From the IMG/VR virus record IMGVR_UViG_3300029843_000117: a stretch of 17,145 nucleotides of DNA; one strand, written 5' to 3'. The position numbers were made by a program, and so were the translations under genes. How positions within the stretch are numbered: position 1 is the first letter of the stretch; each line of letters starts with the position of its first letter. This DNA comes from a virus. Taxonomy: Duplodnaviria > Heunggongvirae > Uroviricota > Caudoviricetes. Shown in pieces: positions 1-17,145 of the stretch. The notes below the pieces were generated by a model. The model did not search any database. It saw nothing but the letters and a program-made list of their open reading frames with translations, and was not told the DNA's origin.

Positions 1-162
1 TGGATGCAGCGCAGTCAGCAAACGCTCGAACAATGGTTTGAACCCGGAACCGCCCGCGCGCTTGATGCGTTTATTGAGGGGATGACGCTGCATTTTGTCA
101 CCGACCGTAAGCCGCTATCGCGCGAGGAGATTTTGAGGATGGTTGAGAGGGTTGCAGGGTAG
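1..162 (+). CDS. 3' end of an upstream chromosomal gene (partial; start lies outside the window)
   Basis: Frame 1 is open from position 1 to a TAG stop at 160-162 (..[34 protein letters not shown]). It lies outside the inferred prophage boundary. By synteny with rybB it could be the TetR-family gene ybjK/rcdA, but that is not verified. Confidence 0.45.
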
Positions 163-178
163 TAGATAAGTTTTAGAT

Positions 179-192
179 AACAAAAAACCCAT
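179..192. repeat. Left copy of the 14-bp direct repeat; candidate attL core
   Basis: aacaaaaaacccat is identical to 17066-17079. It lies between the chromosomal gene stop (162) and the int stop (267). Confidence 0.6.
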
Positions 193-211
193 TTATGTAA
201 ACGGGTTAATG

Positions 212-244
212 AAAACAATAAGTTAGGTTAAAAACAATAAGTTA
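212..244. repeat. Two perfect 14-bp direct repeats (aaaacaataagtta) spaced 19 bp apart; possible Int arm-type or accessory-factor sites in the arm next to int
   Basis: Copies at 212-225 and 231-244, read directly from the sequence, located between the att core and the 3' end of int. The function is inferred only. Confidence 0.35.
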
Positions 245-266
245 AGTTGGTGGTCAGTGGTGGTTA

Positions 267-1319
267 TTACGGGGTAATGCCAACCGCTGCCGCCACTTTG
301 TCGCCACTTGGCAGCGTTGCCAGAGGATTGAAACGGAGCGCCGTTTCTAGATGATCCGGTGCCAGATGTGCGTAACGCATAGTCATTTTTATATCGTGGT
401 GTCCGAGAATTTTTTGTAAGGCCAGAATGTTTCCACCCGACATCATGAAGTGCGCCGCAAACGTATGGCGCAGAACGTGTGTGAGTTGACCGCGAGGGAG
501 CACGATAGACGTTTTTTCCATCACGGATAAAAATTGAAAATAGCAGTCTGTGAAGAAATTGAACCCATCAAGCGCCATGATCTCTTCGTAAAGCTCTTTA
601 CTGATAGGGATGCTTCTGTTTTTCTTCCCCTTCGTTCTGACAAAGGTAATTCGGTATTTGGTCACCTGTGAGCGGGTAAGATTTACGGCTTCACGCCAGC
701 GTGCGCCTGTGCTTAAGCATATCTTAACTACCAGTGCCAGAATTGGGTCCTGACGTTTGCAATCAGCCAGCAATTCAACAATCTGCTCATGGGTAAGCCA
801 TGCCATCTCTTTTTCTGCGATGGTGAATTTTCGCATGTTCTCCAGTGGGTTCGGATACGACCATTCGCCCAGACGGGATAGTTCGCTAAAAACACTACTT
901 AGATAGCTTTGCTCCAGGTTAATGGTGACCGGGCTTGCTCCTTTCTTCCATTTCTCGCTGAAGTAGATCTCGCCTGTCAGGCGTTTATCTCGATAGTGGG
1001 CAAACATTTTAGAGGTGAGATCGGTTGCAAGAGGATTGCCCAGAGCGTCAACCATCAACAGCAATTTGTCATAGACATGCTGCCCAGCTGTCAGAGATTT
1101 ACCATGTAGTTTGAACCATAGCTCAACCACGTCTTTCAGTGTTCGACGATCCACTGATTCACCCAGCCAGGGCTTTGCTTCGGTTTCTTCCATCGTGTGG
1201 CGCTCAAAAGCCAGTGCTTCGCCTTTGGTGGCGAATTGTTTACGCACACGACGCCCACTTCGTCCGGCGGGGTAACATTCGCAAAGCCATTTCCCTGTGG
1301 TTAGTTTTCGTACTGCCAT
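267..1319 (-). CDS. int: Phage integrase, tyrosine recombinase (P2/186 Int-like)
   Basis: 350-aa ORF. The C-terminal region has tyrosine-recombinase hallmarks (..LPRGQLTHVLRHTFAAHFMMSGGNILALQKILGHHDIKMTMRYAHLAP..). It sits next to the att core at the prophage edge. Confidence 0.9.
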   Translation of the reverse strand: MAVRKLTTGKWLCECYPAGRSGRRVRKQFATKGEALAFERHTMEETEAKPWLGESVDRRTLKDVVELWFKLHGKSLTAGQHVYDKLLLMVDALGNPLATDLTSKMFAHYRDKRLTGEIYFSEKWKKGASPVTINLEQSYLSSVFSELSRLGEWSYPNPLENMRKFTIAEKEMAWLTHEQIVELLADCKRQDPILALVVKICLSTGARWREAVNLTRSQVTKYRITFVRTKGKKNRSIPISKELYEEIMALDGFNFFTDCYFQFLSVMEKTSIVLPRGQLTHVLRHTFAAHFMMSGGNILALQKILGHHDIKMTMRYAHLAPDHLETALRFNPLATLPSGDKVAAAVGITP

Positions 1320-1320
1320 A

Positions 1321-1346
1321 AAAAGCCCTCATATCAGAGGGCTAAA
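1321..1346 (-). terminator. Hairpin plus U-tract on the minus strand between the cargo gene and the int start
   Basis: Minus strand reads agccctc-tgatat-gagggct followed by ttttt, immediately before the int ATG. May attenuate read-through from the upstream cargo gene and cI. Confidence 0.3.
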
Positions 1347-1401
1347 TTTAACTGTATATGTAACCAGTAATCAATGTGTGATTACTATGAAACATACATT
1401 G

Positions 1402-3078
1402 CTAAGCAACATGTAGTTCATCGTTGGCGGAAGTGGCTGCTTTGCGCTCCTGCTCAATAGCTAGAGACTCTCTATATTCTTTCGCCTCTGCAAACATTGT
1501 CCAGTGGGCGTTGATGTTCATGTCTTCAATAACTGATTTGATTTCTTTTAAATTTACGTTAAAAAACTCTTTTCGTGAGTTAATTTTATTGACCTGCTTT
1601 TCGTTGAAAACTTTATGCAGATGGTTTTCTAATGATGGTGCATCATCACTATAAATCATCGCATGAACATCGAACGAAAAAGGAACACTAGCATCTCCGA
1701 GTTCACGAACACGATCAAGTGGTTCAAGGCGGCGTGTCATTCCAATTTTATATACATCTTCGCCAAATGAACCAATATTACTAATGATATAGACGTGGCC
1801 TGATCTGGTTTGTTGAGCCATAGAAATAGCTCGTTGATTTTTAGCTTCAGCTTCTTCATATTTTAACTGTAGTTCAGCTATTTTTTGCTCTAAAGCTAAG
1901 CGTTGTTCTTCATTTGCAAGCATAAGTTCTTTCGTTGCTTTATTTATAGCTTGCTGAATAGCTTTTTCTTCTTTTTCAGCTTCTTTTATCGCTTTTTCAT
2001 ATTCTCTACGAGCTCTTTCCTCTTCACGAAGCTGTTCTTTAATCCTTCTTTGCTCTTCTTTTTCTTCGAGCATAATTTCATTAACTGCTACACCCCATTT
2101 TAGCTCGTTGAGTCTTGCCTGAAGATAGATGTCACTTATTTTTGCGGACCTAAAGGCAGAGCCATTGTAATTTACTAGTTGAAATGCATCTTTTATTTCT
2201 TGGGAAAGTTTTCCAAAATTGTTGTGTTTGACTTTTGATAAAATACTGTCAACTCTTCCATTGAAGGCATCCAAAACAAAGTTTATGGCAGTATTACGCC
2301 TGTTTTGCTCAACATAATCACACGAAGCAGCTTTATTAGTTTTTATTAATGATTTGGTTAACTCTCTGGCTTTTTGTAATTCCTTGCCTGCATCTGTAAA
2401 TTCATAATTTTCTGCCAGCTCATCAAGTACACTACGGTTAGGGATGATCCATTCATCACCATAACCTTCAATTTTATTTTTCATTGATTTTGCAACTGCT
2501 TCATATTTTTCTGCAAACTCTTTAGCTTCATATGCTGAACCAGCAATCTCCTTTGCTCTTTCTTCTGCATCAGAAATAATTTTTACTGCATTGTCATTAG
2601 CATTTGAGATTAGCTCATTTGCTTTATTATTAGCATTATCAAGACGTTCTTTGGCTTTCAGGCGTGCATCGCGAGCGTCTTTGGTGATTGCTATAGCTTC
2701 GCTATTAGCGTTGCTTATTGTCATCTGAGCTTGATAATTTGCTTCGTTTACTGTTTTAGCCGCCTTAATTTGGGCTTCATCTATTTTTTGCTTGGCTATT
2801 GAGTCCGCATTTTTTATCTTATTCTCTGCATCCATTACTGCGCTGTGCAATTCTTCGTATTGCCACAATGGTGCTGCTCGCCCTTCAAGCTCTGATAATT
2901 CTCGTACGGTCTGTGCTAGTTTTTCTTGATTTTCAATCAGTTGGTTAGAAAGGGCTATGTTGTTAGCTGTCAGGTTATCTATAGCCGCTTTGTGTTTTTT
3001 ACTTTGTTTAAATAATATTACAGCTAGAACAGGGGCGAGAAATGCTAATAAGAGTATAACGATGGCAAATGAATTCAT
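1402..3078 (-). CDS. Cargo protein: N-terminal transmembrane helix, long coiled-coil region, C-terminal T5orf172/GIY-YIG-like domain (DUF4041-type architecture)
   Basis: 558-aa ORF. N-terminus is hydrophobic (FAIVILLLAFLAPVLAVILF). The middle is K/E/A-rich with heptad-like pattern. The C-terminus reads GHVYIISNIGSFGEDVYKIGMTRRLEPLDRVRELG..., resembling the T5orf172 (GIY-YIG-like) signature. Visibly AT-rich relative to neighbours. A plausible RBS (aaggat) lies upstream, and it ends 20 bp before the cI stop. Confidence 0.8.
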   Translation of the reverse strand: MNSFAIVILLLAFLAPVLAVILFKQSKKHKAAIDNLTANNIALSNQLIENQEKLAQTVRELSELEGRAAPLWQYEELHSAVMDAENKIKNADSIAKQKIDEAQIKAAKTVNEANYQAQMTISNANSEAIAITKDARDARLKAKERLDNANNKANELISNANDNAVKIISDAEERAKEIAGSAYEAKEFAEKYEAVAKSMKNKIEGYGDEWIIPNRSVLDELAENYEFTDAGKELQKARELTKSLIKTNKAASCDYVEQNRRNTAINFVLDAFNGRVDSILSKVKHNNFGKLSQEIKDAFQLVNYNGSAFRSAKISDIYLQARLNELKWGVAVNEIMLEEKEEQRRIKEQLREEERARREYEKAIKEAEKEEKAIQQAINKATKELMLANEEQRLALEQKIAELQLKYEEAEAKNQRAISMAQQTRSGHVYIISNIGSFGEDVYKIGMTRRLEPLDRVRELGDASVPFSFDVHAMIYSDDAPSLENHLHKVFNEKQVNKINSRKEFFNVNLKEIKSVIEDMNINAHWTMFAEAKEYRESLAIEQERKAATSANDELHVA

Positions 3079-3098
3079 TTTAAAATCCTTTTACTATA

Positions 3099-3695
3099 TT
3101 AATTCGAGACTATTGTACTTCTTATACAAGCAACCACTTCAATATCAGAAAATGCACATTCAAAGCTATTCTCTGCTGTTGTAATTTTAATCATTCCTTT
3201 AGGAAGCCTTGTGATTTTTCGAATGGAATAGGTTCCGTCGATATTGATTAACCAGTTTCCATCAAGTACTTCAGAAAATTTTTGATCACAAATGTATGTG
3301 ACGAGTCCATCCTGAACAACAATTGGTGATGAAAGGTTTGCAGGAAGAAATGATGAATCGAAGACATATGAACCGTCTTCAATCATTTTGCCTGCGGCAA
3401 GGCGAAACTTAACAAGCTCTTCTGTAGCTGCTGTCAGCGAGCTTTGCTTAAGGCCTTGTCCGGTAGTTAACCATTTGAGGGAGGTTCCTGTTTCAAGAGC
3501 ACATTGGATTATCCAGTCAGCAGGAAATGTATCCCGCAAATACCTGTTCGCTAGTGTGCTTTTTGATACTTCCAAGTGATCAGCTAAAGCCTGTCGTGTC
3601 GTAAAGCCATAGGCTTCGACTAATCGCTCAATCGCAGCCTTACCACCTTTATTGGGATTTATTTTGATCTCACTTGGGTACTTTGATGTTGACAT
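3099..3695 (-). CDS. cI: Phage 186 CI-like immunity repressor (N-terminal HTH, C-terminal oligomerisation domain)
   Basis: 198-aa ORF with an HTH-like N-terminus (GFTTRQALADHLEVSKSTLANRYL). Size and position (divergent from apl/cII, upstream of int) match 186 cI. Confidence 0.7.
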   Translation of the reverse strand: MSTSKYPSEIKINPNKGGKAAIERLVEAYGFTTRQALADHLEVSKSTLANRYLRDTFPADWIIQCALETGTSLKWLTTGQGLKQSSLTAATEELVKFRLAAGKMIEDGSYVFDSSFLPANLSSPIVVQDGLVTYICDQKFSEVLDGNWLINIDGTYSIRKITRLPKGMIKITTAENSFECAFSDIEVVACIRSTIVSN

Positions 3696-3717
3696 ATCTC
3701 TTTTGCGATCCTAGTAT
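3689..3717 (+). promoter_or_regulatory. Candidate sigma70 lytic promoter (pR-like): TTGACA, 17 bp spacer, TAGTAT
   Basis: -35 ttgaca at 3689-3694 (overlapping the cI start codon on the opposite strand) and -10 tagtat at 3712-3717, oriented toward apl/cII. Confidence 0.4.
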
Positions 3718-3724
3718 CAGTTTT

Positions 3725-3740
3725 GTACCCAATTGGGTAC
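3725..3740. promoter_or_regulatory. Perfect 16-bp palindrome GTACCCAATTGGGTAC; candidate repressor operator
   Basis: Lies immediately downstream of the putative pR -10. A half-site-like ttgggtac recurs at 3674-3681. Confidence 0.45.
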
Positions 3741-3790
3741 TTGTCACGATTACTACAGGCTCACCACAAGCCAATAGGAGATGTTGCATC

Positions 3791-4012
3791 ATGACCCCTA
3801 ACATTTCAATAACTCTGAATACGCCACACGTCACAATCGAGCGTTATAGCGAACTTACTGGTCTTTCAATCGACACAATCAACGATATGTTGGCGGATGG
3901 TCGCATTCCTCGGCATCGTCTTCGTAAAGACAAGAAAAGAGAAAAGGTAATGATCAACCTTGCTGCTCTTACCGTTGATGCACTTACTGATTGCAATGTT
4001 GTATTCAACTAG
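3791..4012 (+). CDS. apl: Apl/Cox-like excisionase and transcriptional regulator
   Basis: 73-aa ORF from an internal ATG, with RBS aggag at 3776-3780. It is the first gene of the rightward operon opposite cI. The ORF-track start at 3674 would overlap cI and is unlikely. Confidence 0.6.
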
Positions 4013-4044
4013 TTCCATTTTGGGATACATCAGAGGTGTCGACC

Positions 4045-4554
4045 ATGTTTGATTACCAAGTTTCCAAACATCCACATTTTGATGAAGCCTGTCGTGCATT
4101 CGCACTGCGCCACAATCTGGTGCAACTGGCAGAACGTGCGGGCATGAATGTGCAGATTCTGCGGAACAAGCTGAACCCAGCTCAACCTCATTTATTAACC
4201 GCACCAGAAATCTGGCTGCTTACCGATCTGACTGAAGATTCAACGTTGGTAGATGGTTTTCTGGCACAGATTCATTGTCTGCCATGTGTACCGATTAATG
4301 AGGTAGCAAAAGAGAAACTGCCGCATTACGTCATGAGCGCAACTGCAGAGATCGGGCGTGTTGCAGCAGGTGCGGTATCTGGTGATGTAAAAACTAGTGC
4401 CGGTCGTCGTGATGCTATCAGCAGCATTAACTCTGTAACACGACTGATGGCTCTGGCTGCTGTTTCATTGCAAGCCCGTTTACAGGCTAATCCTGCGATG
4501 GCGAGTGCAGTTGATACCATGACTGGCCTTGGTGCTTCATTCGGTTTGCTGTGA
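4045..4554 (+). CDS. cII: CII-like lysogeny establishment regulator
   Basis: 169-aa ORF starting [24 protein letters not shown], with RBS agaggtg at 4031-4037. Size and position match 186 CII. Confidence 0.6.
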
Positions 4555-4561
4555 GGTGTTT

Positions 4562-4858
4562 ATGCTGACGAAAGAACCATCATTTGCATCGCTGCTGGTA
4601 AAACAAAGCCCGGCAATGCACTACGGTCACGGCTGGATCACGGGTGAGGATGGAAAACGCTGGCATCCATGTCATTCACAAGATGAATTGCTGTCTGAAT
4701 TGACCACGAGGAAACGGAGAAAGTCCAAATGTATGCGGCAGAAAGTGAAGTGGTTTATCAGTTTCGTTACAGAGGGGAGAGTTATTCAGTACCTGAAGGT
4801 GATTTGCTCTGTTGCTATCCGTCATTGTCGGGCGATGGCAGTTACTTTTTCACGTTAA
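4562..4858 (+). CDS. Hypothetical early protein (3' extent uncertain)
   Basis: ATG with RBS gaggtg at 4553-4558. The N-terminal part looks protein-like, but the last ~40 codons overlap the next ORF and look like out-of-frame read-through. Confidence 0.35.
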   Translation: MLTKEPSFASLLVKQSPAMHYGHGWITGEDGKRWHPCHSQDELLSELTTRKRRKSKCMRQKVKWFISFVTEGRVIQYLKVICSVAIRHCRAMAVTFSR

Positions 4859-4953
4859 AGGATGGGACGTTTTTACGGGGAGAGCAGGTTAAAGAGACGA
4901 TACGAAAAAATGTATCTCCTCTTGAGCGTTACCGTAAGAACAAAGAACGATAG
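4729..4953 (+). CDS. Hypothetical early protein
   Basis: 74-aa ORF, RBS ggag about 10 nt upstream, balanced composition. Overlaps the previous ORF by 130 nt. Confidence 0.45.
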   Translation: MYAAESEVVYQFRYRGESYSVPEGDLLCCYPSLSGDGSYFFTLKDGTFLRGEQVKETIRKNVSPLERYRKNKER

Positions 4954-4975
4954 CTGCGTTTGGGGGATATGAAGT

Positions 4976-5317
4976 ATGGCAATTAATGGCGCTGCAGCAA
5001 CTGTTCCATTAAGCCCCGGTGAACGCCTGAATGGACTTAATCACATTGCGGAGTTAAGGGCGAAAGTTTTTGGCCTGAATATTGAGTCAGAGCTTGAGCG
5101 GTTTATTAAAGATATGCGTGATCCACGGGATATCAATAATGAACAAAATAAACGGGCACTGGCTGCCATATTCTTTATGGCAAAAATTCCAGCTGAACGT
5201 CATAGCATCAGCATTAATGAGCTGACCACTGACGAAAAGCGGGAGCTGATTAAAGCAATGAATCATTTTCGTGCAGTGGTGAGCTTATTTCCCAGACGGC
5301 TAACCATGCCGAATTAA
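4976..5317 (+). CDS. Hypothetical early protein
   Basis: 113-aa ORF with RBS ggggga 8 nt upstream, in the same orientation as the early operon. Confidence 0.55.
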   Translation: MAINGAAATVPLSPGERLNGLNHIAELRAKVFGLNIESELERFIKDMRDPRDINNEQNKRALAAIFFMAKIPAERHSISINELTTDEKRELIKAMNHFRAVVSLFPRRLTMPN

Positions 5318-5384
5318 CCAACTAATGAAATTAATGGCGTAAACCCGCCGGGCATCCCTTTATCTAAATTCAGGAGAATTGATT

Positions 5385-5618
5385 ATGCGTAATATTGAAA
5401 CCCTCACGACTAAAACCGGACCGGATGACGCAGGGCTTAATATTTTACTGACAGAGGCTCGTCTGGAAGAACGCCGGGCAAGGGCTGAAGCAATGGCTGC
5501 TCGCCTTGATAGCCTGGCGTGTCATATCTCATCCCGCCAGCTAAACCACGTGGAAGCGGCAGAACTGCTGCGCGTGACTGCTGAAGCAATCCAGAACGAA
5601 GCGCAGGAGATCCACTAA
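5385..5618 (+). CDS. Hypothetical early protein
   Basis: 77-aa ORF from ATG at 5385, with RBS caggag at 5371-5376. Its stop overlaps the next start (ATAATG). Confidence 0.55.
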   Translation: MRNIETLTTKTGPDDAGLNILLTEARLEERRARAEAMAARLDSLACHISSRQLNHVEAAELLRVTAEAIQNEAQEIH

Positions 5619-5845
5619 TGGCTGATGCAATGGATCTCGTACAGCAGCGCGTTGAAGAAGAACGCCAGCGCCATATCCGTGCAGCCCGTGCCAAATCACC
5701 GGGCGTGTCACGCGTACTTTGCATTGAATGTGAAGCGCCAATTCCGCCAGCACGACGCCGCGCCATTCCGGGAGTGCAGCTTTGCATTACCTGTCAGGAA
5801 ATCGCAGAACTGAAAGGCAAACATTACAACGGAGGTGCTGTATGA
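5618..5845 (+). CDS. TraR/DksA-family C4-type zinc-finger protein
   Basis: 75 aa with CIECEAP..(17)..CITCQ, a CxxC-N17-CxxC arrangement typical of phage and plasmid TraR-like proteins. Translationally coupled to its neighbours. Confidence 0.75.
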   Translation: MADAMDLVQQRVEEERQRHIRAARAKSPGVSRVLCIECEAPIPPARRRAIPGVQLCITCQEIAELKGKHYNGGAV

Positions 5846-6699
5846 GCACCATCCTGAAATGGGCGGGAAATAAAACCGCCATTATGCCAGAACTGAAAAA
5901 ATACCTTCCTGCTGGCCCGCGACTGGTTGAACCTTTCGCGGGTTCCTGTGCTGTGATGATGGAAACGGATTATCCCAGCTATCTGGTTGCGGATATTAAT
6001 CCTGATTTAATCAACCTCTATAAAAAGGTTGCCGCTGATTGTGAATCGTTTATATCTCGCGCCAGAGTTTTATTTGAGATCGCAAACAGGGAGGTGGCTT
6101 ATTACAACATAAGGCAGGAGTTTAACTGCTCAACTGAAATTACTGATTTCATGAAAGCGGTATATTTCCTGTATCTCAATCGTCACGGTTACCGTGGTTT
6201 ATGTCGCTATAACAAGAGCGGGCATTTCAACATTCCCTACGGTAATTATAAAAATCCGTATTTCCCTGAAAAAGAACTTCGCACATTTGCAGAAAAAGCC
6301 CAGCGAGCAACGTTTATCTGCGCCAGCTTTGATGAAACGCTGGCGATGTTGAAGGCGGGAGATGTGGTGTATTGCGATCCGCCATATGACGGTACGTTTT
6401 CCGGCTATCACACTGATGGTTTCACTGAAGATGACCAGTATCACCTGGCATCCGTTCTTGAACATCGGTCATCAGAAGGACATCCGGTCATTGTTTCTAA
6501 CAGTGACACATCCCTGATCCGTTCGCTGTATCGCAATTTTACTCACCACTATATCAAGGTAAAACGCAGCATCGGTGTGGCAGCTGGCGAGGGTAAATCA
6601 GCAACAGAAATCATTGCTGTTTCCGGGCCGCGCTGCTGGATGGGATTTGATTATTCGCGTGGCGTGGATAGTTCTGCCGTGTACGGAGTACGTGCATGA
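5842..6699 (+). CDS. dam: DNA adenine methyltransferase (Dam-like, N6-adenine)
   Basis: 285 aa from ATG 5842, with RBS ggaggtg at 5831-5837. Contains the SAM-binding motif ILKWAGNK near the N-terminus and the catalytic DPPY motif ([10 protein letters not shown]). Confidence 0.85.
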
Positions 6700-9136
6700 G
6701 TCATGCCGATATGAACAACTGCTGCGGCTTTAACGAGGCTGCCGCAGCATTCTCATGGAACAGCCCGAAAAAGGCCATTAACCCTTATCTGGACCCGGCG
6801 GAAGTTGCGCCGGTTTCTACGCTTTCAAACCTGATCACTCTGTACGCTGCCGATAACGAGCAGGAACAGTTGCGCCGCGAGGCACTGAGTGATCAGGTCT
6901 GGGAGCGTTATTTCTTTAATGAATCACGTGATCCTGTCCAGCGCGAAATGGAGCAGGATAAGCTCATTAGCCGGGCAAAGCTGGCGCATGAGCAGCAGCG
7001 TTTTAATTCAGACATGGTCATTCTGGCGGACGTCAACGCCCAGCCTTCCCATATCAGCAAGCCGCTGATGCAACGTATTGAATACTTCAGCAGCCTGGGC
7101 AGGCCAAAGGCTTATTCCCGCTATTTACGTGAGACGATTAAGCCATGTCTGGAACGACTGGAGCATGTACGCGACAGTCAGCTATCTGCATCTTTTCGCT
7201 TTATGGCAAGCCATGAAGGGCTGGACGGCCTGCTGATCCTGCCTGAAATGAGTCAGGATCAGGTGAAACGCCTGTCCACCTTGGTAGCTGCGCATATGAG
7301 TATGTGCCTTGATGCAGCTTGTGGTGATTTGTATGCCACCGATGACGTTAAGCCAGAAGAAATCCGCAAGACATGGGAAAAGGTGGCAGCGGAAACCCTG
7401 CGTCTGGATGTCATCCCACCTGCGTTTGAGCAACTCCGTCGGAAAAGAAACCGCCGTAAACCCGTGCCGTATGAACTCATTCCGGGTTCGCTGGCGCGTA
7501 TGTTGTGCGCCGACTGGTGGTATCGGAAATTATGGAAGATGCGTTGCGAATGGCGGGAAGAGCAGTTGCGCGCTGTTTGCCTGGTCAGCAAAAAAGCATC
7601 TCCTTATGTCAGCTATGAAGCCGTGATGCATAAACGTGAGCAGCGCCGTAAGTCGCTGGAGTTTTTCCGTTCTCATGAACTGGTGAACGAAGACGGCGAC
7701 ACGCTGGACATGGAGGATGTGGTAAACGCCAGCAGCAGCAACCCTGCGCATCGCCGCAATGAGATGATGGCCTGTGTTAAAGGTCTGGAGCTTATCGCGG
7801 AAATGCGCGGTGACTGCGCCGTTTTCTACACTATCACCTGTCCGTCGCGTTTCCATTCCACGCTAAATAACGGCAGACCAAACCCGACCTGGACAAACGC
7901 GACGGTAAGACAAAGCAGCGATTATCTGGTCGGCATGTTTGCTGCATTTCGTAAGGCGATGCACAAAGCCGGGTTGCGCTGGTATGGCGTGCGGGTGGCT
8001 GAGCCGCATCATGATGGCACAGTTCACTGGCACCTGTTGTGTTTCATGCGCAAAAAAGACCGCCGTGCCATCACTGCATTACTGCGTAAGTTTGCCATCC
8101 GTGAAGACCGCGAGGAGCTGGGCAATAACACTGGGCCGCGCTTTAAGTCTGAGTTGATTAACCCGCGCAAAGGAACGCCGACAAGCTACATCGCGAAATA
8201 TATCAGTAAGAACATTGACGGTCGTGGTCTGGCTGGCGAGATCAGCAAGGAAACGGGTAAATCTCTGCGTGATAACGCTGAATACGTGAATGCCTGGGCG
8301 TCTCTGCATCGTGTTCAGCAATTCCGCTTCTTTGGTATTCCGGGGCGTCAGGCTTACCGTGAACTTCGCTTGCTGGCTGGTCAGGCGGCAAGGCAACAGG
8401 GTGACAAAAAAGCAGGTGCGCCGGTACTGGATAACCCGCGTCTTGATGCCATTCTGGCTGCTGCTGATGCTGGTTGTTTTGCCACCTACATCATGAAGCA
8501 GGGCGGCGTACTGGTTCCCCGTAAATATCACCTCATCAGAACCGCTTATGAAATCAACGAAGAGCCGACCGCCTATGGCGATCACGGCATTCGTATTTAT
8601 GGCATCTGGTCACCCATTGCAGAGGGCAAGATCTGCACTCATGCAGTGAAGTGGAAAATGGTTCGTAAAGCCGTTGACGTTCAGGAGGCGGCAGCCGACC
8701 AGGGCGCTTGCGCCCCTTGGACTCGTGGCAATAACTGTCCCCTTGGACTCGTGGCAATAACTGTCCCCTTGCTGAAAATTTGTACCAACAAGGGAAAGAC
8801 AAATCAGCTGATGGGGATACCAGAACGGATATCACCCGCATGGATGACAAGGAATTGCACGATTACCTGCACAGTATGAACAAAAAAGAGCGTCGGGAAC
8901 TGGCTGCAAGGTTACGCCTGGTGAAACCGAAACGGCGTAGAGACTACAAACAGCGAATTACAGATCATCAGCGACAGCAGCTCGTCTATGAACTGAAGTC
9001 CAGAGGATTTGATGGCAGCGAGAAAGAGGTCGATTTACTCCTTCGCGGCGGCAGCATTCCGTCAGGAGCAGGCCTGCGTATTTTCTATCGGAACCAGCGT
9101 TTGCAGGAAGATGATAAGTGGCGGAACCTGTATTAA
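6696..9136 (+). pseudogene. A: Replication initiation endonuclease A (P2 gpA-like, HUH rolling-circle initiator), frameshifted by a 26-bp tandem duplication
   Basis: The frame-0 ORF 6696-8879 (727 aa) carries the HUH-like motif TVHWHLLCF and the tyrosine motif YIAKYISK. Downstream, ORF 8780-9136 in frame 2 continues the protein exactly if one 26-bp repeat copy (8739-8764) is removed, which would give a continuous ORF of about 804 aa. Confidence 0.75.
8713..8771. repeat. Tandem direct repeat: 26-mer ccccttggactcgtggcaataactgt, two full copies plus a partial 7 bp
   Basis: 8713-8738 and 8739-8764 are identical base for base, and 8765-8771 repeats the first 7 bp. 26 is not a multiple of 3, so the duplication shifts the A reading frame. 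Confidence 0.9.
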
Positions 9137-9228
9137 TTACGCGGGTTAACAATTCGTGCTCTTAATAATACCAGGTATATCAGGCTGATGAACGTAAAAA
9201 AACGTTTTACATCAGTAAGATTATTATA

Positions 9229-9248
9229 TACTGTAAATATAAACAGTG
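9229..9248. promoter_or_regulatory. LexA box (SOS operator): TACTGT-N8-ACAGTG
   Basis: tactgtaaatataaacagtg matches the consensus CTGT-N8-ACAG with an AT-rich spacer. It overlaps a -10-like tatact/tatata and lies about 45 bp upstream of the ORF at 9290. Confidence 0.7.
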
Positions 9249-9289
9249 GTTATGCATACAGTATTGCTTGTGGTGTCATAGGAGGAAAG

Positions 9290-9478
9290 ATGCAGGACTA
9301 TTTTTTGGAGTCTTTGAAGCTCCAGCGCATTGATTTTTTTCTTAAGCTTGTAGCGGCTAGTGAGTGTAGTGATGAAGAGAAGGGGCTGGCCCTGCAGTGG
9401 GTTTCTGAACTGACAGATGAACTCATGGCAAAAATCAGAACCCACGAATACAACCGCTCAATGGATGTCATCAGCTGA
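9290..9478 (+). CDS. Small hypothetical protein, first gene of a putative SOS-inducible operon (Tum-like region)
   Basis: 62 aa from ATG 9290, with RBS aggagga at 9280-9286, downstream of the LexA box. Confidence 0.5.
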   Translation: MQDYFLESLKLQRIDFFLKLVAASECSDEEKGLALQWVSELTDELMAKIRTHEYNRSMDVIS

Positions 9479-9488
9479 GGTGACTTTT

Positions 9489-9722
9489 ATGCGCATTGAA
9501 ATAATGATCGATAAAGAGCAGAAGATTAGCCAGTCTACCCTGGACGCCCTTGAATCCGAGCTTTACCGCAATCTGCGCCCCCTGTATCCCAAAACGGTAA
9601 TTCGCATTCGCAAAGGTAGCTCTAACGGTGTGGAACTGACCGGACTGCAACTGGACGAAGAAAGGAAGCAAGTGATGAAAATTATGCAGAAGGTGTGGGA
9701 AGACGACAGCTGGCTGCATTAA
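9489..9722 (+). CDS. DinI-family protein (DinI/Tum C-terminal-like)
   Basis: 77 aa: MRIEIMIDKEQ..LDALESELYRNL..YPKTVIRIRKG...KQVMKIMQKVWEDDSW. Resembles E. coli DinI as recalled (MRIEV..IDALAGEL...WESADDW). RBS gaggtg at 9477-9482. Confidence 0.7.
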   Translation: MRIEIMIDKEQKISQSTLDALESELYRNLRPLYPKTVIRIRKGSSNGVELTGLQLDEERKQVMKIMQKVWEDDSWLH

Positions 9723-9752
9723 GAAACGTTGCCCCCAAGAGGATTCATTCTG

Positions 9753-9923
9753 ATGGGGGACTATTTTGGGCAACGAGTGAAACGAGGCGTTAGGTGGACG
9801 GCCATTTTGATAAGTGATCGTCCGCTTTTTGTTCTGAGTTCAAGCGATGGATTTAACACACTGGTTGAAGCAGAAGTATCTAAGTTCAATTTATATTATT
9901 TGAAGGGCACTGGTCTGATGTAG
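9753..9923 (+). CDS. Small hypothetical ORF
   Basis: 56 aa from an internal ATG with RBS aagagga at 9737-9743. No recognisable motif. Confidence 0.25.
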   Translation: MGDYFGQRVKRGVRWTAILISDRPLFVLSSSDGFNTLVEAEVSKFNLYYLKGTGLM

Positions 9924-10009
9924 TACGATTTTTGCCGGAGATGGCATGTTCTATATTGATCTCATCCATATAATGATTGGTATTATTAGCTTAGTTTAAA
10001 GAGGATTGA

Positions 10010-11587
10010 ATGGATATCAACTATGTTGTTTCAAAAATGGGGTTCGTAGATGATCTTATTAATGCAGGTTCATTTGATTCTGCCTATAAAAATGTAAAGG
10101 ATATTCTTAACGGTATCGATGAGATAAATACAATCAAAGAAAATAGAATAATTATATTATCTAATTTGGCCGGAAATCTTATTGATATCGGAAGTTTTAG
10201 TAATGTAAAAAATATAGCGGAGGAAGGCTTAAATATCTTTATAAACAATAAAAATGAATTTCTGACTATAATGAAAGAATCCTTATATTACTATAACTTG
10301 GCAAATGGAATGAGCGCAGTTCTTGATTTTAATCCTAATGACAATGCAGATATTGATAGTTTCATTAAGCTGAATGATGTAAAAAATAATTACTGGAAAG
10401 CGTTTAAACTTTCACAAGAAGATGGATGGGTGCCCCCTGATTTAATAGTTAATCTAGCTAATGTATTAAAAAAACAATATCGTATATCTGAATCAATGGA
10501 TTATTATGAACAAGCAATATCTATTGATAACTCAATTCCTCAGGCGTGGGTAAACAGATCTGAGGCATTAGAATTGCTTAATGAATTATCTACAACATAT
10601 ACATATAAAATGATTAAAGAAGTTATTCGAGGTTATGAGTGTGCAATAAAGTCAGGGAAATGTTTTCCTTCATGGAAGGTTGCTCTTCAAAGAAAAATAA
10701 AGTACAACGAAAGTATATTGAGTGAATCATGTGTATATGGCATAGAGGATATAAGTACAGATGAAAGGCTCACGCAGGAGGAGTATGATACTTTATCAAA
10801 CTACCAGAGGTTTTGTATAGATAATAATCTAATGTTGTCTGATCATTCGCTATATTGCAATTGTTATGCGTCATCTAAAGATAATATAACTATTGCTACC
10901 ACCGAGGAAGGTGTGTTTGGTGATTTTATAGTGCCAATGGAAATGGTGTTAAATAGACTTAAAGCTGAGTATTCCTTAGCACGAAAAATGTTTTTTGAAT
11001 ATAAGGTTGATAGTGAGTTTTTTGATGAGGATTCGGAGGTATGTTATTCTGAATTGTATAATGGAGAAATATTGTATGAAAATGTTGAGAAGTTAAGGGT
11101 TGCATTTAGAGCTTGCTTTGGTATCTTGGATAAAATAGCAGTTGCTCTGTGTCAATTATTTGATTTAAAACCAGATAGAGGACATATATACTTTCATAAC
11201 TTCTGGCGGATTAGTGATGAAAAAAGAAAGCTTAAAATAAACAAAATAAATAATAAAGGATTGCTGGGTTTGTTTAGTATTGCTATGGATTTGAATGATA
11301 AAAATGGTGAGCTTGCTTTTTTTAAAGAATGGAGGAATGATTTAGAACATAAACTGTTAGTTATTCACGAGAAAGACATGTTAGTTGATTTATATAATTC
11401 TTATGGGTTTTTTGATGAGGTGAGGTTTATTGAGAAAGAAAAGTTTGAGAAACAGCTCTTACAACTCATGAAAATTGTGAGATCAGCCGTTATTCTTTTT
11501 GTGTTTACCATACGTATAGAGGGGAAAAAAAGTATTCCTAAAGATATGTTGACCATTAAAAATACCATCGAGAGAAAAGTATTGTAG
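10010..11587 (+). CDS. Cargo protein with TPR-like N-terminal region and C-terminal HEPN-like domain (Rx4H motif); candidate abortive-infection or defence RNase
   Basis: 525-aa ORF, strongly AT-rich. RBS gagg at 10001-10004. TPR-like segment SMDYYEQAISIDNSIPQAWVNRSEALELLNE. C-terminal FFKEWRNDLEHKLLVIHEKD contains R-x4-H, the HEPN signature. A perfect -10 TATAAT lies at 9969-9974. Confidence 0.8.
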   Translation: MDINYVVSKMGFVDDLINAGSFDSAYKNVKDILNGIDEINTIKENRIIILSNLAGNLIDIGSFSNVKNIAEEGLNIFINNKNEFLTIMKESLYYYNLANGMSAVLDFNPNDNADIDSFIKLNDVKNNYWKAFKLSQEDGWVPPDLIVNLANVLKKQYRISESMDYYEQAISIDNSIPQAWVNRSEALELLNELSTTYTYKMIKEVIRGYECAIKSGKCFPSWKVALQRKIKYNESILSESCVYGIEDISTDERLTQEEYDTLSNYQRFCIDNNLMLSDHSLYCNCYASSKDNITIATTEEGVFGDFIVPMEMVLNRLKAEYSLARKMFFEYKVDSEFFDEDSEVCYSELYNGEILYENVEKLRVAFRACFGILDKIAVALCQLFDLKPDRGHIYFHNFWRISDEKRKLKINKINNKGLLGLFSIAMDLNDKNGELAFFKEWRNDLEHKLLVIHEKDMLVDLYNSYGFFDEVRFIEKEKFEKQLLQLMKIVRSAVILFVFTIRIEGKKSIPKDMLTIKNTIERKVL

Positions 11588-11909
11588 TATATTTTCATCG
11601 AGCGATGAAACGGTCTGTTTTTCTTTATAGTTTTGTCATAAAAAAGAGATTTCCTGCTTAAAATTTGGCTATTACAGAGCAACTATGTATGTTCCTCGCT
11701 CACAGTAGAGCTTCATCTTTGTAAGTCTGTATGTTTCGTTTTTCAAGTGGTCATTCAGATACGGACTTTCACTTCTCTTAGACAGTGCATGACTATGCTG
11801 CATGAAATCGCATGATCGTTTAAGGATCGTTTTTGCTAAGGCTCGCCAGAACTAGCGGGCTTTTACGTAGAACATGCAGGTGCATGAAAACCACTACATA
11901 AAGCGGGCA

Positions 11910-11928
11910 GGCGTGGCGGGGATACGAG
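11910..11928. other. Candidate cos site (cohesive-end sequence) of the P2/186 type
   Basis: ggcgtggcggggatacgag begins with GGCGTGGCGGGGA, matching my recollection of the 186/P2 19-nt cohesive end (GGCG[A/T]GGCGGGGAAAGCA.). The location between the accessory region and the 3' end of Q matches the P2 map. Confidence 0.5.
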
Positions 11929-12133
11929 CGCGCACTCTGGGGTAAAATGGTCAAAATCCACCGCAATTTACTGGCTCGGGAACGTAGTTAGTTTTGTAGG
12001 TATAAACGGCTCTCACGTTAGATAGGCATGCAGGATGTGTTAAATCGTTGTGATGAAGTTAACGGTGACTGAGACAGTTTAGGTCTAAGATATAACTTCT
12101 GGGTTAGTTAAAAATTGGAATAGTAAGACATTT

Positions 12134-12430
12134 ATGAAAACTACTTATAGCTATGATTTTCAATATATGCGCAAAGGTCAGGATCGCCCTGATGATGATG
12201 GAGAGGTTGTAGGGTGTAATTCAGAAGACAACTCGCTTTTGATGCTTCCAAATGTGGGAGACTACGTAACAATTACGAATAAGGGTGGGCGTGCTCAATT
12301 TGATGGGCGGGTGAAAACAAGGCTTTTCAATTACCTACGCATTGCTGATGGTCATGTTCATTGCTCCATTTGCATTGTAGTTGAGGAAGTTGATATGGAC
12401 TCCGTATGGGGGGCACTAATTAAAGAATAA
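12134..12430 (+). CDS. Hypothetical 98-aa protein between cos and Q
   Basis: ORF with a weak RBS and no recognisable motif (contains HCSIC). It occupies a space that is short and non-coding in P2 as I recall it. Confidence 0.4.
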   Translation: MKTTYSYDFQYMRKGQDRPDDDGEVVGCNSEDNSLLMLPNVGDYVTITNKGGRAQFDGRVKTRLFNYLRIADGHVHCSICIVVEEVDMDSVWGALIKE

Positions 12431-12460
12431 TAGAATGCCTGCAAATGCAGGCGCTTTAAT

Positions 12461-13501
12461 TTACTCAGAAATATCTAAGTTGTAAGATTCAAAGCAAATC
12501 ACTTTTTCACCTAGCCAGTTGTTCAGCTCTTGCAGCCGCTTTTGCAGTGGCATCAGTTCATTGCGGACAAACACTCGACTAGCCTTCTCCACATCCCCAA
12601 ACCCCCCGACATTATTAGGCATTATCCCCATCATTTGTGGCGGCACACGATGCGCCGCCATCATGTCGTCCCGGCTCACGTTCTTGATATTCAGGAACTC
12701 ATCCTTCGCCGCCACTTCTGACAACGGGATAATCTGAAGCCCGTCCTTTTTACCGTTAGGCGAGTACATAAACAGGTTACGGAAGTTACCAGGACCTTTG
12801 GCGCTTTTCATCGCATTGCGGAGGTTGTTCACATCCTCCTGGTTCTGCGCAGCATCGGTCATGTACATGATGAAGCCTGCATGACTGCCGTTAATGTAAT
12901 ACTTGCGGCGGAACAGCGTGGCGGACTCGTTGAGCAGAGCTGACGGAATGGCAGAAAGATAACCGGGCAGGCCGTAGATCTCCTGGTTAATGTCCGGTTC
13001 CATTAGATGAAAAATGCTGCCTTTCGTGAACTGATACGGCTGGGTTGTCATACCGTATTGCACAAACCAGTAGGTATCCAGGTCTAACCCGCGTCGGGTG
13101 TATTTTGCCAGTGCAGGCTCAAGGGCGATAACTTCACCGAAGCGGTTCGTGCGTTTCTCCAGGTAGGCGTTACCAAAAACCAGATAGTCCTGCACAAAAC
13201 GCGAAAAAGCCTGCTGGCTGAGCAGCGGGTGAGGGATGTAGGTGCTGGTCAGAATGTTGCACTTCACTGCAATCGGTGAGCTGTGATGCACGGCGGCGCG
13301 GAAGGTTCGCGCCAGTCCGTCGAAACTCACAGGCGGCTCATACCAACGATCCATCTGTACGCATTCCACATAGTCCAGCAGTTCGCGGCGGTCCAGAACA
13401 GGAACGGGATCACCGAAGCTGAATGCTTCGGCTGAAGTCTGGCTTTTATGCTGGATCTGTTTCGTCGACGCAGCGCGGTTCTTCTTACTCTTTCCCATCA
13501 A
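12461..13501 (-). CDS. Q: Portal vertex protein (P2 gpQ-like)
   Basis: 346 aa (P2 Q is about 344 aa as recalled). Leftward orientation and a 4-bp overlap with the upstream terminase gene match the P2 QP operon. Confidence 0.85.
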   Translation of the reverse strand: MMGKSKKNRAASTKQIQHKSQTSAEAFSFGDPVPVLDRRELLDYVECVQMDRWYEPPVSFDGLARTFRAAVHHSSPIAVKCNILTSTYIPHPLLSQQAFSRFVQDYLVFGNAYLEKRTNRFGEVIALEPALAKYTRRGLDLDTYWFVQYGMTTQPYQFTKGSIFHLMEPDINQEIYGLPGYLSAIPSALLNESATLFRRKYYINGSHAGFIMYMTDAAQNQEDVNNLRNAMKSAKGPGNFRNLFMYSPNGKKDGLQIIPLSEVAAKDEFLNIKNVSRDDMMAAHRVPPQMMGIMPNNVGGFGDVEKASRVFVRNELMPLQKRLQELNNWLGEKVICFESYNLDISE

Positions 13502-15264
13502 AAAATCTCCACAATATTGCTGGTATTGGCGGACTCGCCCTGCAGCGGTTCGTTAAACAGTGCGTGCATTGTTGCCCAGGCCAGATCGGCATGGCTGGCT
13601 TCTTCGCTGCGGCTGGCTTCATAGGTCGGGCGGTTGCCACTGGCAGTGGTAGCGCGACGGATTGCCATAAATGACTGCGCAATGTCGGTGTGCCCGGCGT
13701 CAAACTCCAGACGGCGGTGGCTGATAATGTCGTAGGCCTTGAGTACCAGGGCGTTTTTAACGTTGGGGTTGTAGACAAACTCCCTGACGGCAGGAAAAAA
13801 CGCTTTCACGTTCTCGTAAACCCCGTGACCGACGCCGGTCGAGTCGATGCCGATATAGGTCACGTTGTACTGTTCGGTCAGTTTTTTGATGGCGTCAGCC
13901 TGGGCGCGGAAGTCCATCCCGCGCCACTGGTGACGCTCAAGAATGCGGAACTTACCACCCGGCACGGCTGGCGGAGCCACCACCACGCATCCGGCACTAT
14001 CGCCGTTCTGCGTACCTTTTGCCGGGTCATAACCGATCCACACCTCGCGCCAGCCAAACGGGCGCAGCGCCAGTGCATGAAAGTCGGTCCAGACTTCCCA
14101 GCTGTCCACCATGCACGCCTGCAGCTCGCTGAGCGGAAACACGGACGCGAGATCGTCCACAAACTCGCACATCAGCAGGTTCTGGTATTCGTCCGGGCTG
14201 TACTCCATGCGCAACTGGTCAAGGTCGAACAGGTTACAGCCGCCGCGCACCGCATCTTCCACGGTGACTATCTGGCGGTATTGCCCGTCTGCGCACAGCA
14301 GGCCGGGGGCCAGATTGCTGTGGGACAGGTCGATGTCCACCTTATCGGCTTTGTTGCGCCCACGGTTGAACAGCGCACCGGACCAGAACGGATAAGCACT
14401 GTGTGTCAGACTGGATGGCGTGGAAAAATAGGTTTGTCGCCATTTTTTGTGAATAGCCATACCGGAAGCCACTTTGCGCAGCTCCTGGAATTTCGGTATC
14501 CAGAAATATTCATCCAGATACAGGTTGCCGTGGTAACTCTGGGCCGTGCGGGCATTGGTGCCGAGGAAGTAAAGCGTGGCCCCGTTAGGAAGCACCATCG
14601 GATCGCCTTTCAGCTCCACCTCCACTTCTTTGGCAAAGTCGATGATGTACTGTTTAAAGACGTGAGCCTGAGCCTTGCTGGCAGAAAGGAAAATCTGGTT
14701 ACGCCCGGTCAGCAGGGCGTCAATCAGGGCTTCACGGGCAAAGTAAAAGGTCGCGCCGATCTGGCGAGACTTCAGCAGGTTGCGGATGCGATTGGTTTTT
14801 CCGGCTTCCCACCAGTGGCGCTGGTAGTTGAACATGGAGGAATGGAAGATTTCTTCCAGCTTCTCAATCTGTTCATCGGTGAAAACATTCTTTTCCGGCT
14901 GACGGCGCGGGCCTTTGTTGCGGTTGGCGACGTTAGGGTTTAAGTCGGCTTCGTTGCCGCCATTGTTAAACTTGCCGATGCGCGCGTGGCGCTCCGACTG
15001 GCGCGCCAGCAGGTCAATCTCTTTGAAATCTTTCCCTTCTTTGTGCTCCTTCATAATGAGCTGGCAGTAGCGTGCGGCGGTGGTGAGCTGCATCTGATCC
15101 AGCGGCCCATAGTCACCCCACTTGTCGCGTTTTTTCCAGCTATGAACGGTTGCAACTTTCTCGCCCAGCATTTCAGCAATGCGGGCGACGCGGTATCCCT
15201 GAAAGTACAGCAGCATGGCCTGCCGACGGGGATCGAGATCTGCGGGTGTCAGTGTGGTGTTCAT
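13498..15264 (-). CDS. P: Terminase large (ATPase) subunit (P2 gpP-like)
   Basis: 588 aa (P2 P is about 590 aa as recalled). Divergent from O across a 142-bp intergenic region, as in P2. Confidence 0.85.
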   Translation of the reverse strand: MNTTLTPADLDPRRQAMLLYFQGYRVARIAEMLGEKVATVHSWKKRDKWGDYGPLDQMQLTTAARYCQLIMKEHKEGKDFKEIDLLARQSERHARIGKFNNGGNEADLNPNVANRNKGPRRQPEKNVFTDEQIEKLEEIFHSSMFNYQRHWWEAGKTNRIRNLLKSRQIGATFYFAREALIDALLTGRNQIFLSASKAQAHVFKQYIIDFAKEVEVELKGDPMVLPNGATLYFLGTNARTAQSYHGNLYLDEYFWIPKFQELRKVASGMAIHKKWRQTYFSTPSSLTHSAYPFWSGALFNRGRNKADKVDIDLSHSNLAPGLLCADGQYRQIVTVEDAVRGGCNLFDLDQLRMEYSPDEYQNLLMCEFVDDLASVFPLSELQACMVDSWEVWTDFHALALRPFGWREVWIGYDPAKGTQNGDSAGCVVVAPPAVPGGKFRILERHQWRGMDFRAQADAIKKLTEQYNVTYIGIDSTGVGHGVYENVKAFFPAVREFVYNPNVKNALVLKAYDIISHRRLEFDAGHTDIAQSFMAIRRATTASGNRPTYEASRSEEASHADLAWATMHALFNEPLQGESANTSNIVEIF

Positions 15265-15310
15265 GGCACAAACCTACAGCCTTGAATGAAGGCTTTCCCC
15301 GCCTGCGGTT

Positions 15311-15328
15311 TGTGTGGTTGTCGGTACA
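15311..15328. promoter_or_regulatory. TGT-N12-ACA element in the P/O intergenic region; candidate Ogr-dependent late-promoter activator site
   Basis: tgt-gtggttgtcggt-aca, centred about 55-60 bp upstream of a plausible O transcription start. P2 late promoters carry TGT-N12-ACA near -55 as recalled. Confidence 0.4.
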
Positions 15329-15406
15329 AATACCGCGCATTGTTTCACTGCCCCCATCACCGCAACCATAAGGCTCCAGTAAGTTTTTTCTAACGGAGCA
15401 CGGCTC

Positions 15407-16174
15407 ATGACAGTGAAAGCAAAGCGTTTTCGCATCGGGGTGGAAGGTGCCACCACCGATGGACGCGAAATCCAGCGTGAATGGCTGGAACAGATGGCAG
15501 CCAGCTACAACCCGGCGGTGTATACCGCGCTGATTAACCTTGAGCACATCAAGTCTTATCTGCCGGACAGCACCTTTAACCGCTACGGCAAGGTGACGGC
15601 GCTGTTTGCTGAAGAAATTACGGAAGGTCCGCTGGCAGGCAAGATGGCATTGTATGCCGACGTTGAGCCAACGGAGTCCCTGGTGGAACTGGTGAAAAAA
15701 GGCCAGAAATTATTCACCTCTATGGAAGTCAGCCCGAAGTTTGCTGATACGGGCAAAGCCTACCTGGTCGGCCTGGCTGCCACTGATGATCCAGCCAGTC
15801 TGGGTACGGAAATGCTGACATTCAGCGCCAGTGCAGCCCATAACCCGCTGGCAAACCGCAAGCAGAATCCTGCCAATCTCTTTACCGCTGCAGAGGAAAC
15901 GGTGATCGAACTGGAAGAAGTCCAGGATGACAAACCGTCCCTGTTTGCCCGCGTCACGGCGTTGTTTACCAAAAAAGAGCAGTCCGATGACGCCCGGTTC
16001 GCTGATGTGCATAAGGCCGTGGAGCTGGTCGCCACTGAGCAGCAGAACCTGAGCGCACGCACCGAAAAATCCCTGTCTGAGCAGGAAGAACGCCTGTCTG
16101 AACTGGAGACTGCTCTGCAGGAGCAGCAATCTGTTATTCATCCGGCAGGGGCAGGGCAAAAGCGCCACTGGTAA
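15407..16174 (+). CDS. O: Capsid scaffolding protein (P2 gpO-like), probably 3'-truncated
   Basis: 255 aa. The N-terminus MTVKAKRFRIGVEGATTDGR resembles P2 gpO (..KFFRIGVEGDTCDGR as recalled). P2 gpO is about 284 aa, and this ORF ends abruptly (..HPAGAGQKRHW*) just before a D-like fragment. Confidence 0.7.
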   Translation: MTVKAKRFRIGVEGATTDGREIQREWLEQMAASYNPAVYTALINLEHIKSYLPDSTFNRYGKVTALFAEEITEGPLAGKMALYADVEPTESLVELVKKGQKLFTSMEVSPKFADTGKAYLVGLAATDDPASLGTEMLTFSASAAHNPLANRKQNPANLFTAAEETVIELEEVQDDKPSLFARVTALFTKKEQSDDARFADVHKAVELVATEQQNLSARTEKSLSEQEERLSELETALQEQQSVIHPAGAGQKRHW

Positions 16175-16184
16175 ACCACTGCCG

Positions 16185-16679
16185 GTGATCACTATCACAC
16201 GGAAGGACGGCGACAGTCACCGCTTTACCCTGGCAGATCGCGGAGCCTACACGGGCGTAATTGCCAGCTGGTTGCATACCCGCGAACCCGCGAAGAAAGA
16301 AAGCACCACGGTGAAGCGTAAGCGCAGGACTAAGAAGCAGAAGAAAGAGCCGGAAGCGAAGCAGGGCGATTACCTGGTGGGGACGGATGAAAACGTGCTG
16401 GTACTTAATCGCACTTATGCCAACCGGAGCAACGCCGAACGAGCGGCGAAAATGCAGTGGGAACGCCTGCAACGCGGTGTTGCGTCATTCTCGCTACAAC
16501 TGGCGGAAGGTCGGGCAGATCTCTACACGGATATGCCTGTGAAGGTCAGTGGCTTTAAACAGCCGATAGATGATGCGGAATGGACCATTACCACCCTGAC
16601 ACATACTGTCAGCCCGGATAATGGTTTTACGACCAGTCTGGAGCTTGAAGTGAGGATTGATGATTTCGAAATGGAATGA
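16185..16679 (+). pseudogene. D: C-terminal fragment of tail protein D (P2 gpD / late control D family)
   Basis: 164-aa ORF immediately upstream of ogr, as D is in P2. It has no proper start context (GTG at 16185, upstream frame open but unrelated). Several kb of structural genes expected between O and D are absent. Confidence 0.55.
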
Positions 16680-16769
16680 TTCTTCGCAATGGAGAACTTT
16701 TAAGTTTGCAAAATGGAATAATGCGGTATCATTATTGTGAATTTAGCAAAAATGGGGAGAACTCGAAAA

Positions 16770-16988
16770 ATGATGATTTGCCCACTGTGTGGAAGTGCCG
16801 CCCATACTCGCAGCAGTTTTCAGGTATCTTCATTGACCAAAGAGCGTTACAACCAGTGCCAGAACATTAACTGCAGCCATACTTTTGTTACCCATGAAAC
16901 TTTTGTTCGTTCGATTGCAACGCCAAAAGAGTCAAATCCGGTTCAGCCGCATCCAATGAAATCAGGACAGGTGGCGCTCTCTCTTTGA
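16770..16988 (+). CDS. ogr: Late gene transcriptional activator Ogr (zinc-finger)
   Basis: 72 aa from ATG 16770, with RBS ggggaga at 16754-16760. MMICPLCGSAAHTRSS..KERYNQCQNINCSHTF..PHPMKSGQ resembles P2 Ogr (MFHCPLCQHAAHARTS..KERYHQCQNVNCSATF..PHPLPSGQ as recalled). Confidence 0.85.
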   Translation: MMICPLCGSAAHTRSSFQVSSLTKERYNQCQNINCSHTFVTHETFVRSIATPKESNPVQPHPMKSGQVALSL

Positions 16989-17065
16989 CTCTGCCGCCAT
17001 TTTGTCGCCATCGTTAAAAAACAGTGTTTCTAACATCATGATTTTAAACAGCTTAAATTTCAGGC

Positions 17066-17079
17066 AACAAAAAACCCAT
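17066..17079. repeat. Right copy of the 14-bp direct repeat; candidate attR core
   Basis: aacaaaaaacccat is identical to 179-192 and overlaps the 3' terminator of the sRNA at 17069-17145. Confidence 0.6.
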
Positions 17080-17145
17080 CAACCTTGAACCGAAATGGCG
17101 GGGTTGATGGGCTCCACAAAATGGGGACATCAAAGAAAAGCAGTG
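17069..17145 (-). ncRNA. rybB: RybB small RNA (sigmaE-dependent Hfq-binding sRNA); its first ~2 nt lie beyond the window
   Basis: The minus strand reads cactgcttttctttgatgtccccattttgtggagcccatcaaccccgccatttcggttcaaggttgatgggtttttt, matching RybB as I recall it (GCCACUGCUUUUCUUUGAUGUCCCCA...GGUUGAUGGGUUUUUU). It ends in an intrinsic terminator hairpin (cccatcaacc / ggttgatggg) plus a U6 tract. Confidence 0.8.

Follow-up and report, generated by a model that had tools for sequence, protein, structure and literature searches.

Why does a prophage remnant with a frameshifted replication gene and no morphogenesis genes still carry two intact cargo genes? The original prediction for this locus, made from the 17,145-nt stretch of DNA analysed here (the window), was domestication: a degraded prophage kept for its accessory and immunity functions. 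We conclude that positions 179-17079 are very probably a recent deletion derivative of an SOS-inducible 186/P2-like (Peduoviridae) prophage at E. coli rcdA/ybjL, whose cargo is intact through youth and not through demonstrable selection.

The element is bounded by a 14-bp direct repeat, AACAAAAAACCCAT, at 179-192 and 17066-17079, which is the duplicated att core, and its flanks (3' end of rcdA; ybjL side) match annotated genomes. Of 5,426 complete E. coli genomes, about 21% carry an element at this site (attL, n=1123; attR, n=1110). The remnant measures 16.9 kb against 33-34 kb in relatives, and its backbone is 95-99.6% identical in nucleotide sequence to coliphage 186 and P2-like prophages at rcdA/ybjL. 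The operon cI-SNIPE-int, the pR early operon, the LexA-box module, a putative TPR-HEPN gene at the cos-proximal hotspot, Q, P and ogr survive. As predicted, the cargo is AT-rich, with a GC content of 35-39% over 1500-3250 and 29-33% over 10000-11750, compared with 45-58% in the backbone. The features are as follows.

1..162, +: rcdA (ybjK) 3' end, left chromosomal flank; ORF, identical flank annotated rcdA in relatives' genomes
179..192, unstranded: attL core, direct repeat with 17066-17079
186-207: phage-supplied terminator-like hairpin, overlapping the attL core
267..1319, -: tyrosine integrase, 350 aa, intact; Pfam Int_N, Phage_integrase
1402..3078, -: SNIPE / PD-lambda-1 (cargo 1), 558 aa, within the cI-int lysogenic operon; PADLOC PD-Lambda-1, E=2e-120
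3099..3695, -: 186-type CI immunity repressor, intact; Pfam Phage_CI_repr, Phage_CI_C
3689..3717, +: pR-like early lytic promoter TTGACA-17-TAGTAT; consensus match only, position agrees with 186 pR
3791-4012 and 4045-4554, +: apl/cox and cII; annotation of a 99.3%-identical locus, Pfam Phage_CP76
4562-4858, +: fil, intact
4976-5317, +: DUF5347 gene, intact
5385-5618, +: DUF2732 gene, intact
5618-5845, +: Zn-finger gene, intact
5842-6699, +: dam, intact
6696..9136, +: replication initiator A, HUH rolling-circle nickase, frameshifted +2; ORFs 6696-8879 and 8780-9136
8713..8764, +: ori nick-site core, 26 bp, perfectly duplicated in tandem, CCCCTTGGACTCGTGGCAATAACTGT x2; corresponds in alignment to nick site 29892 annotated in P2 and to the 186 ori
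9231..9246, +: LexA box without mismatch, CTGTAAATATAAACAG, 5' of the SOS module; position analogous to the 186 p95 LexA site
9290-9478, +: orf62, SOS module
9489-9722, +: DinI-like protein, SOS module; Pfam DinI
10010..11587, +: putative TPR plus LA2681-type HEPN protein (cargo 2), 525 aa, RNDLEH motif; tin/old-equivalent hotspot, tum-cos interval
11910..11928, +: cos cohesive-end site GGCGTGGCGGGGATACGAG; pattern match, aligns with cosR / right end of P2 and with the end of 186
12134..12430, +: orf98, small gene in the cos-Q slot; phrog_12676 (unknown function), E=5e-52
12436-12453: bidirectional terminator, 3' of orf98
12461-13498, -: portal Q, intact; Pfam Phage_portal
13498-15264, -: large terminase P, intact; Pfam Terminase_6N/6C
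15407..16174, +: O', scaffold/protease gene cut after codon ~239, then 16 out-of-frame codons
16122..16129, unstranded: deletion junction, O nt ~723 / D nt ~548, microhomology GCAA (4 nt)
16126..16679, +: 'D, pseudogene fragment, 3' 554 nt of tail gene D; Pfam Phage_GPD, profile positions 185-302/305
16770..16988, +: ogr late-gene activator, Zn finger, intact; Pfam Ogr_Delta
17066..17079, unstranded: attR core, then the native host terminator hairpin

Several of these features are those of a P2/186-like phage: a tyrosine integrase adjacent to an att core that is repeated at both ends, a 186-type CI/Apl(Cox)/CII switch identified by Pfam matches and by gene order as in 186, an HUH initiator with the origin inside its own, here frameshifted, coding sequence, and a P2-type cos beside Q together with ogr. 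All ORFs of at least 90 aa with an annotated counterpart in relatives are either cargo or homologous to P2/186 genes. A P4-like satellite was considered and rejected, as no P4 core genes (alpha primase, sid, psu, delta, ash/alpA) are present.

The integrase, repressor switch, SOS-linked module and cargo ORFs are intact as predicted: int, cI, apl, cII, fil, dam, the LexA-box/orf62/DinI-like module, both cargo ORFs, Q, P and ogr all have the lengths found in relatives. The integrase gene differs from four relatives by 0-1 substitutions, ogr is identical in six relatives, and CI, 32% identical to 186 CI, is the same as CI in four relatives. The LexA box is the sole zero-mismatch match within the window. 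The DinI-like protein is 41% identical to residues 71-145 of 186 Tum, its C-terminal half; orf62 gave no match to the N-terminal half. In a lysogen, CI would provide immunity to homoimmune phages, and SOS induction would derepress pR and permit excision of the element. P2 A acts in cis, and with A truncated the excised circle would be expected neither to replicate nor to yield particles or cell lysis.

The late region ends abruptly. O sequence ends at 16125-16129 and D sequence begins at 16126, with GCAA common to both; illegitimate recombination at this 4-nt microhomology took out all capsid, lysis and tail genes between O codon ~240 and D nt ~548. The missing DNA amounts to between 17.5 kb (compared with KP12) and 19.5 kb (compared with strain 2014C-3075), and the element no longer has a full complement of capsid, lysis and tail genes (N, M, L, X, Y, K, R, S, V-G, FI-U, D). 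The predicted O-to-D deletion that disables morphogenesis is thus real, and because no sequence is left from between O nt ~723 and D nt ~548, the element is a defective derivative and not a functional member of the Peduoviridae. To the left of O', portal and terminase are useless without a capsid, yet both are intact. In the cos-Q slot, orf98 had no Pfam, PADLOC or NCBIfam match.

The lesion in A is of a different kind. In relatives A is 2412-2415 nt long; in the window it is split into an ORF of 727 aa (6696-8879) and an orphan one for the C terminus (8780-9136) that matches phrog_91, "nicking at origin of replication". The frameshift arises at the duplicated origin core, the copies of which occupy 8713-8738 and 8739-8764; the heptamer CCCCTTG recurs immediately afterwards, at 8765-8771, and the annotated P2 nick nucleotide aligns with the heptamer's final base. 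The frameshift had been predicted and is explained by the 26-bp duplication, while the predicted loss of replication is only inferred from it: the truncated A retains its HUH and YxxKY motifs, both upstream of the frameshift. The identical duplication is present in 8 of the 5,426 complete genomes, on at least two unrelated flanking haplotypes, and also within otherwise complete prophages. As a tandem repeat, it is potentially revertible.

We tentatively suggest, as one possibility, that this frameshift arises recurrently and is inflicted by the HUH initiator of the phage itself. In this mechanism gpA would nick after CCCCTTG at the origin, 26 nt would be synthesised, and mis-termination at the second CCCCTTG followed by religation would duplicate the origin core within A, with loss of the reading frame and "grounding" of the prophage. 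With the origin present twice in tandem, a round of replication that starts at one copy and terminates at the other could remove exactly one of them, and the lesion might then serve as a reversible off-switch. The suggestion is backed by the nick alignment, by the unrelated haplotypes, by a 440-bp recombination patch that adjoins the duplicated origin, and by the reciprocal 26-bp deletion, expected from simple slippage, not being found with a 40-nt junction probe in 5,426 genomes. Polymerase slippage between CCCCTTG heptamers is an equal candidate for the duplication. Michel and Ehrlich reportedly described nick-site-mediated illegitimate recombination in rolling-circle replicons (M13, pC194) in 1986; common to those cases and this one is a rearrangement end point at the initiator nick site and a nearby pseudo-site, whereas here the 26-bp duplication lies in the initiator's own gene. 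Recurrent duplication of the nick-site core inside A suggests a specific, testable route to lost autonomy in P2-type prophages.

The two cargo genes differ in how well their types are characterised: the SNIPE type is a validated defence system, and cargo 2 is a predicted defence gene. SNIPE / PD-lambda-1 is a membrane-bound anti-phage nuclease whose type protein protects against siphoviruses, cleaving DNA during injection (bioRxiv 10.1101/2025.11.03.685801). The window's protein shares its N-terminal TM helix (residues 4-23, FAIVILLLAFLAPVLAVILF, identified by eye from the translation), DUF4041 and C-terminal T5orf172/GIY-YIG nuclease (Pfam DUF4041, T5orf172, MUG113). Its length exceeds that of the PADLOC profile by about 60 aa, with its first ~105 residues outside the profile, matching the variable N-terminal region of SNIPE (bioRxiv 10.1101/2025.11.03.685801). 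By analogy with the type protein, SNIPE co-transcribed with cI in the lysogen would cut incoming siphovirus DNA at the membrane. Cargo 2 resembles the LA2681-type HEPN proteins, for which Anantharaman et al. (2013; PMC3710099) tabulated fusion to TPRs: it has an HEPN_LA2681 domain (Pfam, E=1.8e-38, residues 309-504), an Rx4H motif (RNDLEH, seen in the translation, within the Rx4-6H pattern) and a putative TPR region, its matches lying below Pfam cut-offs, with a PADLOC TPR model at E=3.5e-4. No PADLOC system model matches it, and in the literature searched we found no experimental defence phenotype for LA2681-type HEPN. The HEPN protein would probably serve as an abortive-infection RNase. The gene is also found in 11 complete E. 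coli genomes at 99.5-100% identity.

Have these genes been kept by selection for defence and immunity while the rest decayed? The proposed comparison across strains is compatible with this, as all eight relatives with SNIPE have it as an intact CDS of 1677 nt, with no inactivation seen there, and the arm from int to P with both hotspots is kept in 7 of 7 inspected remnants (GPT21-003_1, MB7671, PSJ-16, UMNF18, CPE35, OHT76-1, W5-6). Against this, our searches favoured remnants that keep the left arm, so that "always kept" is partly ascertainment. Similarly, the remnant class P/O-'T occurs in at least 27 genomes from diverse hosts with the hotspot gene still there, which clonal hitch-hiking explains equally well. 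The exact element was found in two sequencing runs only; that these are independent speaks for domestication, which has been raised elsewhere as an open question (NAR 2026 gkag898, PMC13586616). The other proposed comparison, dN/dS of cargo versus backbone (calculated by Nei-Gojobori for surviving genes and dead fragments against relatives), gave no contrast. Values are low throughout, also in O', in 'D and in A beyond the frameshift: the dead fragments, at 0.04-0.15, equal or exceed SNIPE at 0.05, and Q and P lie at 0.005-0.04. Low dN/dS even in dead fragments indicates that the divergence predates the lesions. Nor have the survivors decayed to differing degrees: Q, P, dam, fil and ogr, now functionless, match the cargo genes in being intact. 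Both fil, which is potentially toxic, and the gene at the dhr position are kept.

The left arm (1-8814) has zero substitutions relative to the CPE35 prophage, whose A is intact, and at most 10 relative to three other prophages. Identity to a prophage with intact A indicates that the element is very young, and in a young remnant intact ORFs are the default expectation. The element is also not fixed in place, since int, apl and both att cores are intact, as is cos, so excision is still possible. The prediction was therefore right about a degraded prophage with its cargo kept; its selective maintenance is not borne out, and we consider domestication unlikely, if conceivable. Loss of the lethal late genes is the step that selection most plausibly favoured. 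The identical O/D junction in GPT21-003_1 lies on differing flanking alleles, which hints either that the deletion is older than the near-identity of the left arm implies or that the site is a deletion hotspot.

Recent deletion also accounts better for the locus than two further readings. The element could be a helper-dependent, mobilisable mini-phage: cos, int, apl, att, ogr, late promoters, Q and P are kept, 16.9 kb is about half a P2-type genome and would be packable as a dimer by a P2-like helper in the same infection, and A is intact in the sister remnants MB7671, PSJ-16 and CPE35. This is very improbable, because A in the window is frameshifted and cis-acting, leaving a helper unable to replicate the element, P4-type hijacking genes are absent, the range of remnant sizes (roughly 15.5-22.8 kb) is merely that of a leftover left arm, and the O'/'D junction occurs at a single chromosomal locus (1 of 5,426 complete genomes) and in no IMG/VR or JGI metagenome contig, with no sign of horizontal spread. 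Junction and duplication might instead be chimeras or collapse errors of assembly in what is apparently a metagenome contig; a MEGAHIT contig from a human-gut metagenome matches the window at 100% identity, and Logan contigs break exactly at the duplication. However, the junction is also present in a finished chromosome (GPT21-003_1), the duplication in 8 finished chromosomes where A is annotated as frameshifted by PGAP, and a second run, ERR16029784, gave an identical 8.4-kb contig spanning the junction into host genes. As the identical element comes from two runs and two assemblers, and junction and duplication are found in complete genomes, we regard the chance of an artefact as negligible.

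The young deletion derivative belongs to a common type. Among the 5,426 complete E. coli genomes, at least 44 have late-region deletions of a similar kind that keep the P-Q end, and these deletions fall into 10 or more classes. With coliphage 186 and the rcdA/ybjL P2-like prophages (ON470620, KP12 clone OM835953, strain 2014C-3075) the element shares the order int-cI-apl-cII-fil-...-dam-A-tum-hotspot-cos-Q-P/O...D-ogr, the 186-type CI, the LexA-controlled DinI/Tum module and the origin inside A; it differs from them in the absence of N through U, in its incomplete O and D, in its frameshifted A and in SNIPE between cI and int. Bobay and colleagues are said to have treated grounded or cryptic prophages in 2014. 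Like such prophages, among them the E. coli K-12 P2 remnant ogrK-yegZ, our element has had lytic and morphogenetic genes deleted and regulators and accessory genes kept (Ramisetty and Sudhakari, 2019, PMC6379469); in contrast to them it is far younger and larger, with both att sites, int and the full switch.

Both cargo genes occupy known P2 defence hotspots (Rousset et al., 2022, PMC9122126; Vassallo et al., 2022, PMC9519451; NAR 2026 gkag898, PMC13586616): cargo 2 lies in the cos-proximal hotspot between gpA and gpQ, and cargo 1 in the integrase-primase interval, which holds 8% of P2 defence systems (NAR 2026 gkag898, PMC13586616). As in those hotspots, the cargo is AT-rich and freely swapped among otherwise near-identical backbones, although the carrier here is defective. 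A defective P2-like prophage with anti-phage genes in known hotspots is a common, already described situation, and in this respect the locus changes little. Defence homologues have been noted in defective elements, with domestication versus continued swapping left open (NAR 2026 gkag898, PMC13586616), and the mixing of modules and junctions seen here bears, with modest value, on this question. Near-identical left arms are joined to differing cargo-2/Q/P modules with differing deletions, and one deletion junction is common to two elements whose cargo and immunity regions differ entirely; these patterns point to defective elements that keep swapping modules through recombination, rather than to frozen "domesticated" islands.

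ORF mapping, a composition profile and homology searches placed a P2/186-like temperate-phage genome between the 3′ end of rcdA (1-162) and the ybjL side of the locus in E. coli. The original prediction described a degraded prophage at 179-17079, with a frameshifted replication initiator gene A, an O-to-D deletion and two intact cargo genes; both lesions and the ORFs confirm that description, and its boundaries match the positions of the att direct repeat exactly. We conclude that this 186/P2-like prophage is young, defective and unremarkable; its organization is as follows.

179-192 and 17066-17079: attL and attR, the 14-bp direct repeat AACAAAAAACCCAT
267-1319, minus strand: int
1402-3078, minus strand: cargo 1 (SNIPE/PD-lambda-1)
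3099-3695, minus strand: cI
then a pR-like promoter followed, in order, by apl, cII, fil, DUF5347, DUF2732, a Zn-finger gene and dam
6696-9136: A (replication initiator, HUH nickase)
9231-9246: perfect LexA box, then orf62 and a DinI-like gene
10010-11587: cargo 2 (HEPN protein of LA2681 type, putative TPR)
11910-11928: cos, then orf98
Q and P, minus strand
right end after P: O′ (truncated scaffold/protease gene), ′D (3′ fragment of tail gene D) and ogr

A tRNA scan found no tRNA at the att site. Of 5,426 complete E. coli genomes, 1,123 have the rcdA-int attL junction and 1,110 the ogr-ybjL attR junction, so that rcdA/ybjL ranks among the commonest P2-type integration sites. Integration cut rcdA off from its native terminator hairpin, now at attR (17070-17125), and a phage-supplied replacement hairpin at 186-207 overlaps the attL core. 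A MEGAHIT contig from human-gut metagenome run ERR912130 matches the window at 100% identity; a second run, ERR16029784, yielded a contig that is 100% identical over 8.4 kb and reaches into host genes, and both the O/D junction and the duplication in A described below also occur in complete genomes, ruling out an assembly artefact. Two database records seem mislabelled: INPHARED ON470620.1 is a chromosomal segment with host genes over ~8 kb on one side and ~5 kb on the other, its prophage truncated within tail-fibre gene H; and OM835953.1 (KP12 clone 3), classed as Vequintavirinae, has a P2-like sequence.

The immunity region is of 186 type, with a CI carrying Phage_CI_repr and CI_C domains and sharing 32% identity with 186 CI. 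The DinI-like protein is 41% identical to the C-terminal half of 186 Tum, and orf62 had no match to the N-terminal half. The LexA box links this module to the SOS response, and we infer an anti-repressor function for it.

Cargo 1 matches the PADLOC PD-lambda-1 models (E=2e-120) and has an N-terminal hydrophobic helix, a DUF4041 domain and a T5orf172/GIY-YIG nuclease domain. PD-lambda-1 was first found by Vassallo et al. (2022, PMC9519451) and now goes by the name SNIPE; this membrane-anchored nuclease cleaves the DNA of siphoviruses as it is injected, a direct, non-abortive defence (bioRxiv 10.1101/2025.11.03.685801). Since cI and int flank it in the same orientation, SNIPE probably belongs to the lysogenic transcript; a terminator-like hairpin follows it at 1324-1343. 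Its site, the int-to-gpA interval, is a minor P2 hotspot in a 2026 NAR survey (gkag898, PMC13586616). In cargo 2 the HEPN_LA2681 domain is strong (E=1.8e-38); the protein also has an RNDLEH motif and, in its N-terminal part, weak TPR signals, and belongs to a family tabulated as “fused to TPR” by Anantharaman et al. (PMC3710099). It occupies the classical tin/old hotspot, between the SOS module and cos; PADLOC holds no system model for it, and a literature search found no experimental validation of a defence role. The element thus carries defence genes in known hotspots, one of a validated type (SNIPE) and one predicted (HEPN). The 98-residue product of orf98 (12134-12430) belongs to phrog_12676, a family without assigned function. 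As the interval between cos and Q holds orf98 here and Ymh-HEPN, PIN or other genes in relatives, cos divides the hotspot into two slots, each varying independently.

In relatives, gene A is 2412-2415 nt long; here 26 bp are perfectly duplicated in tandem (8713-8738 and 8739-8764), causing a +2 frameshift downstream of the HUH (HWH) and YxxKY motifs, leaving the C-terminal ~120 residues as an orphan ORF (8780-9136). Two PHROGs families, phrog_23581 (118/118 positions) and phrog_14885, fit this orphan exactly; split A genes must therefore have been annotated as separate proteins frequently enough to make up families of their own. With the rep_origin annotations of P2 and 186 (NC_001895 and NC_001317) as reference, the duplicated unit aligned with both origins; the nick nucleotide of P2 (29892) falls on window position 8719, where CCCCTTG ends. 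Wild-type DNA has CCCCTTG-GACTCGTGGCAATAACTGT-CCCCTTG-CTG, so that the heptamer 5′ of the nick repeats 26 nt downstream. Polymerase slippage between the two heptamers may account for the structure of the duplication; equally, the HUH initiator may have mis-terminated at the pseudo-site, a route that would further predict directionality and possible self-reversion. The reciprocal 26-bp deletion had no match in the 5,426 genomes when searched for with a 40-nt probe.

The identical duplication occurs in 8 of the 5,426 complete genomes. Strains S88, M8 and PEB20-37-A (loci L009, L015 and L016) carry it in prophages otherwise complete over the extent of their 40-kb loci, that of S88 at a different att site; by its flanking haplotypes, the duplication arose independently at least twice. 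None of 50,697 phage records contains it, which a lethal effect on the phage would predict. Starting ~50 nt 3′ of the duplication, a 440-bp patch (8815-9256) holds 13 substitutions relative to the prophage of CPE35, a strain with a deletion remnant at the same locus, the rest of 9.7 kb being identical; the origin seems to mark a mosaic or recombination boundary. Divergence from three other near-identical prophages likewise starts at ~8783. In the remnant of strain GPT21-003_1 (L003, NZ_OY754834.1), A (8841-11255) is broken by an internal inversion of ~609 bp, an independent route to its loss; this remnant also has an extra partial terminase copy between Q and P (15790-16497).

In the late region, O ends and D begins at 16125/16126, inside a tetranucleotide, GCAA, common to both, and O′ runs out of frame into ′D to a stop at 16174. 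The missing segment, 17.5 kb relative to the intact relative KP12 and 19.5 kb relative to strain 2014C-3075, holds N, M, L, X, the lysis genes and all tail genes. An exact-pattern scan for the O′/′D junction found no match in IMG/VR or JGI metagenome contigs. The same junction, O nt ~723 to D nt ~548 (16086-16165 in the window), is present in GPT21-003_1 (NZ_OY754834.1 19086-19170), gap-free over 3.65 kb, in a remnant with no SNIPE, a different CI, a different cargo 2 and the inverted A. The shared junction could be inherited, its flanks exchanged by recombination resolving where homology ended, or the site could be one of recurrent deletion: the O alleles of the two elements remain distinct as close as 2-3 nt to the junction, each of them is present in intact phages, and the differences, those in ′D included, fall mostly at third codon positions.

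Some explanations of the deletion were set aside. An invertase (gix/hix-like) site or pseudo-ori motif at the O/D end-points was dropped, the resemblance (TGGCAAT..CTGT in D, by eye) being weak; O′ as a dominant-negative scaffold fails as a general explanation because, among sister remnants, UMNF18 has an intact O and CPE35 none; and half-genome size was rejected as a dimer-packaging adaptation, remnant sizes clustering no more than left-arm length dictates. Four O-D junctions lie at O nt 723, 723, ~785 and 802, from queries that favour remnants keeping Q, P and the start of O with pieces within 2.5-9 kb; we make no claim that left end-points cluster in the 3′ end of O, others lying in N, the P/O intergenic region and ogr-proximal DNA.

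A synthetic query joining P through the start of O to ′D through attR, with parts within 2.5 kb, revealed large late-region deletions in 44 of 5,426 complete genomes, in at least 10 structural classes, with the caveat that such queries favour remnants keeping the early arm. Examples are MB7671 (O785/D342), PSJ-16 (O802/D793), UMNF18 (N′/′U), CPE35 (P-O intergenic/′T) and OHT76-1 (multiple small deletions). Another P/O-′T class, with A, CI and the SOS module intact and TIGR02391/Ymh-HEPN as its hotspot gene, was counted in at least 27 genomes, of human, pig, cattle, dog and river-water origin; W5-6 alone was inspected in detail, the other 26 being taken as near-identical from their equal span (5538) and bit score. 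W5-6 (L018, NZ_CP032992.1) has a ~15.4-kb remnant in which the deletion starts in the P/O intergenic region and ends inside T, with A, U, D and ogr intact. Defective elements retaining the early arm and its hotspot are common and able to persist, and clonal hitch-hiking could explain the persistence of this class.

The original prediction went further, proposing that the remnant is maintained for its accessory and immunity functions. Outside the two lesions all genes are intact, including portal Q, terminase P, dam and fil, for which a remnant would have no imaginable use. Measured against eleven relatives, Nei-Gojobori dN/dS, proposed as a check on cargo versus backbone, was indeed low for SNIPE (0.05) and HEPN (0.12, from only six differences), and also for P (0.005) and Q (0.03); but the dead fragments O′ (0.04), ′D (0.04-0.08) and out-of-frame 3′ A (0.10-0.15) look as constrained as the cargo, so the divergence was inherited from functional phages and the ratios are uninformative on maintenance. 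The element also appears too young to show differential decay, because positions 1-8814 have zero substitutions relative to the CPE35 prophage, whose A is intact, and at most 10 relative to three other prophages. Nor is it immobilised, since int, apl, both att cores and cos are retained. The original interpretation is therefore partly supported. Degradation with cargo kept stands, and maintenance by selection is not supported: by three tests, intactness, dN/dS and youth, the data cannot show domestication.

The left arm of the window equals that of CPE35, whereas the cargo-2/Q/P module and the deletion differ, with 49 synonymous-site differences in P, evidence that recombination among defective elements may be continuing. 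Only the origin-core duplication and this module swapping are worth following further; the instance is new, and elements of its kind are already well described.

Follow-up and report, generated by a model that had tools for sequence, protein, structure and literature searches.

SNIPE, or PD-lambda-1 (PMC13190303, PMC9519451), is a GIY-YIG nuclease of the inner membrane; experiments showed that it cuts siphovirus DNA while this is being injected (Vassallo 2022; Saxton et al., Nature 2026; PMC13190303). Its DUF4041 domain binds the tape measure protein as well as DNA, and its N-terminal region has been proposed to contact ManYZ (PMC13190303). Only the protein of E. coli ECOR26 has been shown to be localised to the inner membrane, to act as a nuclease on injected DNA, to protect directly (non-abortively) and to associate with ManYZ and the tape measure protein (PMC13190303). 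This reference SNIPE (RCP76574.1) is also annotated in phage PhiR26_1, where the PD-lambda-1 protein is identical to our comparator at 499 of 500 residues. The comparator carries E223, W257 and E414, and its Pfam coordinates agree with Vassallo's table. Zorya and Kiwa are, like SNIPE, defences associated with the membrane, for which an action on phage DNA during or immediately after injection has been proposed (PMC13190303), but they are multi-gene systems of unrelated proteins, and the PADLOC scan revealed no sequence relation to them.

K139-like P2-related Vibrio phages hold defence genes in the slot between cI and int (Rousset et al. 2022, PMC9122126), and the old/tin (gpA-portal gene) and Z/fun hotspots of P2 likewise carry prophage anti-phage cargo in the Peduoviridae. 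The gene described here lies in neither P2 hotspot, which differ from it in locus and in gene families. It is a 558-aa ORF that occupies the cI-int gap of a 186-like prophage in the window (the whole stretch of 17,145 nucleotides that was analysed). We consider it probable, at roughly 0.82, that this gene is a SNIPE-family (PD-lambda-1) single-protein anti-phage defence. The features of the locus are as follows.

267..1319, minus strand: tyrosine integrase (int), 350 aa (Pfam Int_N and Phage_integrase)
1320..1401, minus strand: int leader, with a promoter-like motif (TTGAyy-N17-TTAAAT), an imperfect upstream hairpin and a terminator-like hairpin at 1324..1343
1402..3078, minus strand: SNIPE / PD-lambda-1 family gene, 558 aa (PADLOC, PHROG, RefSeq name)
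1519..1800, minus strand: C-terminal T5orf172/MUG113 (GIY-YIG-type) nuclease domain, aa 427-520 (Pfam)
1804..2133, minus strand: second long helix, linking DUF4041 to the nuclease, aa 316-425 (AF2 helices 316-387 and 390-425)
2134..2466, minus strand: globular middle region with DUF4041, aa 205-315 (Pfam, AF2)
2467..3009, minus strand: N-terminal helical stalk, aa 24-204 (AF2 helices 2-179 and 181-204)
3010..3069, minus strand: predicted N-terminal TM helix, aa ~4-23 (Kyte-Doolittle; helical in the AF2 model)
3079..3098, minus strand: spacer between cI and the SNIPE gene, 20 nt (sequence read)
3099..3695, minus strand: cI repressor, 198 aa, upstream gene of the lysogenic transcription unit (Pfam Phage_CI_repr E=8e-32, Phage_CI_C E=3.5e-27)

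A sequence-only reading had placed a conspicuously AT-rich 558-aa gene with its own ribosome-binding site 20 nt downstream of cI, in a range (1321..3098) nearly identical to the interval from the cI stop to the int start (1320..3098), and this layout was borne out. The Shine-Dalgarno motif AAGGA lies at 3086..3090 on the minus strand, with the ATG of the SNIPE gene 7 nt further; a hairpin or promoter-like site was looked for in the spacer at 3079..3098 and none was found. The GC content of the gene is 37.0%; the window has 46.4% and int 48.9%. The cI gene also reaches only 40.2%, so that cI and the SNIPE gene form a single low-GC module. Identical copies of this cI are named 'phage repressor protein CI' in RefSeq, and the int protein is 100% identical to the integrase of vB_EcoM-813R9. 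The same reading had described cI and int of 186 as adjacent and co-transcribed in the lysogen, in agreement with the phage 186 record, where the two genes overlap by 1 nt inside the annotated lysogenic operon. The window also holds a low-GC TPR-HEPN gene at the old/tin position.

No named defence family had been assignable from the sequence, but the family does have a name, PD-lambda-1 or SNIPE. The PADLOC PD-Lambda-1 models PDLC03976/03977 matched with 400.7 bits (E=2.4e-120) and 389.1 bits (E=7.9e-117) over aa 106-550, covering profile positions 36-481 of 491; the reference SNIPE protein reaches 659 bits against the PD-Lambda-1 models. PHROG 1847 was matched at E=6.6e-133. RefSeq contains 99.8%-identical copies in an equivalent cI-x-int context with the product name 'SNIPE associated domain-containing protein', and NCBI entries 100% identical to the window protein exist. 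These matches establish the family membership of the gene.

The structure was predicted with AF2 from an alignment of 94 diverse homologues (mean pLDDT 82.9); a model built from only 25 sequences of 82-100% identity had a mean pLDDT of 51.9 and was discarded. The retained model has the order TM helix, stalk, globular domain, helix and beta/alpha domain. The 19-residue Kyte-Doolittle mean rises to 3.16 in the TM helix and never exceeds 0.7 in the rest of the protein, as expected from the single N-terminal TM helix proposed before, and a comparable segment is present in 82 of 92 homologues. The basic stretch KQSKKHK directly after the helix predicts that most of the protein is cytoplasmic. DUF4041 (PF13250) was matched at aa 267-322 (nt 2113..2280) with 46.6 bits (cut-off 27, E=3.1e-12), and pLDDT is ~90-95 across aa 230-330. 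The roughly 350-aa coiled coil of the sequence-only reading was an approximation: the model has two long helices (2-204, near-continuous, and 316-425), separated by a globular DUF4041 region of ~110 aa (205-315). The second long helix corresponds to SNIPE residues 255-355 in the alignment.

The GIY-YIG-like T5orf172 assignment of the C-terminus held up in Pfam, with T5orf172 (PF10544) at aa 427-520 (63.3 bits, E=3.2e-17) and MUG113 (PF13455) at aa 443-520 (72.7 bits, E=3.7e-20); these and the DUF4041 match all exceed the gathering cut-offs. The key residues follow the order of the GIY-YIG superfamily (VY430, Y443-K-I-G446, R449/R450, E484 and N497). Across 92 diverse homologues Y430, G446, R449, R450, E484 and N497 are invariant; Y443 lies within the conserved YKIG motif, yet is not invariant. 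The AF2 model places the secondary-structure elements of the domain in the order beta-beta-alpha-beta-alpha. Pfam searches with 20 nuclease domains (E<=10) gave no match to the canonical GIY-YIG model PF01541, only to T5orf172 and MUG113, and a PDB sequence search with the full protein and the nuclease-domain profile returned no relative. When the whole model was used for fold searches, coiled-coil matches dominated, and the GIY-YIG nuclease Slx1 appeared only non-significantly (E ~0.9). An hhalign comparison of the nuclease profile with I-TevI (sequence checked against 1MK0) was uninformative, the template being one sequence.

Compared with the reference SNIPE, the window protein has the same single-gene organisation and the same order of TM helix, helical stalk, DUF4041, long helix and T5orf172/GIY-YIG nuclease. 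It keeps the catalytic Glu, E484 aligning with SNIPE E414, and the conserved GIY-YIG-type residues, and it is likewise prophage-borne. BLASTP aligned the two proteins over aa 265-555 (DUF4041 and nuclease) with 50% identity (E=4e-77), whereas overall identity to the characterised SNIPE is only ~35%. The N-terminal 264 aa gave no BLASTP alignment to the reference, in which the non-aligning part comprises 195 aa; the full proteins have 558 and 500 aa. The tape-measure specificity positions also differ (E223 to S292, W257 to K327), so the target range and membrane partner of SNIPE are not transferable to the window protein. The genomic settings are distinct as well: the reference gene is carried by a lambdoid prophage, flanked by ren and a Rha-like gene, with its neighbours on the other strand, and the window gene sits directly behind cI in the lysogenic unit of a 186-like myovirus prophage. 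The 558-aa protein is a divergent SNIPE orthologue with a putative function.

The earlier reading described the gene as inserted in the cI-int operon. It is no newcomer there: 7/7 close cI relatives, from seven species, carry the gene 19-20 nt after cI. The spacer motif GTAAA(A)GGATT, which includes the ribosome-binding site, is conserved in the seven orthologous loci, and amino-acid identity across these loci is 82-96% for cI and 80-97% for the SNIPE-family protein. We also rejected a recent insertion as the cause of the low GC content, because cI is low in GC too and the pair has apparently co-diverged across genera. A dN/dS of 0.048 against the closest orthologue points to strong purifying selection; against the others dS is saturated and dN is ~0.1. 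The stalk evolves fastest (dN 0.11-0.19; DUF4041 and nuclease regions, 0.05-0.09). Klebsiella, Citrobacter, Salmonella, Enterobacter and Raoultella have close orthologues of the gene. Of 5,426 complete E. coli genomes, ~165 (~3%) contain the gene, a count almost equal to the 163 E. coli genomes that have its cI type. Judged by these sequences, the gene and this cI type form a fixed pair in the lineage.

The cI-int slot differs between cI types: it is empty in 186 and ESSI2_ev040 and holds two unknown ORFs in 4LV2017. Within the present cI type SNIPE is constant, and variation is limited to a second, downstream position. In the window and in four of the seven orthologous loci, cI and int are the immediate neighbours of the gene; the remaining three have an extra ORF that is not common to all seven, and there is no conserved partner gene. 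After SNIPE, ~1 kb of additional sequence is present in Raoultella, Citrobacter and an Enterobacteriaceae genome. Relatives with other or extra cargo in the slot partly resemble the K139-like hotspot, but unlike that hotspot the slot in this cI lineage is not freely variable, and SNIPE was present in every close cI relative examined.

A terminator-like hairpin before int, noted previously, is real (stem 1343..1324, 7 bp, with a U5 tract abutting the int ATG), but it belongs to the int leader and did not arrive with the gene. The int Shine-Dalgarno motif GAGGG lies in its 3' arm, and the leader folds at -30.3 kcal/mol (z=-5.2). The final ~60 nt of the leader are kept in the seven loci irrespective of the upstream gene, SNIPE or an extra ORF, and analogous hairpins occur in 4LV2017 and ESSI2_ev040. 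The hairpin is also conserved before int in relatives with another ORF, different cargo or no cargo; it is a backbone feature of the int leader and not SNIPE cargo.

The layout suggests that in the lysogen cI and the gene most probably share one transcript, started at the lysogenic promoter, because the spacer is only 20 nt, no terminator lies between the genes and the ribosome-binding site is the gene's own and conserved. Co-transcription would in turn mean constitutive production by the prophage. By analogy with the characterised SNIPE, membrane anchoring would keep the GIY-YIG-type nuclease off the chromosome. Upon genome injection by a foreign phage, with siphoviruses the likeliest targets, the DUF4041 region may contact the tape-measure or injection complex and the incoming DNA, and the C-terminal nuclease, with E484 as its putative catalytic Glu, would cut the entering DNA. 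The lysogen, and hence the prophage, would be protected against unrelated phages; the carrier, as a P2/186-like myovirus, belongs to a class outside the targets of the characterised SNIPE. The membrane-tethered, prophage-expressed anti-phage or exclusion effector envisaged from the sequence alone is supported in this sense by the PADLOC match, the shared domain order, E484 and the precedent of SNIPE.

Tentatively, and with more doubt than conviction, we suggest that the 558-aa clade may form a distinct SNIPE subtype. Its longer, fast-evolving N-terminus and altered DUF4041 surface would provide for another membrane partner and phage range than those of the ManYZ- and lambda-directed ECOR26 protein, and the gene would be inherited and expressed together with one cI immunity type as a 'repressor plus entry-nuclease' module.

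A use of the same machine as the 186-like phage's own superinfection exclusion, cutting the DNA of P2/186-like myoviruses or other non-siphoviruses through a membrane partner other than ManYZ, appears improbable. It would suit a gene fixed beside this cI type across genera, resembling part of an immunity module, with an N-terminal adapter region and DUF4041 specificity positions unlike those of the characterised SNIPE. A gene of VPUSM 8 annotated as Glo, which we take to be an exclusion gene, also adjoins int. Against these points, and against the defence genes in the equivalent slot of K139-like P2-related phages (PMC9122126), stands the observation that the characterised SNIPE affected no myovirus or podovirus of the BASEL set and works via siphovirus tape measure proteins (PMC13190303). 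Homo-immunity is, moreover, already supplied by cI.

For the SNIPE-type defence preferred here, survival of the infected cell is expected by analogy, as direct defence and not abortive infection. Many prophage-borne nucleases work by abortive infection, and an abortive-infection toxin, released from the membrane or activated by infection to degrade host DNA and kill the cell, would accord with the high toxicity and chromosomal double-strand breaks caused by TM-less SNIPE (PMC13190303). We regard this as very unlikely for the window protein: cells with full-length SNIPE survived infection and grew even at high MOI, unlike the abortive-infection control (PMC13190303), and the TM anchor is widely retained among the homologues.

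Two phage GenBank records label the gene 'chromosome segregation ATPase', an annotation that we rejected because the matches are confined to the coiled coil. Although the T5orf172 nuclease type also occurs in homing endonucleases and the coiled coil gives weak matches to SMC and LmuB, neither a selfish free-standing GIY-YIG homing endonuclease nor a structural SMC-like protein is a credible reading, since a membrane-anchored protein whose gene keeps its place and spacing, apparently co-diverges with cI and has a low dN/dS does not suit a mobile homing element, SMC_prok_A reached only 15.5 bits (cut-off 729.4) over aa 319-431, and no ATPase family was matched among the Pfam or NCBIfam models.

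The family, its mechanism and the carriage of defence genes by prophages have all been published already, and the gene is in this respect real but ordinary; the additions made here are modest, namely the strict linkage to cI and the divergence of the N-terminal region in this clade. If the clade is indeed a distinct subtype, immunity and heterotypic exclusion would travel as a unit in this prophage lineage of the Enterobacteriaceae. The SNIPE-family reading makes the locus an example of a temperate phage arming its lysogen, with a putative entry-blocking nuclease placed in the sole transcription unit to remain active in the prophage. Its carriage by E. coli at the frequency given above bears on the prediction of phage host range and of the outcome of phage therapy.

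The window comes from a 186-like prophage (Peduoviridae), of which it covers the left end. Over the first 9.7 kb it shares 99.3% identity with Escherichia phage vB_EcoM-813R9, whose record continues on the integrase side into rcdA and further chromosomal genes. The interval between repressor and integrase is filled by an open reading frame (ORF) of the SNIPE family:

3099..3695, minus strand: cI (Pfam Phage_CI_repr and Phage_CI_C)
1402..3078, minus strand: SNIPE-family ORF, 558 aa, filling the cI–int interval
267..1319, minus strand: tyrosine integrase (int)

The sequence-only reading had assigned a 558-aa gene to 1321..3098, essentially the entire cI–int interval, and placed it 20 bp after cI with its own ribosome-binding site. 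Both points are borne out by a 20-nt spacer and an AAGGA motif 7 nt ahead of the ATG; a consensus scan of this spacer revealed no promoter- or terminator-like sites. In phage 186, described there as having adjacent, co-transcribed cI and int, the two genes indeed overlap by 1 base inside an annotated lysogenic operon. The conspicuous AT-richness of the ORF holds against the window (37.0% versus 46.4% GC; int, 48.9%), but cI is likewise low at 40.2%. Low GC is shared by the two genes, and the ORF is not AT-rich alone.

The window gene belongs to a defence family that already has a name, experimental characterisation and annotation, and occupies a type of slot already known for defence genes. 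PADLOC, suggested as a check on the original guess of a membrane-tethered nuclease acting as an anti-phage effector, matched the protein with two PD-Lambda-1 models (E=2.4e-120 and 7.9e-117), which establishes family membership. PD-lambda-1 came to light when E. coli fosmids were screened functionally (ECOR26, RCP76574.1, 500 aa), and has been renamed SNIPE and characterised (Nature 2026; PMC13190303); the functional guess was right. PHROG 1847, a group without an assigned function, also matched (6.6e-133), and 99.8%-identical copies, likewise in a cI–x–int context, carry the RefSeq product name 'SNIPE associated domain-containing protein'. The family comprises 3,368 clusters (50% identity) at E<=1e-3 and 1,409 at E<=1e-30; tblastn matches were found in 41 phage records, with hosts including Streptococcus, Corynebacterium, Clostridium, Synechococcus and Marinitoga. 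Two GenBank phage records (L001 9473..11149; L003 1738..3414) label the gene 'chromosome segregation ATPase'; the protein has no ATPase domain, and the label appears to be a coiled-coil-driven misannotation.

A single strong hydropathy segment at residues ~4–23 (mean up to 3.16), followed by KQSKKHK, establishes the membrane anchor as the one N-terminal TM helix proposed earlier; no other hydropathy peak in the protein exceeds 0.7. The domain order is established by three Pfam matches over their gathering scores, among them the C-terminal T5orf172 domain already anticipated:

aa 267-322: DUF4041 (46.6 bits)
aa 427-520: T5orf172 (63.3 bits)
aa 443-520: MUG113 (72.7 bits)

We take T5orf172 and MUG113 to be members of the GIY-YIG Pfam clan. 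An AF2 model built from an alignment of 94 diverse homologues (mean pLDDT 82.9) predicts a near-continuous helix (2–204), a globular region (205–315), a second long helix (316–425) and then a C-terminal domain of beta-beta-alpha-beta-alpha order. The supposed coiled coil of roughly 350 aa is thus retained as predicted helical segments of ~180 and ~110 aa, but these are split by the globular DUF4041 domain.

The reference SNIPE was taken from an E. coli chromosome (L004) and is 499/500 identical to the PhiR26_1 CDS annotated 'PD-lambda-1'; it carries E223, W257 and E414, and its Pfam coordinates agree with Vassallo's listing. Residues 265–555 of the window protein align with reference residues 196–487 at 50% identity (E=4e-77), while the first 264 aa gave no BLASTP alignment to the reference; overall identity in the family alignment is about 35%. 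The catalytic E414 aligns with E484 of the window protein. Two SNIPE positions that retune tape-measure recognition when mutated differ, E223 being replaced by S292 and W257 by K327. Conservation of the catalytic residues is established by 92 diverse homologues, in which Y430, G436, G439, G446, T448, R449, R450, E459, P466, F467, F469, E484, N497 and F506 are invariant; as a sequence pattern, these match the GIY-YIG order Tyr, Tyr-x-Gly, Arg, Glu, Asn. A sequence search returned no PDB relatives, and the Pfam search no direct PF01541 match. The putative GIY-YIG assignment is based on the residue pattern, the T5orf172/MUG113 Pfam clan, and published HHpred and E414A data. Unlike the window gene, reference SNIPE (L004 4984..6486; PhiR26_1, L048 1571..3073) is carried by a lambdoid prophage, where it is flanked by ren and a Rha-like/P22AR-domain gene and runs on the strand opposite to its neighbours. 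A siphovirus prophage thus bears SNIPE, a system shown to restrict lambda.

A cI protein search with one genome per species yielded seven close relatives (82–96% identity), from Silvania, Klebsiella michiganensis, Dryocola, Raoultella, Citrobacter pasteurii, an Escherichia species and an Enterobacteriaceae genome. All seven are followed, 19–20 nt past the cI stop, by a 558- or 565-aa orthologue (80–97% identical), with a common ribosome-binding region, GTAAA(A)GGATT. Among complete E. coli genomes, this cI occurs in 163 and this gene in 165 (at least 80% coverage), and the order cI–gene–int was found in all three chromosomal contexts and both phage records inspected. Between genera, synonymous sites are saturated and dN is about 0.1; the closest orthologue has a dN/dS of 0.048. 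Purifying selection and the fixed place behind cI are thereby established, and an 'inserted' gene in the sense of a recent arrival is contradicted. The TM helix and stalk evolve at two to four times the non-synonymous rate of DUF4041 and nuclease, in agreement with the variable N-terminal 'adapter' of the published SNIPE picture (PMC13190303). In E. coli 13E0780 (L047 2384..2980), the annotation makes the linked cI a pseudogene with an internal stop but gives the neighbouring SNIPE as an intact CDS; decaying prophages may keep the defence gene.

The terminator-like hairpin noticed before int is real, but its association with the ORF did not hold:

1343..1324, minus strand: terminator-like hairpin, 7 bp (5 G-C), 6-nt loop, U5 running straight into the int AUG

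A 92-nt segment that covers the gap (1310..1401) folds with z=-5.2, and the int Shine-Dalgarno sits in the hairpin 3' arm. The last ~60 nt before int, including TTGAyy-N17-TTAAAT, are kept in all seven orthologous loci, after SNIPE or another ORF alike, and analogous hairpins precede int in Klebsiella phage 4LV2017 and cargo-less ESSI2_ev040. Since the hairpin is conserved whatever precedes int, it belongs to the int leader and may attenuate the expression of int from the lysogenic transcript. The leader suggests separate or attenuated int control, unlike the cI–int overlap of 186. The spacer of the promoter-like motif contains an ACTGT...ACAGT inverted repeat (1320..1401, minus strand; also L008–L014, the orthologous loci). 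The hairpin comes after this motif and sequesters the int Shine-Dalgarno.

Three of the seven orthologous loci (L011, Raoultella; L012; L014) have an extra ~1 kb between SNIPE and int, which in Raoultella (8311..9240) codes for a 309-aa ORF matched by neither Pfam nor PADLOC. Under other cI genes, the slot is empty in 186 and ESSI2_ev040 and holds different cargo in 4LV2017, whose int is near-identical to that of the window. The 4LV2017 cargo (L002 1247..1849, 1854..2900) consists of a 349-aa ORF and a 201-aa ORF reading as hydrophobic, both without Pfam or PADLOC matches, and adjoins a 313-aa cI with a duplicated HTH. The extra slot ORFs in relatives are possible defence genes. A cI–int defence hotspot of P2-related phages has been reported for K139-like Vibrio phages (PMC9122126). 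In ESSI2_ev040, an AbiJ-like gene lies downstream of int (L007 4743..5561; PADLOC E=3e-16), placing accessory defence on the other side of int.

Elsewhere in the window, the replication endonuclease gpA (6696..8879, plus strand) contains a 3-nt insertion at 8696..8698 and, at 8713..8771, 2.3 tandem copies of the 26-bp unit CCCCTTGGACTCGTGGCAATAACTGT, compared with 1.3 in vB_EcoM-813R9. A frameshift shortens the protein to 727 aa from 803; the final ~133 aa can still be read in a different frame as far as 9133. Either the prophage may be replication-defective or the frameshift may be an assembly error. A 525-aa ORF (10010..11587, plus strand), the window's lowest-GC stretch (30.8%), encodes TPR repeats and a C-terminal LA2681-like HEPN domain (Pfam E=1.8e-38). 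It lies in the P2 old/tin hotspot, flanked by gpA and a DinI-like gene (9417..9722) on one side and the portal gene on the other; vB_EcoM-813R9 has other cargo here. PADLOC assigned it to no system; it may be a second defence gene.

SNIPE is constitutively localised to the inner membrane, with a periplasmic N-terminus and the remainder cytoplasmic; its DUF4041 binds DNA, and E414A abolishes defence (PMC13190303). SNIPE lacking the TM helix is toxic because the chromosome is then cut (PMC13190303). It cuts phage DNA during injection, spares the DNA of an induced prophage and gives direct protection that leaves the cell alive; siphoviruses are restricted, but no myovirus or podovirus of the BASEL set is (PMC13190303). 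By analogy with this homologue, the window protein would sit at the inner membrane with its nuclease in the cytoplasm and would cleave phage DNA as it enters at the injection site, a direct defence preferring siphoviruses; the layout suggests that the gene is transcribed constitutively together with cI in the lysogen. What remains of interest is how strictly SNIPE is linked to cI and how far the N-terminal region has diverged in the window clade. For a myovirus prophage, bearing a myovirus-sparing system would be biologically sensible.

Follow-up and report, generated by a model that had tools for sequence, protein, structure and literature searches.

A 26-bp duplication of the predicted nick-site core frameshifts replication gene A in a 186/P2-family prophage remnant and may have arisen at the nick

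Replication gene A of the prophage remnant analyzed here carries a 26-bp tandem duplication that shifts its reading frame, and the duplicated unit is predicted to be the core of the replication-origin nick site. The window, which is the whole stretch of 17,145 nucleotides that was analyzed (IMG/VR record IMGVR_UViG_3300029843_000117), contains a prophage remnant of the 186/P2 family inserted between the E. coli genes rcdA and ybjL. Its regulatory layout is 186-like, with a CI repressor, CII, Fil, and a DinI/Tum-like gene preceded by a LexA box, and the nearest classified phage is Elveevirus Cartapus rather than P2 or 186. The feature is very probably a derived, frameshifting duplication of the nick-site core. 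The best explanation overall, which is favored here by a modest measure, is that this duplication inactivated A and was made at the A-protein nick. The lesion is judged to be an ordinary pseudogene lesion with an instructive, probably nick-driven origin.

A perfect tandem array with a period of 26 and 2.3 copies (100% matches, score 118, unit CCCCTTGGACTCGTGGCAATAACTGT) was detected at positions 8713 to 8771 by Tandem Repeats Finder (TRF); in the TRF phasing, it comprises two 26-bp copies followed by the 7-bp sequence CCCCTTG. A sequence-only reading had described a 26-bp tandem duplication with a partial third copy, and both are found by TRF and in the sequence itself. A perfect 59-base periodic run in 17 kb cannot be due to chance. 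When phased by alignment to the P2 and 186 origins, the first core copy (GACTCGTGGCAATAACTGTCCCCTTG) occupies positions 8720 to 8745, and the second, which is the inserted 26 bp with the third CCCCTTG at its end, occupies positions 8746 to 8771; these features and those of gene A described below are on the plus strand. The first base of the nick-phased unit is the first base 3' of the nick (8719^8720, with the caret marking the nick), and its last seven bases, CCCCTTG, are a copy of the seven bases 5' of the nick. A GC-rich hairpin, GGGCGC-TT-GCGCCC, was read from the sequence at positions 8702 to 8715, with 4 nt separating it from the nick on the 5' side. Only copy 1 is preceded by this hairpin; copy 2 provides a second nick-like site, 8745^8746, which lacks one.

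The 26-mer aligns base for base to the nick sites annotated in P2 and 186, with the GG at the nick and CAATAACTGT being invariant. The RefSeq nick features are located at nt 29892 in P2 (the first G) and nt 28576 in 186 (the second G), bracketing the same G^G bond. In the window, the nick is predicted to lie between G8719 and G8720, an exact position based on these RefSeq feature annotations and on the common boundary of the duplications described below. The nick cores of P2 and 186 are homologous to that of the window, consisting of a GC hairpin, YYG^GA(G/C)T(C/T)(C/G), and then TG(G/T)CAATAACTGT, whereas the core in the window is doubled and the gene is frameshifted. Equivalent GC hairpins with other stem sequences are present in P2, 186, and several other lineages according to single-sequence folds, which constitute the support for the hairpin; in consensus folding, the stems shift between lineages in the gapless alignment. 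The nick falls at codon 675 of 804 here, 619 of 761 in P2, and 611 of 694 in 186, and the part of the protein C-terminal to the origin measures 129 aa here, 83 aa in 186, and ~140 aa in P2. The region from -24 to +34 around the nick is identical in 91 haplotypes and forms a 58-bp invariant island. The earlier proposal that the origin lies inside the 3' part of A holds, and the location obtained here is finer than the one claimed, with the duplicated unit predicted to be the nick-site core. It had also been suggested that the lesion may affect the origin. The core is indeed doubled, but because copy 1 retains the upstream hairpin, the nick, and the 26 following bases, the origin is probably not destroyed.

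Gene A, the frameshifted replication initiator and nicking endonuclease, is an open reading frame (ORF) of 727 aa at positions 6696 to 8879. It is followed in the ORF list by a 118-aa ORF at positions 8780 to 9136, and the native-frame remnant of the A C-terminus extends from position 8771 to position 9136 as an out-of-frame but stop-free run of 121 codons plus a stop codon. As the sequence-only reading stated, the removal of one copy fuses the two ORFs into a single ORF of 804 aa, which is the length of intact homologs; translation with three copies gives 696 aa, and with zero copies, 675 aa. The duplication is also a +2 frameshift that replaces the native C-terminus, as proposed, although the aberrant tail comprises 44 residues rather than the 46 reported, with the first 683 residues being common to the mutant and native proteins and 121 native residues being lost. 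The protein matches the Pfam family Phage_GPA (PF05840) at residues 188 to 510 with an E value of 5.8e-128 and a score of 426.9 bits, against a cutoff of 31.4, and the match spans profile positions 1 to 321 of 321, so that this catalytic domain is intact in the frameshifted A. The translation also contains an HUH-type metal-binding motif and two closely spaced tyrosines, which match those of the P2 and 186 A proteins and which we take to be the catalytic residues, as in P2 A. The reading frame is interrupted before its full length (727 versus 804 aa, with the +2 shift after residue 683), and A in the window is a pseudogene of the Phage_GPA family.

The lost C-terminus has a pN/pS ratio of 0.15 across 20 haplotypes, and it contains two motifs common to 186 A and the A protein of L019. 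As judged from these comparisons, the lost 121 residues are under purifying selection, and because of this, A is presumably no longer a working initiator. Programmed ribosomal frameshifting was considered as a rescue of A, and no evidence for it was found.

The single-copy state is ancestral, as the earlier reading had assumed: single-copy A genes of 804 aa are found in phage Cartapus (gpA) and in the near-identical prophage of E. coli MB7671, and the duplication junction is present in 8 of 5,426 complete E. coli genomes versus ~1,250 complete genomes having this origin type. Off-frame alleles make up ~0.6% of the prophages with this origin. The junction census was carried out with 39- to 45-nt junction queries, which cannot be seeded by single-copy DNA; a 96-nt query was unsuited to counting, since single-copy genomes reach 100% coverage of it via two joined pieces. 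An identical two-copy allele is also present in four IMG/VR contigs and three metagenome contigs, and a three-copy 26-bp allele is present in one IMG/VR contig. Because eight complete genomes and these viral and metagenome contigs carry the identical allele, the 26-bp two-copy allele exists in nature. RefSeq marks A as a frameshifted pseudogene in all six of the two-copy genomes that were fetched (S88, EC261, 19KM1863, M8, N53, and PEB20-37-A). Among the 30 best-matching phage records of 84, whose matches span 772 to 776 bp of an 801-bp query, the 26-bp duplication is absent. Most of the pattern matches in three collections were low-complexity or coding repeats of no relevance and were removed on visual inspection, and a scan of species-representative genomes gave a single relevant locus.

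Other duplications were found at the same bond. A 21-bp duplication in E. coli RM10809-3 and a 25-bp duplication in a Woeseiaceae metagenome-assembled genome have no microhomology, and the left boundary of each is unambiguous at the G^G bond. In L096, (GAGTTC)3 is accompanied by a 29-bp unit, and the left boundary of (GAGTTC)3 is likewise unambiguous at this bond; this array may be a designed one rather than a mutation. The hexamer run (GACTCG)n, with n ranging from 2 to 5, immediately follows the nick on its 3' side in 14 E. coli genomes, and perfect hexamer doublets are present in several further lineages. For the 26-bp, 29-bp, 34-bp, and (GACTCG)n cases, the left boundary is compatible with a nick at G^G. 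Genes with in-frame variants at the nick (+6 to +24 bp, 21 bp, and 33 bp) are treated as intact in the annotations. Many matches to the hexamer pattern were the normal P2-type GACTCG^GAGTCC without duplication and were left out. The database patterns demanded a duplicated CAATAACTGT, which limits the possible boundary positions; this limit does not apply to the 21-bp, +6, and +12 variants, for which length was the sole search criterion. Searches for a duplication of the 5' side of the nick and for a hexamer doublet 5' of the nick found none, so that, in numbers that are small, only the side copied from the 3'-OH is affected. The origin-like array of L096 is located outside any A reading frame.

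Because the 14 multi-copy alleles fall into at least eight groups with neither flank in common, duplication at the predicted nick recurs independently. Inheritance of one ancestral duplication by descent was rejected, as these groups, at least eight in number, are without common flanks and one of them is 17% diverged upstream. Independent duplications sharing one boundary lend indirect support to the predicted cleavage by A at the G^G bond.

The same site separates two differently related parts of the window. To the left of the origin, the window differs by 0.11% from the MB7671 prophage (10 of 8,712 bases) and by 4.1% from that of E. coli 10034940-2; to the right, it differs by 3.3% from MB7671 and by 0.23% from 10034940-2. 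Both relatives are single-copy. With the duplication collapsed, the last left-side mismatch to the right-arm parent is at position 8663, and mismatches to the left-arm parent begin at collapsed position 8757, which is position 8783 of the window, placing the junction at positions 8664 to 8782. By these distances, the window is a hybrid in which one single-copy lineage gives way to another within 93 bp around the predicted nick. EC261, 19KM1863, and PEB20-37-A are identical over 1,500 bp upstream and have three downstream sequences, diverging from +44 to +70. Among single-copy haplotype pairs identical on one side of the origin, 86 to 89% are divergent on the other side, versus 5 to 35% at control positions. 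The haplotype comparisons thus mark the origin as a sharp, general recombination boundary, which could reflect the 58-bp invariant island favoring homologous recombination or selection on modules.

A nick-associated origin of the duplication is likely, and a specific extend-and-rejoin step is proposed more tentatively, at somewhat less than even confidence. In this scheme, A would cut the G8719^G8720 bond and remain bound to the 5' end (GACTCG...), while a polymerase would extend the free 3'-OH and displace the A-bound strand. After 26 nt, the new 3' end would again read ...CCCCTTG, which is the sequence normally rejoined by A, and the overextended 3' end would be sealed by A to the bound 5' end. 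The next round of replication would fix a 26-bp duplication starting exactly at the nick. If extension stopped at another length before this faulty rejoining, the 6-, 21-, 25-, and 29-bp duplications of other lineages would result. According to Khan 2005, quoted in PMC5037232, the leading strand of rolling-circle plasmids is normally extended ~10 nt past the nick before synthesis terminates; in the pT181 type, the ~10 nt beyond the regenerated nick are made before the initiator cleaves and rejoins. An overshoot of this kind, if kept, would give a tandem duplication from the nick. In pT181, the overshoot oligonucleotide is removed while attached to the spent initiator, and the lengths found here (6 to 34 nt) are more varied. 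To our knowledge, no overshoot removal step like that of pT181 has been described for P2 A.

Ordinary replication slippage between the CCCCTTG repeats, independent of nicking and with the position at the origin being incidental, would cause the same frameshift of A. The nascent second CCCCTTG would mispair with the first, 26 bp back, and the interval would be copied twice. Every single-copy allele has the perfect 7-bp CCCCTTG direct repeat around a 19-bp spacer, a classical substrate for slippage, and the 26-bp duplications are confined to lineages with this repeat, with none in the CCCCCTG lineages. For this window, slippage and nicking predict an identical product, and the sequence alone cannot separate them. 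The three-copy allele and the hexamer runs with n above 2 are also expected products of slippage on an existing repeat. In addition, the left arm of the window matches the MB7671 prophage, which is without capsid and tail genes, and therefore chromosomal replication is the main replication of this DNA. However, slippage normally produces deletions at least as frequently as duplications, and the reciprocal 26-bp deletion was found in none of the 5,426 E. coli genomes (versus 8 duplications) and not in IMG/VR (versus 5), an excess based on ~8 to 10 independent events. Slippage also leaves unexplained why the duplications of 21 bp and 25 bp and those of the first hexamer step, all with 0- to 1-bp microhomology, have one left boundary, as well as the absence of 5'-side duplication, and it is considered a less likely source of the lesion. 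A still less probable source is recombination at the origin involving two related phage genomes, with the hybrid and the duplication formed in one event when an A-bound 5' end or a broken nick end was joined to the overextended 3' end of the other genome. The clean switch of the window within the 93-bp interval that contains the duplication, with both relatives being single-copy, is in line with such an event, as are the one upstream and three downstream sequences of EC261, 19KM1863, and PEB20-37-A and the general boundary at the origin. Against this, two of the two-copy alleles (L006 and L045) have single-copy twins identical on both flanks, which shows that duplication is possible without exchange and rules out the view that it always accompanies recombination; the product of most exchanges at the origin is single-copy; and the boundary is also explicable by the invariant island or by selection on modules. 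Moreover, because L045 combines the upstream haplotype of the window and the duplication with another right arm, duplication first and exchange later is equally parsimonious.

The two copies might instead constitute a working or switchable variant, with the truncated A being active or the copy number acting as a reversible replication switch. The catalytic domain is intact, alleles with one, two, and three copies all exist, the downstream frame is open in every two-copy allele, and the in-frame variants are annotated as intact. Such a variant is nevertheless very improbable, given its frequency of just ~0.6%, its absence from the 30 best-matching of the 84 phage records, and the purifying selection on the lost C-terminus, whose motifs are shared with 186 and remoter A proteins; a switch would also serve nothing in a prophage without capsid and tail genes. 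Short tandem repeats are prone to misassembly, but an assembly or sequencing artifact of this genome is of negligible probability, as the identical allele occurs in eight independently sequenced complete genomes, including the long-standing RefSeq reference NC_011742 (S88), and eight viral or metagenome contigs carry the allele on different flanking haplotypes.

The gene A studied here shares with that of P2 and 186 the Phage_GPA family, the HUH and two-tyrosine motifs, and an origin toward the 3' end within the gene. Illegitimate recombination at the nick site was reportedly described by Michel and Ehrlich in 1986 for phage M13/f1 and plasmid pC194, and the geminivirus origin is a recombination hot spot. 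As proposed for the window, illegitimate recombination in these rolling-circle systems has one end exactly at the nick, with the other end at a nick-like sequence (here CCCCTTG) or at an arbitrary site, and the origin is also a recombination hot spot. The rolling-circle cases, most of which are deletions or fusions affecting small plasmids and single-stranded DNA viruses, were shown experimentally, whereas the evidence here is comparative and concerns short polar tandem duplications in the initiator's own coding sequence in a double-stranded DNA temperate phage. The gene A protein of phiX174 is a two-tyrosine HUH initiator with a 30-nt origin, CAACTTG^ATATTAATAAC... This origin is similar in being nicked after CTTG with AATAAC a few bases downstream on the nicked strand, and its polarity is the same as that proposed here. 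We know of no report of the duplication of this region of phiX174 as a recurrent natural lesion.

In decaying prophages, frameshift pseudogenes likewise arise by a small indel in an essential lytic gene and are accompanied by the loss of structural genes. In contrast to these, the lesion here is nonrandom, recurring at one bond in at least eight backgrounds. The structural-gene deletion noted earlier is present: the capsid and tail genes are missing from the prophage, and the truncated gpO adjoins a C-terminal fragment of gpD. The loss of A together with this deletion would make the prophage a dead passenger. The sequence-only reading had suggested that it is locked in, but it is so only relatively, because a 26-bp tandem repeat can revert by the loss of one copy. 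For this genome, the frameshift has little weight, being one further step of decay after the loss of the capsid and tail genes.

The pattern across lineages has broader implications. The A nick may tentatively be regarded as a self-inflicted, polar mutational hot spot, at which overextension and rejoining generate duplications of 6 to ~34 bp that always start at the nick. In-frame products would remain in a working gene A as a (GACTCG)n microsatellite, and out-of-frame products, such as the 26-bp duplication here, would be a recurrent route to initiator loss in P2-family prophages. The nick would also be the principal recombination boundary, dividing the replication module from the neighboring cargo (defense) hot spot, with the origin serving as the left-hand crossover when P2-like prophages swap A-to-portal cargo containing antiphage defense genes. 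If the duplications are nick driven, their frequency at this bond should depend on a catalytically active A. Such a pattern would explain the recurrent "frameshifted replication endonuclease" calls in E. coli annotation, and the boundaries of natural duplications would allow the nicks of P2-family phages, and possibly other rolling-circle origins, to be located from sequence only.

The tandem array occupies nucleotides 8713 to 8771 of the window and consists of two copies of CCCCTTGGACTCGTGGCAATAACTGT followed by CCCCTTG (period, 26 bp; 2.3 copies; 100% identity), as the sequence-only reading had described near the 3' end of the replication gene A. The 727-amino-acid (aa) open reading frame (ORF) of A (6696 to 8879) overlaps a downstream 118-aa ORF (8780 to 9136), and the in silico deletion of one 26-bp copy joined the two into an 804-aa protein, in agreement with the fusion product of about 804 aa proposed earlier. 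The mutant and restored proteins have 683 residues in common, and thus 121 native residues are lost and the aberrant tail comprises 44 residues; the proposed replacement of the native C terminus stands, with 44 rather than 46 aberrant residues. The 727-aa product matches the whole Pfam Phage_GPA profile (residues 188 to 510; E = 6e-128), and its HUH-type and two-tyrosine motifs are the same as those in the A proteins of P2 and 186. The lost C terminus has a pN/pS of 0.15 (20 haplotypes) and shares motifs with the A protein of 186 and a more distant A protein, which indicates that it is a selected part of A. Because this selected region is lost, we infer that the two-copy allele is inactive.

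A single copy is the ancestral state, as the description of the duplication as a lesion presupposed. In Cartapus, as in dozens of Klebsiella, Escherichia, and Salmonella phages, the matching region is 26 bp shorter and A is 804 aa long (best 30 of the 84 matching phage records). The same prophage remnant in E. coli MB7671 has a single copy, encodes an intact 804-aa A, and, over the 8,712 bases to the left of the origin, differs from the collapsed window (numbered after the removal of one copy) at only 10. None of the complete E. coli genomes searched contains a sequence identical to the window. This origin type is present in approximately 1,250 of 5,426 complete E. coli genomes, only 8 of which carry the duplication according to a junction-specific query that cannot be seeded by single-copy DNA. 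RefSeq labels A as "frameshifted" in all six two-copy genomes fetched (S88, EC261, 19KM1863, M8, N53, and PEB20-37-A), which are six of the eight, the other two being MS7163 and PEB21-38-A. The 26-bp lesion is an ordinary prophage pseudogene, already flagged by annotation pipelines.

The neighborhood of A is that of a 186-like prophage, inserted between rcdA and ybjL as in MB7671. The genes for the integrase (267 to 1319, minus strand) and CI repressor (3099 to 3695, minus strand) flank a DUF4041/T5orf172 (MUG113) gene (1402 to 3078, minus strand), the early operon extends up to A, and an LA2681-type HEPN gene (10010 to 11587, plus strand) lies between A and the portal gene; the portal and terminase genes are on the minus strand. 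Both intervals are known P2 cargo positions, and the two genes they hold are plausible candidate antiphage defense genes. In relatives, the second position holds quite different genes (HIRAN, DarT/macro, TIR, and STAS-like). A truncated gpO gene (15407 to 16174) adjoins a gpD C-terminal fragment (16185 to 16679), so that the window lacks the capsid, lysis, and tail genes, which bears out the structural-gene deletion reported from the sequence. The deletion junction is at 16126 to 16129; that of MB7671 is similar but retains 257 bp more, so the window deletion is either a nested second event or an independent one. A LexA-box-like sequence, TACTGTAAATATAAACAGTG (CTGT-N8-ACAG; 9229 to 9248), precedes a small ORF and a DinI/Tum-like gene, in the same layout as the p95 promoter of 186, and suggests that the prophage was SOS inducible. 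A 19-bp tandem repeat (AAAACAATAAGTTAAGTTA, 1.9 copies; 212 to 248) lies immediately beyond the integrase gene, close to where the left attachment site is expected.

RefSeq annotations place the replication nick at nucleotide 29892 in P2 and, "by similarity with P2," at nucleotide 28576 in 186. In an alignment, these marks fall on the first and second G, respectively, of a conserved GG and thus bracket one bond, which separates CGCCTCG from GAGTCCTGTCAATAACTGT in P2, CCCTCTCG from GAGTTCTGTCAATAACTGT in 186, and CCCCTTG from GACTCGTGGCAATAACTGT in the window. Phased at this bond (between 8719 and 8720), the repeat unit is GACTCGTGGCAATAACTGTCCCCTTG, which opens with the base immediately 3' of the nick and closes with a repeat of the seven prenick bases. 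By this alignment, the duplicated 26-bp unit is the predicted origin nick site. A GC hairpin is predicted just 5' of the nick (8702 to 8715). Single-sequence folds of P2, 186, and a number of further lineages likewise give such a hairpin; the stem sequences differ, and in a gapless alignment the stems are displaced from one lineage to the next. The hairpin is absent from the inserted copy, and copy 1 therefore retains the complete origin context.

Other duplications are present at the same bond. E. coli RM10809-3 has two copies of the 21-bp GACTCGTGGCAATAACTGTCC, with A in frame and annotated as intact, and a Woeseiaceae MAG and a metagenome contig have two copies of a 25-bp unit (GAGTTC...ACGTTC), with A truncated; neither duplication has microhomology. 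Three copies of the 26-mer, with 7 bp of microhomology and a frameshifted A, are found in locus L016, and another locus (L079) has a 34-bp doublet with CTTTTG at its end, its left end being cut by the contig. In a short metagenome contig (L096, positions 520 to 640), (GAGTTC)3 is followed by a 29-bp doublet (microhomology, 0 to 1 bp) outside any A-like frame; this origin-like array may be a decayed remnant or belong to an element borrowing a helper's A protein. An imperfect, in-frame 33-bp duplication of the nick-site core, without clean microhomology, is present in the intact, open A of L019 (IMG/VR 2531839591; approximately 675 to 717, minus strand). The nick bases of its first copy are altered (TGGTT/AGTTC instead of CTTGG/AGTTC), as if one of two nick sites had been disabled. 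Perfect hexamer doublets (GACTTG, GAGTTC, and GAGTCC) lie directly 3' of the nick in several unrelated P2-like lineages (among loci L114 to L145), and odd BLAST-table lengths of +6 and +12 were, as predicted beforehand, hexamer repeats at the nick, (GACTCG)2 and (GACTCG)3, with (GACTCG)4 and (GACTCG)5 seen in further strains. This microsatellite, directly 3' of the nick with n of at least 2 (range, 2 to 5) in 14 of 5,426 E. coli genomes, adds Thr-Arg repeats to an apparently intact A, which is annotated as intact in 4 of 4 genomes fetched (n = 2, 3, 4, and 5); the four loci (L112, L113, L146, and L147) are from E. coli 17MR471, 210205630, ETEC-2265, and 120899. An unrelated element in five metagenome contigs (L075, L076, L077, L080, and L097) carries TGTCAATAACTGT after a perfect hairpin, GGGGTGCCAATAAC...GTTATTGGCACCCC, and may represent a different rolling-circle origin with the same CAATAACTGT motif.

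The 14 multicopy alleles with enough flank fell into at least eight groups that have neither the upstream nor the downstream 300 bp in common, the upstream sequence of one allele is 17% diverged, and two alleles have single-copy twins that are identical on both sides, which together indicate that duplication arose many times. Plain slippage on the 7-bp repeat would yield the observed 26-bp product, as would a nick-primed error. The nick-primed route is preferred because the duplications without microhomology have a common, unambiguous left boundary, always between the two Gs, and because the polarity is strictly 3', searches for a duplicated segment or a hexamer doublet 5' of the nick having found none. 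It is also favored by the absence of the reciprocal 26-bp deletion from the E. coli genomes and IMG/VR (the numbers for polarity and deletions are small) and by the behavior of rolling-circle replicons, in which synthesis normally runs a few bases beyond the nick before the strand is rejoined by the initiator (Khan 2005, as quoted in PMC5037232). Judged from these comparisons, the 26-bp duplication is probably nick associated in general. More tentatively, it might have arisen by a specific step in which the 3' end at the nick would be lengthened by synthesis before being sealed to the 5' end that carries A, with the 7-base match making +26 the favored rejoining point in this lineage.

The origin also coincides with a recombination boundary. 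The two nearest relatives of the window are MB7671, from which the collapsed window diverges by 0.11% left of the origin and 3.3% right of it, and the single-copy relative in E. coli 10034940-2, from which it diverges by 4.1% left and 0.23% right over 3 kb. The window prophage is thus a hybrid of an MB7671-like arm (1 to 8663) and a 10034940-2-like arm (8783 to 11930), the latter including the HEPN cargo gene common to the window and 10034940-2. The two arms meet within the 93 bp between 8663 and collapsed position 8757, an interval centered on the nick. In a set of 91 unique single-copy IMG/VR haplotypes, pairs with an identical 250-bp stretch flanking the origin on one side are at least 2.4% divergent on the opposite side in 86 to 89% of cases, compared with 5 to 35% at control boundaries elsewhere in A, and bases -24 to +34 are invariant. 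The boundary could result from nick-induced recombination, from homologous exchange finding its best substrate in the invariant 58-bp island, or from selection on modules.

No description of nick-anchored duplications in P2-family phages was found in the searchable literature. Illegitimate recombination at nick sites is known from M13, pC194, and geminiviruses. The lesion itself is ordinary; the nick-anchored duplications, known here from comparative data, resemble this nick-site illegitimate recombination.

Follow-up and report, generated by a model that had tools for sequence, protein, structure and literature searches.

We posit, with a probability of roughly 0.6, that a 525-aa protein encoded in this prophage DNA is a single-chain sensor–effector RNase of the LA2681 HEPN family, autoinhibited and acting in abortive infection. 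The window analyzed is the whole 17,145-nucleotide stretch of IMG/VR record IMGVR_UViG_3300029843_000117, and RefSeq lists the identical protein as WP_000354145.1. A preliminary description made from the sequence had proposed the gene as a candidate single-gene anti-phage or abortive-infection effector, and the HEPN profile match, the invariant arginine and histidine, and the carriage of the gene as a cassette in a hotspot support it as a strong candidate; the HEPN fold is confidently predicted, and no characterized non-defense function is known for the family. The features of the locus are as follows.

9929–11715, plus strand: mobile cassette in which the gene is flanked by 81 bp on its upstream side and 128 bp on its downstream side, the interval common to the Yersinia loci
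9969–9974, plus strand: TATAAT, a consensus −10 hexamer and candidate promoter of the gene's own, from direct reading of the sequence
10000–10005, plus strand: Shine–Dalgarno-like AGAGGA, read from the sequence and kept in the alignment of copies, with the ATG 4 nt further on
10010–11587, plus strand: coding sequence with an ATG start, 525-aa TPR and LA2681-family HEPN protein
10010–10729, plus strand: N-terminal TPR solenoid of 12 helices in the model, residues 1–240, putative sensor
10844–10882, plus strand: conserved H279-x3-C283-x-C285-x5-D291, N-terminal to the Pfam HEPN boundary
10928–11530, plus strand: HEPN domain, residues 307–507, a four-helix bundle in the model
11333–11350, plus strand: R442-N-D-L-E-H447 (Rx4H), which closes HEPN helix 3 and is the predicted catalytic motif

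The preliminary description correctly reported a 525-aa gene on the plus strand, but the start that it gave, 9924, is corrected here to 10010. Position 9924 is the first base past the stop codon of a small upstream ORF, and 9924–10009 is therefore 5′ untranslated or promoter DNA. The gene is AT-rich and compositionally foreign, as had been described, with a GC content of 0.29–0.33 over 10001–11500 compared with 0.52–0.54 in gpA and 0.52–0.59 in the portal and terminase genes (about 0.30 in the ORF and about 0.53 in its flanks).

An AlphaFold2 model of the protein (pLDDT 88.2, pTM 0.90) places a confident four-helix HEPN bundle behind a 12-helix TPR solenoid. The N-terminal TPR-like region noticed earlier is also recovered by the family profile, which matches solved TPR proteins at 1.5e-19; single-sequence Pfam TPR matches are sub-threshold (E about 1e-3, residues 145–174). 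A profile search identifies the C-terminal half as PF18733 (HEPN_LA2681) with a score of 132.4 bits (cut-off 27; E = 1.8e-38), the match spanning profile positions 9–204 of 204. The predicted HEPN helices comprise residues 307–334, 357–384, 437–447, and 476–507, with an insert at 395–429 and a β-hairpin at 449–475, so that the model has the layout of the superfamily: an up-down four-helix bundle in which an insert separates helix 2 from helix 3 and the motif closes helix 3. The fusion to TPR agrees with the description of the LA2681 family, and among the best 150 cluster representatives most are 500–550 aa long with the HEPN domain mostly at about 250–520. A PDB search with the family profile returned TPR proteins only and no solved LA2681 HEPN domain.

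The motif WRNDLEHK, which the preliminary description had singled out, corresponds to residues 441–448 (nt 11330–11353), its R-x4-H being R442 and H447. Both residues are invariant across 62 homologs with an identity of at least 38%, as are N443 and E446. In a wider set of 119 sequences, composed of the query and 118 cluster representatives with identities down to 27%, R442 is present in 113 and H447 in 111, the four motif residues being kept in 106–113; six of the eight sequences that lack the R or the H are truncated at the motif. The position of the motif and the polar residue after the arginine agree with the definition of the HEPN superfamily (PMC3710099), and the conserved acidic residues E360 and D374 of helix 2 are likewise in line with it. 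Catalysis has been lost in some HEPN families (PMC3710099), and the protein might likewise be a catalytically inactive scaffold that works as a TPR adaptor, its HEPN domain confined to ligand binding, as in nucleotidyltransferase-associated HEPN domains; we regard this as highly improbable because HEPN families without catalysis have lost Rx4-6H, whereas here all four motif residues are fully conserved among the 62 homologs and LA2681 is recorded as a family that retains the motif. The H279/C283/C285/D291 motif is also invariant in the 62 homologs and is found in 116–117 of the 119 sequences of the wider set. Divergence is faster in the TPR half of the protein than in its HEPN half, which we count as sensor-like behavior in favor of our reading.

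The RNase activity, trigger, autoinhibition, and anti-phage phenotype that we infer for this protein would combine as follows. The protein would be made in the lysogen and held inactive until the TPR solenoid at its N terminus recognizes a phage-derived protein or peptide, or an infection-induced state. Recognition would release or dimerize the HEPN domain at the C terminus, allowing the Rx4H site to cut cellular and/or phage RNA (tRNA, rRNA, or mRNA) in a metal-independent reaction, leaving 2′,3′-cyclic phosphate and 5′-OH ends. Translation would then halt and the superinfecting phage would fail, in abortive infection or growth arrest.

The LA2681-like HEPN family (PF18733) was defined purely by computation (Anantharaman et al. 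2013, PMC3710099), and in the literature searched we found no biochemical or phenotypic test of any member; searches on LA2681/PF18733/TPR-HEPN and on DUF8371 yielded the 2013 HEPN survey and nothing else. The same literature held no experimental test of the protein itself, which appears there only as an identical entry in the Table S5A catalog of P2 hotspots (Rousset et al. 2022). An E. coli LA2681 protein is among the novel defense genes predicted by DefensePredictor, a point in favor of our reading. We count it against our reading that in this literature the protein is present only as this catalog entry and the family only in one computational list, and likewise the lack of a specific database match described next and of a copy in deposited phage genomes. 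No specific match to the protein was obtained in PADLOC, NCBIfam, or PHROGs, PADLOC-DB v2.0.0 giving only a generic TPR match (3.5e-4) and a non-significant Csx1/Csm6 match (0.074). Assignment to a named defense system was rejected, as no PADLOC system model matched. If validated, the gene would be a compact 1.8-kb one-gene anti-phage system overlooked by current PADLOC models and would provide the first function for a HEPN family that spans several hundred sequence clusters in many bacterial phyla; if it is not defensive, it is ordinary prophage cargo and its automatic annotation is correct.

Several characterized systems share parts of the proposed design. [quoted passage not shown] The anticodon nucleases PrrC/RloC and also RnlA/LsoA are latent HEPN RNases activated by phage infection, and their cyclic-phosphate products are a target of RNA repair (by T4 Pnk/Rnl in the case of PrrC), which parallels the rtcB–rtcA linkage of LA2681 proteins described below. 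PrrC/RloC have an ABC ATPase regulatory domain and a restriction-system partner and RnlA/LsoA depend on a separate antitoxin, whereas this protein has a TPR region and no partner. Avs and other bacterial NLRs, as well as the NTPase-less Dsr1, resemble it in fusing a helical-repeat sensor to a toxic effector, and repeat sensors of phage structural proteins exist both with and without a STAND NTPase (PMC13581612). Unlike Avs and bNACHT proteins, however, it contains no NTPase domain by Pfam, the model consisting of TPR and HEPN only, and it differs from Avs/NLR proteins in having a short TPR domain, of about 240 residues, at the N terminus. The 'HEPN-TPR' gene pFR83 of the P4 hotspot (Rousset et al. 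2022) is also a single gene with HEPN and TPR regions, but it encodes an unrelated protein with the HEPN region first and comes from a satellite hotspot; it is listed under the additional tested systems and not the validated ones (Rousset et al. 2022), which we count against our reading. Both pFR83 and the 'Putative HEPN' pFR103 were considered as this protein and rejected as different proteins. Compared with Csm6/Csx1, a CARF match is absent, the PADLOC match (E = 0.074) is confined to the HEPN part, and no cas genes occur within the window.

The host element is a 186/P2-like prophage that is defective in this window and no longer able to make particles, and the gene in it is intact. The order is gpA (6696–8879), a DinI-like gene (9417–9722), the gene, a cos-like site (11910–11927), and the portal gene (12461–13501, minus strand), which confirms the earlier placing between A and cos in the P2 tin/old slot. 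This replication-endonuclease-to-portal hotspot of P2 holds tin/old and many validated systems. The identical gene is found alongside varying slot-2 cargo, including GmrSD, AIPR, and reverse transcriptases. A PD-Lambda-1/SNIPE-like gene is present in the same prophage, and in related phages the same slot holds outright toxins, for example an RNase A-like protein with a CDI immunity gene.

Exactly 9929–11715 is matched at 85.6% DNA identity by non-P2 Yersinia loci (L002–L005), and in comparisons with P2-like backbones carrying other cargo the match stops at 9732 or 9851 and restarts at 11690 or 11784. Among 5426 complete E. coli genomes, 11 carry the cassette, each copy with at least 99.5% identity; tblastn found no copy of the gene in 50,697 deposited phage genomes, and plasmids contain distant relatives only (24–27% identity). 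As judged from these sequence comparisons, a single gene travels together with its own promoter-like region. The near-consensus −10 noted previously is present at 9969–9974, but the hexamer alone is unremarkable, with 7 copies in the window against 9.07 expected. A promoter scan found no acceptable −35 for it, a TG extension is likewise absent, and the site is unlisted in the scan because the −35 is poor. The TATAAT and the surrounding 80 bp are kept in Yersinia and Salmonella copies located in unrelated contexts, and CATATAATGAT, the −10 region, is kept across the E. coli, Yersinia, and Salmonella copies though their contexts differ. The hairpin that follows the stop codon does not exceed shuffled sequence in stability (z = −0.27), and we therefore do not claim a terminator.

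The preliminary description also raised the small ORF at 9753–9923 as a partner or antitoxin, which would make the locus a two-gene toxin–antitoxin pair. The small ORF lies on the same strand with its stop codon 86 bp ahead of the gene, and some automatic gene callers assign a 56-aa product to it. However, its bases 9733–9851 are common to a P2-like backbone with different cargo, the cassette shared with Yersinia begins at 9929, past its end, and it is missing from Salmonella, Yersinia, the non-P2 copies of the cassette, and all distant homologs. It has no match in Pfam, PADLOC, NCBIfam, or PHROGs and is unannotated in RefSeq. On the basis of the cassette boundaries, its absence elsewhere, the lack of a family match, and uneven gene calling, we rejected the ORF (9729/9753–9923) as a partner and give the two-gene reading next to no weight. 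Across 60 homolog loci no neighbor is universally conserved, the neighbors being clade-specific only, and no adjacent co-inherited antitoxin of the kind expected for type II HEPN toxin–antitoxin systems (HEPN-MNT, RnlAB/LsoAB) recurs across contexts.

The RNase might instead benefit the prophage and not host defense against unrelated phages, through routes such as host shut-off on induction, an addiction-like penalty for prophage loss, or P4-type satellite interference. A phage-serving role would fit the position of the gene, which follows the early replication operon on one strand with it, and the outright toxins in the slot of related phages. We nevertheless judge this improbable: the gene has no co-inherited antitoxin or immunity partner, it is intact in a prophage unable to make particles, and its own promoter-like region travels with it into non-phage contexts.

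We found relatives of the protein in three settings: by themselves on mobile elements, directly after the gene for a NACHT-type NTPase, and within an rtcB–rtcA operon. On a Cellvibrio mobile element the homolog sits beside AbiE, Fic, HigBA, and ArdA, and in Vibrio a homolog sits beside Mrr and a Cap4 nuclease; other homologs are near BREX, type I RM, and similar genes. At several homologs, case by case, the neighbors are defense or mobile-element genes, which we count in favor of our reading; the many distant homologs that sit among ordinary housekeeping genes count against it. In the second setting, the genes of a sister clade follow that of a NACHT-type NTPase (DUF8371) at a distance of 13 bp; this separate NTPase gene does not accompany the window copy. 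In Bradyrhizobium a Tle1-like (lipase-like) hydrolase takes the place of the HEPN gene after the NTPase, and the position reads, from gene order, as one for exchangeable effectors; this pairing and effector swapping point to immunity.

The third setting comprises 10 Moraxellaceae-type loci with the order RtcR / RtcB–TPR-HEPN–RtcA on one strand. RtcB is 73–99% identical across these loci, and the arrangement has therefore been retained for long; in a Chitinophagaceae locus the HEPN gene adjoins an RtcB paralog. This clade shows that the LA2681 family is not exclusively borne by mobile elements, which counts against our reading. RtcB and RtcA enzymes act on exactly the RNA ends made by HEPN RNases, and the embedding of relatives between their genes lends indirect support to the predicted metal-independent cleavage with cyclic-phosphate ends. 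The Moraxellaceae-type loci and the Chitinophagaceae neighbor favor a view in which the protein is a nuclease of an RNA-damage or RNA-repair pathway and not an immune effector, its prophage copy conferring stress tolerance on the lysogen. We consider this rather unlikely, as no rtc gene lies near the window copy, which belongs to a clade separate from the rtc-linked one and is found alone on mobile elements, the cargo of the hotspot is mostly defensive, and the NACHT pairing and effector swapping of the sister clade speak for immunity. The linkage to rtc is also compatible with a conflict in which repair counters a toxic RNase.

More speculatively, TPR-HEPN(LA2681) could be a widespread and hitherto unrecognized immune RNase, encoded by a single gene, that inflicts deliberately reversible damage. 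Translation would be arrested on infection and the RNA re-ligated later, the cyclic-phosphate products serving both as the RtcR signal and as the RtcB substrate; the nuclease would be wired into the rtcBA operon in Moraxellaceae and would act as a plug-in effector of a NACHT sensor in Enterobacterales. We hold this combined proposal to be doubtful as a whole. The three genomic settings frame testable questions about the ligand of the TPR region, the repair of HEPN damage by RtcB, and a separate RNase driven by a NACHT protein.

Every feature we tested places the TPR-HEPN protein in the LA2681 HEPN family. Its gene was previously taken to span 9924–11587; the length of 525 aa stands, whereas the start does not, as 9924 is the base after the stop codon of the preceding ORF and the real ATG lies at 10010, with AGAGGA 4 nt upstream. 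The sole strong Pfam match is PF18733 (LA2681-like HEPN; E = 1.8e-38, 132 bits with a cut-off of 27, residues 309–504), in agreement with the HEPN assignment made from the motif WRNDLEHK, which we locate at residues 441–448. The proposed TPR-like character of the N-terminal region is borne out by a profile of 62 homologs that matches solved TPR proteins at 1.5e-19; single-sequence Pfam TPR matches are under threshold. HEPN domains are by definition built of four long helices, with an insert separating helices 2 and 3, an acidic residue within helix 2, and an Rx4-6H motif ending helix 3 in which the arginine is followed by a polar residue (Anantharaman et al. 2013, PMC3710099). The topology of the predicted structure agrees with this definition, with helices modeled at residues 307–334, 357–384, 437–447, and 476–507, the motif R442-N-D-L-E-H447, and E360 and D374 as the acidic residues of helix 2. 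Similarity scores place 4nqf (8.6), the sacsin HEPN domain (8.1), YutE (7.8), LsoA (7.4), Csm6 (7.1), and RnlA (7.0) among interspersed generic helix bundles with similar scores, and Foldseek returned nothing significant, the best match again being a HepT toxin (E = 0.32).

The Rx4H residues are conserved among homologs: 62 full-length sequences at 38–84% identity show no variation at R442, N443, E446, or H447, and these residues are retained in 106–113 of 119 sequences in a wider set (the query plus 118 representatives of 50%-identity clusters, reaching down to 27% identity), where six of the eight sequences without the arginine or histidine are truncated at that point. D374 is invariant (119/119). 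A second motif, H279-x3-C283-x-C285-x5-D291 (10844–10882), lies just 5' of the Pfam HEPN boundary and is as conserved as Rx4H (116–117/119); it may serve as a metal-binding knuckle or as an additional active-site element. The LA2681 entry of Anantharaman et al. likewise reads "Fused to TPR", with a conserved motif (PMC3710099). We regard it as highly probable that the TPR-HEPN protein is an active HEPN-type RNase.

The window belongs to a 186/P2-like prophage and covers its left two-thirds.

Features of the prophage in the window
1–162, end portion of rcdA
267–1319, minus strand, integrase
1402–3078, minus strand, PD-Lambda-1-like gene
3099–3695, minus strand, CI repressor
between the CI repressor and the Dam methylase, CII, then DUF5347, then a TraR/DksA zinc-finger protein
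5782–6699, Dam methylase
6696–8879, replication protein gpA
9417–9722, DinI-like gene
10010–11587, plus strand, TPR-HEPN gene
11910–11927, cos-like site, GGCGTGGCGGGGATACGA
12134–12430, plus strand, 98-aa ORF (phrog_12676, a PHROG without functional annotation)
12461–13501, minus strand, portal
13498–15264, minus strand, terminase
16185–16679, gpD, C-terminal part only
16737–16988, ogr
17066–17144, chromosomal sRNA RybB (105 bits)

The cos-like site has three mismatches with what we take to be the P2/186 cos core. It lies inside a block (11784–11936) that is conserved among P2-like phages with differing cargo and parts two cargo slots, slot 1 between DinI and cos and slot 2 between cos and the portal gene. 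The site of the TPR-HEPN gene is the hotspot between the replication endonuclease and portal genes of P2 phages that has already been described (Rousset et al. 2022; Vassallo et al. 2022). The gene is foreign in composition, as the preliminary description held, with a GC content of 0.29–0.33 across its length versus 0.52–0.59 in the phage core genes on both sides. Yersinia loci outside P2 prophages share 85.6% DNA identity with 9929–11715 and nothing else (BLAST against the fetched loci), and in P2-like backbones with other cargo the similarity to the window ends at 9732 or 9851 and starts again at 11690 or 11784, within the cos region; the cassette is therefore a single gene plus 81 bp of upstream and 128 bp of downstream sequence. 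These limits, together with its absence everywhere else the TPR-HEPN gene occurs and the lack of a family match in Pfam, PADLOC, NCBIfam, or PHROGs, rule out as a partner the small ORF suggested for that role (9753–9923, or from 9729 with a TTG start), which lies outside the cassette, partly within the common backbone, and is left unannotated by RefSeq. The TATAAT read as the gene's own –10 is present at 9969–9974; the hexamer is no commoner in the window than expected by chance (7 copies vs. 9.07), and a promoter scan found no good –35 for it. In Yersinia and Salmonella, the copies share the 80 bp upstream, including CATATAATGAT, despite unrelated surroundings, which is better evidence than the hexamer for a putative promoter of its own.

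The cassette is present in 11 of 5426 complete Escherichia coli genomes, each time at ≥99.5% identity and in slot 1; the flanking backbone is found in ~1280 genomes. A large assembly collection indexes the exact protein in 1049 blocks, and the exact gene follows DinI of a P2-like prophage in all eight places examined, with locus L001 as a further variant; a tblastn search of 50,697 deposited phage genomes found the gene in none. Slot 2 (11938–12460 in the window) varies among prophages with an identical HEPN gene, holding the 98-aa ORF, STM3845 with a reverse transcriptase, a 585-aa reverse transcriptase, an IS element with GmrSD, an AIPR protein, a 554-aa unknown, or three hypothetical genes. 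In other P2-like phages, slot 1 holds different RNA-targeting or toxin cargo, namely an RNase A-like toxin accompanied by a CDI immunity gene in several E. coli genomes and a Ymh-family HEPN protein in phage vB_EcoM-813R9 (L011 2381–3518; L012 2433–3584).

The HEPN half matches 840 clusters (50% identity) among 1.84 billion representatives, from Gamma- and Betaproteobacteria, Campylobacterota, Desulfobacterota, Bacteroidota, Ignavibacteria, Chlorobiota, and others, and most of the best 150 of these 840 cluster representatives are 500–550 aa long with the same architecture. Homologs were related by a rough neighbor-joining tree. No universal neighbor gene was found across 60 loci, in which ORFs were called with a simple greedy caller, and three settings recur. 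In the first, the gene stands alone on mobile or variable DNA: a Cellvibrio element (relaxase, AbiE, Fic, HigBA, and ArdA), Vibrio (Mrr and a Cap4 nuclease), a Yersinia island (AlpA, a primase-like gene, and AbiEii), a Salmonella lambdoid prophage, and Pseudomonas and Pantoea islands with integrases. The 146 nearest neighbors at 49 further loci include scattered BREX, type I RM, SoFic, MADS, Olokun, and AbiTii matches and six integrases besides plain housekeeping genes.

Domain architecture, motif conservation, cassette structure, and genomic contexts are direct observations; RNase activity, trigger, and phenotype we infer as follows. The TPR-HEPN protein would be an autoinhibited sensor–effector RNase, with the TPR half as sensor and the HEPN half as effector, probably activated via dimerization like other HEPN RNases; RNA cleavage would arrest translation and abort infection. 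The sensor role is supported by faster divergence of the TPR half than of the catalytic half (32% vs. 50% identity in distant homologs, 71.5% vs. 85% in close ones), and repeat sensors that bind phage proteins occur with and without an NTPase (PMC13581612). We give a probability of roughly 0.6 to an anti-phage or conflict effector acting approximately in this way.

In the second setting, an Enterobacterales clade (43–47% identical) lies immediately 3' of a 1356-aa NACHT-annotated protein (PF28130/DUF8371), with a gap of 13 bp in Pectobacterium. PADLOC gave no match for this NTPase. Downstream of the same NTPase lies a Tle1-like hydrolase in Bradyrhizobium, in place of the HEPN gene, and nothing in Acidisoma (NTPase loci: L025 1897–5973; L082 2201–7894; L080 5001–10570). 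Judged from gene order, the exchange is the effector-swapping pattern of modular immune systems, and the pair has the look of a hitherto undescribed two-gene module whose effector can be swapped.

The third setting comprises ten Moraxellaceae-type loci (L039–L046, L049, and L065) with the HEPN gene between rtcB (PF01139, 2e-131) and rtcA (PF01137, 3e-70) and a divergent rtcR (PADLOC RtcR model, 7e-225), as in L042:

2690–4435, minus strand, rtcR
4675–5907, rtcB
6001–7566, HEPN gene
7656–8759, rtcA

The Psychrobacter and Acinetobacter homologs are full-length and 36–41% identical, and the arrangement is old because RtcB is 73–99% identical across the two genera. At a Chitinophagaceae locus (L060 621–3651) the HEPN gene adjoins an RtcB paralog, and RNxLEH is kept in all rtc-linked copies. 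RtcB joins 2',3'-cyclic-phosphate (or 3'-phosphate) and 5'-OH RNA ends. Metal-independent HEPN RNases leave those same ends (PMC3710099). A predicted cyclic-phosphate-forming RNase is thus embedded between a ligase and a cyclase acting on such ends, and this context and matching chemistry independently support the HEPN domain as an active RNase. The same rtcB–rtcA context is the basis for the main alternative, that the TPR-HEPN protein is a nuclease of an RNA-damage or RNA-repair pathway and not an immune effector, which we consider improbable.

Returning to the immune effector, identity with ApeA, Abi-type HEPN proteins, PrrC/RloC, RnlA, Csm6/Csx1, or Avs/NLR proteins was rejected, as their defining partner domains or genes are absent here and their models unmatched (the PADLOC version used dates from 2023). 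The exact accession (WP_000354145.1) is listed among P2 hotspot arrangements but not among the tested constructs of Rousset et al. (2022, Table S5), whose tested constructs named "HEPN-TPR" and "Putative HEPN" encode other proteins, and the tables of DefensePredictor include an E. coli protein of the LA2681 family, entered as a predicted novel defense gene outside the validated systems. Based on the prior annotation and these listings, the TPR-HEPN gene is a correctly annotated candidate, in itself unsurprising to a specialist; the NACHT and rtc linkages are concrete, testable leads.

The prophage is defective: across 15407–17144, homology to intact relatives ends at 16129, within the gpO scaffold gene, and the genes for capsid, lysis, and tail have been deleted, the cargo genes nevertheless being intact. 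A second AT-rich cargo gene (1402–3078, GC ~0.35) lies between the integrase and the CI repressor, and its 558-aa product matches PADLOC PD-Lambda-1 (6.6e-120) and contains DUF4041/SNIPE and T5orf172/MUG113 domains. Because the corresponding position in related prophages holds no more than a 63-aa gene, it is a further variable defense slot.

Follow-up and report, generated by a model that had tools for sequence, protein, structure and literature searches.

P2-like prophages integrated at rybB are already known from E. coli W, B and Crooks (PMC3032704). These intact prophages ('Rybb*'), together with that of E. coli N10, share the integration site and the gene order of the element considered here and, with the Klebsiella phages KP12 and 4LV2017 that we group with them, are its closest systems. 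The intact rybB-type relatives are 96-98% identical in nucleotide sequence to our element on both sides of the junction described below; unlike it, they contain an 18-kb block from N to U and full-length O and D genes, and they also differ from it in the cargo genes of the int-cI and A-Q slots. A deleted relative is the P2 remnant 'ogr-D'' at the cyaR site of E. coli K-12 (Table 2 of PMC3032704). Like our element, this remnant consists of a C-terminal fragment of D and ogr beside attR after an internal prophage deletion; it has, however, lost all else, whereas our element keeps the early half, Q, P and a truncated O (O'), at rybB. The satellite phage P4 is likewise small and integrative, with a P2-type cos and dependence on P2 structural genes, whereas our element shows no P4-type genes, is a plain deletion of a helper-type genome and has a broken replication gene. 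As for the deletion itself, hot spots next to palindromes or hairpins are known in E. coli from copy-choice and illegitimate-recombination studies of lacI, pBR322 and M13. Like the endpoint at nucleotide 723 of O (O723) discussed below, such hot spots place endpoints at the foot of a short hairpin, with very short microhomology and independently of homology. They mostly involve short deletions in laboratory constructs, with a direct repeat on either side of the palindrome, whereas the O723 and O802 events have one fixed end with the other 2.5-18 kb off, are natural and recur across lineages.

The stretch of DNA that we analysed (hereafter the window; 17,145 bp) is an E. coli chromosome segment in the order rcdA, prophage, rybB-ybjL. 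It opens with the 3' end of the host gene rcdA (ybjK; 4-162, plus strand), as annotated upstream of the integrase in two relatives (L002 and L003), and closes with the host sRNA gene rybB (17066-17144, minus strand; Rfam RF00110, 105 bits). In K-12, rcdA and rybB adjoin, the map order being rcdA-rybB-ybjL. Here they are separated by the prophage and by two copies of an att core, the attL copy TAAGTTTTAGATAACAAAAAACCCAT at 167-192 and the attR copy at 17054-17079, which form an imperfect direct repeat (D7; 85% identical) with a spacing of 16,887 bp. The 3' end of rybB overlaps the att core and is the integration site of the prophage; the element thus occupies a known attachment site between att-core repeats, and it encodes an integrase. 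Over 1-9732 the window is 99.2% identical to L002 and L003, whereas over 12489-16128 it is only 95.6% identical to L002. Human-gut metagenome contigs assembled from independent reads (Logan ERR16029784; ENA ERZ918372/ERR912130) match the window at 100% identity.

Next to attL, the minus strand encodes the phage integrase int (267-1319; Pfam Int_N and Phage_integrase), a cargo defence gene of the PD-Lambda-1 type with DUF4041 and T5orf172 domains (1402-3078; Pfam; PADLOC E = 2e-120) and a CI-type repressor (3099-3695), which is annotated as 'phage repressor protein CI' in the 99% identical L002 and L003. Replication gene A (6696-8879, plus strand; Pfam Phage_GPA, E = 6e-128) is truncated by a frameshift, so that its product has 727 aa as against 804 aa at full length. 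It contains a 26-bp tandem duplication that is missing from three relatives. The two 26-mers (8713-8764, plus strand; repeat D4) lie over the ori nick region, CCCCTTG|GACTCGTGGCAATAACTGT, as aligned to the ori nick of P2, the position of which (29892) was taken from the annotation of the P2 record. The element therefore possesses an initiator of the gpA rolling-circle type with an internal ori aligning to the P2 nick, albeit in a frameshifted gene. A second cargo gene, with an LA2681-like HEPN domain (10010-11587, plus strand; Pfam PF18733, E = 2e-38), occupies the variable slot from A to Q, the content of which differs in every relative compared. It is followed by a cos-like region (11878-11922, plus strand; 82% match to the P2 cos region, with GGCGTGGCGGGG at 11910). 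The portal gene Q (12461-13501; Pfam Phage_portal) and the large terminase gene P (13498-15264; Pfam Terminase_5, Terminase_6N and Terminase_6C) read leftward on the minus strand, while the truncated scaffold/protease gene O' (15407-16174; Pfam Phage_GPO, E = 2e-105, and alignment to N10 O) reads rightward on the plus strand. These divergent late operons, with the late-gene activator ogr (16770-16988, plus strand; Pfam Ogr_Delta, E = 5e-22) beside attR, are collinear with P2 and N10.

The junction was defined by BLASTN, with E. coli N10, which has an intact prophage at this chromosomal locus, as the reference. When positions 15300-17145 were compared with phage records, the alignment split cleanly at query position 827-830. 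Positions 15300-16129 correspond to the P/O region of N10 up to nucleotide 723 of the 834 of O (97.3% identity), and positions 16126-17145 to N10 from nucleotide 548 of the 1101 of D through ogr, attR and the flank (97.7% identity). A three-way alignment of the window with N10 O and D shows that these two collinear blocks share four nucleotides, GCAA (16126-16129), which are O nucleotides 720-723 and also D nucleotides 548-551, and the N10 sequence between the blocks amounts to 18,019 bp. The first-pass annotation had proposed that a truncated O was fused by deletion to a C-terminal fragment of D followed by ogr, and the alignment bears this out. The breakpoint had been placed within 16130-16200, which is right at the left margin of that interval only, the actual position being 16126-16129/16130; homology to D begins at the junction itself and not some 10 bp past the end of O. 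The ggcaggg/gcaggg microrepeat at 16144-16156, which had been suggested to mark the breakpoint, does not do so, because it is native to intact D genes.

From left to right, the missing block comprises the last 111 nt of O, N, M, L, X, the holin, the lysozyme, lysB, lysC, R and S; then a cargo gene and V, W, J, I, H, the tail-fibre assembly genes and the tail-fibre invertase; and finally FI, FII, E/E', T, U and D up to its nucleotide 547. The lost functions include head completion, the spanins and all tail and baseplate genes. Capsid, small terminase, head, lysis and tail genes are thus all missing, as had been annotated, although the block measures 18.0 kb and not the 14-16 kb given for it; the absence of the genes from N to U, together with the 16,887-bp spacing of the att cores, is consistent with the 16.9-kb size of the element. 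Since the late block is lost, neither particle formation nor lysis is possible and the element is therefore a grounded prophage: N, M, the lysis genes and V to U are gone, and O and D are partial, so that it does not qualify as a complete, particle-forming P2-like prophage.

O' encodes 255 aa, namely 241 of the 277 codons of O and 14 codons that D DNA supplies out of frame (SVIHPAGAGQKRHW*), and covers positions 2-234 of the 268 of the Phage_GPO profile, the C-terminal 34 positions being absent. The 3' half of tail gene D (D nucleotides 552-1101; 16130-16679, plus strand; 97.7% nucleotide identity to N10 D) is a pseudogene fragment. Its D-frame stretch, 16128-16676, matches positions 153-302 of the 305 of the Phage_GPD profile, and it retains 183 of 366 codons without the natural start; the GTG at 16185 that opens a 164-aa ORF is merely the first in-frame start codon of the fragment. 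This ORF is the C-terminus of gpD, and O is of full length (277 or 270 aa) in homologues, both as expected of a deletion derivative. Intact and deleted forms were both present when the rcdA/rybB-ybjL locus was compared across strains. The endpoints share only the 4-nt GCAA, which is characteristic of illegitimate joining; no direct repeat links the two endpoints and no IS, recombinase site or foreign DNA was found at the junction. These alignments support the view that the element derives by deletion from a prophage of the P2/186 family, showing ordinary decay apart from its recurrent O endpoint. We consider it very probable that it arose by one illegitimate deletion of 18.0 kb in a rybB P2/186-like prophage of ~35 kb, with a recurrent endpoint in O at an end that was presumably set by a hairpin. 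The junction itself is a new instance of a well-known type of grounded prophage. On its own it represents one more defective prophage and matters chiefly for annotation, where O' and 'D should be regarded as pseudogene fragments.

Sequence related to O or D is present in about 1,200 of the 5,426 complete E. coli genomes, and a query spanning P-O'-'D-ogr retrieved 15 genomes in which O or N lies close to U, D or ogr. The junction of the window (O723::D548, joined at GCAA) was found again in GPT21-003_1 (L001). The other deleted forms were O802::D670 in two isolates, O802::D793 in PSJ-16 and O802::D980 in WP2-S18-ESBL-08, all joined at TA; O744::D707 in ChlosBP-23-1, joined at AA; O781::D342 in MB7671 and O77::T2603 in EC50, each with a 7-nt microhomology; and N101::U101 in UMNF18 and N360::D989 in six ETEC genomes, both with filler bases. 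With homology of 0-7 nt, all of these joints are of the ordinary illegitimate kind. Across the forms, the deletions range in size from 2.5 to 18 kb.

Among the 90% protein clusters that include O', many truncated gpO proteins were found, all of which break after '...ETALQ(E/A)QQ', corresponding to O nucleotides 720-723, and continue into different tails. At least nine different junctions use this left end, with partners in K, R, V, the tail-fibre region, the invertase, T and D. The left end '...CAGCAA|' of O723 is joined to D548 in the window and L001, to V214 in L022, to the middle of the invertase gene (inv264) in L013, to T2527 in L018, to R244 in L019, to tail-fibre-region sequence in L016 and, in a third O allele, to K345 in L028, while in L024 O721 is joined to lysozyme K159 with zero shared bases. 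Microhomology (AA or GCAA) is seen at 7 of the 8 O723 partner sites with a reference sequence, the exception being K159 at O721; the tail-fibre partner, having no reference sequence, was left out of this count. O802 serves as the left end three times, with D670, D793 and D980. The alignments thereby identify O720-723, and less so O802, as true recurrent breakpoints of independent deletions in diverged prophages. It should be considered that the sample was ascertained through truncated O proteins and junctions near D, in which only rightward deletions are visible, and that some nested junctions could be successive deletions within one lineage rather than primary events.

The length of the microhomology was also considered as the main determinant of the partner site and was rejected, as the late region contains 5 CAGCAA and 20 AGCAA sites, none of which was used. 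Exact-pattern scans for O723::D548, or for any O723 junction, gave 0 hits in JGI metagenomes, GTDB species representatives and IMG/VR, and these collections therefore contributed no extra cases. A short-query protein search with the junction tails returned only short ORFs, one of which (P0004) led to a further case, and L030 (P0009) was excluded because of a frameshift-ridden assembly. In literature searches on P2-like prophage remnants and rybB integration, we found no published report of recurrent O720-723 or O802 breakpoints.

The O723-type elements could be regarded as one clone, a view that was rejected on the basis of distance matrices: the P-O' arms diverge by 2-3% among these elements without sorting according to junction, and the O sequences belong to three alleles. 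Even the window and GPT21-003_1, with the same junction, show four linked differences in 28 nt of the O side and three differences in 40 nt of the D side, and each of the two haplotypes also occurs in prophages that are intact or deleted in another way. Over 9.1 kb of host flank, the window and GPT21-003_1 differ by 1.0%. The divergence between the two D fragments lies almost wholly at third codon positions and therefore arose while D was functional. From these comparisons, the O723::D548 junction probably arose more than once. In the late region, the 8-nt sequence GGCAATCTG has just two copies, at V214 and D548, and both sites were used; collapse of an O723::V214 element through this repeat could be a route to O723::D548.

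Directly 5' of the junction, the plus strand contains a small hairpin, CTGCTC-TGCAG-GAGCAG (16110-16126; -6.0 kcal/mol when folded with DNA parameters), with a 3-nt 3' tail. When the 30 nt ending at each position of O nucleotides 300-834 were folded with DNA parameters, the two best 3'-terminal hairpins were those at 802-805 (TACCGCC...GGCGGTA, -6.7 kcal/mol) and at 720-723 (-6.0 kcal/mol, CAA tail); in the second haplotype, the hairpin at O723 reaches -7.3 kcal/mol with a 2-nt tail. By a more liberal metric (the best of 20-50-nt windows over the whole of O and 420 nt of N), O723 and O802 rank only within the top 8-14% of positions, with p ~0.02 when seven distinct endpoints are combined by Fisher's method. 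The right-hand endpoints showed no hairpin pattern. Comparable hairpins are present elsewhere in O, and the third allele (L028) has a weaker predicted hairpin (-4.3 kcal/mol) and still breaks at O723, so that the determinant could be sequence-specific rather than structural. The folding statistics thus lend the hairpin link moderate support, which depends on the metric.

We infer that the recurrent endpoint is set by the plus-strand hairpin and that microhomology joining follows. The single homology-independent deletion joined O nucleotide 723 to D nucleotide 552 across GCAA. According to this model, the 3' end of the plus strand would be trimmed back to the small hairpin, or folded at it, and would end 0-3 nt beyond the stem, the hairpin serving either as an exonuclease stop or as the fold-back of a free or nascent 3' end. 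The tail of 0-3 nt would then pair at any downstream site offering 2-4 matching bases, and synthesis or ligation would finish the deletion. As the 3' end would be defined by the hairpin and could anneal at any such site, fixed left ends and variable right ends would be expected. Based on K-12 coordinates, with the known positions of oriC and dif and the gene order, we take the chromosomal fork to move from left to right through the locus, which would make the plus strand the lagging-strand template. Rolling-circle replication of P2 displaces the plus strand as well.

Several other explanations of the junction were weighed against this model. As the window matches metagenome-assembled contigs, the junction might be a misassembly, or else the sequence a different mosaic element; this is scarcely credible, however, as a de Bruijn join is impossible from a 4-nt overlap, identical sequence was obtained in independent runs, the same junction is present in the complete genome NZ_OY754834.1, and both flanks align collinearly, at 97-98% identity, with intact prophages of this site. 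An origin by homologous or site-specific recombination is highly improbable. Homologous recombination is excluded because the endpoints share only 4 nt, and inspection of the sequence revealed no Chi site near the deletion ends. Site-specific recombination, by Int at a secondary att site or by a Cin/Hin-type invertase at a quasi-site, is suggested by the resemblance of GCAAACC at the O site to the invertase crossover half-site CCAAACC and by the presence, at most partner sites, of AA, the usual central dinucleotide of invertase sites. However, crossover would then be expected after AAACC, which lies 4 nt rightward of the actual break, and D548, inv264, T2527, R244 and K345 are unlike cix sites, one of them lying inside the invertase gene itself; cix-like sites were thus found, but neither the position of the break nor the partner sites fitted them. 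The break site showed no similarity to cos or to the att core CAACAAAAAACCCAT when compared with them. It is also very unlikely that the element is a selected, satellite-like mini-P2 mobilised by a helper and packaged, for example, as a dimer. It does keep int, cI, ori, cos, Q, P and ogr, its 16.9 kb are about half of a ~35-kb intact phage, and several independent deletions end within the interval from O to D. Nonetheless, gene A was frameshifted by the 26-bp tandem duplication at ori, and the sister forms have decayed further, with a rearranged A and a partly duplicated P in L001, a mostly deleted P in L006, A joined to the P/O region in L022 and extra deletions in T. Deletion sizes of 2.5-18 kb mean that no particular size was selected, and no satellite genes of the sid, psu, delta or alpha (primase) type emerged from a Pfam scan of the ten largest ORFs or are annotated in the near-identical closest relatives. 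The element looks like one that is decaying and not like a satellite.

Two further alternatives concern the recurrence of the endpoint rather than the deletion. The window and GPT21-003_1 might owe their identical junctions to one ancient deletion, the flanks of which were later overwritten by recombination with P2-like phages, which are indeed mosaic, as the unequal identity of the window to L002 along its length exemplifies. We regard this as rather unlikely: haplotype differences lie as close as 6-7 nt on the left of the junction and 22 nt on its right, so that conversion tracts would have to end a few bases from heterology on both sides, the divergence in D predates the loss of its function, and the hosts differ by 1%. 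Moreover, the left end at O723 recurs independently in any case, and GGCAATCTG at V214 and D548 provides a repeat-assisted route to the same junction. As the hairpin has only moderate support, the O723 and O802 ends could instead come from a sequence- or structure-specific nick, made by gpA, the HUH replication initiator of the phage, at hairpin-flanked pseudo-origins on the strand that also carries ori, or by a host nickase, with the resulting one-ended break being repaired by microhomology-primed restart. Three O alleles, one of them with a weaker hairpin, break at exactly the same nucleotide; the ori nicks of P2 and of the window phage lie 4-6 nt 3' of a plus-strand hairpin of -5.4 to -6.0 kcal/mol, on the strand that also encodes O; and at both recurrent sites A|AC precedes a GC-rich sequence. 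However, the ori sequence CCTTG|GACTCG (CCTCG|GAGTCC in P2) is unlike CAGCAA|ACCGCC or GCGGTA|ACGCCC, the break site sharing with the ori nick only the architecture of a hairpin plus short tail. Strand transfer by gpA also predicts junctions to ori sequence, none of which was seen, and gene A is frameshifted in this element, though possibly by a later event. We thus find a nick doubtful as the source of the ends, and prefer a hairpin-set 3' end.

The hot spot offers a natural deletion system of nucleotide precision, in which one end is fixed and the partners are many, as seen across numerous independent lineages of E. coli. It could be used to test, in vivo, how large illegitimate deletions arise with regard to hairpin-limited ends, nicks and microhomology priming, and also how prophages are grounded while immunity and anti-phage cargo stay. 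More tentatively, and with a chance that we judge to be low, O720-723 and O802 may be built-in fragile sites of rybB-type P2-like prophages, at which a 3' end defined by structure or by an enzyme, perhaps through nicking of hairpin-flanked sites by the HUH initiator of the phage itself or by a host enzyme, would repeatedly trigger the one-directional loss of late genes; if this were true, the conversion of such prophages to harmless carriers of defence genes would be recurrent and quasi-programmed rather than random decay. The grounded element in the window retains int, cI, the early operon, the two defence-type cargo genes, cos, Q, P, O' and ogr. Its early operon includes a Dam-type methylase besides replication gene A.

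The 9-mer GGCAATCTG occurs in only two copies in the 18.6-kb late region, one at V214 and the other at D548 (nucleotide positions in prophage genes V and D), which correspond to reverse-complement coordinates 6740 and 19033 in the intact reference prophage of E. coli N10; in the window, the 9-mer stands at 16125-16133. The O723 end, the recurrent left deletion endpoint in scaffold gene O, is found joined to both of these GGCAATCTG sites. Such use of both sites might reflect a two-step route, in which O723::V214 would be formed first and would then collapse between 8-nt repeats. Some 30 nt upstream of this deletion hot spot, in gene O (window about 16070-16105, CTGTCTGAGCAGGAAGAACGCCTGTCTGAACTGGAG), full-length natural gpO alleles of 277 aa and 270 aa differ by a 21-nt in-frame indel. 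This indel sits between 8-nt direct repeats (CTGTCTGA) and looks like a slippage polymorphism.

Other deleted prophages present further rearrangements. In NZ_OY754834.1 (E. coli GPT21-003_1), gene A holds an inverted segment and P is duplicated in part (7943-10357 and 14892-17365), while in the JGI metagenome contig L028, which carries an O723::K345 junction, nt 1-297 of O are inverted and fused to P (5699-6111).

When compared with the prophages of E. coli PSJ-16 and MB7671, which have different deletion junctions, the left half of the window (1-9732) shows 99.2-99.3% identity, whereas the Q-P-O' arm (12489-16128) shows only 95.6-95.8%. Judged by these identities, the element is sharply mosaic.

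Within replication gene A (6696-8879), the ori nick region (CCCCTTG|GACTCGTGGCAATAACTGT) is present as a perfect 26-bp tandem duplication (8713-8764), flanked by the 7-nt repeat CCCCTTG, so that the window contains the putative nick site twice. The duplication, which is absent from three relatives, shifts the reading frame of gene A, giving 727 aa instead of 804 aa.

The int-cI slot is occupied by a minus-strand DUF4041 and T5orf172 gene (1402-3078), matched by PADLOC to the anti-phage system PD-Lambda-1 (E = 2e-120); in relatives, this slot contains other genes, such as that of a SNIPE-associated protein, or is empty. The A-to-Q slot encodes a 525-aa protein (10010-11587) that contains a HEPN domain of the LA2681 type, and also has an unannotated 98-aa ORF (12134-12430). 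Cargo in this slot differs in each relative examined, and includes retron Ec78-type, GmrSD, HIRAN, STAS-like, AAA ATPase and reverse transcriptase genes.

The prophage is inserted in the sRNA gene rybB, at its 3' end (the terminator). At attR, a full RybB is restored (17066-17144, minus strand; 105 bits with Rfam); the rybB copy at attL (167-192) is partial and diverged.

Follow-up and report, generated by a model that had tools for sequence, protein, structure and literature searches.

Anatomy of a defective P2-family prophage integrated at the 3' end of the small RNA gene rybB

The hairpins of sRNA genes were described as general phage targets by Bobay et al. (2013), with ryeB and ryeE as earlier examples and with reference to Wassarman 2001, Balbontin 2008 and Williams 2002 (PMC3603311). 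Comparable attachment sites at the 3' ends of RNA genes are those of P2-type prophages at cyaR/ryeE, ryeB in Salmonella, and tRNA and tmRNA genes (PMC3032704, Table 2; PMC3603311). For rybB itself, Table 2 of Archer et al. (2011) gives 'rybB ncRNA' as the site of the P2-type prophages Rybb*W, Rybb*B and Rybb*Cr, which are carried by E. coli W, B (REL606) and Crooks respectively, Rybb*B being the carrier of retron Ec86 (PMC3032704). Hochhauser, Millman and Sorek (2023) reported an integration hotspot, #29, that is occupied only by Felsduovirus prophages within rybB; these have varied defence systems at dedicated positions, and Bobay et al. 2013 is cited there (PMC10121019). In K. pneumoniae, the island Kpn38RybB was described by Hudson et al. 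(2014) as a prophage 'precisely within the gene for RybB' (PMC4048246). Furthermore, in the record of Klebsiella phage 4LV2017 (KY271398.1) attL and attR are annotated as a 19-20-nt sequence, CAGGCAACAAAAAACCCAT, and the right flank is Klebsiella rybB. The gene is therefore an already published attachment site for P2-type prophages, and the integration described below is an event of a known kind at a known site.

The window analysed here is a stretch of 17,145 nucleotides from a virus record (IMG/VR IMGVR_UViG_3300029843_000117, Caudoviricetes). Its positions 193-17065 can be assigned with high confidence to a defective Peduoviridae (P2/186/Fels-2-like) prophage, inserted by its integrase at the 3' end of rybB through conservative site-specific recombination of attP with attB. 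This agrees with the original prediction of a P2-family prophage integrated site-specifically at the rybB 3' end, with a crossover core made up of the 3' half of the terminator stem and the U-tract. The element resembles Rybb*W, Rybb*B and Rybb*Cr in its site, in its phage type, in being defective, as prophages of this group often are, and in its variable cargo. It differs from them in carrying PD-Lambda-1 and HEPN_LA2681 cargo, in having its own deletion junction and in a frameshift of gene A; the 2011 description of those prophages is given without base-level detail of the att sites (PMC3032704). As in the prophages of hotspot #29, there is defence cargo (PD-Lambda-1) and, with the HEPN protein, two variable positions are occupied. 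However, in contrast to the Felsduovirus assignment of that hotspot, the packaging module of the window is closer to Escherichia phage Cartapus and to Klebsiella Elveevirus-type phages (96-97.6% identical at the DNA level) than to Fels-2 (87%), all of these being Peduoviridae. Kpn38RybB and 4LV2017 differ from the element in the window in host genus and in being full-length phages, and their identity block is 19-20 nt as opposed to 14 nt here. The additions made to these precedents are modest, and consist of the base-level anatomy of the site (the core being the 3' half of both the rybB and the int hairpin), the extent of the homology (~25 nt), the presence of two attB alleles and the state of decay of the element.

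RybB (RF00110) was the sole match above threshold when the whole window was searched with Rfam. The covariance-model search that had been proposed as a check returned a full-length call on the minus strand, 17144..17066, in which model positions 1-79/79 are matched with a score of 105.3 bits (gathering score, 40). The gene is assigned to 17066..17145 (minus strand) from this match, from the K-12 annotation and from a 12-bp terminator stem. After alignment, the rybB annotation of K-12 MG1655, 887979..888057(-), corresponds to window positions 17069..17147; the window end falls 2 nt short of the RybB 5' end, and the rybB promoter lies outside the window. The predicted fold of the terminator is a 12-bp stem followed by UUUUUUGUU, the same as in K-12. 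Measured against the K-12 annotation, the overlap of the core with the last 11 nt of RybB, covering the tail of the stem and the U-tract, had been located and described correctly; these nucleotides are AUGGG, from the stem, and UUUUUU.

At the other end of the window is the 3' end of the host gene rcdA (ybjK; 1..162, plus strand, stop codon 160-162), identified from the rcdA annotation under 100%-identical matches in complete genomes. The gene order rcdA-(prophage)-rybB-ybjL was seen in K-12, in one empty-site strain and in one lysogen. In K-12, an arrangement of the form GAACTT...TCTTAA was seen upstream of rybB, where a sigma-E-dependent promoter would be expected. Among the three records whose annotation was compared, a rybB ncRNA feature is present only in the curated K-12 record; in the automated RefSeq annotation of the lysogen E. 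coli MB7671 and of an empty-site strain, rybB and the att sites are both absent. Because such genomes are annotated automatically in this way, the main use of the present analysis is one of correct annotation, as a prophage remnant at a documented hotspot with rybB intact.

The integration could be reconstructed from both sides. The predicted empty site, formed by joining window positions 1-192 to 17080-17145 (258 nt), is contiguous in 4227 of the 5426 complete E. coli genomes, many at 100% identity, and the joined host flanks are exactly the K-12 rcdA-rybB spacer. As had been anticipated, the core is present at the rybB terminator of K-12 and of thousands of prophage-free strains. The predicted attP, in which 16700-17079 is joined to 193-560 (748 nt), is contiguous in Klebsiella phage KP12 with 98.4% identity over 748 nt and with the order ogr-attP-int. 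The order ogr-core-int is also contiguous in three IMG/VR contigs.

Viral contigs and species-representative genomes were scanned for the core together with either arm. Among the fetched loci with identifiable flanking genes there were seven attB sites (flanked by rcdA and rybB), three attP sites (ogr and int), 11 attL sites (rcdA and int) and five attR sites (ogr and rybB). Rfam also called RybB beside the core at 10 other loci, belonging to Escherichia, Citrobacter, Enterobacter, Lelliottia and Atlantibacter. In the set of complete E. coli genomes the ogr-attR-rybB junction was found in 1105/5426 and the rcdA-attL-int junction in 960; roughly one fifth of sequenced E. coli strains carry such a prophage at rybB. 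For comparison, 109 occupied genomes among more than 1,300 strains were counted for hotspot #29 (PMC10121019).

These arrangements are best explained by conservative recombination, catalysed by the tyrosine integrase, in which attP of the phage was joined to attB of the bacterium at the rybB 3' end; as the bases exchanged are identical, every base of RybB is restored at attR. An intact integrase gene lies next to att, a Cox-like excisionase is available as directionality factor, and no observation speaks against integration at rybB. Transposition with duplication of the target was also considered, and was rejected because attP and attB each have one copy of the repeated sequence and the recombining enzyme is a tyrosine integrase.

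The 14-nt sequence AACAAAAAACCCAT is present as exact copies at 179-192 and 17066-17079. With up to one mismatch allowed, 0.04 chance matches are expected, and three or more matches were seen in none of 200 shuffles. A third near-copy with one mismatch (11403-11416, minus strand) was discarded as a chance match; it is a member of another, unrelated family of short repeats (D1) and is located within the HEPN gene. Taken end to end, the similarity runs imperfectly over 26 nt, 167-192 against 17054-17079, with 22/26 positions identical (repeat D7). The attL site (167..192) is made up of host-derived sequence at 167-178 (TAAGTTTTAGAT) and the identity block at 179-192, and its left flank and core are those of the K-12 attB while its right flank is that of the KP12 attP. 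The attR site (17054..17079) is made up of phage-derived sequence at 17054-17065 (TAAATTTCAGGC) and the identity block at 17066-17079. Strand exchange in this integration probably took place within 179-192, because the host allele was kept at attL and the phage allele at attR.

The stretch over which attP and attB are homologous is about 25 nt, (A)AATTTCAGGCAACAAAAAACCCAT. Read on the rybB strand, it comprises AUGGG (the last five nucleotides of the stem), the UUUUUUGUU U-tract and 11-12 nt past the gene. That phage-host identity is limited to the 14 nt of AACAAAAAACCCAT in the present case is because the allele of this host has diverged: E. coli empty sites have two alleles to the left of the core, of which the K-12 type, TAAGTTTTAGAT, is carried by K-12 and by the host of this window, and the other, TAAATTTCAGGC, is identical to the phage. 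By a rough estimate from empty sites, the phage-identical allele is present in about a thousand E. coli genomes. Many E. coli, as well as E. albertii, E. whittamii, Citrobacter, Enterobacter and Atlantibacter, have a native empty site that reads AAATTTCAGGC AACAAAAAACCCAT and is identical to attP over ~25 nt. The phage-identical allele could be ancestral, as other genera have it, or it could be a footprint of integration and excision; if the latter were true, this phage family would repeatedly rewrite the 3' flank of rybB. Separately, in E. coli Nissle 1917 (NZ_CP007799.1) a 92-nt attB query matched three places in the record, and at 913957-914078 it was matched in two pieces spread over 122 nt, which may point to a small duplication, or to an additional att copy, at the Nissle site.

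It had been suggested in the original prediction that the prophage, by supplying the 3' end of the sRNA, could affect RybB termination or stability. This is not supported by the comparison of lysogen and empty site. All 79 nt of RybB, stem and U-tract included, are the same in both, because the core is identical in attP and attB. Past rybB, the first 11 nt of the lysogen read GCCUGAAAUUU, as they do in a natural empty-site allele that is present with 100% identity in E. coli strains and other genera, and therefore the 3' context that rybB has in the lysogen is already present in many prophage-free strains. As far as can be judged from sequence, an effect on RybB termination, on its Hfq-binding U-tail or on its stability is unlikely, and RybB expression would be expected to be unaffected by the integration.

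The opposite reading is that integration alters RybB termination, the position of its 3' end, its binding by Hfq or its stability, with a resulting shift in the sigma-E envelope-stress response; this is very unlikely. The reading can draw on the change from host to phage sequence beyond window position 17054, on the proximity of ogr, which is transcribed toward rybB and stops 78 nt short of the RybB 3' end, and on the literature, where searches gave no experimental study of RybB in lysogens; a search for functional RybB studies in lysogens or for a described rybB attB returned only genome surveys and unrelated work. Besides the unchanged 79 nt and the natural allele that follows them, the frequency of the junction is informative, as one that is carried by about one fifth of the complete genomes of E. 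coli is unlikely to be notably costly. It is also very unlikely that the 3' neighbourhood of the lysogen matters in another way, either through cross-talk between rybB and ogr or through a subtle change at the RybB 3' end, or, in a milder form of this idea, as the footprint in the attB allele considered above. Read-through of strong rybB transcription driven by sigma-E might extend antisense into ogr, which has its stop codon 78 nt from rybB, and the two genes are transcribed toward each other; in this manner envelope stress could influence the activation of the prophage late genes, and vice versa. If RybB expression did differ in lysogens, about one fifth of E. coli strains would have a phage-modified envelope-stress regulator, and the sequence evidence argues against this. 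The preferred reading is that rybB is left as it was.

On the left side, a second and partial terminator-like copy had been proposed to be left at attL. What is present there is instead a complete hairpin with a U-tract, the 5' half of which is built by the phage and which pre-exists in attP. This terminator-like hairpin (179..207, minus strand) was identified by folding and by a terminator scan, and has its stem at 207..186 and its U-tract at 185..179. The stem is of 9 bp, AACCCGUUU / AAAUGGGUU, with the loop ACAU, and is followed by UUUUUUGUU; the fold has an energy of -9.0 kcal/mol (z = -2.2). On the strand of int and 59 nt past the int stop codon, the hairpin takes its 5' half from phage DNA and its 3' half and U-tract from the att core, and the whole structure is already found in the attP of free phage genomes and reaches attL intact. 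Phage-side variants, in which aaaCgggtt becomes aaaTgggtt, gggTt becomes gggCt or the loop is changed, keep all nine pairs. The stem is modest in strength, at -9 kcal/mol with three G-C pairs, and the hairpin is absent from a few elements that share the core.

The hairpin is probably the terminator of int, built by the phage around the sequence that it shares with rybB. In the phage, the core supplies the 3' half and the U-tract of a hairpin, the 5' half of which is located in the P' arm immediately past int, and after integration both int, at attL, and rybB, at attR, would keep a complete terminator. Tyrosine-recombinase core sites are typically imperfect inverted repeats, and the hairpin could for that reason act mainly at the DNA level, as an inverted repeat to which Int or a host factor binds during recombination; its resemblance to an RNA terminator would then be a by-product of copying half of the rybB terminator. 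It may also serve in both capacities, as a terminator and as an Int core-binding element. The 3' half of the stem is indeed constrained by the required match to attB, and the four elements in which the core is shared and the hairpin missing also favour such a role. However, the placement of the hairpin is that of a terminator, as it follows the int stop codon by 59 nt on the sense strand of int and is itself followed by a U-tract. The phage-side variants (C to U and U to C) keep the RNA pairs by way of G.U and A-U, when one of them is a mismatch at the DNA level. Moreover, the arms are separated by 4 nt, too little for the overlap region of a recombinase core site (6-8 bp), and the stretch in which attP and attB are identical is found on one side of the hairpin. 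A mainly DNA-level role is thus unlikely, if still a serious candidate, and the int terminator remains the favoured interpretation. In common with the other small-RNA sites, the integrase targets a 3' hairpin and the attP copy of the displaced end restores the gene. The rybB site differs from them in that only 11 nt of the RNA are within the core, so that almost nothing is 'replaced', and in that the core doubles as half of the phage's own hairpin past int.

Two tandem 18-nt repeats, AAAACAATAAGTTARGTT, are located in the P' arm (212..248; repeat D17), between the core and int, and a motif resembling CAATAAGTTAG recurs in the P' arms of related but divergent attP/attL sites. The repeats are candidate arm-type Int binding sites. 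Inspection by eye of the P arm (16989-17065) for the motifs of these repeats, and of the 25-nt homology for a core-type inverted repeat with a 6-8 bp spacer, yielded nothing convincing. In addition, a 20-nt direct repeat, CTGCCGCCAYTTTGTCGCCA, is present on both phage arms, at 287-306 and 16991-17010, with 19/20 positions identical. One copy is within the C-terminal codons of int and the other is right after the ogr stop codon. The repeat, also conserved in KP12, may be a relic or a site at which a protein binds.

The hallmark P2 gene order is present in the prophage, int-cI-cox/apl-cII...A...Q,P / O...D-ogr-att, and is collinear with KP12. The tyrosine integrase gene (267..1319, minus strand; Pfam Int_N 3e-32, Phage_integrase 7e-22) is intact and encodes 350 aa, all of which (350/350) are identical to KP12 Int; the R...HxxR...H...Y signature is visible in the translation. 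Between int and cI is a cargo defence gene of the PD-Lambda-1 type (1402..3078, minus strand), with DUF4041 and T5orf172 domains (PADLOC 2e-120; Pfam). The regulatory genes that follow encode a 186-type CI repressor (3099..3695, minus strand; Pfam Phage_CI_repr 8e-32, Phage_CI_C 4e-27), a Cox/Apl-like excisionase-repressor (3791..4012, plus strand; phrog_575, 1e-31) and a CII-like regulator (4045..4554, plus strand; phrog_101, 1e-57), the start of the last being taken from the RefSeq annotation of a homologue. Genes for Fil and a DksA-like protein are also present, listed between CII and a Dam-type adenine methylase (5842..6699, plus strand; Pfam MethyltransfD12, 3e-75), and are followed by the replication gene A (6696..9136, plus strand; Pfam Phage_GPA 6e-128), which is frameshifted.

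A second variable hotspot is occupied by a cargo gene with an LA2681-type HEPN domain (10010..11587, plus strand; Pfam HEPN_LA2681, 2e-38), in a region that has no counterpart in KP12. The protein is of 525 aa with the domain at its C-terminus, and its only PADLOC match was a weak TPR-repeat one (3.5e-4), with no defence-system assignment. The cargo of relatives at the two variable positions includes SNIPE-associated, DUF262, AAA ATPase and PIN proteins. The packaging genes are those of the portal protein gpQ (12461..13501, minus strand; Pfam Phage_portal, with 96% identical DNA in Peduoviridae phages) and of the terminase large subunit gpP (13498..15264, minus strand; Pfam Terminase_6N, Terminase_6C and Terminase_5). 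The prophage is closed on the right by an Ogr/Delta-type zinc-finger late-gene activator (16770..16988, plus strand; phrog_603, 8e-30), annotated as ogr/Delta in homologues.

The designation as a P2-family prophage therefore holds, but the element is a defective remnant of 16.9 kb and not a full P2-type genome. In comparison with KP12, it has lost ~17.6 kb between the 3' end of gene O and the middle of gene D, and thereby the genes for the capsid (N), the small terminase, lysis, the baseplate, fibre, sheath and tube, and the tape-measure protein. The deletion junction is at window position 16121/16126, where KP12 coordinate 13960 is followed by 31186. On its left side, the capsid scaffold gene gpO (15407..16174, plus strand) has lost its 3' end, as seen from the match to positions 2-234 of 268 of the Pfam Phage_GPO profile and from BLAST against KP12. 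On its right, tail gene D is left as a C-terminal fragment (16185..16679, plus strand), which matches phrog_12925 and phrog_52 ('tail protein') in their C-terminal parts only, and KP12 gpD from record position 31186 on. A second lesion is found in gene A, where a perfect 26-nt tandem duplication, CCCCTTGGACTCGTGGCAATAACTGT, present in two copies at 8713-8764 (repeat D4), shifts the frame. The open reading frame is of 727 aa, and becomes one of 804 aa when one copy is removed, 795/804 of which are then identical to KP12 gpA. With gene A broken and the virion and lysis genes gone, the element is no longer a functional phage.

The O-D' fusion of E. coli MB7671 (at ~16984 of that locus) was considered as the same deletion, and this was rejected upon direct comparison, which places its breakpoints at 13894 to 31392 in KP12 coordinates. 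As the breakpoints differ from those of the window, similar late-region deletions arose independently. Part of the tape-measure gene is retained in other strains. The occurrence of an O-D' fusion in MB7671, the shortened versions present in several other genomes and a passage on Typhimurium in PMC3632133 could be counted in favour of a helper-dependent, satellite-like element that deliberately keeps only its int, immunity, replication, portal and terminase genes. Such a satellite is scarcely credible here, given that gene A is frameshifted by the 26-nt duplication and that gpO and gpD are severed mid-gene. Most relatives at the rybB site are full length, with the match stopping near 16129 and resuming elsewhere, and the DNA on both sides of the junction is 95-97% identical to complete phages. 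Independent deletions are, moreover, the usual pattern of prophage decay, and it is as a decaying prophage that the element is best described.

Several database records met in the course of the comparison have unusual features. The KP12 record (OM835953.1) is labelled Vequintavirinae and 'partial sequence', yet it is a collinear P2-type genome; its taxonomy line looks wrong, and the true host is uncertain. A 42-kb 'plasmid' that contains the core and rybB, NZ_CP148327.1, was considered as an excised or transducing form, which was rejected because a prophage end is joined in it to chromosomal genes. It consists of the right end of a prophage, from the tail genes through ogr, followed by rybB and by ybjL to potH, and is most likely an assembly artefact. 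Finally, a 724-nt contig from an assembly of Actinoallomurus acaciae (NZ_JBHLZP010001226.1) has an Escherichia-type rcdA end, the att site and rybB, and is almost certainly a contamination.
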